From positions 13,319,904 to 13,383,903 of the forward strand of contig NC_057719.1 in the NCBI RefSeq assembly GCF_004010195.1: 64,000 nucleotides of DNA, in the 5' to 3' direction. Every line of letters starts with the position of its first letter. Within the stretch, counting starts at the first letter, position 1. Of the stretch, positions 1-64,000 are shown one piece after another. The position numbers were made by a program, and so were the translations under genes. Below the pieces are notes generated by a model. That model did not search any database. It saw only the letters and a list, made by a program, of their open reading frames with translations, and was not told the origin of the DNA. Source of the DNA: Chiloscyllium plagiosum. Lineage: Eukaryota.

Positions 1-213
1 AGGGGTAGGTTCTTCACTCAGTGAGTCGTAAGTTCATGGAATGCCCTGCCAGTAGCAGTGGTGGACTCTCCCTCTTTATGGGCATTTAAGCGGGCATTGG
101 ATAGGTATATGGAGGATAGTGGGTTAGTATAGGTTAGGTGGGCTTGGATCGGCGCAACATCGAGGGCCAAAGGGCCTGTACTGCGCTGTATTCTTCTATG
201 TTCTATGTTCTAG
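1..213 (+). mobile_element. CR1-type LINE 3' end
   Basis: FFTQ.V...WNALP-like end of ORF2 and a (TTCTATG)n tail. Confidence 0.75.
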
Positions 214-451
214 ATTTAGACAGTACATTTGGATCAGCTCAGGCTTGAAGGGCTGAAGGGTATGTTCCTGGGTTGTAAATTTTCTTTGTTCTTCTTTATC
301 CCAATGCTGCTTATGGGATTTTCCTGCTTGCAGTGTTTCCTACATTACCGGCATGACTGCATTCAAAAGTGCCCCATTGATTGTTAGTGTGCTTTGCAAT
401 GTCTGGTTGCTATACAAAGCACTACATGAGCACAACTCTATCTTATTTCTG

Positions 452-690
452 GATGTTGGCTTGCTCACTGAGCTGCAAGGTTCATTTTCAGACACTTCAT
501 CACCAAACTAGGTAACATCATCATGGTGCTTTCAATTTATGTGTTTAGGTTTCCTTGGGTTGGTGATGCCATTTCCCATGGTGGGTCATTTCCTGTGGTG
601 ATGTCATTTCCTGTTCTTTTTCTCCGGGGGTGGTAAATGGGATCAAAGTCAATGTGTTTGTTGATAAAGTTCTGGTTGGCAATCTTTCCT
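452..690 (-). mobile_element. Penelope-like element (PLE) fragment
   Basis: Minus ORF NFINKHIDFDPIYHP matches the peptide at 43136+; degenerate hammerhead-like arm at ~485-525. Confidence 0.65.
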
Positions 691-784
691 GGAAAAGACC
701 AGCAACAGTTTCTAAGCTTTTTTTTAAACTTATGCATTTAAAATAAGAGAGAAAGCACAATAATGAAACCCGAAAGTGCTAAAG

Positions 785-1381
785 CAGGGGTGGGGAACCT
801 GCTTAAGGCTGCATGTGGCCTTCTAGGGCATTGTGTGTGGCCTTTTGAATGAATCCAAATTTTGCAGAACAAATCTTTTATTTTTTATTAATATGCTTTT
901 TCTCGTCCTTTATTATTTTTATTTTAATCTTAAAATAAATGACACTGAGAAAGATCTGATTGAAATATGGAAAAATGCAATAGAATACTCATGCCTTCGG
1001 CAACATGTACGAAAAATGCCTTCTTGCTTTTCAACCACTTATTGCTGCGAATCTACATTCTCCTACTTAACCAAAATCAAGACGCCCTTAAGGTCACAAA
1101 TGATGGATACCCATCTAGAGGATTAGCTAAAACTGCAGACCTCCATGCTGCAATCAAATATTCAAATGCTTTCCTACAAAAAGCAGTCACAACCATGTCA
1201 TTAAAAGGTTAGTTAACTTTAGAATTAACATTTTTTTTAGTTAGTTAATACATAGTAGTTAGATTTTTACAAAATAATGTGAATTTTGAAGAATATATAA
1301 TTGAAGTTTCTTGGATGCGGCCTTATTAGATTACAACTAACATAATGCGGCCTTCCAACATGAAAAAGTTCCCCACCTCTG
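785..1381 (+). mobile_element. hAT (Charlie-like) internally deleted DNA transposon
   Basis: TIRs CAGGGGTGGGGAAC / GTTCCCCACCTCTG; 8-bp TSD tgctaaag/tgccagag; hAT C-terminal dimerisation-like peptide FSTTYCCESTFSYLTKIKTPLRSQMMDTHLED. Confidence 0.85.
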
Positions 1382-2111
1382 TGCCAGAGAAACTCAACAG
1401 GTCTAAGGAGAACAGCGTAGGCCATTTATGACAGAGACAAAGAGAAATGTCTTCATCCAGAGAAAGGTGGGCCTGTGGAATTCTCTGCTACAGAAAGCAG
1501 CTGAGGCCAAGATACAATGTGTTCAAGAAGATACAATTTTTGGGACTAATTGGGTTTTATAATGTGTGGGGAGAACTGAGCTGGATGATCATATTGATTG
1601 GCAGAACAGGCTTGACTGGCTAAGTGGCCTGCTTCTACTTTCTGTATTTCTCTGAGTGGTAGCGTCTGTGGAGAGAGAAACTGGTGAATGTTTAGAATCC
1701 AATGAGTCTTCCTTGAAACTCAAATGGTACAGTGGCTGACACAGAAACGTACTTATAATGTCTGCCAGCTAGGGCCAACAAACTTAAACAAAGTGTACTC
1801 ACACTGCTTCTATATGGGCTCACTCTGACTGCATTGGAGATTGGGTACATGACTATAGTAGGGAGCTGTGTTTCCCTGCTAGTGTCCAGAGGATGTGATG
1901 GGGAGTAACAAAAGCCTGCTGTTGGGAAGGCATGTTGTGACCTCGTGTGCCCTGATTTTGGTTTCTCTTGCACCTCCCCCTTGCCCTCCCTGCTAAAAAG
2001 CTGCTTTCCCTTCAACTTACACTCGTCAATCCATGCCTGTAATCCCCTTAGTTTTTCCTAGTGTGCACTCCAGTTTCCTATCCTTTCTGGGGTGAGTAGA
2101 TTGCAAGGTGT

Positions 2112-2530
2112 GTCATAGAGTCATAGAGCTGTACAGCACAGAAACAGACCCTTCGGTCCAACTCGTCCATGCTGACCAGATATCCAAAATGAATCTAGGC
2201 CCATTTGCCAGCACTTGACCCATAACCCCTCTAAACCCTTCCCGTTCATATTCGCATTCAGATGCTTTTTAAATGTAATTGTACCAGCCTCTACCACTTC
2301 ATCTGGAAGCTCATTCCATATACGCACCACCCTTTGCGTGAAAAAGTTACCCATTAGATCCCTTTTATTATCTTTCCCCTCTCATCTTAAACCCATGCCC
2401 TCTAGTTTTGGACTCCCCTACCCCGGGGAAAAGACCTTGTCTATTCACCCTATTCATGTCCCTCATGATTTTATAAACCTCTAAAGGTCACCCCTCAGCC
2501 TCCGATGCTCCAGGGAATATAACCCCAGTC
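2112..2530 (-). mobile_element. CR1 LINE 3' fragment
   Basis: ORF GNFFTQRVVRIWNELPDEVVEAGTI; (CTATGACT)n tail. Confidence 0.9.
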
Positions 2531-3021
2531 TATGAGTGAGTAGGCATTGGCACCAAGATCTCCAAACTGAGGGAGGCTTTTGATAGCATTGACCTCTCCC
2601 ACTACCCAGCTGTTGTGGAAGGAGTCAAGACCTAGCAGCAGATATCCTAATTAACATCCTTTTAGCTAATTGTCAAGCTGGTGATTGTTCTGGAAAGTTT
2701 TATATATATGAAAAAGTTTGAAAATAAGAAGGAAAACCACTTGCAGAGCAGAAGCAGATTGAGAGTTTATTTTGGATTGTAACATTGTTTCTCAATCAAT
2801 CAGAATTTACTACCCATAATCTGTACCTTAGAAAGCTTCTAAAACTCCCACTGATCAAGCCTCAAGGCAAAGAAGGAAAAAGATGTTAGGAAATTGAAAA
2901 TATAACCATTTCAAGCCCAAAATACACAAAATACTCCACATTGTAGAATGTACATTTCAATGTCTGATACATATATGTTGAATAGATATTATACATATGC
3001 ACAACTGACAGTGATGTAGAG

Positions 3022-3189
3022 ATGTGATGTTGGACTGGTCTGGACAAAGTCAGAAGTCTCACGACACCACATTATAATGTAACATGTTTATTTAAAATCA
3101 CAAGCTTTCAGAGTGCTGTTCCTTTGTCATGAAGATTATGATTTTAAATAACCTGTTGGACCTGGTGTCGTGAGACTTCTGACCTTGAC
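3022..3189. mobile_element. Fold-back PLE-derived element (family B), degenerate
   Basis: Arms gtcagaagtctcacgacacca / tggtgtcgtgagacttctgac; related to 23617-23810. Confidence 0.6.
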
Positions 3190-3420
3190 AAATGGCAATA
3201 ACAGAGGTCGCATCAAGGAATTCTGGTACAGAAACATGGGACAAACAGGGGTTGGAGGGGGGAAGCGGGTCTTGAATATTTTGGTTTAGAGTCAATCAGG
3301 AAATGCACAAGAGTAGCAAACCTAAGCATGAATGGAGCATCGCGAATCTTCAATTTCATGAGGGCTTCATAGATTGCTGCAGTACAGTCTGACCACCTCC
3401 TGCCACTGAGCCAACAGGAC

Positions 3421-3551
3421 AGCTCTGACAAAGTGTCATCTCGACTCGAAACGTTACCTAGCTCTCTCTCCATGAATGCTGGCTGACCTGCTGTGACCTC
3501 CAGCGTTTGGTATTTTCAGTACAGATTGCAGCACCTGCAGTAGTTTGCTCC
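3421..3551 (+). mobile_element. PLE-derived element (family E) with degenerate hammerhead motif
   Basis: ctgacaaagtgtcatctcgactcgaaacgtta followed by gctgacctgctgtgacctccagc; reverse copy at 36895-37025. Confidence 0.6.
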
Positions 3552-4186
3552 GACAGGGTGGGGTTGGGGAGTGATGGGTCCATGAGGAATTAAGCAGAAG
3601 ACATGGAGAAGGGACTCCATTGTGATGAAGACAGTGTTCAAGGACAGGCCGGTTTCAAGCAAAGTACCTTCCCCTGGACCTGTTGGCAAATGCAGTCTGC
3701 GCATTTGGGAATTACATTTGGGAATTGTTGTTCCTCCATGCAACCTAAAACACTATCTGCACATAAAAGAGAATGAAAGGCTTAGATTTATATGAATTTG
3801 GATGTCCTAAAGCGCTTGGCAGTTAATTAAGTCATTTTGAAGTCGAATCAATGTTTCAATGAGACAGTCCAATTTGCTCTCAGTAAACTCTCAGGTCAAC
3901 AACTCAGTTGAAAGTCAGGACCCCCTCCCCCCAACAGTTCAGTACTCCCAGATCAATGTACCAGCGGGCCAGGCCTGATTTTTGCATACAAGGTTTGGAG
4001 TGGGACATTAACACAGAACCTTGGAAGTTCAAGTGGAATTTGCTATCAATTGAATCACATCTAACAGTCAAGTAATCCCATTGTGCCAGTCTGTAACCTT
4101 CTCCTCAGAGGATGTAGACAACTGGAACTTAAGGATGTAAAGCTCACACCCCAGAATGATGCTGAGGGAGAGTTGTTAAAGCAGTG

Positions 4187-4553
4187 AATCATAGAATCTC
4201 CAGAGTGCAGAAAGAAGCCATTCGGCTCATCAAATCGCAGAAGAGCATCCCACCCTGTCTCATAACCTCGCATTTCCCATGGCTAATCCACCTAACCTGC
4301 ACATCCCTAAGTTCCCTGGGCAATTTAGCATGGCCAGTTCACCTAACCTGCACATCCCTAAGCTCTCTGGGCAATTTAGCTTGGCCAGTCCACCTAACCA
4401 GCACAGCTTTAGACTATTGGAGGAAACCAGAACACCCAGAGAAAACCCACACAGACACAGGAAGAACATGCAAACTCCACACAAACACCAAAACTGGAGT
4501 TGAACCTGGGTCACTGGCACTGTGAGGCAGCAGTGCTAACCATTGTGTCACCC
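4187..4553 (-). mobile_element. HE1-type tRNA-derived SINE with duplicated internal block
   Basis: Reverse complement of the tggttagcactgctgcctcacag head; repeated cacctaacctgcacatccct block. Confidence 0.85.
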
Positions 4554-4871
4554 ATACAGGATGCGATTGTTAGGATTTATTTCAGTAGCTCAGGACGTTA
4601 TTAAAAAAAAATTGCTTGGTGTTCATCCAGGAGGGAAGTTCTCCTTGGTTAACAATCCCTTAATCAAAACTACCATTCATTAATGCCTGACCAGAGTTAG
4701 AAATTGCAGAGAAGCAGGATAAAATATTGGGATTAGTCCATGTTTCATCGGAAATAAAACACCACTATGGACAGGGTTGCATTGAATGACTGATCGGTTT
4801 CCATGTTGTAACATCTATGCCAAAAAAAACAATACAAATTTGAATTTGGAAACAACTCTTCCAAACTAAAA

Positions 4872-5196
4872 GAGGAGGTGATAGCCTTAGTGGCAATATT
4901 GCTGGACTGTTAATCTAGCGATCCAGCTAATGTTCTGTGGAGACAGTAGATGGTGGAATTTGAATTCAATAAAAATCTGGAATTAAGTGTCTAATGATGA
5001 CCGTGAATCCAATGTCAATTGCTGGAAAAACCCACATGGTTCACTAATGTCCTTCAGCGAAGGAAATCTGCCATCTTCACCTGGTCTTGACTACATGTGA
5101 CTCCAGACCCACAGCAATGTGGTTGACTCTTTACCTGTTCTGGGCAAATAGAGTTGGGCTATAAATGCTGACCTAACCAGTGAGGTCCTCATCCTC
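4872..5196 (+). mobile_element. Second SINE family (tRNA-like head, LINE-derived tail)
   Basis: Core ggtggaatttgaattcaataaaaatctgg...gactccagacccacagcaatgtggttgactct; copies at 17065, 55683, 58280. Confidence 0.75.
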
Positions 5197-5683
5197 TTTA
5201 AGTTCTGATCTGACGTATTCTTAAGTTTACCTGTTTTCTTCAATCACTAATTCTGGTCAGGTAGTTTTGATTAAGGTATTGTTAACCAGGAGGTCAGGAG
5301 AAATTTCATCTTGGATGAACACCAGGACATCTTTTAATATTGTCCTGAGGTACTGAAACAGGTCCTCACCATATAAATAGCAAAATATGAAAGACAAGTG
5401 GCATTGGCATGATTCTTTTTCTTCTGTAGTCCTCAGATATAGAGTAAACTAAAAAATTGATCACTTCATCTTTGACAACAATATCTTTCCACTTATACAT
5501 CAATATGATTGCCTACTTGTTCTGTTCACTACCAACCCCAATGGAATAGCTGTGGCCTCTGATGTTTGTGCTGGGCTGGACTCACAATCATTGCCCGTGT
5601 AACCAGGACCAGAGACGTCAACCAATTCACGTAACTCTAGGTGTCTGCCAGAGAGGGGCGAGGGCCATATGTATCGTCTAGAT

Positions 5684-6199
5684 TTGGAGATGCCGGTGTT
5701 GGACTGGAGTGTACAAAGTTAAAAATCACACAACACTAGGTTATAAATCTGTGGTGTGAACTTATATGTTGTTTTGCTCAAAAACTGCAAGAATCCATGT
5801 AAGATTCTATAAATCCCTTTTTTAGATAAGAATCAGTCTGAACATTGGGGCACAGACAGCCTCACACAGGGCACCTCACACCTTCAATGCATTATCTGCG
5901 CTGACATGGCATCTATTGTTAAAGTTCACTTGCGAACGTAATTTTTAAAAAAGTTCTGAGATTTACATTTGAAAGAACTGAAACCATCATGGTTATTCTA
6001 AAAGATGAGCAATTTAACAAACAATCAAGGTATTTTTCAATATATCATTTCAGTTACATCACACTGTAAACTTATGCTATAAATTCTGTGTCTTATAATT
6101 GTCTCCTCTACAACCACCTGATGAAGGAGCAGTGCTCCGAAAGCTAGTGCTTCCAAATAAACCTGTTGGACTATAACCTAGTGTTGTGTGATTTTTAAC
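5684..6199 (+). mobile_element. PLE-derived element family A (~500 bp, inverted terminal arm, 3' hammerhead)
   Basis: 5' arm gttaaaaatcacacaacactaggttata is inverted at the 3' end; body homologous to 31620-32088. Confidence 0.8.
6115..6149 (+). ncRNA. Minimal type I hammerhead ribozyme motif (family A)
   Basis: CAC-CTGATGA-a-GGAGC-agt-GCTCC-GAAA-GC-TA-GTG: core, stem I, stem II and palindromic AGCT all present. Confidence 0.7.
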
Positions 6200-6371
6200 G
6201 ATATATATTCCAGATGTTTCCTAATCAACCTGTTCAGAGATGTTATTACACACCTCTGGAGCAATTGGGACGTGAACCCGAGTCTCCTGGCTCAGACCCA
6301 GGGACATTACCACTGTGCCACAAGATCCCAAAGTCACCGATGTAAGTCAACTCTTCCAGATCGGTTGGTCA

Positions 6372-6710
6372 TGATTTTATAAACCTCGACAAGGTCACGC
6401 CTCAACCTCCTATGCTCCCGATAAAAAGTTCCAGCCTATCCAGCCTCTTCCCGTAACTCAAACCCTCATTCCTGACACCAACCTGGCAAGCCTTTTCTGA
6501 ACTGTCTCCAGCTTAAATCAAACCCTGCCTGTAACACGGCGACCAGAACTGGATACAATACTCCAGAAGAGACCAACTTCCTGCATAACCTCAACATGAC
6601 ATCCCAACTCCTATACTCAATGGTTTGAGCAATGCAGGTAAGCCTGTTAAATGTCTTCTTAACCACTGTGTCTACATGTGATGCAAACTTCAAAGAATTA
6701 TGTTCATGAA
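6372..6710 (-). mobile_element. CR1 LINE fragment
   Basis: ORF SLKFASHVDTVVKK...IEYRSWDVMLRL. Confidence 0.85.
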
Positions 6711-7574
6711 CCTTTTTTTTCTGTTTTGGTTTATTTTTGTTGAACGCATTTTTAGATCCTGGATCCATGTGAAAAAGGTTTTCCTCATGTTGTCAATGCT
6801 TCTTTTTAATCAATTAACTTACCTTGCAAATCAATCTCGACTCCTCTGTTGCCTAGTTGTTATCTGTTATTTGCAGATTCTCCTTTCAGGTATCATGAGG
6901 AAACTGGTTTTTCTTCAGTTCTTACTTCCAAAGTGATTCTGTGCAACATAAACTATACTGGCGAGTTGTTAATAATCTTCCATGCCCCCTGACTGAGTAG
7001 CCATTTATATTTATTCTCTTGCAGCTCCATGGGAACATCAACCCATTTTAAACCCTTTACCCCAACCCAGGCAGATGTGCACCTTCGCTTTTCAACCAAG
7101 TTCCTGCTCTCTGATATAAGCTTTGCCAAAAATCAGGGTATTCATGAAAAGCCATTGTTGACAGGGCATGAGTTTGGAGACATACCCTATTGTGTTTACT
7201 GAGCAGTTCTTGTCCATTAGGCACAAAATTCCCAGGATTAATTCATCAAGCAAGATCCCTCAACAACTTGAAGTGCTCTTACTGTTTCATATTTCTCTGT
7301 GTTTTCATATTCTCTGTTCCCTTTTAGGATGCTCCCTCATAAATGTCAGAGGGCACGATTTACAAATGGGTGAAATGATTTGCCTTTCTCAAACCGCTGA
7401 GCACTGTGTGGAACAAAATCCCTAATAATATTTGGCAGATGTGACCAATGGCTTTCATGATTATTTGACTGTGTGGGTGGTCAGGTTCTTTCTGTTACCT
7501 AAGAAGTTATGACATCCTCATTCGTATTTGTCATTTAGTTAAGTGTATTGTCATGTCAGTATATAAAATAACTC

Positions 7575-8250
7575 ATAAGATCATATTAGTAGGAGTTGGC
7601 AATTCTGCCCCTCGAGCCAGCTTTGCCATTTGATACAATCATGGCTGCTCTCATCTCGAACCTCAACTCCACTTTCCTGCCTGCCCTCCATCACCTCTCA
7701 ACCCACTGCTCATTCAAAATCTGCCTATCTCCTCTTTAAATAGATTCAATGTCCCAGCATCCATTGCATTCTGCGGTGTTGACTTTCATGGATTCATGAT
7801 GCTTTGAAACAAGTAATTTCTACTGATAGATGTTTATGAGATTGTGAATGGCATGGATAGTTTGGTAAGTATGAGGCTTTTTCCCAGGGTGGAGAGGACC
7901 ATTACTAGGGGACACAGGTTCAAGGTGCAGAGGGGCGATGTATAAAAGAGATGTGCGACGCAGGTTTTCCACACAAAAGGTGATGAGTGCCTGGAACGTG
8001 CTGCCAGGGGAGGTGGTGGAACCAGACGCAATAGCAGCATTCAAGAAGCATTTGGACGGATACAAGAATAGGAGGGGAACGGAGGGATACAGATCCTGTA
8101 AGTGAAACCAGTTTTAGTATGGAAGGGCAAAATATGTCAGTGCAGGCTTGAAGGGCCGAAGGGCCTGTTCTGTGCTATATTGTTCTTTGTTCTTTCTCAT
8201 GTCTTTTAAATCTGTTAGCCCTTATCCTAAAACAATTACCTCTCATTCTT
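7575..8250. mobile_element. Minus-strand CR1 3' end interrupted by a plus-strand CR1 3' end (~7835-8196)
   Basis: TRGHRFKV / WNVLP peptides and (TTCTTTG)n tail within an older CR1 tail. Confidence 0.7.
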
Positions 8251-8288
8251 CTAACCAATGTTAAGTGCATTATTTTTCAATCTCATTA

Positions 8289-8648
8289 CAGTAGCGCCTC
8301 AACTTACGAACTTAATCCGTTCCGGGACCCGGTTCGCAAACCGAAAAGTTCGCGAACTGAATCAATTTTTCCCATTGCTTGGATAGCGTAAGAATGCTTG
8401 GATGGCTGTTCACAGCGCACGCGCCAAAGACGAACTGAATGAGATCACGCGGGGCCCGAGAGCTTTTGCGTTCAAAGCACATGTAGCAAAGCAGAACAAT
8501 GAAACCACGTAGTCGCACACGGGCTTTTTGCGTTCGTACCTTCGTTTGTACCTTGAATTTTGTACATTGAAGCAAAACTTTACGTACAATCCTGTTCGTA
8601 AACCGATTTGTTCATGAACGGGGTCGTTCATATGTCGAGGCGCGACTG
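8289..8648. mobile_element. Tc1/mariner (Tigger-like) MITE
   Basis: TA|CAGTAGCGCCTCAACTTACGAAC ... GTTCATATGTCGAGGCGCGACTG|TA: imperfect TIRs with TA TSD. Confidence 0.85.
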
Positions 8649-8699
8649 TATATTGCCTTTCCTTTTGGATGAAATGTACTTTTCCCTTTGATGTAGTAA

Positions 8700-10046
8700 A
8701 CTGAACTATTCCTTTTTGTGCTGAAGCTCTCATAACTCCTGACGGTAAGAATGGAATGGATTTGTGGATTTATAAGCTCAACTCCATCCTTTGTCTGGTG
8801 GAATCCTTGTTAATGCTGTCATCGGCGTACAATCTTGTGTCTGTTGACATTTCACCGACTCTCAGCTTCTTGGTAAAGCTGACGTTGATGTTAAGCAAAT
8901 GTCAGAAAGGACCAATATAACCCAGCTAAACCATACTCCTTTCTCATTAACTCACATCAATCAAAAGAAAACAAAGCTTCAAATACAGAGGGATCCACTG
9001 ACTGTGGTGATGGGTTACTGTGCAATTTCAAGTGGAGAGGAACTAAATAGGAACGTAAGAACAAGGTAAACCCAATCAGTGTCCATGATGGGGAAGGAAT
9101 GATGAATGATGAAACAGATATTTCTTATTAGCTCGACCCTGAAGGTCACAAAGTGGTGTACTCGCGGTTTGTCATGTCTGAGTGTTTGATGTGTAGGCTG
9201 ATAATAGTAAAGGCATGATATTAGCTTTGGATGAAATCAGATTTCAGTTTTAAAAAGTCACATTTAATTTTCAGAATGTTTTTGACTTCCACAAAATAAA
9301 ACAGTATGATTGTACATTTATAATGGGATCCAGGCCTTTTTATGTCACACAGCATTTCGAACAGACCGAGCATAATCAAAGAGGTAGCCTTTATGACACA
9401 GCTACATTAACATTAAACAGCTAATTATGGCATAATTGGCTTATTGAGAGAGAATGACCCAGGGCATAGTTTGCTTAGCAACAGCAAATGGCCTATTTCC
9501 ATAACATTGGCTTATCCACTCTTGCCCTAGACCAGTTATTTACATTTGTACAGAATTATTTCCTGTCCCCTCGCCTTAATCTCCTTCTGCTTTGGCATTT
9601 TCTGCTCTACCTGCTTCCTTTAAGCCATCGGAAGAGGGAAGATGAGGCCACCTTTTTTCTCCCCCACCTGCAGCACCGTCTCCAATTGATTATGTGTTAG
9701 CTCAACAGGGTGAGATGGCAATGATAGGGTTTCTCTCAATCCCACTTCCCTTTCATAGTAAAGTGCTCTGTTTCTTCCAAGGCATCTCACATGGCTGTCC
9801 AGTCCAGGACTGAGGAGACACTAATGGACTCGAGACTTGGCTACTGTTACCACTCAAAAGCTCCCAGTGCAGAGGTATGAAGCAAGCACCTTAGCCCTCC
9901 TCATTACCACATAGCACACATTCCCTCCATCCAAAATGGTCATACAATGAAAAATACACACAAGTTACTCAATTAACGGGGCAATAAAATTGGATAATCA
10001 AACAGCTGAAGAACCATCACTTCGAAGACCAGTTTGGAGTTCAACA
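8700..10046 (-). other. Probable 3' UTR of the SYNDIG1-family gene (end uncertain)
   Basis: TE-free unique sequence directly after the TAG; minus-strand ATTAAA at 9263-9268 is a candidate polyA signal. Confidence 0.4.
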
Positions 10047-10205
10047 CTATACATGTCCTGGCTTTGACAAGTATGCAATGAGTGCCACAATGACCCCCAC
10101 ATACACTCCTGTTCCAATGGTGATTGAGAGTGCTGCTAGGAATAGGGCTCTTCGTGATGCTGAGGTTGCACGCTGATAATCTCCTTTCGCAATAGCCTTG
10201 CTTGT
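10047..10205 (-). CDS. SYNDIG1L: Terminal coding exon of a SYNDIG1-family (dispanin/CD225) gene, most similar to SYNDIG1L (synapse differentiation-inducing 1-like)
   Basis: Minus strand reads tttcttgtttttcag|ACAAGC..., a phase-0 acceptor followed by 159 nt encoding [52 protein letters not shown]. This matches the SYNDIG1/SYNDIG1L last exon as I recall it (KGD..A...[30 protein letters not shown]). TSKAI and the GH tail favour SYNDIG1L, but SYNDIG1 is not excluded. Not in the ORF track because there is no ATG. Confidence 0.9.
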
Positions 10206-10726
10206 CTGAAAAACAAGAAATCATTATTTAGCACCAAAATTAATCACTCTTTTCACGAAGGTCTCAATGCACTCTAGTCCGTGGTGGCTGATGGTGTGTT
10301 GGTCAGCCAGCAGAAAATAGAAGGATGAACTCCAGCTAACCATCTCACACAATCTTTCACGTAAACAATTGATCACATTGCCACTCATGGATCACTCCAG
10401 TTCACACAGCCCCTCACACTGTCAGTACACAATTCACTGGCAGCCACGTCTTATCTCTTTGACAGGACTTGCTGTTGACCTAATTCCAATAATTACAGTC
10501 TCCTCCCATCATCCCCTGTTCTGATTCCATCAACAGTACCAATAAATAGGCAAGGGGACCAATTCCTTTGGTCACGTATTTGCCAGTTGTTTTAAGCTTC
10601 CTTTGTCACTGGATGAATGTTGCCATTTGTACAAAAAACAGTAGCAACATCAAAGTTGGACCCCGATTTATACTTTGGAACAAACTCCCACCTGGAAAAG
10701 GCAATGTGCTATTGCTATTTGAAATG

Positions 10727-10849
10727 GTGACAGAAACTGCCCCATCACTGTGCTATCTGAACCCAATAGTGACAGGGATATACCCCATCACTGTGCTATC
10801 TGAACCCAATAGTGACAGAGAATTGCCCCATCACTGTGTTATCTGAACC
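10727..10849. repeat. Tandem repeat, ~42-43 bp x3
   Basis: gtgacag...ccccatcactgtgctatctgaacccaata repeated. Confidence 0.9.
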
Positions 10850-11007
10850 TGATCAGCATCATTTGGTGCATTTCCAGGATTAGTGTGGGGAGCTTCCAGC
10901 TCTTGAGAGTGCCTTGTTAAGGCTGAATAAACGGGGACTGAAAAGAACCAGGCTTAAAATAAAGTTAACGATTGGAGCACCCAACACCACACACTGTTTG
11001 GTAACTG

Positions 11008-11217
11008 TCAAGATTAGAGTGGTGCTAGAAAAGCACAGCAGGTCAGGCAGCATCAGAGGAGCAGGAAAATTGATGTTTCGGGCAAAAGCCCTTAATCAGG
11101 AAGGGCTTTGCCCGAAATGTCGATTTTCCTGCTCCTCAGATGCAGACTGACCTGCTGTGCTTTTCCAGCACCACTCTAATCTTGGCTCTAATCTCCAGTA
11201 TCTGCAGTACCCACTTC
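11008..11217. mobile_element. Fold-back PLE-derived element family C with 16-bp TSD
   Basis: TSD cactgtttggtaactg at 10992-11007 and 11218-11233; ~90-bp inverted arms meeting at overlapping hammerhead remnants. Confidence 0.9.
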
Positions 11218-12430
11218 CACTGTTTGGTAACTGCCAAAGCCGCACTATGAGATATTTTCAAGGAAACACTTCCAAGGTCTAGTCTTTATTGGACTCAGCA
11301 TTACTGCTCATGTAAAACCATCCAGGTCAATATTAATTGCAGTTATCACTGCCTATTATAGTCCCTCTACAGCAGAAAAGCTGCAGGAATCCTTGAACAC
11401 AAGAGAAGATTTGGCAACAGTTGATTTTGGGATAAGAACAGTCCATAGAATCGGAATGTGAAGATCAAAGCTACAAATGTCTTTGGAGCTGCTTCTGTTT
11501 TGCTGTTGTAACATTTCCCAGAGCCTGGAAATAAAGCTTTTGCCAGGGTACAGTCTCTTTTGAGCTAGAGATCTATTGGAGCAATTACAGCTCTGAGCTG
11601 TGCATTTAATTTGCAATGCGATCATTGACATCACCTTACCTGTCAACAAAGTGAAGCTAGATTGGAACTTGGAACAGAGTCTATTTTACAGCAAGCAGAG
11701 TGATTTAAACAGCCTTTACACATCACAGAAGGTCAGATCTACATACACCACAGCAAACATTCCTCATGACTGATACTACAGCATAGCCTCCCAATAAAAG
11801 ATTAACTCTCCAGCAAAATGCACTGAGTGGATGATAGTTATATAAGTTATTTGCACAAACCAATCTAGTCATCTCATTCATCCTCATTCTGGCCAGGACT
11901 GTGTTGCCAATATTTGCAGCCATTTCAAAATGTTTTCCTACTCTAATATCAGTGGCAGAGACAGTCGTTTCAACTTTTAAACTTTAAAGACAATTAATGC
12001 TTATTTAATTTGCAAATCACAAAGGAACGATGCTAACACTAATGTGGAGATTAATTTAATAACACCCTTCCCTTATAAAGCATTGATGGGACATTCTAAT
12101 GTGAGATGTGAGGACTGTGACTTTTACTTTTTGCATTTTACAAAAGCTGTGGATAGAAATTAGAAAGAACCATTTTAAAACCATTGTTTGAAAGGCTCGA
12201 TGTATGTTTTGAAAGCAAGCAACATTGAAGGCTTTCTGCAAACAACTGTGAGACCAAGCAGTAATCGAAGTTTGACTTGCAGATGATTTGGAGCCAAAAG
12301 AGTCGAACAGATCCAGCATTTTCTGGCAATGAGAAGCTAATTGGTCTAAGGACTAGTGACCAGTTAACAATGACAGAGACCTTGCTTTCTGCAAACAACT
12401 GCATAAATGAATCTCAGGCAATATTCATGA

Positions 12431-12620
12431 TTTGGAGATACCGGTGTTGGACTGGGGTGTACAAAGTTAAAAATCTCACCACACCAGGTTATAGTCCAAT
12501 CGGTTTATTTGGAAGCATTGGCTTTCGGAGCGTTGCTCCTTCATCAGGTGGTTCATCAGGAAGGAGCAGCACTCTGAAAGCTAGTACTTTCAAATAAACC
12601 TGTAGGATTATAACCTGGTG
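12431..12620. mobile_element. Fold-back family A element
   Basis: ggtgttggactggggtgtacaaag arm; minus-strand hammerhead core at 12523-12547 with mutated cleavage site. Confidence 0.85.
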
Positions 12621-12954
12621 CTATCAGGCAACAGAACAGCTTGCAGCTAGGAATACATTGCAGAGAGAGAGAGAGAGAGGGAGGTGTTCTGTTCTTTCCC
12701 AGATTGGGAGAGGTTTCCCTGTTCTCTGTCATCAGAGCTCACTGTAATACTGAAGAAAATCAGATTATCACTCCTGCAACAGTTGTTATGAGCTCTAACT
12801 TTGAACTTATAAATCTGAGACTCGTTATTAATGAGCCGGTCACTTTGTGTTTCTTACTGACCAGAGGAGGCGTCTGGGGGAAAGACAACTGAAGCAACAT
12901 GCTGAAGAGTCTTAAAGATCAACCTGGGGGTGGTGTGTGTGTGTGTGTCACGCT

Positions 12955-13300
12955 ACCTGCAGCTTGAGTCAAACCACATGGAATCAATGTGGATTTCACC
13001 AGTTTCCTCATTTCCCCTCCCCTCACATTATCCAACCTTCCAACTTGGCACCACCCTCTTGAACTGTCCTACCTGTTCATGTTCCTTCCCACTTATGAGC
13101 TCCAACCTCCTCTCCGACCTATCACCAATGCTCTCACCTCCATCTACCTATTGCATTCTAAGCTATCTCCTCCACCCCAGCCCCCTCCCATGTATCTCTC
13201 TACCCCCTTGGCTCACAAGCCTCATTCCTGATGAAGAGTGTATGCCCCGAAAAGTCGATTCTCCTGGTCATTGGATGCTGCCTGACTGACTGGCACCACA
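12955..13300 (+). mobile_element. PLE 3' fragment ending in family C arm
   Basis: HGINVDFTSFLISPP-like C-terminus, C-rich UTR, cctgatgaagagtgtatgccccgaaaagtc. Confidence 0.7.
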
Positions 13301-13785
13301 TTCTTCGACTTGCTACTGAGGGCAATGTTCTATTCTCTTCCTCAAAAAAATGATATGGAAATTTTATGCAGTTTCTATGACAACACACAACGTGTATAAA
13401 AACCTAAAAACACAAAGTTAAGATTGACCGGGCTGAACATTGCTGACCAGAGATGTAAGAGGTCAGTGAGCCCATCCTGACCTCATCAGAAACACTATTT
13501 TTAAAGGCTGTCTCTCCCTTTGTCTATATAGATAACTTAATCTCATCCACCAGTCACTTGTATCGTCAATGGTCAATGAAGATACATACTATCAGCTGCG
13601 GTTAATGGTACTTCAGATATTATCAACTGTTCTGATCTTGGTGGAGTACATCACCACATGGCATAGCTGAAGCTGTTAGGTTTCAGACCATTGCTGTTAA
13701 CATCCAGCCAAACACTTTTTGTCCTTTGATGTTCTAACACCTTTAGAGGATTCCTATGCTAAAATAATTTATGTTCATGGAGAGT

Positions 13786-13885
13786 CGCAGACGAAAAGTG
13801 TGGCGCTGGAAAAGTACAGCAGGTCAGGCAGCATCTGAGGAGCAGGACAGTCAACATTTCGGGCATAAGCCCTTCATCAGGAATG
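13786..13885 (-). mobile_element. Family C single arm
   Basis: gctggaaaagtacagcaggtcaggcagcatc...tttcgggcataagcccttcatcagg. Confidence 0.8.
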
Positions 13886-14267
13886 TACTCCAAGTGGGGT
13901 CTAACCAGAGCTTTGAACTCTGTATTGGGCTCTATCACGCCACGCCCCTTCCAATCGATTGGAATCAAGTTTTGTGTTTAACTGTTCAATCCTGACACTG
14001 TAGAACAAAGCTCAGAAATGTTCTCCACACTAATACAATTGATTGACAAAATAGAAAAAGAAGGTGAGCCTTCCTCAGACAGTCCATCAACCTATCGAGG
14101 ATAGATTTGAGAAAATTGCTGTAATGTTGAAAGATATCACTTGAACATTTCAAACAAACCTACTCTCAAGACTCAGTGCTTTCACAACAGTCTGTCAAGG
14201 ACCCTATAGTAGGTCTTGTCACAGCAACCCTTGATTAATAGTAGCTGACAGCTCTGCATTGCCAGTC

Positions 14268-14495
14268 CTCGCGGTGGCGCAGTGGTTAGCAGTGCCTCAC
14301 AGCGCTAGGGAACTGGGTTCAATTCCAGTGTTGGACAACTGTCCGTATGGAGTTTGCACATTTTCCCAGTGTCTGCGGGGGGTTCCTCTGGGTGCTTCAG
14401 TTTCCTCCCACAGTCCAAAGATGTACAGGTTAGGTGGATTGGCCATAGTGTTTGGGGATGTGTGTGTTTGATGCATTAGTCAGGGGAAATGTAAA
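14268..14495 (+). mobile_element. HE1-type SINE
   Basis: ggtggcgcagtggttagc head; gggttcaattcc B-box. Confidence 0.8.
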
Positions 14496-14785
14496 ATCTT
14501 CATCTCAGTCCTAAATGATCGGCCTTGGAATTGTGCCCTTGTATTGAGATTGTTCAGCCAGGAGAAGCAACCTCTCAGCGCCCACCCTGTCAAGCCCCTT
14601 CTGAATTCTACACGGTTCAATGTCATCATCTCGCCAAGGAATTAAGGTGCAATTTACTCAGCATCTCATATTGGGGACAAGTCTCACATTCCAATAATCA
14701 ATCTAGTAAACCTTCACCATCAGAAAATGTCTGCTCCTTTCAAAATTCAGCCATTAATTGTACACTATCCTTGCATAAGGGCTGA

Positions 14786-15034
14786 TACAGTGAAGGAGAA
14801 AGTGAGGACTGCAGATGCTGGAGATCAGAGTCAAAAGGTATGGTGCTGGAAAAGCACAGCCGGTCAGGCAGCATTGAGGAGCAGGAGAGTTGATGTTTCA
14901 TCAGGAATGTTGAAGATCTTATGTTCAAACGTCGATCCTCCTGCTCTTCCGCCTGACTGACTGTGCTCTTCCAGCACCATGCCTTTTGACTCTGATCTCC
15001 AGTATCTGCAGTCCTCACTTTCTCCTTCACTGTA
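14786..15034. mobile_element. Fold-back family C element
   Basis: tacagtgaaggagaaagtgaggactgcaga... / ...tctgcagtcctcactttctccttcactgta, ~85-bp arms. Confidence 0.85.
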
Positions 15035-15094
15035 ACAGCCCCTACTCAAAGGTAGTGTACAATAAATGGCTCAGGTTTGAAAAGAGCAGACAAA

Positions 15095-15419
15095 TAGAGA
15101 TGCCAGCTCAGCACTGTCCTCATGACCTGTCCTACCTGCCAATCTCCCCTCCCATCTATCCGCTCCATCCTCCTCTCTGACCTATCACCTCCATCCCCAC
15201 CCCCATTCACCTATTGTACTCTCTGCTACCTTCTCCCCAGCCCCAACCCCCCTATTTATCTCTCCACCCTGGAGGCTCCCTGCCTCTATTGCTGATGAAG
15301 GGCTTTTGCCCAAAACATCTCTTTTCCTGCACCTTGGATGCTGCCTGACCTGCTGTGCTTTTCCAGCACCACTCTAATCTAGACTCTAGTTTCCAGCATC
15401 TGCAGTCCTCACTTTTGCC
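15095..15419 (+). mobile_element. PLE 3' fragment with family C arm
   Basis: C-rich UTR, then ctgatgaagggcttttgcccaaaac. Confidence 0.75.
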
Positions 15420-15469
15420 AAATAGAGGTGCCACACAGGCACTAATCCTTAAACACAGGAGAACAAGTT

Positions 15470-16320
15470 AATAAGGTGACTGAGGATGTTAAAGGAAGTA
15501 GGGGATGACATTGTAGACACCCTAACTATAATCTTTCAAAGTTCTGTAGATACAGAAAACATCTCTGTGGATTGGAACATTGCACGTGTCACCTGCCTTT
15601 TAAGAAAGGCGAAATAGGAAAACTGGACTGTATCACTGGTCTGGTGTTACAGACCAGTCAGCTTAACATCTGTGGTGGAGGCATGGTTGGAGTCTATAAT
15701 TGACGTTGGGGTAACTGAATACCTTGAAAATTTTCAGTTAATCGGAGAGAGCCATTCCTTCATAAACAGGTATGTTACATTAACAACTTACTGGTCCTCT
15801 GGGTTTCTCCCTGACTCCAGTGATTCCTGAAAGATCACCACCAACGCCTCTACAATCTCTACAGCTACCTCCTTCAGAACTCTGGTGATGTTTATCTGGT
15901 CCAGGTGAGTTATCCACCTTCAGACCTTTCAGCATTCATGAAGGGTAGGCCATGTCTAACAAGTCTCATAAATGATCACCACCAATGTCTCTACAATCTC
16001 CACAGCTATGTCCTTCAGAACGCTGGTGTAGTCCATCTGGTCTGGGTGGTTTATACACCTCCAGACCTTTCAGCAACCTCCGCACGCATTCCTTAGTGAT
16101 GGCCACCACACTCACCCCTGACCCTGACTCTCTTGAAGTTCTGGTATGTTGCTGGTGCCTTCCATCATGATGCCTGATGCAAAATACCCATTCAGACCCT
16201 GCACCATTTCTTTGTTCCCCATTACTACTTCTCCCTCAGCCTCATTTTCCAGCGATCCAATATCTAGTCTTGCCTTTCTCTTAACTTTTAGATATCTAAT
16301 AAAAACTCTTATATTACTCA
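15470..16320. mobile_element. Rearranged CR1 ORF2 fragments on both strands
   Basis: Plus-strand YRPVSLTSVV-like motif; minus-strand GNKEMVQGLNGYFAS. Confidence 0.65.
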
Positions 16321-17064
16321 CTAGTTTCCCTTCAAAATTCTTCCCCCATTATTAGTGTTACATCAACAATGCATACAAGTTCTAATTCAAGCAAACTTCA
16401 TTCAGAGTCAGTTTCTTGTATCATTGTCCAATCCATAATATAAGTACTTGCTCTGTTGCCTTCTAGGGGTCAGTACAAATCACACTGTTCATATTCCAGC
16501 AGAGGCAGTCATCGTTGTATCAAACTATAACAGCCAGGGGATATGCAACTGCGCAAATGACCTCTTTATTTTATCAGCCTTGTAACAGTGATATTCGCTG
16601 AGGCATAGGCTGTAAATTTTAATTCACTGAAATTGCTTTTTAGACAGGGTCATCCTGGATCAGTAATTACGACTCCCATCTCTGCATCAGGCAGTTATGT
16701 GTTTCTGGTGTGCAAGACTAAGGGAGTACAGTTGGAGGTTTGGTCATTTCTGTAAGTTTCAGGAACAAGACGCGCTGATTTCAGGAGGCCACAGAATGTT
16801 CTGACACTTCTGAAAAATGTTCTCTGCCTCTCAGTATTGCCCATTAGCAGACCAATGTAGTTACTGTGACTGCTGGCACGGGATGGCTGTTTGAATTTTG
16901 AAGCTCTGATCAGAAACATTGGAAGAGCATGCAATTCTGTAAGAGTGTCAGAACATTCCAAAACGTACTTTATGGTCCATGACATACTTTTCCAAAGTGT
17001 AGTCACTGCGACAAAGTGGCAGTGAATGTTTACATGGTATGATCCCACATGGTCATGGCCAGGT

Positions 17065-17410
17065 TTGTTTTATTCATTGATGGGATGAGGGCGTCACTGG
17101 CTTGGCTAGCATTTATTGCCCATCCCCAATTACCCAGAGGGAAGTTATGAGTCAACTGTATTGCTGTAGGTGTAGAGTCACATGTATGCCCAGACCAGGT
17201 AAGGATGACAGTTTCCTTCACCATTAATAAACCAGATGGACTTTTCTAACGATCGACAATGGTTTCATGGTCATCATCAGACCTTAACAGATTTTTGTTA
17301 TTGAATTAAAATTCTACATCTGCTGTGGCAGGATTTGTACCCAAGTGCCTGGAACATTACCTGTGTCTCTGGATTAACTGTCCAGTGATAATACCAATAA
17401 GCCATCCCTT
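17065..17410 (-). mobile_element. Second-family SINE
   Basis: Reverse complement of the 4872-5196 family. Confidence 0.75.
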
Positions 17411-18171
17411 TCCATCATTTGTTATATTCTGAAGGACTGGCTGAAGGACAAAAAGATGGCCAAGATATTGACAGGAACTATCTTACTCTTCTTCAAATCT
17501 GAGCTATGTAAAGCTCTATCATCATTCCAGAGGGTAAATAGAGACTCAGGGTATCCAAGCGTCGTTACACTCCCACTCTGTCATTAGAGGGAGATGACTG
17601 GTGGTGGTCTAACCTGAGGGTCATGATGCTTCAAGCAAATGGGGAAGTTGAGAAGCAGAGTCCCTCTTGGTCACATTACCCAGTGCAGGAATTGAACCTT
17701 GCAGTTATCAACCAACCATCCAGCCAACTGAGCAAACTAACCGTCATATTACAGTCTCGAGCTGCTGCACTGAAGTGTCATCCTGGTTTATATATGATGA
17801 ACGACAGAGCGGCTCTCAAACCCTCAATCTTTGCTATGAGTGCTAACTAATGAGCCGCACTTGACTTATTCTCGGCTGTGTGGGATTTCTAACCAATAAA
17901 GTACTACATAAAGGTAAATATTGTTTCCCACATCATTTTGTTAAATAAGGAATTGTAACAAAGGCCTTTGTAACAAAAGCATCATCAGATTGATGCTCGG
18001 CTTGAACGTTTGCCCACTCTGAGGTTGCTCCATGTCTGAGCCTAATGTCCACAGAAATATGGAGCAAACCTTTGATCAGAAAGCTTCATCAGAAGACTGG
18101 AGTATCAGGGAGAAGATTGGACACAACTCTCTTTTACAACACGAGCTGGCAAAAGGCAAAGTTCCAGCGTG

Positions 18172-19177
18172 AGGTACAGTTAGTAAGTTTGCAGATGCCA
18201 CCAAAATTGGAGGTGTAGTGGACAGCGAAGAGGGTTGCCTCAGATTACAACAGGATCTGGACCAGATGGGCCAATGGGCTAGAAGTGGTAGATGGAGTTT
18301 AATTCAGATAAATGCGAGGTGCTGTATTTTGGGAAAGCAAATCTTAGCAGGACTTATACACATAATGGTAAGCTGCTAGGGAGTGTTGCTGAACAAAGAG
18401 AGCTTGGAGTGCAGGTTCATAGCTCCTTGAAAGTGGAGCCACAGGTAGATAGGATAGTGAAGAAGGCATTTGGTATGCTTTCCTTTATTGGTCAGGGTAT
18501 TGAGTATAGGAGATGGGAGATCAGAGTCGGGGAGTCCAGAACTAGAGGGCATAGGTTTAGGGTGAGAGGGGACTGATATAAAAGAGACCTAAGGGGCAAC
18601 TTTTTCACGCAGATGGTAGTGCATGTATGGAATGAGCTGCCAGAGGATGTGGTGGAGGCTGGTACAATTGCGACATTTAAGAGGCATTTGGATGGGTATA
18701 TGAATAGGAAGGGCTTTGGAGGGATATGGGCCGGATGCTGGCAGGTGGGACTAGATTGGGTTGGGATGTCTAGTCGGCAAAGTCCATCATCCAAAAGGCA
18801 CATGTCAGGAGTGTGATGGAACATTCCCCACTTGTCTGGATAGGTACAGTTCCAACAACACTCAAAAAGCTCAACATCTTTGAAATCTGTGTTGCAGGCA
18901 GACAGGGTAGTTAAGAAGACATTTTGCATGCTTGCCTTCATTGCTCAGACCATTGAGTAGTGGAGTTGGGATGTGATGTTGAAGTTGTACAGGACGTTTT
19001 TGAGGCCACTTCTGCAGTATTATGCACAGATGTGGTTGCCCTGCTAATAAGAAAGATATTATTAAATTGGAAAGGTTTCAGAAAAGGTATACAAGGATGT
19101 TGCTGGGTCTGGTGGATTGAGTTATAAGGAGAGGCTGGATAGGCTGGGAATATTTTCTGTGGAGCAGAGGAGGTTGA
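18172..19177 (+). mobile_element. CR1 LINE fragments
   Basis: SKFAD, MEFNSDKCEVLYFG, TRGHRFRVRG, WNELP. Confidence 0.9.
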
Positions 19178-19871
19178 TGTGTCACAGGGTTCAGTGCTGG
19201 GTCTCAAACCACTTACAAATTAAATAAATGACTCAGAGGTAGGTATGGTAACCATATTTACTAATGACACATGGAACATCGAACATAAAACAGCACCTCA
19301 CAGTAACAGATCCTTCGGCCCATGATGTTGTGTCGAACATATGGGCGGCACGGTGGCACAGTGGTTAGCACTGCTGCCTCACAGCGCCAGAGACCCGGGT
19401 TCAATTCCCGACTCAGGCGACTGACTGTGTGGAGTTTGCACATTCTCCCCGTGTCTGCGTGGGTTTCCTCCGGGTGCTCCGGTTTCCTCCCACAGTCCAA
19501 ACATGTGCGAGTCAGATGAATTGGCCATACTAAATTGCCCGTAGTGTTAGGTTAAAGGGGTAAATGTCAGGGTATGGGTGGGTTGCGCTTCGGCGGGTCG
19601 GTGTGGACTCAGAAAAGGTATACAAGGATGTTGCTGGGTCTGGTGGATTGAGTTATAAGGAGAGGCTGGATAGGCTGGGAATATTTTCTGTGGAGCAGAG
19701 GAGGTTGATGTGTCACAGGGTTCAGTGCTGGGTCTCAAACCACTTACAAATTAAATAAATGACTCAGAGGTAGGTATGGTAACCATATTTACTAATGACA
19801 CATGGAACATCGAACATAAAACAGCACCTCACAGTAACAGATCCTTCGGCCCACGATGTTGTGTCGAACAT
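19078..19871 (+). repeat. 263-bp direct duplication (19078-19340 and 19609-19871) flanking the SINE
   Basis: Copies identical by eye except one T/C (cccatg vs cccacg). Confidence 0.9.
19343..19608 (+). mobile_element. Young HE1-type SINE, 3'-truncated
   Basis: gggcggcacggtggcacagtggttagcactgctgcctcacagcgccagagacccgggttcaattcccg; CpGs retained. Confidence 0.9.
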
Positions 19872-21424
19872 GATGCTAATCCCTTCTGCCTGCCCAGGGT
19901 CCATATCCCTCCATTCTTTGCTTATCCCTGTGCTTATCTAAAAGGCCCTTAAATGCCCCTGTCAGTTCTGCATGCCCCTATTCTATCCCGACACATAAGT
20001 AGAATAGGTAAATTGGGAAGATGACATAATGAGGCTGAAAAGGATATAAATACCTTAAATCAGTGAACACAGATCTGCCAGATCTGCGTATAATGTGGGA
20101 AAAAAAAACACAAATATGTCCATTCTGGCAGGAAGAGTAATAAAGTAGCATTTCATCTAAGTGTTGGGAGATTTTTGAGCTCTGAGATTGCAGAGGGATC
20201 TGGGTGTCCTCCTTCATGAATTGTAAAAAAATGCAATGCAGGTGCACCATGTAATCAGGAAAACTCATAGAATATTTATTATCATTTACTGTGGGGAGAA
20301 TTGAATACAAGAGTCAGGAGCATAATCCTCAATTATACAGGGCATAGAATGTCATACCTAAAGATGCAAAGGGAGCTGCAAACGATAGCCAAAAGAAATA
20401 ACCAGCCATGTCAAACAAGACTGGATTTTTATGGTTACAATGATAATGAGGAGTTGAGTTGTCATTGGTCAACAACAGGTATCCCTGATGGGCAATGTAC
20501 CAAACTGCAGACATAATTTATGTATTCCCACAAAGCACGTACAAAGACAATGGTAAAAAAAGCCAGTTTCAACTCTACAGGAGTGTGCTTCGGGACTGAA
20601 TGTTGTCATGTGAGCCAACTGGCAAAGGTACCCATGTGCCCTAGCCTGGCTGCAAGTACTAGCCTGCTTTGAAGCTGACAGTCAAAGAGCCATTCCCTGG
20701 CCACTCCTGCGTTGCAGGTAAGTGGGTACTAGAAGTCAGATAGCTAGTAAACCAGACAAAAGGAAACAGGACATCTAATAAGCTTGAATGCACCCTGAAT
20801 GTTGATGAAAGGTATCAGTGTAACAAAATCTCAACCAATCTGCAAAACTAATGATTGCGTTATTGACAATTCCATTAACACCATCAATGCTACCAATAAT
20901 CTCCACTGAAATGGCTGCAATATTCAACTATCTGCACTTTAGGAATGATTCAGAGATTGATCTGCAAACCTTTAACTTTTCATTTTTAACTTCAGGAGTC
21001 AAGTCTTATTTCTAACCTGTGTGCTGTGTCAGAACATAATTAGAAATTAACACAGTCCCCTTTTTGTTAACTCAAGAAACCCTGAATAAATTGGCACTTT
21101 TTAAAATACAATTCAATTTGGATCCAGGATCCACAATGGAAGTGATCAGTTTTTAAATTGATCCGGCCGGGAAAATTAAAGAAGATTATATAAATATCGG
21201 TTGCAACATGATTAAGGCAACACCTTACAAGCTAATACTATAAGGCACATCTTAACAGGCATGAACCTTGAACACTCTAAATATTCACATCAGCAAAAAT
21301 AACCGTCGAGGAACCTGTGTTGGCCTTGACAGTGTCTCAGGAGTATAGACAGGATATGAGAAAGACCGAGGAAGGAAGATTTTTGTTCATTGCAAAAGAA
21401 TGAAAGAAAAATAATGTAGCAAGC

Positions 21425-22058
21425 ACTTAGTATGTTTGCCTTTATTGGTTAGAGCATTGAGTACAGGAGTTTGGAGGTCATATTGCAGCTGTACAGGACA
21501 TTGGTTAGGCCACTGTTGGAATATTGCATGCAATTCTGGTCTCCTTCCTATTGGAAGGATGTTATGAAACTTGAAAGGGTTCAGAAAAGATTTACAAGGA
21601 TGTTGCCAGGATTGGAGGATTTGAGCTATAGGGATAGGCTGAACAGGCTGGGGCTGTTTTCGCTGGAGCCTCGGAGCTGAGTTGTGACCTTATAGAGATT
21701 TATAAAATCATGAGCATGGATAGGGTAAATAGATAAGATATTTTCCTTGGGGTGGGGGAGTTCGGAACTAGAGGGCATACATTTAAGGTGAGCGGGGAAA
21801 GATTTAAAAGGGAGCTAAGGAGCAACTTTTTCACTCAGAGGGTGGTGTGTATATGGAATGAGCTGCCAGAGGAAGTGGTGGAAGTTGGTACAACTACAGC
21901 ATTTGAAAGGCATCTGTATGGGTACATGAATAGGAAGGGCTTGGATGGATAGGGGCCAAATGATGGCAAATGGGACTAGATTTATTAAGGATATCTGGTC
22001 GGCATGGACAAGTTGGACCGAAGAGCCTCTTTCTGTGCTGTACATCTTGATGACTCTT
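21425..22058 (+). mobile_element. CR1 LINE 3' fragment
   Basis: LYRTLVRPLLEYCMQFWSP...LERVQKRFTRMLPGL. Confidence 0.92.
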
Positions 22059-23292
22059 ATCAGTGTAGAATAGTTGATGATTTTCTGTACGTATCAGATG
22101 TGAGACAGAGACTGGACAGACTTCGGACCGAGATAGGTCAGATATGGGATAGATCTGGGACCGAATATCAGACAGATTTCTGTTTAGCCAGTCTAGTTTT
22201 GAGGTCATTTGAGTGAGGCCAAAGTGAGCCTGCCCGCAGGAAACCTATGGTCTGTTACAGCCAATCGGGGGGGTGTGGTTGAAAGGAGCGAGGAGCCAGT
22301 TCATCCCTCTGCACTCAGCAGCTGAATGACTTTGGGTTATCCGGTCTGGAGAATAAATTGGGGAGGTTTTGCCCAGGATCTGAGTGAAACAACATCCACT
22401 TTCTGATGGTCTGGACCTCAGCAAATGTTTGTCATTGAGAGCCCAGCACAATTGTTTTGGAGCATATTGGAAATGAATATGCTCTTCACATGGTTCCTTC
22501 TGCTAATTGGAACTGGAACATTCTTCAAGCATTTAGAACAGTTGGCTCAATCTAAAGCCTTAGTAAACATTTCTCACAGAGAAATCAAACTGAGCTTGCA
22601 TTAAATGTCAATAAATCTATTCTGTAGATTTCCTTTTACCAAAACACCAGAATAAGAAGGCGAGAGTTGAGGGTTCTGCACTCCCTAATGGAATTCCTGA
22701 TGGATTTATATTGCACCAATTGCTCCACTTTTGATCCTATTTAATCATCTCCCAAGGAGAAACTCCAACAGCAGATGTATTAAATGCCGTACTCTGTAGT
22801 TGCTGACACCTTACCGAGACGAGAACGCATGCATGTCTCATCAGGGTAGCTCACATAGTTAAAGATCTCTGTCTCAATAAAAGATGCTTGTCAAAAATAT
22901 TTTCATTTGATGTGATGGACAGTGAACTGACACTGAAGGTCATGTTTGCTAAGCTGCAGCAAAGACACAACTGTGCATTTTGGTAAAAAATGGTCTCGTT
23001 ATTTACTTGGCTGTGATTAGGTTAATCTCATTTTGAAAAGATGCTGCATGGCTCCTTCACACTATGTGATCATTTAGAAATAGACTCTGCTTCTGCCAAA
23101 GGAGCTGAAAAGTTAATGACAGTCAGATGTCTGTTGAATAACAAGTTCTCCAGATGCAGCCCAATAGTGAAGGTGGCCTACTAGACCGATGTGAAATTCT
23201 GTATATCAGGGGTTGGGGAGGGGGGTGGTGTTAACATCTTCTCATCACTGAAATAATGTGGGATTGGTGTGGATTAGAGACATGTCACTTTC

Positions 23293-23610
23293 CACGGTTG
23301 CTCAATGGTTAGCACTGCTGCCAGAGATCTGGGTTCAATTCCAGCCTCGGGTGACTGTCTGTGTGGTGTTTGCATATTCTCCCCGTGTCTGCGTGGGTTT
23401 CCTCCGGGTGCTCTGCATCCCTCCCACAGTCTAAAGATGTGCAGGTCGGGTGAATCGGCCATGCTAAATTACCCCAGGGATGTGCAGTCTGGGTGGGTTA
23501 GCCTTGGGAATTGCAGGGATCTGGGAGGAGGGTGGGATGCGTTTCGGAGGAATGTCGTGGATTCGATGGGCTGAATGGCCTGCTTTCATACTGTAGGGAT
23601 TCTATGATTC
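23293..23610 (+). mobile_element. HE1-type SINE
   Basis: tRNA-like head; tgtagggattctatgattc tail. Confidence 0.85.
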
Positions 23611-23616
23611 CTGATG

Positions 23617-23810
23617 TGGAAATGCTGGTGTTGGACTAGGTGGATGAAGTCACATGACACCAGATCATAGTTCAACAGGTTTATTTGAAATCACAAGCTT
23701 TTGAAGTGCTGCTCCTTCATCACCTGGCGAAAGAGCTGTGCTCTGACAGCTTGTGATTTCAAATAAACCTGTTGGACTATTACCTGGTGCCATGTGACTA
23801 CTTGTCCTGT
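23617..23810. mobile_element. Fold-back family B element
   Basis: Arms aggtttatttgaaatcacaagct / agcttgtgatttcaaataaacct around degenerate hammerhead cores. Confidence 0.75.
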
Positions 23811-24204
23811 CAGTGCTTCGCACCATTACATGCAACAAAACATGGGTTCTATTCTCCAGCAACATTGCCTCTTGCCGACACAAGCAGTCAAACGCACAGC
23901 GAGAAAAGTAAACGAGTAATCTGCAATTTGTAACGCAGTAATAGCTCAAAGCATTTGCAAAGAATCTTCAGCCTCCAGCCTCCCAGTTCTTTTGATGCTT
24001 TCATATCACCCGATAAATATATTTATGATTGCTGAAGATTCCCTTGCTTATATGGTCTTTACACACACACTCGCGCGGGCACTTCTCTTAAAGTGAATGC
24101 CTGTTGTTCAAATAATTCATAATGCACAGAAGAAACAAGTTTTCTCAAGGTTGAGTGTGCAGATATACTGAGCAATGTTTACCTGAGCAAGTTAGATCCA
24201 TAAC

Positions 24205-24380
24205 AACAAAACAGAAATTGCAGGAAAAGCTCAGCAGGTCCTGCAGCATCTGTGAAGGGTCACTGGACCCGAAATGTTAACTCTAATTTCTCTTCACGGA
24301 TGCTGCCGGACCTGCTGAGCTTTTCCAGCAATTTCCATCGTTGTTTCTGATTTCTGGCATCAACCGTTACTTTGTTTCTT
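24205..24380. mobile_element. Fold-back PLE-derived element family D
   Basis: gaaaagctcagcaggtc / gacctgctgagcttttc arms; gaagggtcactggacccgaaatgtta stem II plus GAAA. Confidence 0.65.
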
Positions 24381-24634
24381 TAAAATTTAAGTCCCTGTTT
24401 GCTTGAGGTGATTTACTGCAAAAGTGATGTGACAGGGAGGAGAGTGTCTCATGGGGTGGGGTGAGGGCTGGAGGGTATTGGCTATCGTAATGGACATCGG
24501 TCGCTGTTGGCCTGTGAAGCACAAAATTACTCCATTACTACTCAGTGACTAAGTGTGTTTCCATGGATACCAACCAGAGGTCGGACACTTTTACAGAATC
24601 GACCACAGGCAATCATCCTTTGCTTTCACTGGAG

Positions 24635-25020
24635 GGCGGGAGGTTCAGAGGTGACCTGATAGAAGTTTATAAAATATTGAGAGGTATAGATAAAGTTAAT
24701 GTTAGTTGCCTTTACCATAAGATGGGAAATTTCAAGACTTTGGGGGCACATTTTTAAGGTGAGAGGAAAGAGATTTTAAAAAGACTTAAGAGGAAAATAT
24801 TTTACACAGAAGGTGGTTCATGTGTGGAATGGATTTCCTGAGGAAGTGGTGGATGTTGGTATAATACAACGTTTAAAAGACGCTTGGATGGATTAATGAA
24901 GAGGAAAAGTTTGGAGGGAAAAGGGCCAGGAACAGGCAGGTGGGACTAATTTAGCTTGGGATTATGTTCGGTGTGGACCGAAGGGTCTGTTTCCATCCTG
25001 TATGACTCTATGACTCTATG
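24635..25020 (+). mobile_element. CR1 LINE 3' end
   Basis: RGDLIEVYKILRG; (TATGACTC)n tail. Confidence 0.9.
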
Positions 25021-25398
25021 TGCACATTGAGAAATGTAATTCAATTGGCTGAGGTACTGGAATTCGATGGAGGATTGTGAGAGGGTGGACACTGGGGGAA
25101 ACAAAATTTGTGGCAGTCCATTGTCTCTACAGTAAATTGGGAGTTCGCATTTGACTGACAGGAGCTATTTGCATCTTACAGTCGGACCTGTGAGAATTTC
25201 AGTCCATTCCTGGCTCAACCGAAGTGTTCTACTTTCTCCTGAGGAGAGAGAAAGAGGAAAGGGAGAAGGTTTTTGTGGGGGAAGGAGAGAAGGTTCCAGG
25301 CTTCATAGGAATACGTTGCAGCAGATAACCAAGTACAGAGGCGGCCTCCGGACAGGGCTTCTGAATGAATGGAAAGAGAACGGTTAAAAGAAGGTTGG

Positions 25399-27112
25399 TG
25401 AAATTCCAGCACAGAGCCTGGTATCCAATCACCAAGGCACCTTTATGCACAGTACACAGGCTGTGGTCTGTCAGTCCCTGAACTGAGGAGATTCTGAATC
25501 CCCTGGTTATATTTGATGAATGAAATTTACAAACACACAGTGAACAGTCAACAATGAACAATGAGTGGTTTTCAATAAGTAGCAGTTTACAGGGGAAAGG
25601 GGAGGCAAGGCCAAACCCCCAAACCCCACCGGATAACCAATTCACAGGGAGATGCAGACAGACTCCAAATCCCACAGTAACACACCAAAGAGGAAACAGT
25701 AGACACAAACGCATACAAAACCGTCTGATCAACTGAACGATTAAACAGTGCATGTTACACATTCAGCCCTGGTAAACCAGGAAATGGCCAATCCCTCCCA
25801 CCTTCTGGGCACTAAAAGGCAACCACCTCCATGCCCCCTTTTGGCTCTTGTTCCGCCCCCATGTCGCCTTTGGGCTCTCAGTCTGCCCCATGCCCCNNNN
25901 NNNNNNNNNNNNNNNNNNNNNNNNNNNNNNNNNNNNNNNNNNNNNNNNNNNNNNNNNNNNNNNNNNNNNNNNNNNNNNNNNNNNNNNNNNNNNNNNNNNN
26001 NNNNNNNNNNNNNNNNNNNNNNNNNNNNNNNNNNNNNNNNNNNNNNNNNNNNNNNNNNNNNNNNNNNNNNNNNNNNNNNNNNNNNNNNNNNNNNNNNNNN
26101 NNNNNNNNNNNNNNNNNNNNNNNNNNNNNNNNNNNNNNNNNNNNNNNNNNNNNNNNNNNNNNNNNNNNNNNNNNNNNNNNNNNNNNNNNNNNNNNNNNNN
26201 NNNNNNNNNNNNNNNNNNNNNNNNNNNNNNNNNNNNNNNNNNNNNNNNNNNNNNNNNNNNNNNNNNNNNNNNNNNNNNNNNNNNNNNNNNNNNNNNNNNN
26301 NNNNNNNNNNNNNNNNNNNNNNNNNNNNNNNNNNNNNNNNNNNNNNNNNNNNNNNNNNNNNNNNNNNNNNNNNNNNNNNNNNNNNNNNNNNNNNNNNNNN
26401 NNNNNNNNNNNNNNNNNNNNNNNNNNNNNNNNNNNNNNNNNNNNNNNNNNNNNNNNNNNNNNNNNNNNNNNNNNNNNNNNNNNNNNNNNNNNNNNNNNNN
26501 NNNNNNNNNNNNNNNNNNNNNNNNNNNNNNNNNNNNNNNNNNNNNNNNNNNNNNNNNNNNNNNNNNNNNNNNNNNNNNNNNNNNNNNNNNNNNNNNNNNN
26601 NNNNNNNNNNNNNNNNNNNNNNNNNNNNNNNNNNNNNNNNNNNNNNNNNNNNNNNNNNNNNNNNNNNNNNNNNNNNNNNNNNNNNNNNNNNNNNNNNNNN
26701 NNNNNNNNNNNNNNNNNNNNNNNNNNNNNNNNNNNNNNNNNNNNNNNNNNNNNNNNNNNNNNNNNNNNNNNNNNNNNNNNNNNNNNNNNNNNNNNNNNNN
26801 CAGTCTGCCCCATGCCCCCTTTCATCTCTCAGTCTGCCCCATGCCCCCTTTCATCTCTGAGTCTGCCCCATGCCCCCTTCCAGCTGTCGATCCACAATGA
26901 CACAACTTCCTCTAGGACAGCGTATCCCGTTACCACCCCAGGACGATGGCGACCAGGACAGGTACCCACCTTTCGGCTTCCCGGACTGCCCCTATGCGCC
27001 ATCCGGTTTCCCCTGGTTACATCAGTCAGCCAGAGCTCCCTGATTGGCCCAGGCTAACAACCCAATCAAGGGTCTCAAAGTCAATGAGCTCCATCTGGTT
27101 CCAATCACTACA
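25399..27112 (-). mobile_element. Short LTR-like element split by a ~1.5-kb VNTR-containing insertion
   Basis: Halves 25399-25512 and ~27009-27112 are homologous to 60953-61177; insert bounded by tcccctggtta(t/c)at duplication. Confidence 0.6.
25878..26880. repeat. 29-bp minisatellite spanning assembly gap 25897-26800
   Basis: Unit cagtctgccccatgccccctttcatctct on both sides of the Ns. Confidence 0.85.
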
Positions 27113-27390
27113 GACAGAAAGGAATGAATGAAAGAAAGGGAAGAAGAGGAGAATGAAGGTAAAGAACACGGATAAGAGAAAAGAGGACAGAACAGAATGA
27201 ACGAATGTAAGAAATAGGGACAGAAAAAGGAATGAATGAAAGAAATGGAAAATATAGTGATTGAGCAAGCGGAAGGAAATGGAAAGGAGAAAAGACTTAA
27301 AGACAGCCAAAGGAAATAAAGGCATAGAAAGGAAAGAGGAGAATTAAGTTGAAGAAAGGAATGAGAAAGTGGGACAAAGGATAAGTGAAA
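27113..27390. repeat. Purine-rich low-complexity tract
   Basis: GAA/GGAA-rich. Confidence 0.8.
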
Positions 27391-28545
27391 ATGTATATAT
27401 TATGCCACACACCCTGGGGACATTGCAAAGCTTCACAGGAATGAAGAGCTTTTGACACCCAGGTGTCTCCTCATGCAGCAATGCTAGATGGGAAACAGGT
27501 GAAAGAAGTGAGTCAAAATTAATTTCCACTGACTGCTCCTTCAACACCTCTTCATCCAGATGAGACAGAAAGCCCTGCTGTGACTTTCTGACCTTACTAC
27601 AATTCTATAATAATGCTGTTTCAAATGGCCTTCAGACTGAATGGTCCCCTGGGGACAGAGGTCTGCAGACTGACCACGATATAATATTGACTCCAGGAGT
27701 CACAGAGTATTTATTGAGGTTACGTTGTGTCAGTGAAGGTTAAATACTGACTATTTCTCTTGATAGCTGTGTGATAAAAATTAAGCTGTGCAACGTAATG
27801 ATGAAAAACCGGAGAATGTTCCACTTGAGAGCAATCCCCTAAACCAAACTATTTTCTCTCTGGTAAGAAGATGGCATTCAAAGGGAGACCCAGAAGTATC
27901 AAAACATTTGTCACGAACGATGACAGATTCTGAGAGATCACGATAGAAAATCAAAGGATTCTTCATGCTCCTGATGATTCCTGTGGCTGGAATTAAATAT
28001 TATCATAATTTCCCATTAGTTTCTCTCCCTTGAAACACACGCCTTCATGTCAGATTTTGTTTTAATTACCTGCTTACATTTCTGAAGATTGAAATGTCTC
28101 CACGGACCAGACTTCGCAGAACCACATCTGTTGCGAATGAAGTGAGTTATCCACCTAATGAGTTTTTTGCAGCCAGTCACGAATGATATTAATGGCACAT
28201 AACAGGCCATCTTTTACATTCAAGTGAGTGGTTCTAGTAAAAACTGGAACTGTTGGTCAAACAAAAGAAACAAATGCGCTTCCAAATCTATTAGTACTCA
28301 TTCATCACCAAGGAAACTGCCAGGAAGGAGAGTGAATACTTTTGAAATATGTCCAGAATATTCCAAACAAGCATCAGCGATGGAATTGCTTGCATTCAGT
28401 GAAAAAATGAGATAACCCTATTTCATGTACAAGCCTTTGGAACAATAATGACAGCATAAAGATCGCTGGTGTGACAGGTACAGAGGAGGATTAGAATGAG
28501 ATAGAAGGTGGTTATCAAAACTAAAGAAGCTAATGTATTAATCAT

Positions 28546-29225
28546 GGGGGACTGGGGACTGGGGACCATGGACTGGGGAGTGGGGAGTGGGGACTGGGAA
28601 CTGGGGACTGGGGAGTGGGGACTGGGAACTGGGGACTGGGGAGTGGGGACTGGGAACTGGGGACTGGGGAGTGGGGACTGGGAACTGGGGACTGGGGAGT
28701 GGGGACTGGGAACTGGGGACTGGGGAGTGGGGACTGGGAACTGGGGACTGGGGAGTGGGGACTGGGAACTGGGGACTGGGGAGTGGGGACTGGGAACTGG
28801 GGACTGGGGAGTGGGGACTGGGAACTGGGGACTGGGGAGTGGGGACTGGGAACTGGGGACTGGGGAGTGGGGACTGGGAACTGGGGACTGGGGAGTGGGG
28901 ACTGGGAACTGGGGACTGGGGAGTGGGGACTGGGAACTGGGGACTGGGGAGTGGGGACTGGGAACTGGGGACTGGGGAGTGGGGACTGGGAACTGGGGAC
29001 TGGGGAGTGGGGACTGGGAACTGGGGACTGGGGAGTGGGGACTGGGAACTGGGAACTGGGAACTGGGGACTGGGGACTGGGAACTAGGGACTGGGGACTG
29101 GGGACTGGGAACTAGGGACTGGGGACTGGGAACTAGGAACTGGGAACTGGGGACTGGGGACTGGGGGCTGGGAGCTGGGGACTGGGAACTGGGAGCTGGG
29201 AATTGGGGACTGGGGACTGGGAAGT
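28546..29225. repeat. G-rich minisatellite, 28-bp unit built from 7-mers
   Basis: (gggactgggaactggggactggggagtg)n, homogeneous core with degenerate 7-mer edges. Confidence 0.95.
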
Positions 29226-30289
29226 GGGTCTTGACAGGGCCTGGGGTGTGGGTAAACGACATGGAAGGAAGCTGTTCAGGCCTTAAAATTATTGCACTCT
29301 ATATTGAGCTCTGAAAGCTGCAGGGTCCACAAGCAGAAAATGAGATGCTGTTATGCTGGGAATGTATTGAGGGGACCTGTGACCAGGTCAGAATCTTGGA
29401 ACTGTCTTCCTGACAGGATTGTACAGCTTGAGGATTGCCACAGCTTAAGAAGGCAGCTCACCAGGCCAATTAGCAACAGGCAATCAAAGCTCTGCCAGCG
29501 ATGGTCACATCCTGCGACTTTCTTAAAAGAAACACTTGTGGCTTCAGATTGGAAACGAGACTGAAAGGGCCAGATTTCTCTCTCCTTGTTGTTGTTGTCT
29601 TGTTGTCTCTCTATCTTCAGGAAGTGATGAATCTGCCTCAGTAAGTTACTGGCGTCCGTAATGAAACAAAGGTTTTAAAATATCCCCCCTGAGATATCTG
29701 GCAGAAGGAGTAGCAGAAAGCCTTGCATGGGACTCAGGCTACAACTTGGGAGAATTTGACAGAATGCAATTTTTTTTTAAGAAACAAGTGAAAATACAGA
29801 ATTCTCCCTTTGAAATGCGAAAGAGTCTTCCAGCTAAGATTCCCCGTGCCATATTTTAACACTCCTGATAATTCTGCATCTAGAAATAATTTCCACTGAC
29901 ATGAAAAGGTTTCATGAAATCCTGATAGATGCCAGGAGCCCATGTGTCTGACCAACTGTAGAATGTGGGCATTGCATCTGTACCCAACAGATGGCAGAAT
30001 AAATCAGGAGAGGGGAACTTTCTGAAAATCAGCGCCATTAAAATAACCATGAATCTTCAATGATTTTAACAGCAACTTGGAATTTCCTACTCCAGTGACA
30101 AACTTTCCTCACAATTGCTTCAATTAAGTAAGAAAATGAGGGAAAGTAAAGGGCTGTGGACTAATGGGAGTGAGAATTGGTTTCACAACTCCTCCACAGA
30201 GATTGTCAGGCAATCTGGCTCATGAACGGGAGATTTTCTCATTAATGTTAATTGCTAACCTAATGGGTGGATGCCAAACGGAATCTTTT

Positions 30290-30915
30290 GTTTATTCTTG
30301 GGATATGGGGATCACTGGCTCGGCAAGCATCTATTACCCTTCCCAACTGCCCAGAGAGCAGTTATGAATCAACCACATTGCTGTGGACCTGGAGGAAGTG
30401 AGGATTGCAGATGCTGGAGATCAGAGTCCCAGCAACATCCTCTCGACTGCTGTGGATCTGGAGTCACATGTAGGCCAGCACGAGATAAGGACAGCAATTT
30501 CCTTCCCTTAAGGACATTAGGGAACCAGATAGGGTTATCCCAACAGTTTTATAGTCACTGTTAGACTCTGATTTAACAGCACAGAGGCCAGTATTCTGTC
30601 ACCAAGTCACTCTTTATTTACTTGTGCTAGGCACACCGGCTGTGACCAGCCAGCTCAGAGTCAGTCTCTGAAGTGAGAAGACTCTCTGAATCTCCTGTTT
30701 ATATGTGTCACCCAGGGCTCCCTGACTGGCCCAGGTTATCAGGATCTTATAAGTCACTGGGATCCGTCTGGTTCAAATCCCGACAGCCTCTCAGTTCCAG
30801 ATCATTATTGAATTCAAATTGCACCAGCTGCCATCGCGTGAATGAGTTCAGGTCCCCAGAATGTTACCTGGGCCCCCGGATTAATGATATAGCAATAACA
30901 CCACTAGGGGGCATC
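30290..30915 (-). mobile_element. Second-family SINE interrupted by a family C piece and a short LTR-like element (~30573-30785)
   Basis: Segment homologies to 17065-17410, 14786 arm and 60953-61177. Confidence 0.6.
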
Positions 30916-31619
30916 ACCACCCCAACTCAAAATATGTCAATATCTTCATTTAATTTTTAAGCATGCGCTTAGAAACAGAAGCTTTTTTAAGATCCCAGAA
31001 TGGAAAAAGACAGATGTTAGGAGTCTAAAAATTGAACTGGAGCAGTTTATTGCAAATGCAATTTTTTGGATAAAACAGTGGATGGAACATGGGAGAATTT
31101 CAAAAGGGAGATGAATAGGGTGGAACTCAGTGCATAGGCATAAGAAATAAACACGGAGCTAGGCAACCCTGGATGACTCAGGATATTGATCAGAAAATAG
31201 GGAAGAAAAAGAAGGCATTTTATGCATACCAGAGTAATAACGGTGGTAGACATCAGGAAGAGTATCTCAAGCACAGGAGAGAGGCTAGGGTTGGAAGAAG
31301 GAAGGCTAAGAGGAAGCATGAGGAAAGGATGGCAGGCTGTGCTAAAACAAATAGTCAAATGTTCTTCAAACATATTAATACTAAAAGATTGGTGAAGGAT
31401 AGTGTGGGGCCCATAAGGAAGAAGTGGGGTAAACTGCTCATGAAGCAACGGATATGGCGGAGATGCTGCATGAATACTTTGCTTCTATTTTAGCAAATGA
31501 GAAAATGGTGACAAATAGCCCAGTTGAAACTATGGGTGTTGAGCGACTGAGTAGTGTAATGGGAGATAAAGAAGAGGTGCTAAAAATGCTGGCATCACAG
31601 ACACACACACACACATATA

Positions 31620-32088
31620 CGTTTGTGGGATGAATTTATACTTTGCTCAAAAACTGTATGAATCTGTGTAAGACTCTGTGAACTCACTTTTTAGATTAGA
31701 ATCAGTCTAAACATTATGGCACAGACAGGGAACATAGGGGGCTAACACCTTCAACATCTTACCTGCGCTGACACCAATTGTTACAATTAACCTGAGAATG
31801 TAACTTTTAAAAAAGGTTTTGTGATTTACATATGAAAGAACTATCATGGTCATTCTAACAGATGAGAGACTCCACAAACAATCAAGGTATTATTTAATGT
31901 ATAATTTCAGTTACATCACACTGTAAACTTTTGCTATAAATCCTGTGCCTTACAATTGTGTCCTTCACAACCACCTGATGAAGGAGCGTCGCTCCGAAAG
32001 CTAGTGCTTCCAATTAAACCTGTTGGACTATAACCTGGTGTTGTGTGATTTTTAACTTTGTACACCCCAGTCCAACACCGGCATCTCC
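31620..32088 (+). mobile_element. Family A element with complete 3' arm
   Basis: Homologous to 5684-6199; ends ...tccaacaccggcatctcc. Confidence 0.85.
31972..32006 (+). ncRNA. Minimal type I hammerhead ribozyme motif (family A)
   Basis: CAC-CTGATGA-a-GGAGC-gtc-GCTCC-GAAA-GC-TA-GTG. Confidence 0.75.
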
Positions 32089-32936
32089 TACCCCCTAGGT
32101 AGGATGTTTGCTAAAGGGGGAAAGGATAACCCTGTAAATTACAGGCCTGTCAGCTTGACATCAACTGTGGGAAAACTGATGGAGGCCATAATATAAGATA
32201 AATGTACACTCAGAGAAAAATAAGTTAATGCGAGACAGTCAACATGGCTTTGTCAAGGCAGGTCAAGTCTGACAAATTTCATTGAGTTCTTTGATGAGAT
32301 TACACAGAAGTGAATGAGGGGAGTGCTATAAATGTTGTATGTTTGAGCTTTCACATGGCAAGTTGGTTAGCAAATTAGAAATGTTTGAGATCAATGGGTC
32401 CTTGGCAGCATTGATTAGAAATTGGCTAAACGATAGGTCACTGATGGTAGGTGTAGATGGTTATTTTTCAGATTGGAGATGATTTGAAAATGGCGTTCCC
32501 AGGGAATGGTGTTGGGTCAATTGTCTTTTCTGATTTATATAAATGATTTGAGATGGGTATTGAGGGCAAAATCTCTAAATTTGCAGATAATACTAAGCTA
32601 GGGAGAATAGTGAATTGAGGATGACACTAAGTGACTTCAGAAGGATATTGACAAGTTGGTCAAATGGAGAGACACCCATGCAGATGAATTTCCATGCAGA
32701 GCAATGCAAGGTAATGCAATTTTGTAGAAGAAATATCGAGAGATAATGTAGGCTCATTGGTACAACCCTGAGGGGGGTGCATGAGCAGAGGGACCTCAGG
32801 GTTCACCTGCATGATTGTCTGAAGATGGCCAATTGTTAGGAAGGTTTATAGGATCCTTGGGTTTAGAAATAGATGCACAGAGTATAAGAGCAAGGAAATC
32901 AGGCTATGCCTGTACAAATCATTGGTCAGACCACAT

Positions 32937-33686
32937 GGATGTCGGTGTTGGACTGGGGTGTACAAAGTTAAAAATCAGGGTCTAGATTAGAGTGGTGCTG
33001 GAAAAGCACAGCAGGTCAGGCAGCATCCAAGGAGCAGGAAAATCGATGCTTCTGGCAAAAGCCCTTCACCAGGAATGGAGGCAGGGTGCCTACAGAGTGG
33101 AAAGTTAAAAATCACACAACACCAGGTTATAGTCCAACAGGTTTAATTGGAAGCACTAGCTTTCGGAGCACCGCTCCTTCATCAGGTGGTTGTGGAGGAT
33201 ACAATTGAAAGGCACAGAATTTATAGCAAAATTCATCACACTGTAAAGTTTTGCTATAAATTCTGTGTCTTACAACTGTGTCCTCCACAACCACCTGATG
33301 AAGGAGCAGCATTCTGAAAGCTAGTGAGGTTAGATTCCCTACAGTGTGGAAACAGGCCCTTTGGCCCAACCAGTCCACACTGACCCTCTCAAGAGTAACC
33401 CACCCAGACCCATCCCCCTCTGACTAATGCACCTAACACTATGAGCAATTTAGCATGGCCAATTCACCTGACCTGCACATCTTTGGACTGTGGGAGGAAA
33501 CTAGAGCACCCAGAGGAAACACAGGGAGAATGTGCAAACTCCACACAGACAGTCACCTGAGGATAGAATCGAACCTGGGACCCTGGTGCTGTGAGGCAGC
33601 AGTGCTAACCACTGAGCCACCGTGCCACCCCAACTGCTTCCAATTAAACCTGTTGGACTATAACCTGGTGTTGTGTGATTTTTAAC
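32937..33686. mobile_element. Fold-back family A element with nested family C arm (32978-33100) and HE1-type SINE (33327-33630, minus)
   Basis: 14-bp TSD aaagttaaaaatca at 32964-32977 and 33101-33114. Confidence 0.85.
33154..33188 (-). ncRNA. Minimal type I hammerhead ribozyme motif on the host sense strand
   Basis: Reverse complement CAC-CTGATGA-a-GGAGC-ggt-GCTCC-GAAA-GC-TA-GTG. Confidence 0.75.
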
Positions 33687-33794
33687 TGTGTTCAGTTTTG
33701 GTCACCTTACTTAAGGAAGGATATTAAAGCCCAGGAGAGAGTTCCAAGGGGATTTACTAGAATGATAGCAGGAATGAGAGGTTTAGATACAAGC

Positions 33795-34090
33795 TCTCAG
33801 GAAGATGAAAGGCTCTGGCCCGAAACGTCGACTCTCCTGCTTCTCGGATGCGGCCTGACCTGCTGTGCTTTTCCAGCACCACACTCTCAGCTTTTAGAGC
33901 TGAAAAATGTGTTGCTGGAAAAGCACAGCAGGTCAGGCAACATCCAAGGAGCAGGAGAATCAACGTTTTGGGCATAAGCCCTTCTTCAGGATTCTCCTGC
34001 TCCTTGGATGCTGCCTGACCTGCTGCGCTTTTCCAGCAACACATTTTTCAGCTCTGATCTCCAGCATCTGCAGGCCTAACTTACTTCCCT
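33795..34090. mobile_element. Cluster of family C arms/fold-back
   Basis: gcccgaaacgtcgactctcc...; gagctgaaaaatgtgttgctggaaaagc / gcttttccagcaacacatttttcagctc. Confidence 0.8.
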
Positions 34091-34492
34091 CTCAGCTTTT
34101 AGACACAAGGTAAGATTAGAGAAATTGGGCTTCTTCTCCCTGGACCTGGAGAAGAGAAGATTAAGAAGTAATGTTATTCAGCTGTTCAAAATTATGAACA
34201 ATTTTGACAGAGTAAAGAAGGATATTATGTTTCCACTAGTCGGTATATCAGTAACTGGGGAGTCACAATTTGAAAATTGTCACCAAGGCAGCTAGGTGTG
34301 AGATGAGGAGAAACTTCTCTCTCAGGGAGTTGTTAGGATTTAGAATGTGTTGCCTGGGAGAGCGGCAGAGGCATACTCTCCAGGAGGTTTCAAAATAGAG
34401 CTGGAGATATGTTTGAAAGGGATGAAGTTCGAGGACTATGGAGATAGGACTGGGGAATGGGATTAGCTGGGGAGCTCTTTCAGCAGCTGGTA

Positions 34493-35340
34493 CAGTCATA
34501 GAGTCATAGAGATGTACAGCATGGAAACAGACCCTTCAGTCCACGCTGACCAGACATCCCAACCCAATCTAGTCCCACCTGCCAGCACCAGGCCCATATC
34601 CCTCCAAACCCTTCCTATTCATATACCCATCCAAATGCCTCGTAAATGTTGCAATTGTACCAGCCTCCACCACTTCCTCTGGCAGCTCATTCCATACCCG
34701 TACCACCCTCTGTGTGAAAATGTTGCCCTTTAGGTCTTTGTTATATCTTTCCCCCTCTCACCCTAAACCTATGCCCTCTAATTCTGGACTTCTCCACACT
34801 AGGGAAAAGACTTTGTCTACTTATCCTAACCATGCCCTCATAATTTTGTAAACCTCTATAAAGTCACCCCTCAACCTCCGCGCTCCAAGGAAAACAGCCC
34901 CAGCCTGTTCAGCCTCTCCCTGTAGCTCAAATCCTCAACCCTGGCAACATTCTTACAAATCTTTTCTGAACCCTTTCAAGTTTCACAACATCTTTCCAAT
35001 AGGAAGGAGACCAGAATTGCACGCAATATTCCAACAGTGGTCTAACCAATGTCCTGTAAAGCCGCAACATGACTTCCCAACTCCTGTACTCAATACTCTG
35101 ATCAATAAAGGAAAGCATACCAAACGCCTTCTTCACTATCTTTTCTACCTGCGACTCCACTTTCAAGGAGCTATCAACCTGCACTCCAAGGTCTCTTTGT
35201 TCAGCAACACTCCCTAGGACCTTACCATTAAGTGTATAAGTCCTGCTAAGATTTGCTTTCCCAAAATGCAGCACCTCGCATTTAACTGAATTAAACTCCA
35301 TCTGCCACTCCTCAGCCCATTGGCCCATCTGATCTGGGTT
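34493..35340 (-). mobile_element. Young CR1 LINE 3' fragment
   Basis: Open ORF WAEEWQMEFNSVKCEVLHFG...LYRTLVRPLLEYCVQFWSP; tail at 34493. Confidence 0.93.
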
Positions 35341-35664
35341 ATATTGTGAAATTCTATGATTTATTGGGCGAGACAGGACTAGTGGGCTCAATGCTAATGT
35401 CTGGATCAGAAAGTCTGGGTTCAAGTCCCGCTTATCCCCAGAGCTATGTCATAACATGTTTGAATTAATTGACTTAGAATACATTTACAACTCAGTCTGT
35501 TCCAATGCTGTAGGGATTCTATGATTCTATGATTGAGGATGAGCATCTTTCACTTGGGACCATCATTAAGATTGGGTTGCATGTGTCCAGAGCTCCTAAG
35601 CCAGAAGAAGGCCTTATTAAGAAGTTCTTTATCCAGTCTTGTTTTGCACTAATCTCCATTTTCA

Positions 35665-35815
35665 GGTGAATTCCATTTAAACTAATGGGGCTGGAATCAC
35701 GTTATAGCCAATACAGGTAAGGAAAGTTCGGGTTCTACAAATAATGGACTCAATTCTTCAATTGTGTTATAGCCAATTCACGTTGAAGAAACATGTGTTA
35801 TAGCAGAACCAACTG
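35665..35815. mobile_element. One end of a Tc1/mariner-like MITE
   Basis: ...gtgttatagcagaaccaactg|TA with internal gttatagccaa repeats. Confidence 0.5.
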
Positions 35816-37045
35816 TATTATGATGCAGTTCTGAGACAGGAGGGACCTGAGCATGGACCTCCTGTCTCAGAGATAGGGACACAAAGGCCCCAACTGCTGG
35901 GCATAGTCTGCAATTACATCGAGTAATGGCCAGCCACATTTGTAAATTAATGGGTAACGTATCTATGGCTAGAAAATCCCAAACGTTTTAAGGGACATCA
36001 GCAGAGATTGGAGATTTGCTCACCTTGAGGTCTCGCCATGGTTATTGCTAGATAGCAAACTGATGCATACAGTAAGCATTGGCCAACGGTTCCACAGATA
36101 TTGGTGTGCACGTGGCCCTATGTCAGCTCAGTAATTATTGGTGCCCATAGATATTGACATAGAAGAGGTGTCTGAATGCACCAGCAGTATATGGATCTGA
36201 CTTGCCTGTGTTGGCATCAGTACAATGTTCAGTGGGAAGACTGTTCGACACAGATGGTTGTGGGTAATGGCAGCGTAAAATGAAAATGTGTAAATCCTGA
36301 ACCCCACCTCTTTAAACTTTTCTTACACTTATGACAGTTCCCTACCAACTGAGATGAATTCTGGAGGTCTGGCTTGCGGACCATCTAGTTAATTTGATGG
36401 CGAAGGATAGGTGATTAAGAGCAGAAGCTTTGCTGTCTTTGCCAACATCTCTCATTATTCGTGCCCTGTTCTCCCCAAGGCGTGTATGAAATGAGGCATC
36501 CCATTGGACTGTTCTGATTAAGTCGGTTTATGGCCCTCATCATTTGCAGCGTAAGCAATAAACAGCAGCTCCATAGAGCAGACCAGGCAATATGAATTGG
36601 TCTCTGTGTGTCTGGCACTGGTTTGGAAATGTTCTTATGGGGCGCTCATACTGATTAAAGTACAAATGTTTCCCTGAGGGATTGAGAGCAGACTCAATGT
36701 ACCCTAATGCCATTGTGACAAATTTACTTCATGTTTTCCATGGTACTTGTCTGTAATTATGTTTGTTGTTGATGGTGACAGCTGATTAATCACATTCCCC
36801 TCAGGGTGAAAGAGCAGGTCTGGAGGTTGCATGCCAGTGGGATACCTAATGTCTCCCTTTTCATCTCCTCTTCAATTACGTTTATTATTGGGAGGGGCAT
36901 ATTACTGCAGATGCTGGAATCTCTACTGAAAACAACAAATGCTGGAGATCACAGCGGGTCAGGCAGCATCCATGCAGAGAGAGCAAGCTAACTTATCTAC
37001 TCGACATGACACTTTATCAGAGCTGATATGATGTGTGGAGGAGGA

Positions 37046-37153
37046 CTGATTAGGAGATTTGACAACCATCTGATGAAGGAGCGTCGCTCCGAAAGCTAGT
37101 GCTTCCAATTAAACCTGTTGGACTATAACCTGGTGTGGTGTGATTTGTAATTT
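37046..37153 (+). mobile_element. Family A mini-insert with 12-bp TSD
   Basis: TSD tgtggaggagga at 37034-37045 and 37154-37165. Confidence 0.85.
37067..37101 (+). ncRNA. Minimal type I hammerhead ribozyme motif (family A)
   Basis: CAT-CTGATGA-a-GGAGC-gtc-GCTCC-GAAA-GC-TA-GTG (U-G wobble in stem I). Confidence 0.7.
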
Positions 37154-37244
37154 TGTGGAGGAGGAAGCATTAATGCGACAGCTAGGGGTGCAGGGATGTG
37201 GAGTGCTTGGGGGTAAAAAAGATGTTGATTGTTCAAATTAAGTT

Positions 37245-37768
37245 GATTAGGCCACTTTTGGAATGCTGCATTCAGTTCTGGACCCCCTGCTTTTGGAAGG
37301 ATGTTGCGAAGCCTGAAAGAGTTCAGAAAAGATTTACAAGGGTGTTGCCAGGGTTGGAGGGTTTGAGCTATTGGGAGAGGCTGAAACAGGCTGGGGCTGT
37401 TTTCCCTGGAGTAGAGGCTGAGGGGTGGCCTTATAGAGATTTATAAAATCATGAGGGGCATGGATAGGGTGAGTAGAGAAGGCCTTTCCCTTGGGGTGGG
37501 GGAGTCCAAAACTAGAGGGCATAGGTATAAGGTGAGAGGGGAAAGATCTAAAAGGGACCCAAGGGGCAACTTTTTCACACAGAGAGTGGTGCATGTTTGG
37601 AATGAGCTGCCAGAGGAGGTGCATTTGGATGGGTATATAAATAGGAAGGATTAGAGGGATAAGGGCTAAATGCTGGAGGATGGGACTAGATTGATTTAGG
37701 ATATCTGGTCAGCATGGAATAGTTGGACTAAAGTACCTGTTTTAATGCTGCACATCTCTGATAACTCT
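37245..37768 (+). mobile_element. CR1 LINE 3' fragment
   Basis: LIRPLLECCIQFWTP, TRGHRYKVRG. Confidence 0.9.
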
Positions 37769-38527
37769 GAGTGATTGGAATGGCAGTACAGTGGTGTGTC
37801 TAACTGCCAGACTGGGAAGAATGGGCAGGGTAAGGGGAGGGAGGGGGTAGGGGGAGGGGTATTGTGACAGAGAATGTAACAAGTAAAGCTAAAAGAAAGG
37901 GAAGGAATGGGAGTTGGTTCATAATTTTAACATGTTGAGCTCAATGTTAAGTCCAGAAGGCTGCAAAGTGCCTGGTCTGAAGATGAGATGTTGTCCCTCC
38001 AGTTTGTGCTGTGAGTCACCGGAACACCGCAGCATGCCGAGGACAGACACGCGGGCAAATGAGCAGGACGCTGTGTTATAAAGACCGGCTATGGGAAGGT
38101 CGGGGTCCTGCTTTCGCACAGACCAGAGGCGTTCTGCAAAGCAGTCACCCCAGTCTGTGTTTGGTTGGTGAAACAGAGTAGACCCTTCGGTGCAGTGAAT
38201 ACAATATACAAGATTAGTCTGCCTTTATTCTACACCAGAGTAGGTTTCTTGCTTCATTGTAGAATGTAAAATTTAGGAATTAAGGAGATTGAAACTTTTC
38301 ACTCGTGTAAATGAGGTAGTACTGACTTTAATATAAGGGGAAAAAAACGATAAGAGAGAAAATACTGGAATTAAAGATGAAACCGTGGTCAGGTGTAAAT
38401 TGCAGTGATAAATATCCCAAGCTCTCCATTTCAAGTTCTCTGGCTGTGGATTCAGCAGTGGCAAATCTTTAAAAGGGAGGCAGAGGCAATGTGGGCAACT
38501 GTTGACCGGTCACTGTGAACTTCATTT

Positions 38528-38753
38528 GTGGAGTTTAATTCAGATAAATATGAGGTGCTGCATTTTGGGAAAGCAAATCTTAGCAGGACTTATACACTTA
38601 ATGGTAAGGTCCTAGGGAGTATTGCTGAACAAAGAGACCTGGGAGTGCAGGTTCATAGCTCCTTGAAAGTGGAGTCGCAGGTAGATAGGATAGTGAAGAA
38701 GGTGTTTGGTATGCTTTCCTTCATTGGTCAGAGTATTGAGTACAGGATTTGGG
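38528..38753 (+). mobile_element. CR1 fragment running into assembly gap 38754-39614
   Basis: EFNSDKYEVLHFGKAN... Confidence 0.9.
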
Positions 38754-39614
38754 NNNNNNNNNNNNNNNNNNNNNNNNNNNNNNNNNNNNNNNNNNNNNNN
38801 NNNNNNNNNNNNNNNNNNNNNNNNNNNNNNNNNNNNNNNNNNNNNNNNNNNNNNNNNNNNNNNNNNNNNNNNNNNNNNNNNNNNNNNNNNNNNNNNNNNN
38901 NNNNNNNNNNNNNNNNNNNNNNNNNNNNNNNNNNNNNNNNNNNNNNNNNNNNNNNNNNNNNNNNNNNNNNNNNNNNNNNNNNNNNNNNNNNNNNNNNNNN
39001 NNNNNNNNNNNNNNNNNNNNNNNNNNNNNNNNNNNNNNNNNNNNNNNNNNNNNNNNNNNNNNNNNNNNNNNNNNNNNNNNNNNNNNNNNNNNNNNNNNNN
39101 NNNNNNNNNNNNNNNNNNNNNNNNNNNNNNNNNNNNNNNNNNNNNNNNNNNNNNNNNNNNNNNNNNNNNNNNNNNNNNNNNNNNNNNNNNNNNNNNNNNN
39201 NNNNNNNNNNNNNNNNNNNNNNNNNNNNNNNNNNNNNNNNNNNNNNNNNNNNNNNNNNNNNNNNNNNNNNNNNNNNNNNNNNNNNNNNNNNNNNNNNNNN
39301 NNNNNNNNNNNNNNNNNNNNNNNNNNNNNNNNNNNNNNNNNNNNNNNNNNNNNNNNNNNNNNNNNNNNNNNNNNNNNNNNNNNNNNNNNNNNNNNNNNNN
39401 NNNNNNNNNNNNNNNNNNNNNNNNNNNNNNNNNNNNNNNNNNNNNNNNNNNNNNNNNNNNNNNNNNNNNNNNNNNNNNNNNNNNNNNNNNNNNNNNNNNN
39501 NNNNNNNNNNNNNNNNNNNNNNNNNNNNNNNNNNNNNNNNNNNNNNNNNNNNNNNNNNNNNNNNNNNNNNNNNNNNNNNNNNNNNNNNNNNNNNNNNNNN
39601 NNNNNNNNNNNNNN

Positions 39615-39710
39615 ACACAGACACAGACACACACACACAGACACACACAGACAGACACTGAGACACAGACACACAGACACAGACACACACACACAGATAC
39701 AGACACACAG
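39615..39710. repeat. (CA)/(CAGACA) microsatellite
   Basis: Direct reading. Confidence 0.95.
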
Positions 39711-40002
39711 AGCACCCAGAGTAAACCCAAGCAGACACGGGGAGAATGTGCAAACTCCACTCTGGAAGATCAACCTCCCCAGATCCATTCTCATGTCCTT
39801 TATTTACCCTTGACTAATGCACCTAACACTATGGGGTAATTTAGCATAGCCAATTCACCTGACCTGCACATCTTTGGATTGTGGGAGGAAACCGGAGCAC
39901 CCAGAGGAAACCCACGCAGACAGTCGCCCGAGGTTGGAATTGAACACGGGCTTTTGGCGCTATGAGGCAGCAGTGCTAACCACTGAGGCACCGTGCCACC
40001 CT
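39710..40002 (-). mobile_element. HE1-type SINE pieces
   Basis: gaggcagcagtgctaaccac reverse head. Confidence 0.85.
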
Positions 40003-40199
40003 GGCACAGATACAAAGTTGGTTCCTGCAGGAAAGCTGACCTGTCTGAATTTGTGACTCTTGCCCAATTAAGAACTCCAGCCACCCATCTCAAAGCTCCA
40101 GACAGGCCCAGAAAATTTTACACATCACCACAATCGCTGACAAAAGCATCTCCAATTACTTCTTTGAGGTTTCACTGACTCCTTTCAACTCCATTTCCT

Positions 40200-40545
40200 G
40201 CACGGTGGCTCAGTGGTTAGCACTCCTGCCTCACAGCACTAAGGACATGGGGTTCAATTCCCGCCTCAGGTGACTGTCTGTGTGGAGTTTACCACACATC
40301 TTGCCCGTGTCAGTGTGCGTTTCCTCCAGGTGCTCCAGTTTCCTCTGACACACCAAATATGTGTCGGTTAGATGGATTGGCCAAGCTAAATTGCCCTGTA
40401 GTGACCAGAGATGTGCAGGTTCAGTTGATTAGTCATAGGAAATGTGGGGTTATGGGGATAGGGTAGGGTCAGAAGGTCTTCAGAAGGCTGGTGTACAATA
40501 GATGGGCAGAATGGCTTCTTTCCACATTGTAGGGATTCTATGATC
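40200..40545 (+). mobile_element. HE1-type SINE
   Basis: cacggtggctcagtggttagcac head; gattctatga tail. Confidence 0.85.
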
Positions 40546-40619
40546 ATTTGTCTCCGGAAAATCCTCTCCTCCACAACTGTGCTGTCATACTCCCAACTAC
40601 TGAGTTTCAAACCTTCCAT

Positions 40620-41240
40620 TTACCACAGTATCAACATTCTGGGGGTTACCATTGACCAGAACTTGAACTGGACCTAACACAGTGGCTATAAGAGCAGATC
40701 AGAGGTTAGGAGTACTGCAGTGAGTAACTCACCTTTTGACTCCCCACATCATGTTCACCATCTACAAGGCACAAGTCAGGAGTGTGATGGAATACTCCCC
40801 ACTTGCCTGGATGAATACAGCTCCAACAACACTCAAGAAGCTCGACACCATCCAGGAAAAAGCAGCCCGCTTGATTGGCACCACATCTGCAAACTTTTTT
40901 GTTCCCTCCATCCCCAGTGCTCAGTTGCAGCAGAGTGTACTATCTATAAGATGAATTGCAGAAATTCACAAAGCGTTCTTAGACAACGCCTTCCAAACCC
41001 ATGATGGCTTCCATCCAGAAGGACAAGGGCAGCAGATACATGGGAACACCACCACCTTCAAGTGCCCTTCCAACCCACTCACCGTCCTGATGCAGAAATA
41101 TTCTTGCAGTGTTCCTAGATCAAAATCTTGGAAGTTACTCCCTAAGGGAGATTGTGACCCAATAGATTGCAGTGGTTCAAGAACACAACTCACTGCCAAT
41201 TTTCAAAGGCAACTAGGGATAGGTTTGAAATGCTGGCCCA
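40620..41240 (+). mobile_element. CR1/L2-clade LINE (second family) 3' fragment
   Basis: TIYKAQVRSVMEYSPLAW...LDTIQEKAARLIG. Confidence 0.85.
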
Positions 41241-41817
41241 GTAATAAAATATTATTGGGAAGAACAGCTGTTGTTGCCCATTCCTATTAATCCTGGAGAA
41301 GATACAATAATTTGCTCAACTATGTGCTCAAGCCCCAGCCTCATCCATTTTTGCTGTGGACTTTAGAAAAACCGTCACTTTTCTTGCCAGCTCATTCCAC
41401 ACCAGGACTCATCATTAGTTCTGCACGTCAAAGGAGAGACAGATTTGAACATATTACATTTGGTGCCCAACAGATTTAGTTGTTATTCATTCAATGTGCT
41501 TGGCCTTCATCTAGTGCTTTTGGGCTTCATTCACACTCTGCCTGTACTGCCTACTTCAACAGGACTATCCAGTTTACTTTAGCTCCTTTTCTCTGCTGCT
41601 AACCCACTCCTTGGTGGGTAATCTCCCACCTCCTCCACCTTGTATTTTCAAGGTAAAAGAATGTCATGGGCATCTTTGTTATTAAGAGAAAGAAAATCAA
41701 TTCAGCTGCCTCTTGGCTTCTGTTCTTCGCTTTGACAACATCCAGTCAAAACTTTACATGCTCTGGACCTGCACCTGTTTCTCCAGATTCTCTACCATTT
41801 AATACCAAATTCATCTT

Positions 41818-42818
41818 GACCACCTAGTAATCTCCCAGTCTGGCATGGCAGTCTCCTGGCCTGGCCTGGTGATCTCCCAGTCTGGCATGACCGTCTCCTG
41901 GCCTGGCCTGGTGGTCTCCCAGTCTGGCGTGACCGTCTCCTGGCCTGGCCTGGTAATCTCCCAGTCTGGTGTGACCGTCTCCTGGCCTGGCCTGGTGGTC
42001 TCCCAGTCTGGCATGACCATCTCCTGGCCTGGCCTGGTGGTCTCCCAGTCTGGCGTGACCGTCTCCTGGCCTGGCCTGGTAATCTCACAGTCTGGTGTGA
42101 CCGTCTCCTGGCCTGGCCTGGTCATCTCCCAGTCTGGTGTGGCCGTCTCCTGGCCTGGCCTGGTGGTCTCCCAGTCTGGTGTGACCGTCTCCTGGCCTGG
42201 CCTGGCCTGGTGGTCTCCCAGTCTGGTGTGGCAGTTTCCTGGCCTGGCCTTGTGGTCTCCCAGTCTGGTGTGACCATCTCCTGGCCTGGCCTGGTGGTCT
42301 CTCAGTCTGATGTGGCCGTCTCCTGACCTGGCCTGGTGGTCTCCCAGTCTGGTGTGGCAGTCTCCTGACCTGGCCTGGTGGTGGCCTGGCCTGGCGAGGC
42401 AGTCTCCTGACCTGTGATGGTGGCTTTCAGCAGTATGTTGCAGTCTCTCAGCCCAGCGCGGTGTTTCTTCAACGGCCCATGATGGTCTTTCGGCCCAGTG
42501 AGGCCTCAGTGTGGACCTCCGGCCTCGAAGTAATTCCAGAGTGGTCTCCCAGCCTTGAGAGCCTCAGGGTGAAGTTTGGTAGTCTGCAGTCAAGGCCTAT
42601 TGCAGTCTGGGGGCTTAGTGCCATGTGGAAAGGGTTGGAAGAATTGTTATTCTGAACTTTTCATTTCTTGATTTTCGAATTTTTTTCCCAAATAACTTGT
42701 ACTGAAGTATCTATACCTTGGTACCTTGTACCTGAGATGAGCCATAAGTGGCGACTTGTGAACTTTTCACTGTACTCATGTGAGTACATGTGACAATAAA
42801 GCAAATTCAATTCAATTT
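41818..42818 (+). mobile_element. Composite non-autonomous retroposon: 42-bp VNTR, unique body, AATAAA/(AATTC)n tail
   Basis: 10-bp TSD aattcatctt at 41808-41817 and 42819-42828; tail gtacatgtgacaataaagcaaattcaattcaa. Confidence 0.65.
41828..42412. repeat. 42-bp GC-rich VNTR, ~13-14 copies
   Basis: Unit ctcccagtctggcgtgaccgtctcctggcctggcctggtggt. Confidence 0.95.
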
Positions 42819-43082
42819 AATTCATCTTATCTCTAAGACTCCTCTGCCATTAACCTATTAAACCATTGTCTCTTCTATTCTGTCCCCAATGCTGCCTGAC
42901 TGTAAAATGTTGCTTTGCCCCCTTCTGTGGGCTAGTCTAGAATGAGAGGTCAGGGTAAGAGATCAGGATAGTTTCAGGATAAGGGGTGACAGATTTAAAA
43001 CAGAAGTGAGAAGATTGTGAGAAGATTTGTAGCTCGGGTGCTCGTTGCTGTGGTTCTGTTCGCCGAGCTGGAAGTTTTTGTT

Positions 43083-43122
43083 GCAAACGTTTCGTCCCCT
43101 GTCTAGGTGACATCCTCAGTGC
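43083..43122 (-). ncRNA. Identical hammerhead motif in the inverted arm (host sense strand)
   Basis: Exact reverse complement of 43362-43401. Confidence 0.8.
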
Positions 43123-43361
43123 TTGGGAGCCTCCTGTGAAGCGCTTCTGTGGTGTTATAGGGCAGGCGAAACAAAGAACAGCCAGGGAATTCCTAGAAGC
43201 TTGGCACTCATCCACAAACTCCATCAACAAACACATAGACCTGGACCCAATATACCGGCCACTACAGCGGACAGCTGAAACTGACAAGCGGAAGCGGCAG
43301 GGACAGGCTACTATAAATGCCGGAGGAAACACCACAGAAGCGCTTCACAGGAGGCTCCCAA

Positions 43362-43401
43362 GCACTGAGGATGTCACCTAGACAGGGGACGAAACGTTTG
43401 C
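43362..43401 (+). ncRNA. Minimal type I hammerhead ribozyme motif (PLE pLTR)
   Basis: GCA-CTGAGGA-t-GTCACCT-agac-AGGGGAC-GAAA-CG-TT-TGC. Confidence 0.8.
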
Positions 43402-44559
43402 AACAAAAACTTCCAGCCAGGCGAACAGAACCACAGCAGAAGTGAGAAGAAATTATTTCTCTCAAATTCTCTCAATCAGTGCATTTCACAATCCCAGAGT
43501 GCAGTGAATGCTGGGTAAATTTAAGGGGGAGGTAGACAGAGCTTTAATGAGCCAAGGGTTGAAGTGTTATGGACAATGGGTAGGAAAGTGGAGTTGAGGC
43601 TGAGATGATGATTGCATTAAATGGCAGATCAGGTTCAAGGGGTTGAACTGCCTCATTCTGCCCCTCTTTCAGTTGTTGTTAGCATTACTCTCCACAGTTT
43701 CATACATCTTCAAAAATTAACAAACCCATGTAAGCTTGTTAAATTCTGGCAAATTCTTCTCCAATCTCCTCAAAGTCCTTGAACCTTTTAAGTTTTAATT
43801 TCATGTTCTTTTTCTCAAGTGAATCTCTAGGCCTAACCTCACAAAGGGCACTCTCCATCCTTCTGAACCTCTCCGCAATCTTTGGTGCAGTGAACCACAT
43901 CGAATCCAGAAACGAAACTAGCTTTCTGATCAATTTGCCACCAAGGCGTGTTTACTTGGAGGCATGAGTGAAGTGTTAGTGTATGTGCACATCATGACCT
44001 TTCCATTCACATTGTGAATGACTGGAGGAGCTGTGGTTTAAAGAAAGGAATCCCTTGTCATACGATAGAGCTCACAAGATCTCCAAGGAAGTGAAAATCT
44101 TTAACCTTTTGCGAAATATATTGGATTGATTGACTCTGAAAAAAAAACAAGCCTTCCCTTCATTTTCTGCAGGTGTGACATTTGCCTTCAAGTTAAGCGC
44201 ACCCCTTTATCACCAGAACAAGCCTGTCTTTTTTGCAGGAGGGTTTAATAAAGTTGGACTGGATGACCGAAGCTACGGTAGGCTGAAGCTGACAAAATGC
44301 ATCAAAGTTATTGCATTTTACTTCAAGCAGAAATAAACAAAAAGGAATGAAACCAGCATCCGGCTGTCTGGAAGTTGAGGAACTACTACGGACGAAAACT
44401 TCAGTCTCTGAAACACAGAGCTGAAGAACCTTCAACCATAAACCGATCAGAAAGATCAGATGTACCATGGCCTGGTGACAGGGAAATCCTACTGGGGTAA
44501 ACAACTTGATCATGGGGTTGCGACTGGAATTCCTCGGCCCCTTTTCTGCATTCATATTT

Positions 44560-44878
44560 TTTAGATTAGATTCCCTACAGTGTGGAAACAGGCCCTTCAG
44601 CCCAACACGTCCACACCAACCCCCTGAAGAGCAACCCACCCAGACCCATTTCCCTCTGACTGATGCACCCAACACTTATGGGCAATTTTCCATGGCCAAT
44701 TCACCTGACCTGCACATCTTTGGACTGTGGGAGGAAACCAGAGCATCCGGAGGAAACACGAGCAGACACGGGGAGAATGTGCAAACTCCACACAGACAGT
44801 CACCCAAGGTGGGAATTGAACCTGGGACCCTGGTGCTGTGAGGCAGCAGTGCTAACCACTGAGTCATCATGCCACCCT
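44560..44878 (-). mobile_element. HE1-type SINE
   Basis: Full head-to-tail match; (TTAGA)n at the tail. Confidence 0.9.
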
Positions 44879-44909
44879 ATGTCTCTGGAAAGTCTACAAC
44901 ATTCATTCC

Positions 44910-45041
44910 TGTTGAGAGTGTGGTGCTGGAAAAGCACAGCCAGTCATGCAGCATCCAAGGAGCGGGAGAATCAGTCTCCTGCTCCTTGGATGCTGTCTAA
45001 CTGGCTGTGCTTTTCCAATGTCTGCAGTCCTCACTTTCTCC
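44910..45041. mobile_element. Short fold-back family C element
   Basis: gaaaagcacagccagt...gcagcatccaaggagc / gctccttggatgctg...ctggctgtgcttttcc. Confidence 0.75.
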
Positions 45042-45805
45042 AACATTCACTCCTGTGCTGACTAGTTAAAAGTCAATACTCCAGTTCAGTTATGCGTTAT
45101 CAACTTTTTTTGTGCTTTCCAGGGATTCGAACATTTCTTTTGAGAAGCTCTAAACATGACTATTTGCTGCAGGCAAACTCTGACTGTTCCAGCAGATTTC
45201 ATGACCTGTTGACATCACATGGGTAGATATGACCATTTTTCCATTGACTAGTTTATTGAGTGAATTTCTGAGCTTGTGGGAAAATGCTGATAAATAGCTT
45301 TGACCTTTGGTGAACAAGAAGAAGATTAAAAAAAATTCTGACTGTCACACTGGGTAATCTAGTGAACTAGTCACTGGAACGTGAAAATTAACACAACTTT
45401 CAATAGACAAAGGCATGAGGGATGATAGAAATTTCACATCTATACTACATCTTGTTCTGTCTTTGAAAGCATCTCGAAACATGTCACGTCTAACAAATTG
45501 TGTCGAAGTGGCCTTGTCATTGTAGCCAAACACATTTGCACACAGCATGAACTTGTGTAATTGGCTCCGGGAAAACAGGAGGGTATTGGCACTGGGCCAG
45601 CCAGCAGTGAGGTAGCTGAGTTGGAGAAAATTGTAGAGGCACAATCTGTTCTTTTTGTGCTAAGGTAATCATAATCCTTTGCCTGGATCTGTACTCCAGC
45701 CATGGTATACTCTATACACTAATGTCAACAAATGCAGTTCACTTATGAGCAATGAAGGTAGCTCAGTGGTTAGCACTGCTGCTTCACAGTGCTAGGGACC
45801 TTTTC

Positions 45806-46101
45806 TTTAGATTCTCTACAGTATGGAAACAGGCCTTTCAGCCCAACAAGTCCACACCGACCCTCTGAAGGGTAACCTACCCAGACCCATTCCTTTATTT
45901 ACCTCTGACTAATGCACCTCACACTTATGGGCAATTTAGCGTGGCCAATTAATCTGACCTGCACATCTTTGGATTGTGGGAGGAAACCGGAGCACCTGGA
46001 GGAAACCCACGCAGACACGGGGAGAATGTGCAAACTCCACACAGACAGTCACCCGAGGTTGGAATCGAACCGGGGTCCCTGGCGCTGTGAGGCAGCAGTG
46101 C
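45806..46101 (-). mobile_element. HE1-type SINE (preceded by a plus-strand head at ~45760-45800)
   Basis: Family match. Confidence 0.85.
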
Positions 46102-46397
46102 CGACATAAGGCTGACTTTGCGAATGCTTCAACAGTTGATGAACTGGACTAGGTGGCAAGGTGGAAGATATAATAAATATAGTTTTTCTGATAAAAAGGC
46201 TCCATTTTAGAAACTTGGTTCAAAGTTGAATAGACAATAGCATTATTTTCATTCATCCATGGGGTGAGGGCGTTACTGGCTAGGCCAGCATTTATTACCC
46301 ATCCCTAATTGCCCAGGGGCAGATAAGTGTCAACTGGGTTTCTGTGGGTCTGGAGTCACGAGTGGGCCACACCGGGTAAAGACGGCAGTTTCCTTCT

Positions 46398-46526
46398 TGT
46401 AATGATTAGAATGAGGGCCAGGTAGATCTTATTGACTATGGGATCCCTGATTGGTTCACGTTAACAATCCCATTCAGGAATCTCATGGTCAATAAGATCC
46501 ACCTGGTCTTCATTCCATTCACTGCA
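46398..46526. mobile_element. TG..CA fold-back element made of two LTR-like left ends, inside a second-family SINE
   Basis: Perfect 5-bp TSD cttct at 46393-46397 and 46527-46531; arms ccaggtagatcttattgact / ggtcaataagatccacctgg. Confidence 0.7.
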
Positions 46527-46644
46527 CTTCTCTTAAAGACATGAGTGAACCAGATGAGTCTTTCTGACAATTGACAGTGGTAAGATGATCACCATGAAAC
46601 CAGCTTTTCTCTTCTGCGGATGGGGCAGTGGGAGGGGAGAATGA

Positions 46645-46961
46645 GATTAGATTAGATTTAGATTAGATTACATTACAGTGTGGAAACAGGCCCTTCGGCC
46701 CAACAAGTCCACACCGACCCGCAACCCACCCATACCCCTACATTTACCCCTTACCTAACACTGCAGCAATTTAGCATGGCCAATTCACCTGATCTGCACA
46801 TCTTTGGACTGTGGGAGGAAACCGGAGCACCCGGAGGAAACCCACGCAGACACGGGGAGAACGTGCAAACTCCACACAGTCAGTCGCCTGAGGCGGGAAT
46901 TGAACCCGGGTCTCTGGCGCTGTGAGGCAGCAGTGCTAACCACTGTGCCACCATGCCACCC
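46645..46961 (-). mobile_element. Young HE1-type SINE with (TTAGA)n tail
   Basis: Nearly identical to the 19343 copy. Confidence 0.92.
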
Positions 46962-47459
46962 TCAAACACTGATCGCTGATGAGTGATCAGTGTTTGAGCT
47001 AGAGCTGAAAACCATGGCTTCAGTTGCCTTGATGTCTGATAATTGTGGATCTTATAAAATTTCTGTCCTGACAAACAGTGGATCCACTGATCCATTAAGA
47101 CAGGTATCAGGATTTGCACAGTATATAACCATGAAATCAAATACTTAGCCAATATATTGGTGAGTATTCAATATAAATATAATTGAATGTAGTGCAATAG
47201 CGCTGACTGTATTCCTATTTTATTCCTGAGGTATTTCAGTAACAGTGCCCATAATTGGATAAGCAAAAGCAAGATTGGGAGATAGATGTAACAGGAAATT
47301 TCACTTTATTGCTATATGCTGATCACATCTATCGGTTTTACAATTTGAAAGCTTACCTCTCCATTATAAGGTGAAAAAGACATGTTACACAACTGGGGTT
47401 CAACAGTATTCTCAGAGATAAGCTTTGTACAGGTTAAAGTAGCAAGAAAGTCAATAGTC

Positions 47460-47965
47460 AAGGTCTTTTCCCCTGGGTGGGCAAGTCCAAAACTGGAAGG
47501 CATAGATTTAAGGTGAGAGTGGAAAGATATAAAAAAGACCTGAGGGGCAACTTTTTCACACAAACGGTGGTGTGTGTATGGTATGAGCAGCAAGAGTGCG
47601 TTTAACCACACCATTTAAAAGACATTAGGACAGGTACACGGATAGGAAAGGTTTAGAGATTGTGAATTTCTTGGCCAGTGAGGCAGTTGATGCTATCATT
47701 GAATGTTTTAAAGGCAAAGCTAGATTGAGTTTTGAACAATAAAGGAATTAAGGGTAGGTAAGTGGAGGTGAGTCCATGGAAGGATTTGCCATGATCTGAT
47801 TGAACGGCTCGATGGGCCAGATGGCCTACTCCCACTCCTATTTTTTTATGTTCTTATACGGGCTAAATGCAGACAAATGGGACTAGTTCAGTTAAGAAAA
47901 CATTGTTGTCATAGACTTGTTGAGCTCAAGAATTTGTTTTCATGCTGTATGAGTCTATGACTCAA
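47460..47965. mobile_element. CR1 3' ends (nested)
   Basis: GHRFKVR / GNFFTQ; tatgagtctatgactc tail. Confidence 0.75.
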
Positions 47966-48267
47966 TAATAGGACCAATCAACTTTGTCAAAAGATAATTT
48001 CTTCATTTCTTGCTATTTTTCACCACTGTTTTCCAATAGGTATTCCTATCCCAAACTCCTTAGTCTGTGAACCAGCAGTGAGGTCTGAGCTACTTTGGAA
48101 TGTGTTGGACACTGCCCCAAGGAGACGCTCTGTCTAACTTTGGTGAGCTCTCCAGAGTTTCTTTTAGTTCCTATTGTTGGACTGGGAGATATTCTGCAGA
48201 TCATCCCAATTTATTCATTCAGGGGATGAGGGTATCACTGGCCAGGCAGCATTTATTGCCCATCCCA

Positions 48268-48474
48268 TCACCAAGTTAGCCTTTATTTACACGAGGAAGG
48301 TATTATGGACTCTGACTGGCTAGCTCAGTACCAATCCCTAGAGTGAGGAGACTCTCTGAGACTCCTGTTTATATCTGTCAGCCAGGGCTCCTTGATTAAC
48401 CAAAGTTAACAGCCCCAATCAGGGATCTCATACTCAATGAGAGCCACGTGGCCAACCTCGTTCCAATCATCACA
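48268..48474 (-). mobile_element. Short LTR-like element (partial)
   Basis: Homologous to 60953-61177. Confidence 0.6.
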
Positions 48475-49056
48475 GTTGGCTTGGCCAAATCATTCAAACA
48501 TTTCAGAGTGAGAATGCTCAAAGAGGGCCTGTCCACTCTGAAGCTAGTTGAGGCCCTTAGTTAGTCCCATGGGCCTACTGAGAGCAGGAAGTAGGTGGTT
48601 GGGTCTGGGGCCTGAAAGTGATGCACTTCTACTTGACAAGCACCTGTGCGGGATGAAGAAAGCCGTTGGTGACAATGAACCGATGCTCCTCTGGCCTTCG
48701 CGTGGATCTCACTTCCCTATTATGCTGTCTGACTTCCCAGAATCCATCCCATTCACCTATTTCCTCTTGTTCCAGGTCAAACCCTGGTGTAGGAACCACT
48801 GCGGCTGTGACACTGCCTACCATTCCTGGGGGGGGACCTGCTGGGCAGCCAACCTGGCCAGCACCAGGATTCCTGGGGGGAAGACCCCCTTGAGGAGCAA
48901 GAATGCAATGGCGTGAAGGATAAGTGTCCAAGTGGGGCTTAAACTCTTGAATTTGCCAAAATGGGCAGTGACAGAATTGTTACAGGTTTCCCATCCTGTT
49001 ACAATCATTATATTAGACCCATTCAGTGGACCAGTGACAAGCTTCCTGTTTTCGCT

Positions 49057-50297
49057 GAGGCTGAGGGGTGAGTTTATAGAGGTTTATAAAATCATGAGGG
49101 GTAAATAGATAAGGTATTTTCTCTGGAGTGGGGGAGTCCCAAACTAGAGGGCATAGATTTAGGATGAGAGGTGAAAGATTTCAGAAGGACTTAAAGGACA
49201 ACTTTTTCATACAGAGGGTGGTGTGTGTGTGTGTATGGAATGAGTTGCCAGAAGAAATGGTGGAGACAGGCAGGAGGCTGGAAGAACACAGCAAGCCAGG
49301 CAGTATCAGGAGGTAGAGAAGTCGATGTTTCGGGGGTAACGTTTCTTCAGGACTTTGGGTGGGTGTAGGGGGAGCTGCAGATATAGGGGGTGGAAGGGGG
49401 AAGGTGGTGAAGTGGGGATAGGTGAAGACAGGTAGAGGGTATGACCTGGTTGGTCAATGGGAGGAATGAAACTGGTTGGTGGGAAGAGTAGAAGGGAGAG
49501 AGAGGGGCTGGGAGGGGAGTTGGTGGATGGGAAGAGAGGTTAATTGAAAACAGAGAACTTAGTGTTGAGTCCTCTCGGCCGTAGGCTGCCTAGGTGGAAG
49601 ATGAGGTGTTGTTCCTTCAACTTGCGGTTTGCTTTGTTGTGGTAATGGAGGAGGCCAAGGATGGTCATGTCGGAAAGGGAGTGGGAAAGGGAATTAAAAT
49701 GGGTGCTGACTGGAAGGTCCGGTCAGCCTCTGTGGGCCCAGCTGAGATGCTCCGCAAACAGTTCCCTATGTTCACGTTCGGTCTCCCTGATGTAGAGAAG
49801 ACCACATTGGGAGCACCTGATGCAGTGACCTAGGTTGGCAGGTGAACTTCTGTCTCACCTGGAAGGACCATTTGCAGCTCTGGATGGGGGTGAGGGGGGT
49901 GGTGTACTGGCAGGTTTTGCTTCTTTGAACCCCTAGGCACCTTATCCTGCAACCGGAAAAGATACAAAACCTGTTGGCATGCCACCAACCAGGGCCCCAA
50001 ACAATCCTTCCAGGTGAGACAGAGGTTCACCTGTCTCTCCTCCAGCCTAGTTTATTGTATCTGGTGCTCCCGATGAGGTCATGAAACATCGACCTCTCTA
50101 CCTCCACAGGACGTGGTGGAGACTGGTACAATGACAACATTTAAAAGGCATCTGGATGAGTATGTGAATAGGAAGGGTTTGGAGGGCTCTGGGCCAGATG
50201 CTGGCAAATGGGACTAGATTAGTTTAAGATACCTGGTCGGCATGGACGGGTTGGAGCAAAGGGTCTGTTTCTGTGCTGTACATCTCTATGACTCTAA
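49057..50297 (+). mobile_element. CR1 3' end interrupted by a PLE fragment (~49268-50113, mostly minus)
   Basis: tggtggagac duplicated at 49258-49267 and 50114-50123; minus-strand KLKEQHLIFHLGSLRPRGLNTKFS-like peptide. Confidence 0.75.
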
Positions 50298-50629
50298 TGG
50301 AATGGTAGGTAATAGAGGGTGGGCAAAATGATTTGAAATATAAAATAATTCTCGTTGCCTTAGTGTTAACAAAGCTCACTGCTAGTCTCCAAGTTGTCTT
50401 TCCTTACACCTCTTTTTTTTTTAAGAAGACTGACCCCATTGTTTATGATCCACCTCTGTTCCCTAACTATTAACTCTGTCCCTTTCATGGAGTCATGGAG
50501 ATCGACTGCACAGAAAAAGGCTCTTCAGCCCATCACATTCACACTGGTCAAAATCAAACACCTAATTATTCTAATCCCATGTCTAAGCACTTGAGCTAAA
50601 GCCTTGACATTCACATGTAGATCTGAATA

Positions 50630-50804
50630 CAGAACAAGCTCTGTTATCCAAACATCAATTATCTGAATTTCGGATTATCCGAACAAGATCTCAAGGTTCC
50701 CGTAAAAACATTATCTGTTATCTGAACAATCAGTTAACCGAATAATCAGTTATCTGAACAGAACACTCTCTGCCTGTCTTGTTTGGATAATTGAGGTTGT
50801 TCGG
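50630..50804. mobile_element. Tigger-like MITE
   Basis: TA|CAGAACAAGCTCTGTTATCCAAAC ... GTTTGGATAATTGAGGTTGTTCGG|TA; internal ttatc(t/c)gaa repeats. Confidence 0.75.
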
Positions 50805-51207
50805 TACTGCTTAAAAGTTCTGAGTATTTCTGCCTCTATCACCCTTATAGGTCGTGAGTTCTAAATTCCCACCATCCTCTGGGTGAAAACGGTTTACCTC
50901 ACATCTCCTCCTTTTAACTCTCTGTCCCTTACTTTAATCTGTAACCTCGGCCATTGATTCCTCCACAAAGGGGAAAAGTTCCTTCCTGTCTACACTATCT
51001 GTGCCCCTCATAATTTTATACATCTCAGTCACTCTCCCCCTCCCCATCTCCTCTGCTCCCTAGTCTGTCCAATTTCCCTTCACAACTGAAACACTCCAGC
51101 CCAGCTACTATCCTGGGAAATCTCCTCTGCAGTGCTATCACATCCCTCCTATCATATGGATTCCTGAAATGCACATTCTAGCAGTGGTCTAACTAATATT
51201 TCATACA

Positions 51208-51745
51208 AGGAGAAAGTGAGGACTGCTGATGCTGGGGATCAGAGTTGAGAGTGTGGTGCTGGAAAAGCACAGCCGGTCAGGCAGCATCTGAGGACCTGGA
51301 CAGTCAACGTTTCTAGCATAAGCTCTTCATCGGGAATAAGGCTAAAGGACTGAGAGATAAATGGGAGGGGGTTGCGGCTGGGGGGGAAGGTAGCTGAGAA
51401 TGAGAGAGTGACTGAGATCCTTGTAGAAAGAGGAGGAGAACTTCGTCAAGGTATGATTCGGAGATGCCGGTGTTGGACTGGGGTGTACAAAGTTAAAAAT
51501 CACACAACAGCAGGTTATAGTCCAACAGGTCTAATTGGAAGCATACTAGCTTTCGGAGCGACGCTCCTTCATCAGGCGATCCTGTGCTTTTCCGGCACCA
51601 CACTCTTGACTCTGATCTCCGACATCTGCAGTCCTCACTTTCCCCCAGTTGATTACTGCGAAGCCTCTTCCAAGGATGTCTACCTTGAAGAAGTTCTCCT
51701 CCTCTCTCTACAAGGATCTCAGTGCGTCCAATATTTAAACAGTTC
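51208..51745. mobile_element. Nest of family C and family A arms
   Basis: Family A arm 51459-51576 with minus-strand hammerhead core 51551-51575. Confidence 0.8.
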
Positions 51746-52094
51746 CAGCGTAACTTTCCTGATCTTGACTAATAAAGGCAAGTGTCCAAATGCCTTCTTA
51801 ATTATTTTATCCACCTGCACTAATACAGCGCACATGCACAGCAAGATCCCTCTGATCCTGGGTGCTTCCCAGGGTCATACTGTTCATCATACTGTTTATT
51901 TTGTCCTGTCCAAGTGGATTACCTCACATTTATCCAGATGGAATTTCAATGGCAGCTGTCTGAAACAATTCACAACCTTGACAGTCAACTTGAAGAGAGC
52001 TTCCAACCACATGATCTCACTGCCACTATTCTGACCCATTTCCACCTCAATAACTTCCAAATCTCGGAGCAAATTACTGATGATACAGGAACCT

Positions 52095-52440
52095 GCACTG
52101 AAAACAAAAGAAGTGCTGGAGATCACAAGGGGACTGGCACCATCTGAGGCGTGAGAGCAAGCTAACATTCCAAGTCTAGCTGATGCGTCATCAGAGCTGA
52201 CTTGAAACGCCGAGAGACACCATATATGTAATAGTTGGGGGGGGGTGTCTAATCACAGCGCAACTGGAGGAACAACATCTCATCTTCAGACTAGGCATTT
52301 TACAACCTTCTGGAGTTAATACTGAATTCAGTACCTTCAGATTGTGGAGCGACTCCCATTCCTTTAGCTTTACTTGTTGCATTCTCCATCACCATGTCCT
52401 CTCTCCCCTCCCCCCACTCCAATGGGACTGTCCATTCTTT
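52095..52440. mobile_element. PLE fragment (family E-like arm plus C-terminal peptide)
   Basis: QLEEQHLIFRLGILQPSGVNTEFSTFR on the plus strand at ~52261. Confidence 0.65.
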
Positions 52441-53864
52441 CCAGTCTCTCTGTTGGACACACCATTGTTCTGCTATTCTCACATTCCAATCACTAAATCT
52501 GTACTGCCGCCATCCAAATCTACAACTGCTTCAGCCCATATTTGCTGAAACCTCCATTTATGCCTTTGCTACCTTTATGTTTGACTATTCTAATACCGTT
52601 GGATAGTGTGGACCAGTGGTAGCATCCCTACCTCTGGGCTAGAGTCTCTGGGTCCAAGGCTCATACCAGGATTTGTTAATGGAACATTCATGCGAAACCT
52701 GGCCAAACAGGTGAATCCTTCCAATCCACCTGGTGGCAGGTGGTAAAAGTGAGAGGGCTTCCTGCTCAGCACTCTTGGAAATGAACATGGAAAACATTAC
52801 GATACTTTATCCTTAAGTACTGGGCATTCCGATAGGAATTCATGGAACCATGAGGATGGCACAAAGACAGATGGACATTCCCATGCACCCCTGGCTGGTT
52901 TCCCACATTCTACCCTCCTTAAACTTTAAATCATCCGAAACTCTGCTGCCCATGTCTTCACTTGCATAACGCCCTGTCCACCTAGCATCCAGTGTTTGAT
53001 CAAGATTAAGCAATATCTTGATTTTAACATTTCCATTCTTTGTTTTCAACCCCTTTGTGGCCTTTCCCCTACCTATCATTGTAATCCCTTCTAGCCCAAT
53101 AACCCTCCAGGACATTTGAGCCTGTCTAATTCTGGCATTCTGATCATTCTGATGGTCATCACTCCACCTTTAATGGCCAATAGTTGCCTTGGCCCTGGGC
53201 TTTGAAATATACTTCCTAAATTTCTTCATCTCATTATCTTGCCTTCCTCCATGAAGGCATTTCCATAAACTGCATCTTTCTGACTCAGCTCCCAGTTGGC
53301 TGTGCTAATATCACCTTCTGTGATTCAGTGTCGTATTCTGTTGTTGCGAAGGTGAAGGATGGATGTTTTGGGATATTGGAGCATTTGGATGAAAAACAAA
53401 TTGCCCACCTCATGATCACTGTTAGCCCACTGTTTCTTGAATGATATCCCTAAAAGAACATCTGGAGAAGAGAAGATGGTGAGAGTGCTTCATTACACAG
53501 AGTTTGCACACCAGGATACACAACTGAACAATGAATTTAAAAGGAACTCTCTGCGGAACAGTTTGTGCCTAAGGACAATAGAGTTTTGGAGTTCTTTGCC
53601 AGGATAGGTTAATGAGTCACTACACATAGAAATAATGAGTTTTGGAGAAAGAAAGACTCATTCTCCTTTTAATTAATGACATATCATAGTCAAACTCTGC
53701 CCTTTTAAACACACTTCCAGAATCATGTATTTATGCAGCTGCAGACTACAAGCAAGCACTTCCTAATCCAAGATCCACGGTTTGTAGTCTGTATATACTG
53801 ATTCTTCTTTCGATCCAATAGAAGCTGCCCAATACTGAGGAACTAAGTGCTTCCTTGTCTTGTA

Positions 53865-55420
53865 CGTAAAAGCAGGACAAATCCAACCCGGCTAATTACC
53901 GCCCCATCAGGCTACTCTTGACCATCAGTAAAGTGATGGAAGTTGGCATCAACAGTGCTATCTAGCAGCACCTGCTCAGCAATAACCTGCTCAGTGATGC
54001 CAAATTTGGGTTCTGCCAGGGCCACAGGCTCCTGACCCCATTACAGACTTGGTTCAAACCTGGGCAAACGAGCTGAATTCCAGAGGGTAAGGGGAGAGTG
54101 ATAGCTCCTGACATCAAGGCCACATTTGACTCAGTGTGGCATCAATAAGCCCTAGTAAACTGGAGTCAATGGCTATCGGGGCAAACTCTCTGGTAGTTGG
54201 AATCATACGTTGCATACCTAGGAAGATGGTTGTGGTTATTGGAGGTCAGTGATCTCAGCTCCAGTGCATCCCTGCAGGAGTACTTCAGGTTAGTGTCCTA
54301 GGCCCAACCACCTTCAACTGCTTCATCAATGACCTTCTCTCCATCATATGGTCAGAAGTGGGGATGTTTGTTGATGATTGCACAATGTTCAGCAACATTC
54401 ACGACTCTTCCAATACAAGCAGTCCATGCTCAAATGCAATGCGATCCAGACAACATTCAGGCTTGGGTTGACAAGTGGCAAGTAAAATTTGTGCCATGCA
54501 AATGCCAGGCAATGATCATCTCCAGTGAGACAATCTAATCACTGCCCCTTGACATCCAATGGCCTTAGCCATCATAATCCCCTACTATCAATGTCCTTTG
54601 GGTGATGAGTGAGTGGAAATCCAACAGGACTCACCACATAAACACAGTGGAGAAGGTGAGGACTGCAGATGCTGGATATCAGATTGACAAGAGTGGTACT
54701 GGAAAACCATAGCAGGTCAGGCAGCATCTGAGGAGCAGGACAGACAACGTTTCAGGCATAAGCCCTTCATTAGGAATTCCTGATGAAGGGCTTATGCCTG
54801 AAATGTTGATTCTACTGCCTCTTGGATGGTGCCTGACAGGCTGTGCTTTTCCAGGACCACACTTTTCGATATACACAATGGCTACAAGACATGATCAGAA
54901 GCTAAGAATATTGCATCGAGTAATTCACCTCCAAAGCATATGCATCATCAACAAAGCACATGACAGGAATGTGTTGCAATATTCCCACAACACTCAAAAC
55001 TCTTGGCACCACATCCAAAAACATCCACTCCCTTCACCACTGGAGCTCAGTAGCAGCACTGCGTACTATCTACAAGATACACTATAGAAATTCACTAATG
55101 ATCCTCAGACAACACCTTCAAAATCCATGACCATTTCCATCTCAAGGACAAGAGCAGCACATACATGGGAAAACCACAATCTGCAAGTTGCCCTCCAAGC
55201 CACTCACCATCCTGATTTGGAAATATATCACTGTTCCTTCACTGTTGCTGGGTCAAAATCCTGGAATTCCCTCTCTAATGGCATTGTGGGTCAACCCACA
55301 GTACATGGACTGCGGGGGTCGAAGAAAGCGGCTCACCACCACCTTTTCATGGGCAACAAGGGATGGGCTATCAATGCTGGCCCAGCCAGCCACACCCACA
55401 TCCCACTAATGAAGTAAAAA
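53865..55420 (+). mobile_element. CR1/L2-clade LINE (second family), RT to 3' end, decayed
   Basis: KQDKSNPANYRPI, FGFCQG, SVLGPTTFNCFINDL, WVDKWQVKF; tail shared with second-family SINEs. Confidence 0.88.
54649..54868. mobile_element. Fold-back family C element with back-to-back hammerhead remnants
   Basis: ttcaggcataagcccttcattaggaattcctgatgaagggcttatgcctgaa palindrome; ~13-bp TSD ataaacacagtgg/atatacacaatgg. Confidence 0.85.
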
Positions 55421-55682
55421 AATTAATACACTGTTATACTCACTGAACATTAAAGGGAATTTAGCAAATCAGATTAATGTGACATTCCTGGAGGTGATAG
55501 TGCACTTCAGTAATGTCCCATCTCCCATCTCCCTTGATGCCCACTGCTCTGAAAGTTTTGTACTGGGCCCATTCCTTTTTCCTTGGCTTTGTTGGCAGCA
55601 GTGTCCTGATGATTAGTTTTTGGAGATTCCAAGCCAATTCTGAAAGATTGGCAACCCCATCCAAACAGAGTCTCAAAGGAGA

Positions 55683-56060
55683 CAGGGTGGTATCGTATGC
55701 TAACCAAAGGGAGGTGGTATCTAATGGTAAATCAGGAACCCAGGCTAATGCTCTAGGGCCACAGGGGGCCAAATCCCACCAATGGCAGCTGAGTGGGTTT
55801 CAATTAAATTCAAGTTGGAATAGAAAGTGAGTCAGTAATGGTGATTGCGAAACTGCTATTGATGGGTTTAAAAAAATAGCCAGCACCCGAAGGAAATCTG
55901 CTGTCCTTACCCAGTCTATCCAACGTGTTCTCCAGATGCACAGCAATGTGGTTGACTCTTAGTTCACCTCTGAATTGGCCTAGCAAGTCACTCAGTTCAA
56001 GGGCAACTCGAGACTGGTGACAGTTGCTGGCCTTGGCAATGATATCCACATCCCATTCAG
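55683..56060 (+). mobile_element. Second-family SINE
   Basis: cacagcaatgtggttgactctt core; gctggccttggcaatgatatccacatccc tail. Confidence 0.7.
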
Positions 56061-56224
56061 AAGTTTTTTAGAAGTCATTGCATATCACTAGCAACGGGAG
56101 CAGAATTTTCCTTCCTGTGTCGGCAGATTATCAATCAGTCAGCCACAGATTGAAGAGTGAGTTCAGAAGCAGGGGCATCTTTAAAAAAAAATATATTAAT
56201 GGGATGTGGATATCATAAGGTCAT

Positions 56225-57605
56225 CATTTGTTGGCCATCACAAAACGTTGATGTGTGGGTGCAGCAGGTATTTAAGAAGGCAAAATGGAATATTGTTCTT
56301 CATTGCTAGAGAGATAGATTTTAAAAGCAGGGAGGTTACGGTGTAGCTGTATAGGGGGCTGGTGGGGCCACACCTGGTGTGCTGTGTCACAAAGCTTTTT
56401 TCCTAAAAGCTGTTCCTTGACTCAAGGTGACTCTGTCCTTGATTTTCCTCAGAGGGGTAATAAACCAGGTCAGGCTCCGATCAGTCTGGTTTGGTACAGA
56501 GAAGAAAAGGATCTTGAGAGGCCTTTTGTTTATATGCAAACAGATGAGACTTCAGATCAAAGTGGTCATGTTTTTAGAAGTGACCTGTATAATGAAAGGG
56601 GAGTGGTCAGCTCTCTAGATGAGCAGTTTTAGTTCAGTCCTGACCTGATGAGAGGTTCAATAGTGATCTGTTGTCTCTCTTTTTTTCTCTCTCTTTTCTC
56701 TGCCTCTTAACTTCAACCTGTAAGCATGTGTTCCATTTATACTGGTTTTTAAAAGGAGTTTGCTTATTGGGACTGTTGTATATATTTGGAACAGCATAAT
56801 TAAATCTTGTTTGAATAGACTGAGTTCTGTAGGGGTGTCTTATTTTGTTCTTTGTGTCTCCTTGTATAATTTTGGAATAAAGTTTTGTCTGTTTTAAAAT
56901 CTAGTAGTTAACCTAGCTAACTTAATCCGGGTAATTTTCACTGTACACTTACAAATTGCAAAGTTGATCGGGTCTGAGCTGCATGTTTAAGAATGTTTTG
57001 AGTGGTCTGACTTAGTTCATAACAACTGTGTGCAGTTTGGGTCTCCTTAATTGAGAAAGGATGTACTGACACTAGAGGGGGTGTAGAGGAGGTTCACCAG
57101 ATTGATTCTGGAGCTGGGATGATTGGCTTATGAGGAGAGATTGAGCTACGACTATACTCTTTGGAATTTTGAAGAATTTGGCGGGGGTGGGGGACCGTAC
57201 AGAAACATATAAAATTCCAAAGGGAATTTATTTGATAGAAGCAGGGACATTCTTTTCACTGGCGGGTGAGACAAGAACTAGGGGGCATAGCCTCAAAAGA
57301 AAAGGGAGCAGATTTAGGACTGAGTTAAGGAGAAGCATCTTCTCCTAAAGGGTTGTGAGTCTGTGGAATTCCCTGCCCAGGGAAGCAGATGAGGTTACCT
57401 TCTCGGATGAGTTGAAGGCAAAGACAGATAGAGTTTTGAACAGTAAAGGTATTAAGGGTTATGGTGAGTGGGCGGGTAAGTGGAGCTGAGTCCATAAAAA
57501 GCTCAGCCATGATCTTATTGAATGACGGAGTCGGCTCAATGGGCCAGTAGACTCGATGGGCCAGATGGCCTCCTCCTGCTCCTAATTCTTATGTTCCTAT
57601 GTTCA
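56225..57605 (+). mobile_element. CR1 3' fragment split by a solo LTR
   Basis: LVGPHL | VQFGSP; (TTCCTATG) tail. Confidence 0.85.
56385..57024 (+). mobile_element. Solo LTR (Gypsy-like), 640 bp
   Basis: TGTCACA...ATAACA ends; 4-bp TSD gctg/actg; AATAAA near 56876; removing it restores the CR1. Confidence 0.8.
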
Positions 57606-57808
57606 TGCCTATTTGCTGAATGCTCTTGGATGCTACCCAATTGTAAAATGAAAACTGTACAAACAAACACATCCTTCAAATTCATTCCTCCCTCCTTTCC
57701 CCAACAGACTCCCCATGTCAGTTCATGCCATCTCATGCCCTTCTCCCCAACCTGATGGCCTGTGTTTCCTCCATGTTAACTCATGTTAATGTTGCTTGAT
57801 CCTTACAC

Positions 57809-57950
57809 CACACCCTCCTCTATTCCTGATGAAGGGCTTTTTCCCGAAACATCGATTTCCCTGCTCCTCAGATGCTGCCTGACCTGCTATGCTTTTCCAA
57901 TACCACTCTAATCTAGACTCTGGTTTCAGCATCTGCAGTCCTTGTTTTTA
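57809..57950 (+). mobile_element. Family C single arm with hammerhead core
   Basis: ttc-CTGATGA-agggctttttccc-GAAAC-ATC; TSD ccttacac at 57801-57808 and 57951-57958. Confidence 0.8.
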
Positions 57951-58279
57951 CCTTACACTCTCTATGCCAACTCACCCAGTTCATGGTCAGACCTCTATTT
58001 TATTTCACTTCACAATTGCTAAATTTTAAATATCTATTCCTGACTTCACTATTCATTAAAAATTGTATTATTGATGAAAAGATTAAATCCCTTTAAGTAC
58101 TGAATCCCTTGTAAAAATGTTTCCTTCCAAACAAATATTTGCATTTGTAGCTCCACATCAAAGACTGCTAATCTTTTTATAATCATGTGGATCTGTCCAC
58201 AAGCTTCCCCCACTGTGATGATGATAGGTTTTAAAAGCAATCAAATAGCTTTCTTGTGTCAAAGATCAGTGAAAGCGCA

Positions 58280-58853
58280 GGGGAGGCAATGGTGAAGGTA
58301 GTGATATTATGACTGGCCAGTTAATCCAGAGTAGACAGGCTGAAGGCTGGAAGAACACAGCAAGCCAGGCAGCATCAGGAGCTGGAGAAGTTGACGTTTC
58401 AGGTGCTGATGTAGGGTTACGCTCAAAACGTCAACTTCTCCAGCTCCTGCTGCTACCTGGCTTGCTGTGTTCTTCCAGCCTTCTGCCTGTCTACTCTGGA
58501 TTCCAGCATTTGCAGTTTTTTGTCTCTGTTAATCGAGAGACCCAGTTAATGTGCTGGGAGCATGGGTGTGAATCCTGCCATGGCAGATGGTGGAATTTGA
58601 ATTCAATAAAACAAAACCTGGAGTTAAGAGTCGAATGATAACCATGAATCCATTACTCATTGTTGGGAAAAACCCATCTGGGTCACTAAATCTTTTTAGG
58701 GAAGGAAACAGCCATCATTATTCAGTCTGGTCTGCATGTGACTCCAGACCCACAGCAATGTGGCCAATTCTCAACTACCTGCTGGTCAGTTAGAGATGGG
58801 TAATGAGTGTTGGCCTAGCCAGTGATGCCCACATCCCCAGGAATGAATAAAAA
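58280..58853 (+). mobile_element. Second-family SINE with nested fold-back family F element (~58331-58527)
   Basis: TSD gttaatccagag/gttaatcgagag; arms ggctggaagaacacagcaagccagg / cctggcttgctgtgttcttccagcc. Confidence 0.85.
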
Positions 58854-59179
58854 AACAAACAAGCACCATTTTTCTAACTTAAATAACTTTGGGATTGAAT
58901 GAATTGACAGCTTGACCGTTTCACAATGCTCATTCACTTTTTTTTAGGCACATTGTGCCTACACTTAACAAGTGCAACAGATTTACCTCACCCCTCTAGG
59001 ATCCTTTGCCTCTTCAAAGAACTCTGTTAACAACGCAGCCTTTCCTCAGAGTTTTAAAGACAATGAGCCTTCTTTTGGAGACCCAAGTAACGTAAATTGC
59101 TTCCATCTGATGTTGCTTGACTGGAAGGCAACTTTGGATGTTGGGTGGACAGGATATGATGCAAGTTAAGGCACAGTCT

Positions 59180-59900
59180 GCACAGTTTTGGTTAACATCC
59201 ATCTTTAAATGTGTCACTGCCTCCACACACGAAGCATGTATGTGTGAACCAAGTCCAGTGCCAGCTTCCTTCGGCCATCCCCTGGCAAAAAGTGGTGGGT
59301 GCCAGAGTTTGGGGAGGATCTCTGGAATTATGGCCATTTTGGCCAAGCGAATGAGCTCCTTCAACATCCATGACAATTCACACCAGGGCCGCTCAGGAGG
59401 AAGAACTTCCACGAATAACGCATCCTCCATGATGGGGGAACTCGTACATATTGCAAAAGGCGAGGCTGAAGCATTCACGAGAATGGGCCGACAGAATTGC
59501 CAAGTAGTTGGGCCTTGCCCATGCTCCAGCGTGGTTCCATTGTTTACTGGAAGGTCGGAGGCTGACCTTATAGAGGTTTATAAAATCATGAGGATAAGGT
59601 GAATAGCCAAGGTCTTTTTCCTGGGGTAGGGGAGTCCAAACCGAGAAGGGAAAGATTTAAAAAGGTGAGGGGCAACTTTTTCATGCAGAGGGTGGTGTGT
59701 GTATGGAACGAGTTGCCAGGGGGAGTCGCGGAGGCTGGTACAACTACAGCATTTAAAAGGCATCTGGATGGGTATGTGAATGGGAAGGGTTTAGAGGGAT
59801 ATAGGCCAAGTGCTGGCAAATGGGACTGGGTTAGATTAGAATATGTGGTGAGCACAGATGACTTGGCCTGAGAGGGGTCCATTTCCATGCTGTATTACTC
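59180..59900 (+). mobile_element. Second-family LINE ORF2 linker fragment followed by a CR1 3' end (59548-59900)
   Basis: HIAKGEAEAF-like linker; DLIEVYKIMR, WNELP. Confidence 0.7.
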
Positions 59901-60952
59901 AGCCCCACCAGAGCAGCTAACAACCTTGCTATGTAGCCAACCCTCTCCAGAATGCCAAGAAACACCACACCTATACGGGTTTAACTAATAATCTAATCAA
60001 TCATTTTAATCAGCAGAACAAACATCAGAACGCCTGCAATTGCATTAATAACCAAGGAAGTGCTACGGAAGGGAAATAGTTTTCTTCAACATCCTCCATG
60101 TCTTGAACAAAATTAGCAGACCCTGGACACAGTCCTAAACGCAATAAAGCTTCCAACACCTTTTTCTGCAGTGCCGGAATATTAATCGGTGCTGTTTGCA
60201 CTCAATGAGGTGGAGAATTGATTTTTTTTTCTCTGCCCCCCAGTATTAGTCAGTCAGCTCCGACTTCTTTTCCCATCAGCCTTTGCCAGGTTAGCGAGAT
60301 TAGATATTGCTTGAAGCTCTCTCTGTTCTGCCCAGCAACATGCTGTAACCTATTCTTCAGACAAGCATTCCCTGTTATCTCAGTACGACAGGTCCATTTT
60401 CCACAGCACTGGTCCCTTGACAACACTGCCAATTTATCGTGGTTTGTGTTCAGCGGACATGGGCTTGGAACTGGCGGGGGAGTGCTCAAAGTAACGCTAC
60501 TTACAATGTCCTGAGGAGAGCGTATTTTTACTGGCATTTGCAGTTAACCACAAAGATGCGATATAAAAAAAATCAGAATGCAAGCTGTCCATTTCCCCCA
60601 ATTATCCCACTTTGCAGAGCTCGAAGTATTGTCAGGAGGGAGAATAATTTGAGTCGAATACACATCAATCAGCTTTTGTTGTTTTGTATTTTGTCTGACA
60701 AAGTGCCACAAATTCAATCGTGTCACAAGCGACCACTCTGCTGCAGGCATTTCTCAGTTTTATTTTTACAGCGTGTTCTGAAGGCACCTCCATTATTTTG
60801 AGGAGTCGTGTCTGATAGGTTGCGAAAATGGGTTGATTTGAAATGGTGAGCTGATGACTGGACCTGTTTTTGTTTTGAAGGTCACTGAAAGGACACCGTG
60901 GAACATTTAACAAAGAAGACTCACTTACTGGAAGTCACTCTCACACTGCGAG

Positions 60953-61177
60953 TGCAGTGATTGTAACGGGATCAGCCAGGTGGACCTCACAGAATATGAG
61001 TTCCCTGACTGGGGCTGTTAACCTGGTCCCTGGCTGACAGATTTAAACAGGAGTGCCAGAGGCTCTGTTCACTCTGAGAGCTGGCTCTGAGCGAGTTGGA
61101 TCAGTGATTAAGCACTGTGCATATGTATATAAAGGTTGACTAGATGACAGGATACCAACCTCTGTAGAATTATTTCA
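60953..61177 (+). mobile_element. Short (~225 bp) solo LTR-like element
   Basis: TGCAGTGATTG...TATTTCA; at least four related copies in the window. Confidence 0.65.
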
Positions 61178-61269
61178 GTGACTTTGATATTAATTTAGAG
61201 TTCAGTCAGATAACAGCATATGAGGAGATAACAGACACAGTTTAGTCTTTACATACTTATGAGGAGCTA

Positions 61270-63612
61270 AGTTTAAACATTGTAAAATATTCAGGGAAAA
61301 GGATAGACCTGGTCCACAAGTTAAGGGTCCACACTGGGGCAAGGCCAGTTTTGATGGATTGGACAGGAAGCTTTCAAAAGTTGATTGGGAGAGGCTGTTC
61401 ACAAGCAAAGGGATGTCTGGAAAGTGGAAGGCTTTTGAACATGAGATCACAAAGGTTAAGAGCCAGCATGTTCCTGTTAGTGTGAAGGGCAAGGCTGGCA
61501 GGAGGAGGGAACACTGGATGACTGGAGATATTGAGGCTCTGGACATAGAGTCATAGAGATGTACAGCATGGAAACAGACCCTTCAGTCCAACCCGTCAGT
61601 GCCGACCAGATAGGGCAACCCAATCTAGTCCCACCTGCCAGCACCCAGCCCATATCCCTCCAAACCCTTCCTATTCATATACCCTTCCAAATGCCTCTTA
61701 AATGTTGCAATTGTACCAGCCTCCACCACTTCCTCTGGCAGCTCATTCCATACCCATACCGCCCTCTGTGTGAAAAATATGTCAGGTATTGGCAGCTGGG
61801 ATCAAGTGACTCCTTGAGGAGTATGGGAATAAAGGAATACACTTAACAGGGAAATCAGGACAGTAACAGGAGGACATGAGATAGCTTTGGCAGGTAAGAT
61901 TATGGAGAATCTAAAGAAATTTGAAAAGTATATTCAGAGCAAAAGAATAACTAGGAAGGGAATAGGATCTCTTACAGGTCAATGGGGCCATATTTTGCAT
62001 CAGTTTTTACTGTGGAGAAAGATATGGAAGCTAGGGAACTCAGGGAAATAAATAGTGATGTCTGAAAAGAGTCCACATTTCAAACAAGGAAGTGCGGGAG
62101 GTCTTAAAACACAGATAGACAGATAAATCTCAGGGCCTGACCAAGTGTATGCCAAGACATTGCAGGAAGCTAGGGAAGAAATTGCGGGGCCCCTAACAGA
62201 GATATTTATATCATCGACAGCCATGGGTGAGGTGTCCGAATACTGGATGGTGGTTAATGTTGTGCCATTACTGAAGAAAGGCAACAAGAAGTCAGGCATC
62301 TACAGACCGGTGAGCCTGACATCAATGGTAGGTAAGTTGTTGGAGGGGATTTTGAGAGACATGATTTACATACACTTAGAAAGGCAAGGACTGATTAGGG
62401 ATAGTCAGCTTGGGCTTTGTGCGTGGGAAATCATATCTCACGAACTTGACTGAGTTTTTTGAAGAGGTGACCAAGAGGACGGATGAAGTCAGAGTGTTAG
62501 ATGTCTACATGGACTTTAGCAAGGCCTTCAACAATGTTCTGCATAGTAGACTGGTTAGTAAGATTAGATCACATAGGATCCAGGGAGAGCTGGCCAATTG
62601 GATACAAAATTGGCTTGACAGTAGGGACAGAAGGTGGTGGCAGCGGATTGTTGTTCACACTGGAGGCTGATGACCAGTGGTGTGCCGACAGGATCAGTGC
62701 TGGGTCCACTATTCTTTATCATTTATATAAATGATTTGGATGAGTATATAGGAGGTACGGTTAGTAAGTTTGTGGATCACACCAAATTTAGTGGTACAGT
62801 GGACAGTGAAAAAGGTTATCCGAGAGTACAACGGGATCTTGATCAAGTGGGCCAGTGGGCCAAGGAATGGCTGAGGGAGTTTAGATTAATGCGAGCAGTT
62901 GCATTTTGGTAAGACAAACTGGGGAGGACTTACACAGTTATTGGTACAGCCCCTGGGAGTGTTGTCAAACAGAGAAATCTAAGGGTGCAGGTACACTGTT
63001 CCTTGAAAGTGGTGTCACAGGTAGATAGGGTGGTGAAGTAGGTGTTTGACACAGTTGCCTTTATCGGTTAGTGCATTGAGAGTGCAGGAGTTAGGATGTC
63101 AGCTCTACAAGACAACCACTTTTGAGTACTACATACAATTCTGGTCATCCTGCTATAGGAAGGATGTTATTAAACTGGAAAGGGTGGAAAAGAGATTTGC
63201 AAGAATGTGACCGAGGGTTTGAGGCTGAATAGGTTGAGATGTTTTTCCCTGGAGTGTAGGAGGCTGGGGAGGTGACCTTACAGAGGTTTATAAAATCATG
63301 AGAGATGTAGATATGTCAAGGTATTTTCCCCAGGATGGGGGAGCTCAAAACTAGGGGGCATAGATTTAAGGTGAGAGGAGACGGCTATAAAGGGGACCTC
63401 AGGGGCAACTTTTCCACACAGAAGGTGGTGTGTATATAGAAGGAGCTGCCAGAGGAAGTGATAGAGGTAGGTACAAATACAACATATGGATAGGTACATG
63501 GATGGGAAAGATTTGTAGGGATACCGGCCAAATGGGATTAGTCCAGTTTAGGAAAACTGATTGGCATGGACAGGTTGGACCAAAGAGACTGTTTCCCTGC
63601 TGTATGGCTCTA
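61270..63612 (+). mobile_element. Long decayed CR1 ORF2 (RT) to 3' end
   Basis: EEIAGPLTEIF, YRPVSLTS, YMDFSKAF, SGVPTGSVLGPLFFIIYINDLD, SKFVD; frameshifts and stops. Confidence 0.93.
61543..61776 (-). mobile_element. Young CR1 3' end nested in older CR1
   Basis: Nearly identical to 34493-34730. Confidence 0.9.
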
Positions 63613-64000
63613 TGTTGAGGATCCCACGTGTGAGTTAACAATGGAAAACAGCTATTCTATCTGAAAGACTTGTCAAAGATATTCTCTTAACATCCTGAAT
63701 GAGCTGGGTCTAAACAAATCACTGTGGGATAACTAAATATGCATCCACTTGTACATGAAAGTCTGAGTGAAAGCAATCTAAAATATTTCATATCATATTC
63801 TCTAATTCCCAGAAAATTAACAACTATTTGGGACAAAATTTTTCACCAATGTGAATTTTCAGAGGAAGTTCCCTTATTTTTCACTATCTTGCATTTGTGT
63901 GTGTGTTGAGGTTTTTTAGAGGGTAATTTAGACTGTCACAACTCACTGGGGTAATGTACTGGAAATGAAGTCCCACTGTTCCCACAGTCATCACATATGT

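Follow-up and report, generated by a model that had tools for sequence, protein, structure and literature searches.

Short hammerhead-bearing inserts in the Chiloscyllium plagiosum genome as probable 5'-truncated ends of coding Penelope-like elements

We propose that the short hammerhead-bearing inserts in a 64-kb stretch of the Chiloscyllium plagiosum genome (the window, meaning all 64,000 nucleotides analysed) are very probably the 5'-truncated pLTR and tail ends of at least five coding Penelope-like elements (PLEs) carrying a minimal hammerhead motif, and likely dead-end products of insertion by the reverse transcriptase (RT) and GIY-YIG endonuclease. The window holds about two dozen such inserts, 60-800 bp in length, with the published metazoan minimal hammerhead (min-HHR) motif, and most of these copies are damaged and likely inert. 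The observations comprise linkage of families to open reading frames (ORFs), a nested truncation series, bimodal 3' ends, head-to-head pairs with long and short tails, target-site duplications (TSDs), junctions that differ from copy to copy and a core that decays neutrally. A first, sequence-only reading had described a dense system of non-autonomous, retrozyme-like fold-back elements. Its PLE-derived minimal type I hammerheads, dimer-type architecture and density are retained here, but the non-autonomous, retrozyme-like fold-back system is not, and simple 5'-truncation, which that reading had named beforehand as an outcome that would reduce its novelty, is what the data show. The arrangement itself, min-HHRs in truncated Penelope-like elements, has been known since 2014, and this genome adds scale.

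The motif takes the form CUGANGAH, stem II, GAAA, palindrome, NUH. The shared architecture first read from the letters is correct in outline, but an extra nucleotide lies between CUGANGA and stem II, and the first A of the palindrome is shared with GAAA; a strict regular expression lacking the extra nucleotide finds only three window sites. The stem II sequences were as first described, being GGAGC/GCTCC in family A, GGGC/GCCC in C, GGGTC/GACCC in D and GTCACCT/AGGGGAC in the 43-kb copy (P), and the fifth family is E, with stem II GGGT/ACCC, at 49350 and 58406. The proposed 3-bp stem I applies to A and P, whereas the common C subfamilies have 2 bp, a U.U and 1 bp, and D and one C subfamily have 4 bp. 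Among representatives chosen for intact cores, all 11 letters of the core (CUGANGA and GAAA, with U16.1-H17) are present in A, C1, C2, D and P, an additional nucleotide follows position 9, ahead of 10.1 (A in all but P, which has U), and stem II starts with G and ends with C (the G10.1-C11.1 pair) in five of five. Between A, C, D and P the core is identical in 11 of 11 letters, while the flanks of A-C, A-D, A-P, C-P and D-P share 2-7 of 20. The palindromic 15.1-16.1 segment is AGCT in A and ACGT in C, D, E and P, monomer helix III is absent, and the P and D motifs end in GUU, a poor cleavage triplet.

The units of the window, with bounds set by hand, are the following.

3022..3185, unstranded: head-to-head pair of the old A-like type (B); hammerhead at 3130 (-) degraded
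5683..6199, +: 5'-truncated pLTR of family A with an inverted tail arm; core at 6118 intact
11007..11216, unstranded: family C fold-back pair; TSD of about 20 bp; both cores damaged
12428..12622, unstranded: fold-back pair of family A; TSD of 8 bp
12972..13292, +: family C solo that includes the 3' UTR; motif at 13228 degraded
13778..13885, -: family C solo that starts at -5; intact core but mutated palindrome (13880)
14794..15026, unstranded: degraded family C fold-back pair
15112..15419, +: family C solo with 3' UTR; 15-bp TSD
23618..23800, unstranded: old A-like (B) fold-back pair
24205..24375, unstranded: fold-back pair of family D; motif at 24250 degraded
31616..32089, +: solo pLTR of family A; min-HHR at 31975 intact
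32938..33690, unstranded: family A head-to-head pair; cores at 33185 (-) and 33295 (+)
32977-33109: family C copy nested in the preceding A pair; 14-bp TSD
~33330-33633: unrelated insert in the same A pair
33790..33892, +: family C solo; core broken
33896..34085, unstranded: family C pair, inverted arm starting at the cut site (+28); 15-bp TSD; G12 mutated
37062..37156, +: short family A solo; min-HHR at 37070 intact; a 12-bp repeat lies 17 nt upstream
43011..43438, unstranded: Poseidon-like pair; 14-bp TSD; intact motifs at 43119 (-) and 43365 (+)
43154-43378: GIY-YIG C-terminus within the Poseidon-like pair; ORF ATG at the stem II start
44911..45040, unstranded: family C tail-only fold-back; hammerhead core absent; 20-bp TSD
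49264..50079, -: family E copy with GIY-YIG remnant (49546-49839), C-rich 3' UTR and degraded motif at 49350
49936-50079: inverted coding piece in the same E copy
51208..51709, unstranded: cluster of a C solo (51333 -), an A solo with intact core (51575 -) and a C tail (51583-51709 +), the tail leading on to the 5' portion of the unit that follows
54649..54870, unstranded: family C fold-back pair; zero-gap GGAATTCC junction (-4/-4)
57813..57950, +: short family C solo; 8-bp TSD
58323..58527, unstranded: family E fold-back pair; 12-bp TSD

All core letters and the palindrome are kept at only 8 of the 31 listed window motif positions, namely 6118, 31975, 33185, 33295, 37070 and 51575 in A and 43119 and 43365 in P; no C, D or E arm among the 31 has both complete. 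A family-blind descriptor recovered 6 window motifs in which core, stem II and palindrome are all perfect, against none in 20 of 20 Markov shuffles, and 48 in a 639-kb (non-N) genome sample, for which 10 shuffles gave 0-2. A genome-wide pattern search returned 165,542 intact-core matches versus 247 in the control, and the density of about one per 3 kb in the sequence-only reading agrees with the one arm per ~3.1 kb of the sample (207 arms, two duplicates having been removed from 209). The scale is at least 165,000 intact-core motifs and, if the five sampled regions are typical, roughly a million arms. Rfam misses these hammerheads: its scan of the window gave no hammerhead match, and its 19 matches (18 miRNA-type and one snoRNA) were all under gathering score. 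Within copies, non-CpG conservation is 0.92 in the core versus 0.94 in the tail for C (n = 77) and 0.88 versus 0.92 for A (n = 33): after insertion the core decays as fast as neighbouring sequence and is unselected in the inserted copies.

Families A, C, D and E trace to Neptune-type GIY-YIG ORFs, with RT seen for A, C and D. In A, both domains occupy one 437-aa frame (locus L052:3505-4815, with the motif at 5469), and RVT_1 scores 39.8 bits in locus L051. In C, they lie upstream of the motif in loci L152, L156, L158 and L159, and in L158 they share one frame across an assembly gap. For D, half of the loci picked for having the 3' UTR (15 of 30) show the GIY-YIG end ~270 nt ahead of the motif, and locus L253 contains an RT remnant; an upstream ORF was absent in 30 D loci picked by motif alone. 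The E motif is linked to GIY-YIG inside the window, and the window copy of P itself encodes the endonuclease end, the coding parts of P and D being fragments only. The description of the inserts as non-coding therefore fails for 43154-43378 and 49546-49839, both of which encode GIY-YIG ends. The ATG of P is at the stem II start, 28 nt before the cut, and 26 nt is the reported ATG-to-cut spacing of the anole PAc element. The A and C proteins are 28% identical; Pfam GIY-YIG scores 20.3 bits for C, under the 22.6-bit cutoff, and is absent for A and P, both assigned by motifs and pairwise similarity. A C-X4-C-X2-C linker occurs in the A and C frames and in a D remnant, and only in part in E. A, C, D and E would belong to the Neptune clade and P would be Poseidon-like, these names resting on the Cys linker, ATG position and clade-typical motifs. 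The ORF links cover A, C, D, E and P, and subfamily B has no separate one. A gap-free full-length parent was not recovered in the genome searches because the assembly has N gaps there, the long open frames being mostly N gaps.

Inverted pairs were first noticed in the window; in the sample 43 pairs are head-to-head, 2 tail-to-tail and 2 direct, and 37 of the 43 head-to-head pairs combine one long and one short tail. The 3' ends are bimodal, 30-40 nt apart, with clusters near +85-92 and +122-127 in C and near +82-89 and +111-121 in A. TSDs had been noted for many copies; of the 25 window intervals bounded by hand, 9 have one (8-20 bp), with a further 14-bp repeat at the nested 32977-33109. In the sample a TSD accompanies 29 of 50 pairs and 13 of 105 solos, and 7 of the 465 controls show one; lengths are 10-20 bp (mode 14). 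Truncation in C is graded, from 68,242 C-terminal to 6,027 N-terminal first-look candidates, and the series is continuous into coding sequence, the tail at locus L206 continuing into the ORF start. All 40 sampled inversion junctions are distinct, and the copies are therefore independent 5'-truncated insertions, as opposed to a self-propagating fold-back family or tandem retrozymes. The distinct junctions, the rarity of direct tandems (2 in the sample) and the upstream continuity of every tested family with a coding PLE speak against a non-autonomous system, and a SINE-like non-autonomous family with a fixed master structure appears unlikely from the junctions and the continuous truncation series.

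An insertion route for such copies might begin with a staggered cut by the endonuclease, its nicks 10-20 bp apart, after which each nicked strand would prime RT at one of two internal start sites in the tail and cDNA synthesis would usually end at the 5' edge of the hammerhead. Two cDNA ends joined head to head would give a pair, and one end joined to the target would give a solo. Selection may have kept the hammerhead in the parent elements, where cleavage would occur only as a dimer or with the help of protein, and the long hairpin formed by an inserted fold-back is predicted to bury the hammerhead.

Random truncation by itself would not predict the sharp pile-up of 5' ends. Among the C arms, 55 of 117 start in -8..+5 (mode -4), compared with 4 and 14 in the 14-nt bins on either side; of the C solos alone, 25 of 53 start there. 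These counts omit arms without usable alignment or adjoining N (C from 123 to 117, A from 45 to 44). The C ends sit at the base of stem I, away from the cut site, and the pile-up has a counterpart in 477 contigs and 306 RNA reads whose letters diverge ahead of that position. It is weaker in A (12 of 44), three of three P arms are longer, and D copies, judged by eye, mostly share only about four upstream letters (AGTT). A cut-site origin of the short copies was rejected, as only 7 of 117 C arms start at +27..+33, and so was a spliced 5' exon, the upstream sequence not being shared (agreement 0.34-0.49).

It is possible, though doubtful, that the main template is a dedicated short RNA running from the base of stem I (about -4) to the tail and copied in trans by the PLE protein; this RNA might be the beginning of an ordinary PLE transcript, copied from the RT start site nearer its 5' end, or else a short transcript of a non-autonomous kind. 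Such a template would refine the preferred reading of truncated PLE insertions without replacing it. It would fit the C peak at -4, solos included, this being the outer end of stem I, as well as the few upstream letters shared in D, the short arrays elsewhere that restart at about -5 in each unit, and the published internal initiation of PAc RT near the ORF start. The weaker peak in A and the longer P arms fit it poorly, a cap-type extra G was not found (G precedes ATTC in 5 of 21 solos), and the footprint would be identical if RT stalled at the closed junction or in the upstream C-rich tract. In D. virilis Penelope, moreover, 46 nt and a 75-nt intron separate the start site from the point farther downstream that Cervera (PMC4209133) maps to helix I. 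RNA run X19 (poly(A) single-cell, ~2% of the run) yielded 1,902 reads with similar strands over the motif and a bias of ~3-4:1 over the ORF, and no RNA start pile-up, in a library poorly suited to show one and incapable of revealing cleavage ends. A broader and speculative proposal, rather unlikely as it stands, is that in PLE integration both nicked strands prime from two tail start sites on a template beginning at the stem I base, with an uncleaved hammerhead, possibly an RNA-joining dimer, serving more to mark the 5' boundary of the transposition RNA than to cut. If true, the million-odd fossils would record an unsolved step of PLE integration, in a genome among the richest in reported hammerhead motifs. 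The copies provide an extensive natural record of the points at which reverse transcription of PLEs begins and ends, and the pile-up and the long/short asymmetry make the role of PLE hammerheads directly testable.

Two other explanations concern the motif itself. Self-propagating non-autonomous retrozymes, whose short units would self-cleave, circularise and re-insert as families of their own, could account for the very high copy number of short units; non-LTR retrozymes, proposed to be pLTR-derived, are reported in one chondrichthyan in the accessible part of a preprint (bioRxiv 10.64898/2026.07.22.740005), and 161 genome matches have two C motifs in direct orientation ~90-140 nt apart, with some arrays of 4-5 intact units of 38-103 bp. 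We nevertheless consider this very improbable, and a retrozyme origin of the window copies is unlikely: a hammerhead tandem array is absent from the window, few C arms start at the cut site, all junctions differ, and inverted partners lie on opposite strands and therefore cannot form a cis dimer, while the core is predicted to be fully or largely paired in four of four folded fold-back strands with a recognisable core. It is likewise improbable that the motif is non-functional as a ribozyme even in the parents and is a conserved protein-binding or translation signal resembling a hammerhead. The A and P monomer folds indeed have no stability advantage over shuffles (z -0.6 to -0.9), C has a weak stem I, the GUU ends of P and D point the same way, and published min-HHR activity is low and dispensable for insertion in vitro, but families whose stems differ all retain the 11 core positions, the G10.1-C11.1 pair and the palindrome, and in published work the homologous motifs of PAc and Schistosoma cleave when protein is present or when they are multimeric.

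As described in the available text of Cervera and de la Pena (2014; PMC4209133), min-HHRs occur in the pLTRs of metazoan PLEs, and the present motifs resemble them in consensus (CUGANGAH-G...C-GAAAN-palindrome-NUH), in the extra nucleotide after A9 and short helix I, in forming several covarying families per genome, in being mostly single motifs in truncated PLEs, in opposite-strand pairs 100-700 bp apart and in residing in the pLTR of an element with RT and GIY-YIG. The 165,542 matches compare with ~4,000 in coelacanth and ~9,000 in Xenopus in that text, the search patterns not being identical, and cartilaginous fish were not found in the searched part of its supplement text and alignment; a shark report of hammerhead-bearing Penelope elements was not found in searches of titles and abstract starts of openly accessible papers. 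In the available portions of work on endonuclease-positive PLEs (Craig 2021, PMC8557442; Arkhipova 2013, PMC3846280; Frangieh 2024, PMC11167929), these elements likewise combine heavy 5' truncation, an adjoining inverted copy, an optional 30-40 nt tail on one end, a TSD and RT followed by GIY-YIG, and the Cys linker and the ATG at stem II are shared with Neptune and Poseidon, respectively. The TSDs found here differ from the 8-10 bp of the rotifer PLE examples, and the 5'-end pile-up at the stem I base was not found described for PLEs in those portions. Animal non-LTR retrozymes, in the accessible parts of Li, Clavereau and Pollet (2026; bioRxiv 10.64898/2026.07.22.740005) and PMC7229834, are also non-coding pLTR-derived units with type I hammerheads. 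The retrozymes of the preprint, however, are head-to-tail units each with a complete hammerhead, an arrangement that in this genome is a rare minority outside the window and has no example within it, the copies of the window being scattered singly or paired head to head.

The inserts are truncated copies of Penelope-like elements (PLEs) that carry the minimal hammerhead motifs of PLE terminal repeats (pLTRs), and they are of a known kind but at unusual density. The sequence-only reading had counted more than 20 inserts with hammerhead architecture, and fuzzy family probes with inspection place 31 motif positions across about two dozen window inserts, while a descriptor search for perfect core, stem II and palindrome, with one extra nucleotide permitted ahead of stem II, gave 6 motifs in the window and 0 in 20 shuffles. 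The motifs and the PLE derivation stand, and pLTR minimal hammerheads of truncated PLE copies were already known; a published shark description of these elements was not found in the open-access papers searched. Core letters and palindrome are all retained at 8 window positions (6 of family A and the 2 arms of the 43-kb copy, family P), there is no intact C, D or E arm among the 31, and the CpG of ACGT or CGAAA is gone from many C, D and E arms. An Rfam scan of the window returned hairpins only.

The proposed genome-wide search of the 3.56-Gb assembly yielded 165,542 matches to a family-blind core pattern that did not require stem II pairing, versus 247 in the control, and exact patterns matched 48,611 times for family C, 15,860 for A, 3,477 for P and 165 for D, an old family, with 0 in controls. 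The noted density of about one per 3 kb was also reproduced, since five regions totaling 664 kb, of which 639 kb are not N and one has the window at its centre, contain 207 arms located via their downstream tail, or 1 per 3.1 kb.

The inserts had been called non-coding, which does not hold for all of them: the 43-kb copy has coding sequence for the C-terminal end of an endonuclease, which turns up in 54,394 first-look candidates, and lacks the Cys linker, and in the family E insert a coding remnant (49546-49839) leads through a C-rich UTR to the motif at 49350. Upstream of family A, about 650 nt before the motif, is a 437-aa frame that holds an RT (YIDD; RVT_1 scores 39.8 bits at one locus, L051), a linker of the form C-X4-C-X2-C and a GIY-YIG domain. 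Family C likewise continues upstream into a second protein with 28% identity to that of family A, and a GIY-YIG end lies ~270 nt upstream of the motif in 15 of 30 D loci, which were selected for the 3' UTR. Judged by linker and ATG features rather than a tree, A, C, D and E probably belong to the Neptune clade and P to Poseidon. Coverage of family C drops steeply toward the 5' end (6,027 candidates on the 5' side versus 68,242), and at locus L206 the tail runs on into the ORF start, which is what a tail serving as the head of the following unit would give. Three further PLE endonuclease remnants, two Neptune-like and one Poseidon-like, have no recognisable hammerhead downstream:

37934-38218, minus strand
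52249-52338, plus strand
603-680, minus strand

Poly(A) single-cell RNA reads (run X19) over a family C coding region (L152:3480-4545) have a direction bias of ~3-4:1, unlike reads over the motif, and may reflect element-driven transcription in either direction.

The claimed TSDs and inverted pairing were substantiated, with TSDs of 10-20 bp (mode 14) at 29 of 50 pairs, 13 of 105 solo arms and 7 of 465 controls, and with a TSD (8-20 bp) at 9 of 25 hand-bounded window intervals. Neighbouring same-family arms are arranged head-to-head 43 times, tail-to-tail twice and directly twice. Their 3' ends form two groups 30-40 nt apart, and 37 of 43 A/C pairs have one end of each group. Junction coordinates are all distinct among 40 close pairs; across the genome, the modal junction, -4/-4, was matched 802 times. 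At 32938-33690 a family C copy flanked by a 14-bp TSD sits in the tail of a family A pair, whose other arm holds a second insert, SINE-like, 3 nt beyond its cut site. The inverted arm at 33896-34085, with a mutated core, begins at the cut site, so that the whole tail prolongs stem I as a long helix that ends in the hammerhead. Inverted symmetry of the pair at 14787-15037 reaches ~10-14 nt past both tails, and no direct TSD was found there. Two minisatellites, at 28548-29228 (28 bp, 24 copies) and 41831-42382 (42 bp, 13 copies), are unrelated to the hammerheads, and many fragments at 34927-35448, 38519-38753 and in other repeats translate like what we take to be CR1/L2-type LINE ends.

With C3 of the core as 0 and the family C cut site following +27, the 5' ends of 55 of 117 family C arms fall in -8 to +5, the 5' edge of the motif (mode -4), and 7 of 117 at the cut site. 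This position, which coincides with the base of stem I, is also one of the main points at which contigs and RNA reads aligned to a long copy cease to match, with unrelated letters upstream, a count that comes partly from diverged subfamily UTRs. Either the template RNA would begin at the base of stem I or the RT would stall there; a cap-type G was looked for at family C 5' ends and not found. The pile-up is weaker in family A (12 of 44 arms) and absent from 3 P arms.

Between families the core is more conserved than its flanks. The identity of the 11 core letters across families whose stems and flanks vary points to selection in active parents, as judged from these alignments. Among inserted copies, conservation of the core does not exceed that of the tail (0.92 against 0.94 for family C, 0.88 against 0.92 for family A), and core and palindrome both survive in only 26 of 123 arms of family C and 15 of 45 of family A. 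The two motifs of a fold-back lie on opposite strands, with the core predicted to pair within a long hairpin, so that such inverted pairs do not form dimer ribozymes. No head-to-tail hammerhead arrays occur in the window; elsewhere a genome pattern gave 161 hits to intact-motif arrays, some overlapping. Four arrays inspected (L272, at G000:C6:10709900-10710900, and L273, L274 and L275) hold 4-5 intact family C hammerheads each in units of 38-103 bp, where every unit of 38-54 bp begins anew near -5, and these arrays are natural candidates for dimer cleavage and retrozyme-type arrays.

The core agrees with the minimal hammerhead consensus of Cervera and de la Pena (2014; PMC4209133), where cleavage is weak and occurs as multimers; published minimal hammerheads also cleave with protein, and insertion in vitro does not require cleavage (Frangieh, PMC11167929). 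Craig (PMC8557442) and Arkhipova (PMC3846280) describe canonical PLE insertions as strongly 5'-truncated, with an inverted copy alongside and one end bearing a tail of 30-40 nt, which are the features of the present inserts. The ATG of family P, where stem II begins, 28 nt ahead of the cut, resembles that of PAc, a Poseidon element of the anole (26 nt); the PAc protein cuts both strands and extends them, and the two internal RT start sites of PAc agree with the two tail lengths here (PMC11167929). The head-to-tail arrays elsewhere in the genome fit the working retrozyme definition of Li et al. (2026; 10.64898/2026.07.22.740005), which reports retrozymes in one chondrichthyan.

Follow-up and report, generated by a model that had tools for sequence, protein, structure and literature searches.

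A 436-bp segment of bamboo shark (Chiloscyllium plagiosum) DNA carries two copies of one hammerhead ribozyme motif on opposite strands, which raises the question of how this arrangement arose and whether the ribozymes have a role where they now lie. We analyzed the segment within a 64,000-nt stretch of forward-strand sequence (the window, to which all positions refer). It is almost certainly a 5'-truncated, noncoding insertion from a Penelope/Poseidon-type retrotransposon family that is abundant in bamboo sharks. Its layout is the routine insertion pattern of Penelope-like elements (PLEs), and the hammerhead pair is a by-product of that pattern, not a switch.

The segment is flanked by an exact 14-bp repeat (43001 to 43014 and 43437 to 43450, both on the forward strand) that cannot be extended. 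The probability of such a match by chance is about 7e-6 (a rough estimate for 40 x 40 positions around the element's termini), and the 14-mer is the sole exact one to recur 300 to 600 nt downstream within positions 42600 to 44100; across the window, such recurrences begin at 1,659 of 63,987 positions. In a related species (organism B), a 384-nt contig (X10 record 10) joins 42788 to 43000 directly to 43437 to 43606, with one copy of the 14-mer and without the 436 bp. Because this empty site holds a single copy, the 14-bp duplication is a true TSD, as the earlier note on this sequence had claimed. Over 879 positions in four pieces of organism B flank, 34 depart from the window, gaps counted. The empty site therefore places the insertion after the split of the two species or makes it polymorphic across that split, and the locus is usable as a presence/absence marker for comparing the two shark species. 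On polymorphism within organism A, X1 record 7 spans the right junction with only 17 nt of the element, and X5 record 18 departs from the window sequence at 43004.

The earlier note had also called this a young Penelope insertion. The insertion is fairly recent but not brand new, since several of its positions depart from the family. Four of 24 listed sequencing runs (three DNA-type and one RNA) were compared with the window, and among the 40 variants listed of 148, positions 43165, 43201, 43288, and 43309 differ from 97 to 100% of the family depth in X1, while 43418 and 43419 differ from the left arm and from 28/28 and 27/28 RNA reads. No host gene was found among 96 stop-to-stop frames of at least 90 amino acids, a test that short exons would escape; its frame list comprised 141 frames of at least 85 amino acids, from which short and low-complexity ones were dropped. 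The three Pfam matches were all to transposon domains. Remnants of a hAT transposase and of a reverse transcriptase lie at 827 to 1123 (+) and 62395 to 62909 (+).

Between the TSD copies lies a head-to-head pair of end-repeats. The arms that pair with each other (43046 to 43156 and 43328 to 43438) are 111 nt each and complementary at 109 of 111 positions, which bears out the near-perfect inverted arms of about 110 bp described previously, except that the left arm is longer. Family contigs match the window up to 43011, so positions 43015 to 43045 are element sequence and the left arm measures 142 nt (43015 to 43156, minus strand), forming an inverted, 5'-truncated pLTR with a long 3' end. The 31 to 33 nt absent from the right arm form a "tail" (43015 to 43045, minus strand) that corresponds to codons 23 to 33 of the parent open reading frame (ORF), its translation being found in protein P0051. 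By its complementarity to the left arm, the direct end-repeat, with a short 3' end, occupies 43328 to 43436 (+); the next two nucleotides (43437 and 43438) fit both the direct arm and the TSD. Relative to the parent ATG, the arms end at +66/68 (right) and +99 (left). At the inversion junction, family contigs of the direct part begin at 43155, inside the left arm, leaving a 2-nt (TT) microhomology at 43155 and 43156. Published PLE insertions have the same structure: an inverted pLTR, a TSD of 9 to 10 bp, and a 31-bp tail are given as typical (PMC3846280), the inverted-pLTR scheme appears elsewhere with a tail of 30 to 40 bp (PMC8557442), and the structure is repeated in PMC8969392.

The central part identifies the parent. 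Positions 43157 to 43381 (+) hold the last 74 codons and the stop codon of an ORF encoding a reverse transcriptase (RT) and a GIY-YIG endonuclease. The 74-residue peptide had 9 matches among 299 candidates, the best being P0001 of Chiloscyllium punctatum (92%, E 9e-36); the proposal that a PLE endonuclease C terminus lies here is thereby confirmed. The remnant (43157 to 43378) covers the end of the endonuclease domain and a C-terminal extension; the GIY-YIG/CCHH core is absent. The order of inverted arm, ORF end, and direct arm is as originally described, but the peptide does not stop short of the arm: its frame crosses the 5' half of the direct-arm hammerhead and ends at 43379 to 43381, in loop II.

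P0001 itself combines an RT core with a GIY-YIG domain in which a pair of cysteines separates the boxes (C..C between VVY and YIG, with histidines downstream), and its linker has no extra zinc finger. The YVDD and VVY..YIG motifs can be read directly, and C727, H746, and H762 are invariant in 13 sequences. Pfam matches were all below the cutoffs (RVT_1, E 3e-6 on P0001; GIY-YIG, E 0.03 on P0005 and P0006), and a PDB sequence search with P0001 returned two unrelated matches (E 0.04). The start of the ORF comes from the end-repeat: the ATG at 43371 to 43373 (mirrored in the left arm at 43113 to 43111) opens a 33-residue frame that aligns with residues 1 to 32 of the full-length ORF P0014 at 50% identity, a score reached by none of 5,000 shuffles. 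The other two frames scored at shuffle level against the same N terminus. The peptide from this ATG is 94% identical in P0051, one of three matches in a search of five candidates, and P0051 continues through a DKG motif, present also in 18 of the 19 longer homologues printed, into the RT. P0051 and P0001 overlap with 88% identity and together span the parent ORF from start to stop; arithmetic on the two alignments suggests an ORF of about 837 codons. Its start and stop overlap within 11 nt of the end-repeat.

With RT and GIY-YIG, CCHH, DKG, a pLTR with a hammerhead, an inverted copy, a tail, and a TSD, the parent family has the features of an EN+ PLE, and it is assigned to the Penelope/Poseidon clade by these motifs. 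What defines the Penelope/Poseidon type is a CCHH motif whose two cysteines fall between the GIY and YIG boxes (PMC8557442). The Neptune and Nematis clades were considered and rejected, as P0001 has only one cysteine in the 70 residues before VVY. The nearest long homologues of P0001 are flatworm ORFs at about 44 to 50% (40 matches among 4,602 candidates). Two side observations concern related coding sequence. NCBI gene models of isoforms of NT5DC1, MAP3K7, and NUDT6 in C. punctatum (P0003, P0007, and P0053) end in parent-element coding sequence, which reflects either exonization or misannotation, and the window retains, at about 603 to 680 (minus strand), an old remnant from the end of a related PLE endonuclease (50 to 62% to the shark proteins).

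Each arm contains a minimal type I hammerhead: copy 1 at 43083 to 43122 (minus strand; predicted cut after 43086, ATG at 43113 to 43111) and copy 2 at 43362 to 43401 (plus strand; predicted cut after U43398). Read in their own senses (43122 to 43083 and 43362 to 43401), the 40-nt motifs are identical. In copy 2, helix I is formed by 43362 to 43364 and 43399 to 43401, the core by 43365 to 43371, an extra U by 43372, and helix II by 43373 to 43390, with the GAAA box at 43391 to 43394 and a palindromic ACGU at 43394 to 43397. The motif thus has the features of minimal hammerheads: CUGANGA and GAAA boxes, a nucleotide separating position 9 from 10.1, a G10.1-C11.1 pair, a palindromic 15.2-16.2 segment, and helices I and II. 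Helix III is absent. The hammerhead pattern matched the 64-kb window twice, both times here, against 0.03 matches expected and none of 100 shuffles reaching two, and the two matches, being copies, amount to one independent event. No Rfam hammerhead model matched the window; its 14 matches at E values of at most 1 were all below gathering thresholds, were to microRNA hairpin models, and lay outside the element. The link between PLEs and hammerheads dates from 2014 (PMC4209133), and it is physical here as the earlier note proposed: the ORF stop lies in loop II, and P0051 contains the peptide that begins at the hammerhead ATG.

The note's "two identical intact hammerheads" are indeed identical and on opposite strands, but "intact" holds only in the sense of motif completeness. 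Helix I has 3 bp, helix II contains an A.G mismatch, and the cut triplet is GUU. When the 40-mer was folded alone, helix I paired with a probability of 0.79 to 0.86 and the base of helix II with 0.94 to 0.97, at an energy no different from that of shuffles (z 0.06). We considered GUU as a private inactivating change and rejected it, since it is a family polymorphism: C makes up 0.32 (X1), 0.26 (X5), 0.66 (X10), and 0.50 (X21) of the depth at position 17, and 13 of the 27 hammerhead rows from other PLE loci, some of them near-duplicates, have U17. GUU is listed as a cleavable site, with GUC and GUA the fastest (PMC3138052). An active dimer in cis was likewise rejected, because each strand has one sense copy. 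When two 40-mers were cofolded, the palindrome paired between molecules and helix I opened.

Five members of a second minimal-hammerhead family, with the palindrome AGCU and the cut triplet CUA, lie elsewhere in the window (6115 to 6149, 31972 to 32006, 33292 to 33326, and 37067 to 37101 on the plus strand; 33154 to 33188 on the minus strand). Two of them form a head-to-head fold-back with opposite-strand hammerheads (33154 to 33326), and 31929 to 32059 pairs as an inverted repeat with 33101 to 33231. A TATA-like box, the same as the present element has at 43312, lies about 40 nt before the hammerhead core in four of the five copies, with boxes at 6078, 31935, and 33255 (+) and 33225 (-). Homology of the five other window hammerheads with the present pLTR was considered and rejected, as alignment scores of 12 to 15 compare with shuffle means of 14 to 16. 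The suggestion that this insertion anchors the interpretation of noncoding hammerhead families therefore survives as an analogy but not as sequence similarity. Other repeats in the window include a tandem array with a 42-nt unit and 21-nt substructure (about 41800 to 42560) and further short fold-backs (11009 to 11184, 14728 to 15092, 23648 to 23799, 33804 to 34055, 44927 to 45017, 54683 to 54870, and 58323 to 58502), some of which draw subthreshold Rfam microRNA matches. A short, very abundant repeat lies at about 42730 to 42820; RNA reads ending at 42815 to 42817 carry poly(A) (37 and 52 reads), so copies of this repeat supply transcript ends somewhere.

Whether the hammerheads act at this locus depends on how a transcript would fold. 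A 450-nt RNA across the insertion folds at -269 kcal/mol (z -21; reached by 0 of 100 shuffles), and read-through RNA from either strand pays about 80 kcal/mol when forced into the hammerhead fold; the competition between hairpin and ribozyme that the earlier note predicted is thus reproduced in silico. That note went further and proposed the long hairpin as a built-in off-switch, a regulatory device silencing the ribozyme in the transcript. The stability of the hairpin, and its elimination of the hammerhead fold, are what such a device would need, but an "on" state is not evident: whichever strand is read through, the antisense arm precedes a single sense ribozyme, whose motif is already fully paired as it emerges. 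In addition, single minimal hammerheads are reported to show no cleavage, with low cleavage by dimers (PMC4209133), organism B lacks the insertion, family copies have differing centers, and the unique flanks had no RNA reads (depth 0 in a sample of about 2% of one polyA single-cell run, a weak test). With the layout itself routine for PLEs, we regard a regulatory off-switch as highly improbable. In all likelihood the hammerheads are without function at the insertion locus, because the sense ribozyme is buried in a 111-bp duplex and each is a lone minimal hammerhead without helix III.

One route could evade the hairpin. An RNA starting between the arms would escape it, and in such an RNA the hammerhead penalty is 2.5 to 5.2 kcal/mol. 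A TATA-like box of putative function lies upstream of the direct arm at 43312 to 43318 (+), 53 nt upstream of the hammerhead core, and in X10 three joints lead into the direct part at 43342, which is 30 nt past this box; entry at 43342 may mark a transcript start. In the RNA run, 667 reads matched the element. Only 11 did so with at least 99% identity and 87% continue into other sequence, so the matched reads come mostly from other family copies. Their first mates are mostly opposite to the element sense (176 versus 20 at 43040 to 43083; 105 versus 26 at 43304 to 43347), which, given the usual library type, means sense RNA. No pileup of read ends was listed in the RNA run, whose library type shows such ends poorly.

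The inverted repeats near both ends, the TSD, and the summed depth of the element, very high in each of the three DNA-type runs (though not a copy number), might suggest that the 436 bp move as a unit, in the manner of a nonautonomous fold-back family, MITE-like or retrozyme-like. We find this scarcely credible. Summed depth drops about fivefold at the bin with the inversion junction and at the last right-arm bin, the arms are unequal, and the tandem array of same-sense hammerheads seen in retrozymes is missing; identity as a non-LTR retrozyme was rejected, with one hammerhead per strand and no tandem family over the element. The centers also vary. Among the 15 joints listed of 163, six connect the left arm with the direct part elsewhere than at this center, and these off-center joints occur in contigs of all three DNA-type runs. 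Joints of this type often stem from other repeats; we read the variable ones as other family copies with the same layout and other centers. Against generality of the layout, a strict scan of 80 unrelated PLE loci found hammerheads at 25 and on both strands at none, though inverted repeats of at least 50 nt occurred at 19.

How, then, could a PLE insertion acquire an inverted end? The route that we somewhat favor is priming from both target strands. The element's RT-endonuclease would make a 14-nt staggered cut, and both target strands would prime reverse transcription on element RNA. One strand would start at the far site (+99 from the ATG) and yield the left arm with its tail, about 142 nt; the other would start at the near site (+66 to +68) and yield the direct part, some 280 nt long. 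Both cDNAs would then be joined at TT, gap filling would duplicate the target, and both hammerheads would be copies of the parent end-repeat. A minority family variant common to both arms (C43048/G43436, where the alternative letter makes up 76% of X1 depth) fits a single source for the two.

A possible, though less likely, alternative is that the same element owes its inversion to fold-back self-priming or to a template switch, on a single nascent strand or an antisense template. Self-priming was proposed for head-to-head PLE repeats with palindromic junctions, and PMC3846280 favors it on an antisense template; copying one arm from the other would also yield arms alike at 109 of 111 positions. 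Here, however, the junction has no palindrome, only the 2-nt microhomology, and the left arm cannot have been copied from the right arm as inserted, because it carries the 31- to 33-nt tail that the right arm lacks. Moreover, both outer ends of the element coincide with loose ends of family contigs or reads (43011; 43044 to 43049). Two-strand priming has its own difficulties. It is drawn from one set of junctions, and the twin priming of LINE-1, which it resembles, has itself been called unvalidated (PMC10760644). At the left junction, the last 9 nt of the TSD (43006 to 43014) match the element tail at 43017 to 43025, 2 nt further on; strands may have annealed and slipped where the left arm was primed, and slippage or a local duplication may have shaped that end. 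Our literature search found no paper joining Penelope-like elements with twin priming. Taken as a whole, the account of identity, idle hammerheads, and insertion route is very likely the best explanation of the locus.

The parent end-repeat suggests a further idea. The extra nucleotide of the hammerhead core completes the AUG of the ORF, since the ATG formed by A9-U-G10.1 (43371 to 43373, +) is the parent start codon, and the stop falls in loop II. The predicted cut after 43398 follows the A of the ATG by 28 nt and is upstream of both arm ends, hence ahead of both putative reverse-transcription start sites. Because the start codon is 5' of the cut, cleavage would remove it from the parent mRNA, and protein-assisted cleavage would in this way convert mRNA into template. 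The hammerhead of the shark family, like that of some other Poseidon-type families, could thus be wired into translation, with cleavage as a feedback switch on the parent RNA and with insertions like this one recording both RT start sites in support of two-strand priming; we offer this combined proposal as speculative and rather unlikely. The start codon's position in the hammerhead has already been described for an anole element, and start-codon removal as feedback is not proposed in the accessible text of PMC11167929, PMC8557442, or PMC13725137. What PLE hammerheads are for is unsettled according to PMC8557442 and PMC11167929, so the overlap of start, stop, and cut is a lead worth keeping; if true, the feedback reading would give the PLE hammerhead a job. 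A general rule that the bulged nucleotide always belongs to a start codon was rejected, as an ATG occurs there in 9 of the 27 hammerhead rows (from 25 of the 80 loci), several with short open frames. Separately, five loci of an unrelated PLE family (L002, L034, L036, L058, and L075) have an ATG at hammerhead position 9 followed by 51 to 65 open codons; in L058 the frame from this ATG reaches the ORF across one frameshift.

This kind of insertion is already known, and the locus represents no new system; our literature search found no paper on this shark PLE family. With TSD, empty site, tail, microhomology, and both ORF ends within 450 bases, it is a clean teaching example. Comparison with Pen2/Pen2a of Adineta vaga (PMC3846280) revealed the same head-to-head 5' inverted end-repeat with a 31- to 33-nt tail on one arm, a short TSD and matching empty site, truncation at the 5' end, and an end-repeat containing the first ORF codons; the shark copy is much shorter (436 bp, 74 codons) and lacks an upstream direct pLTR. 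Its 14-bp TSD compares with the 8 to 10 bp of EN+ PLEs (PMC3846280, PMC8557442). Among coding sequences, full-length PLE ORFs of Dicrocoelium and Spirometra/Sparganum, whose hosts are flatworms (P0014, P0016, and others), share about 44 to 50% over most of P0001, and the peptide that starts in the hammerhead matches the N terminus of P0014 from residue 1.

The shark hammerheads share with the minimal hammerheads of metazoan PLEs (PMC4209133) the core boxes, the extra nucleotide between 9 and 10.1, the G10.1-C11.1 pair, the palindromic 15.2-16.2 segment, the lack of helix III, and the occurrence in opposite-strand pairs, described there as dual motifs 100 to 700 bp apart; they differ in the 3-bp helix I, the helix II mismatch, and GUU. 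PLE-derived hammerheads have also been linked to retrozymes (bioRxiv 10.64898/2026.07.22.740005), and non-LTR retrozymes likewise contain a type I hammerhead from a PLE end-repeat, but these carry tandem same-sense hammerheads and no coding sequence, whereas the shark copy has one inverted pair and an ORF remnant. For Poseidon PAc of Anolis carolinensis (PMC11167929), the enzyme is reported to cut and extend both target strands and to initiate at two internal sites, which mark the limits of the tail; the ribozyme is protein assisted, and insertion does not need it. Both PAc and the shark family have two internal start sites one tail apart in AC-rich sequence, the ORF of each begins where helix II begins, and the cut follows the ORF start at a similar distance, 26 nt in PAc and 28 nt in the shark family. 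The ends differ, those of the shark at +66/68 and +99 comparing with a PAc start site given as +111 to +118. The shark hammerhead, in addition, encloses the stop codon of the ORF, a feature for which we found no statement in the accessible text on PAc.
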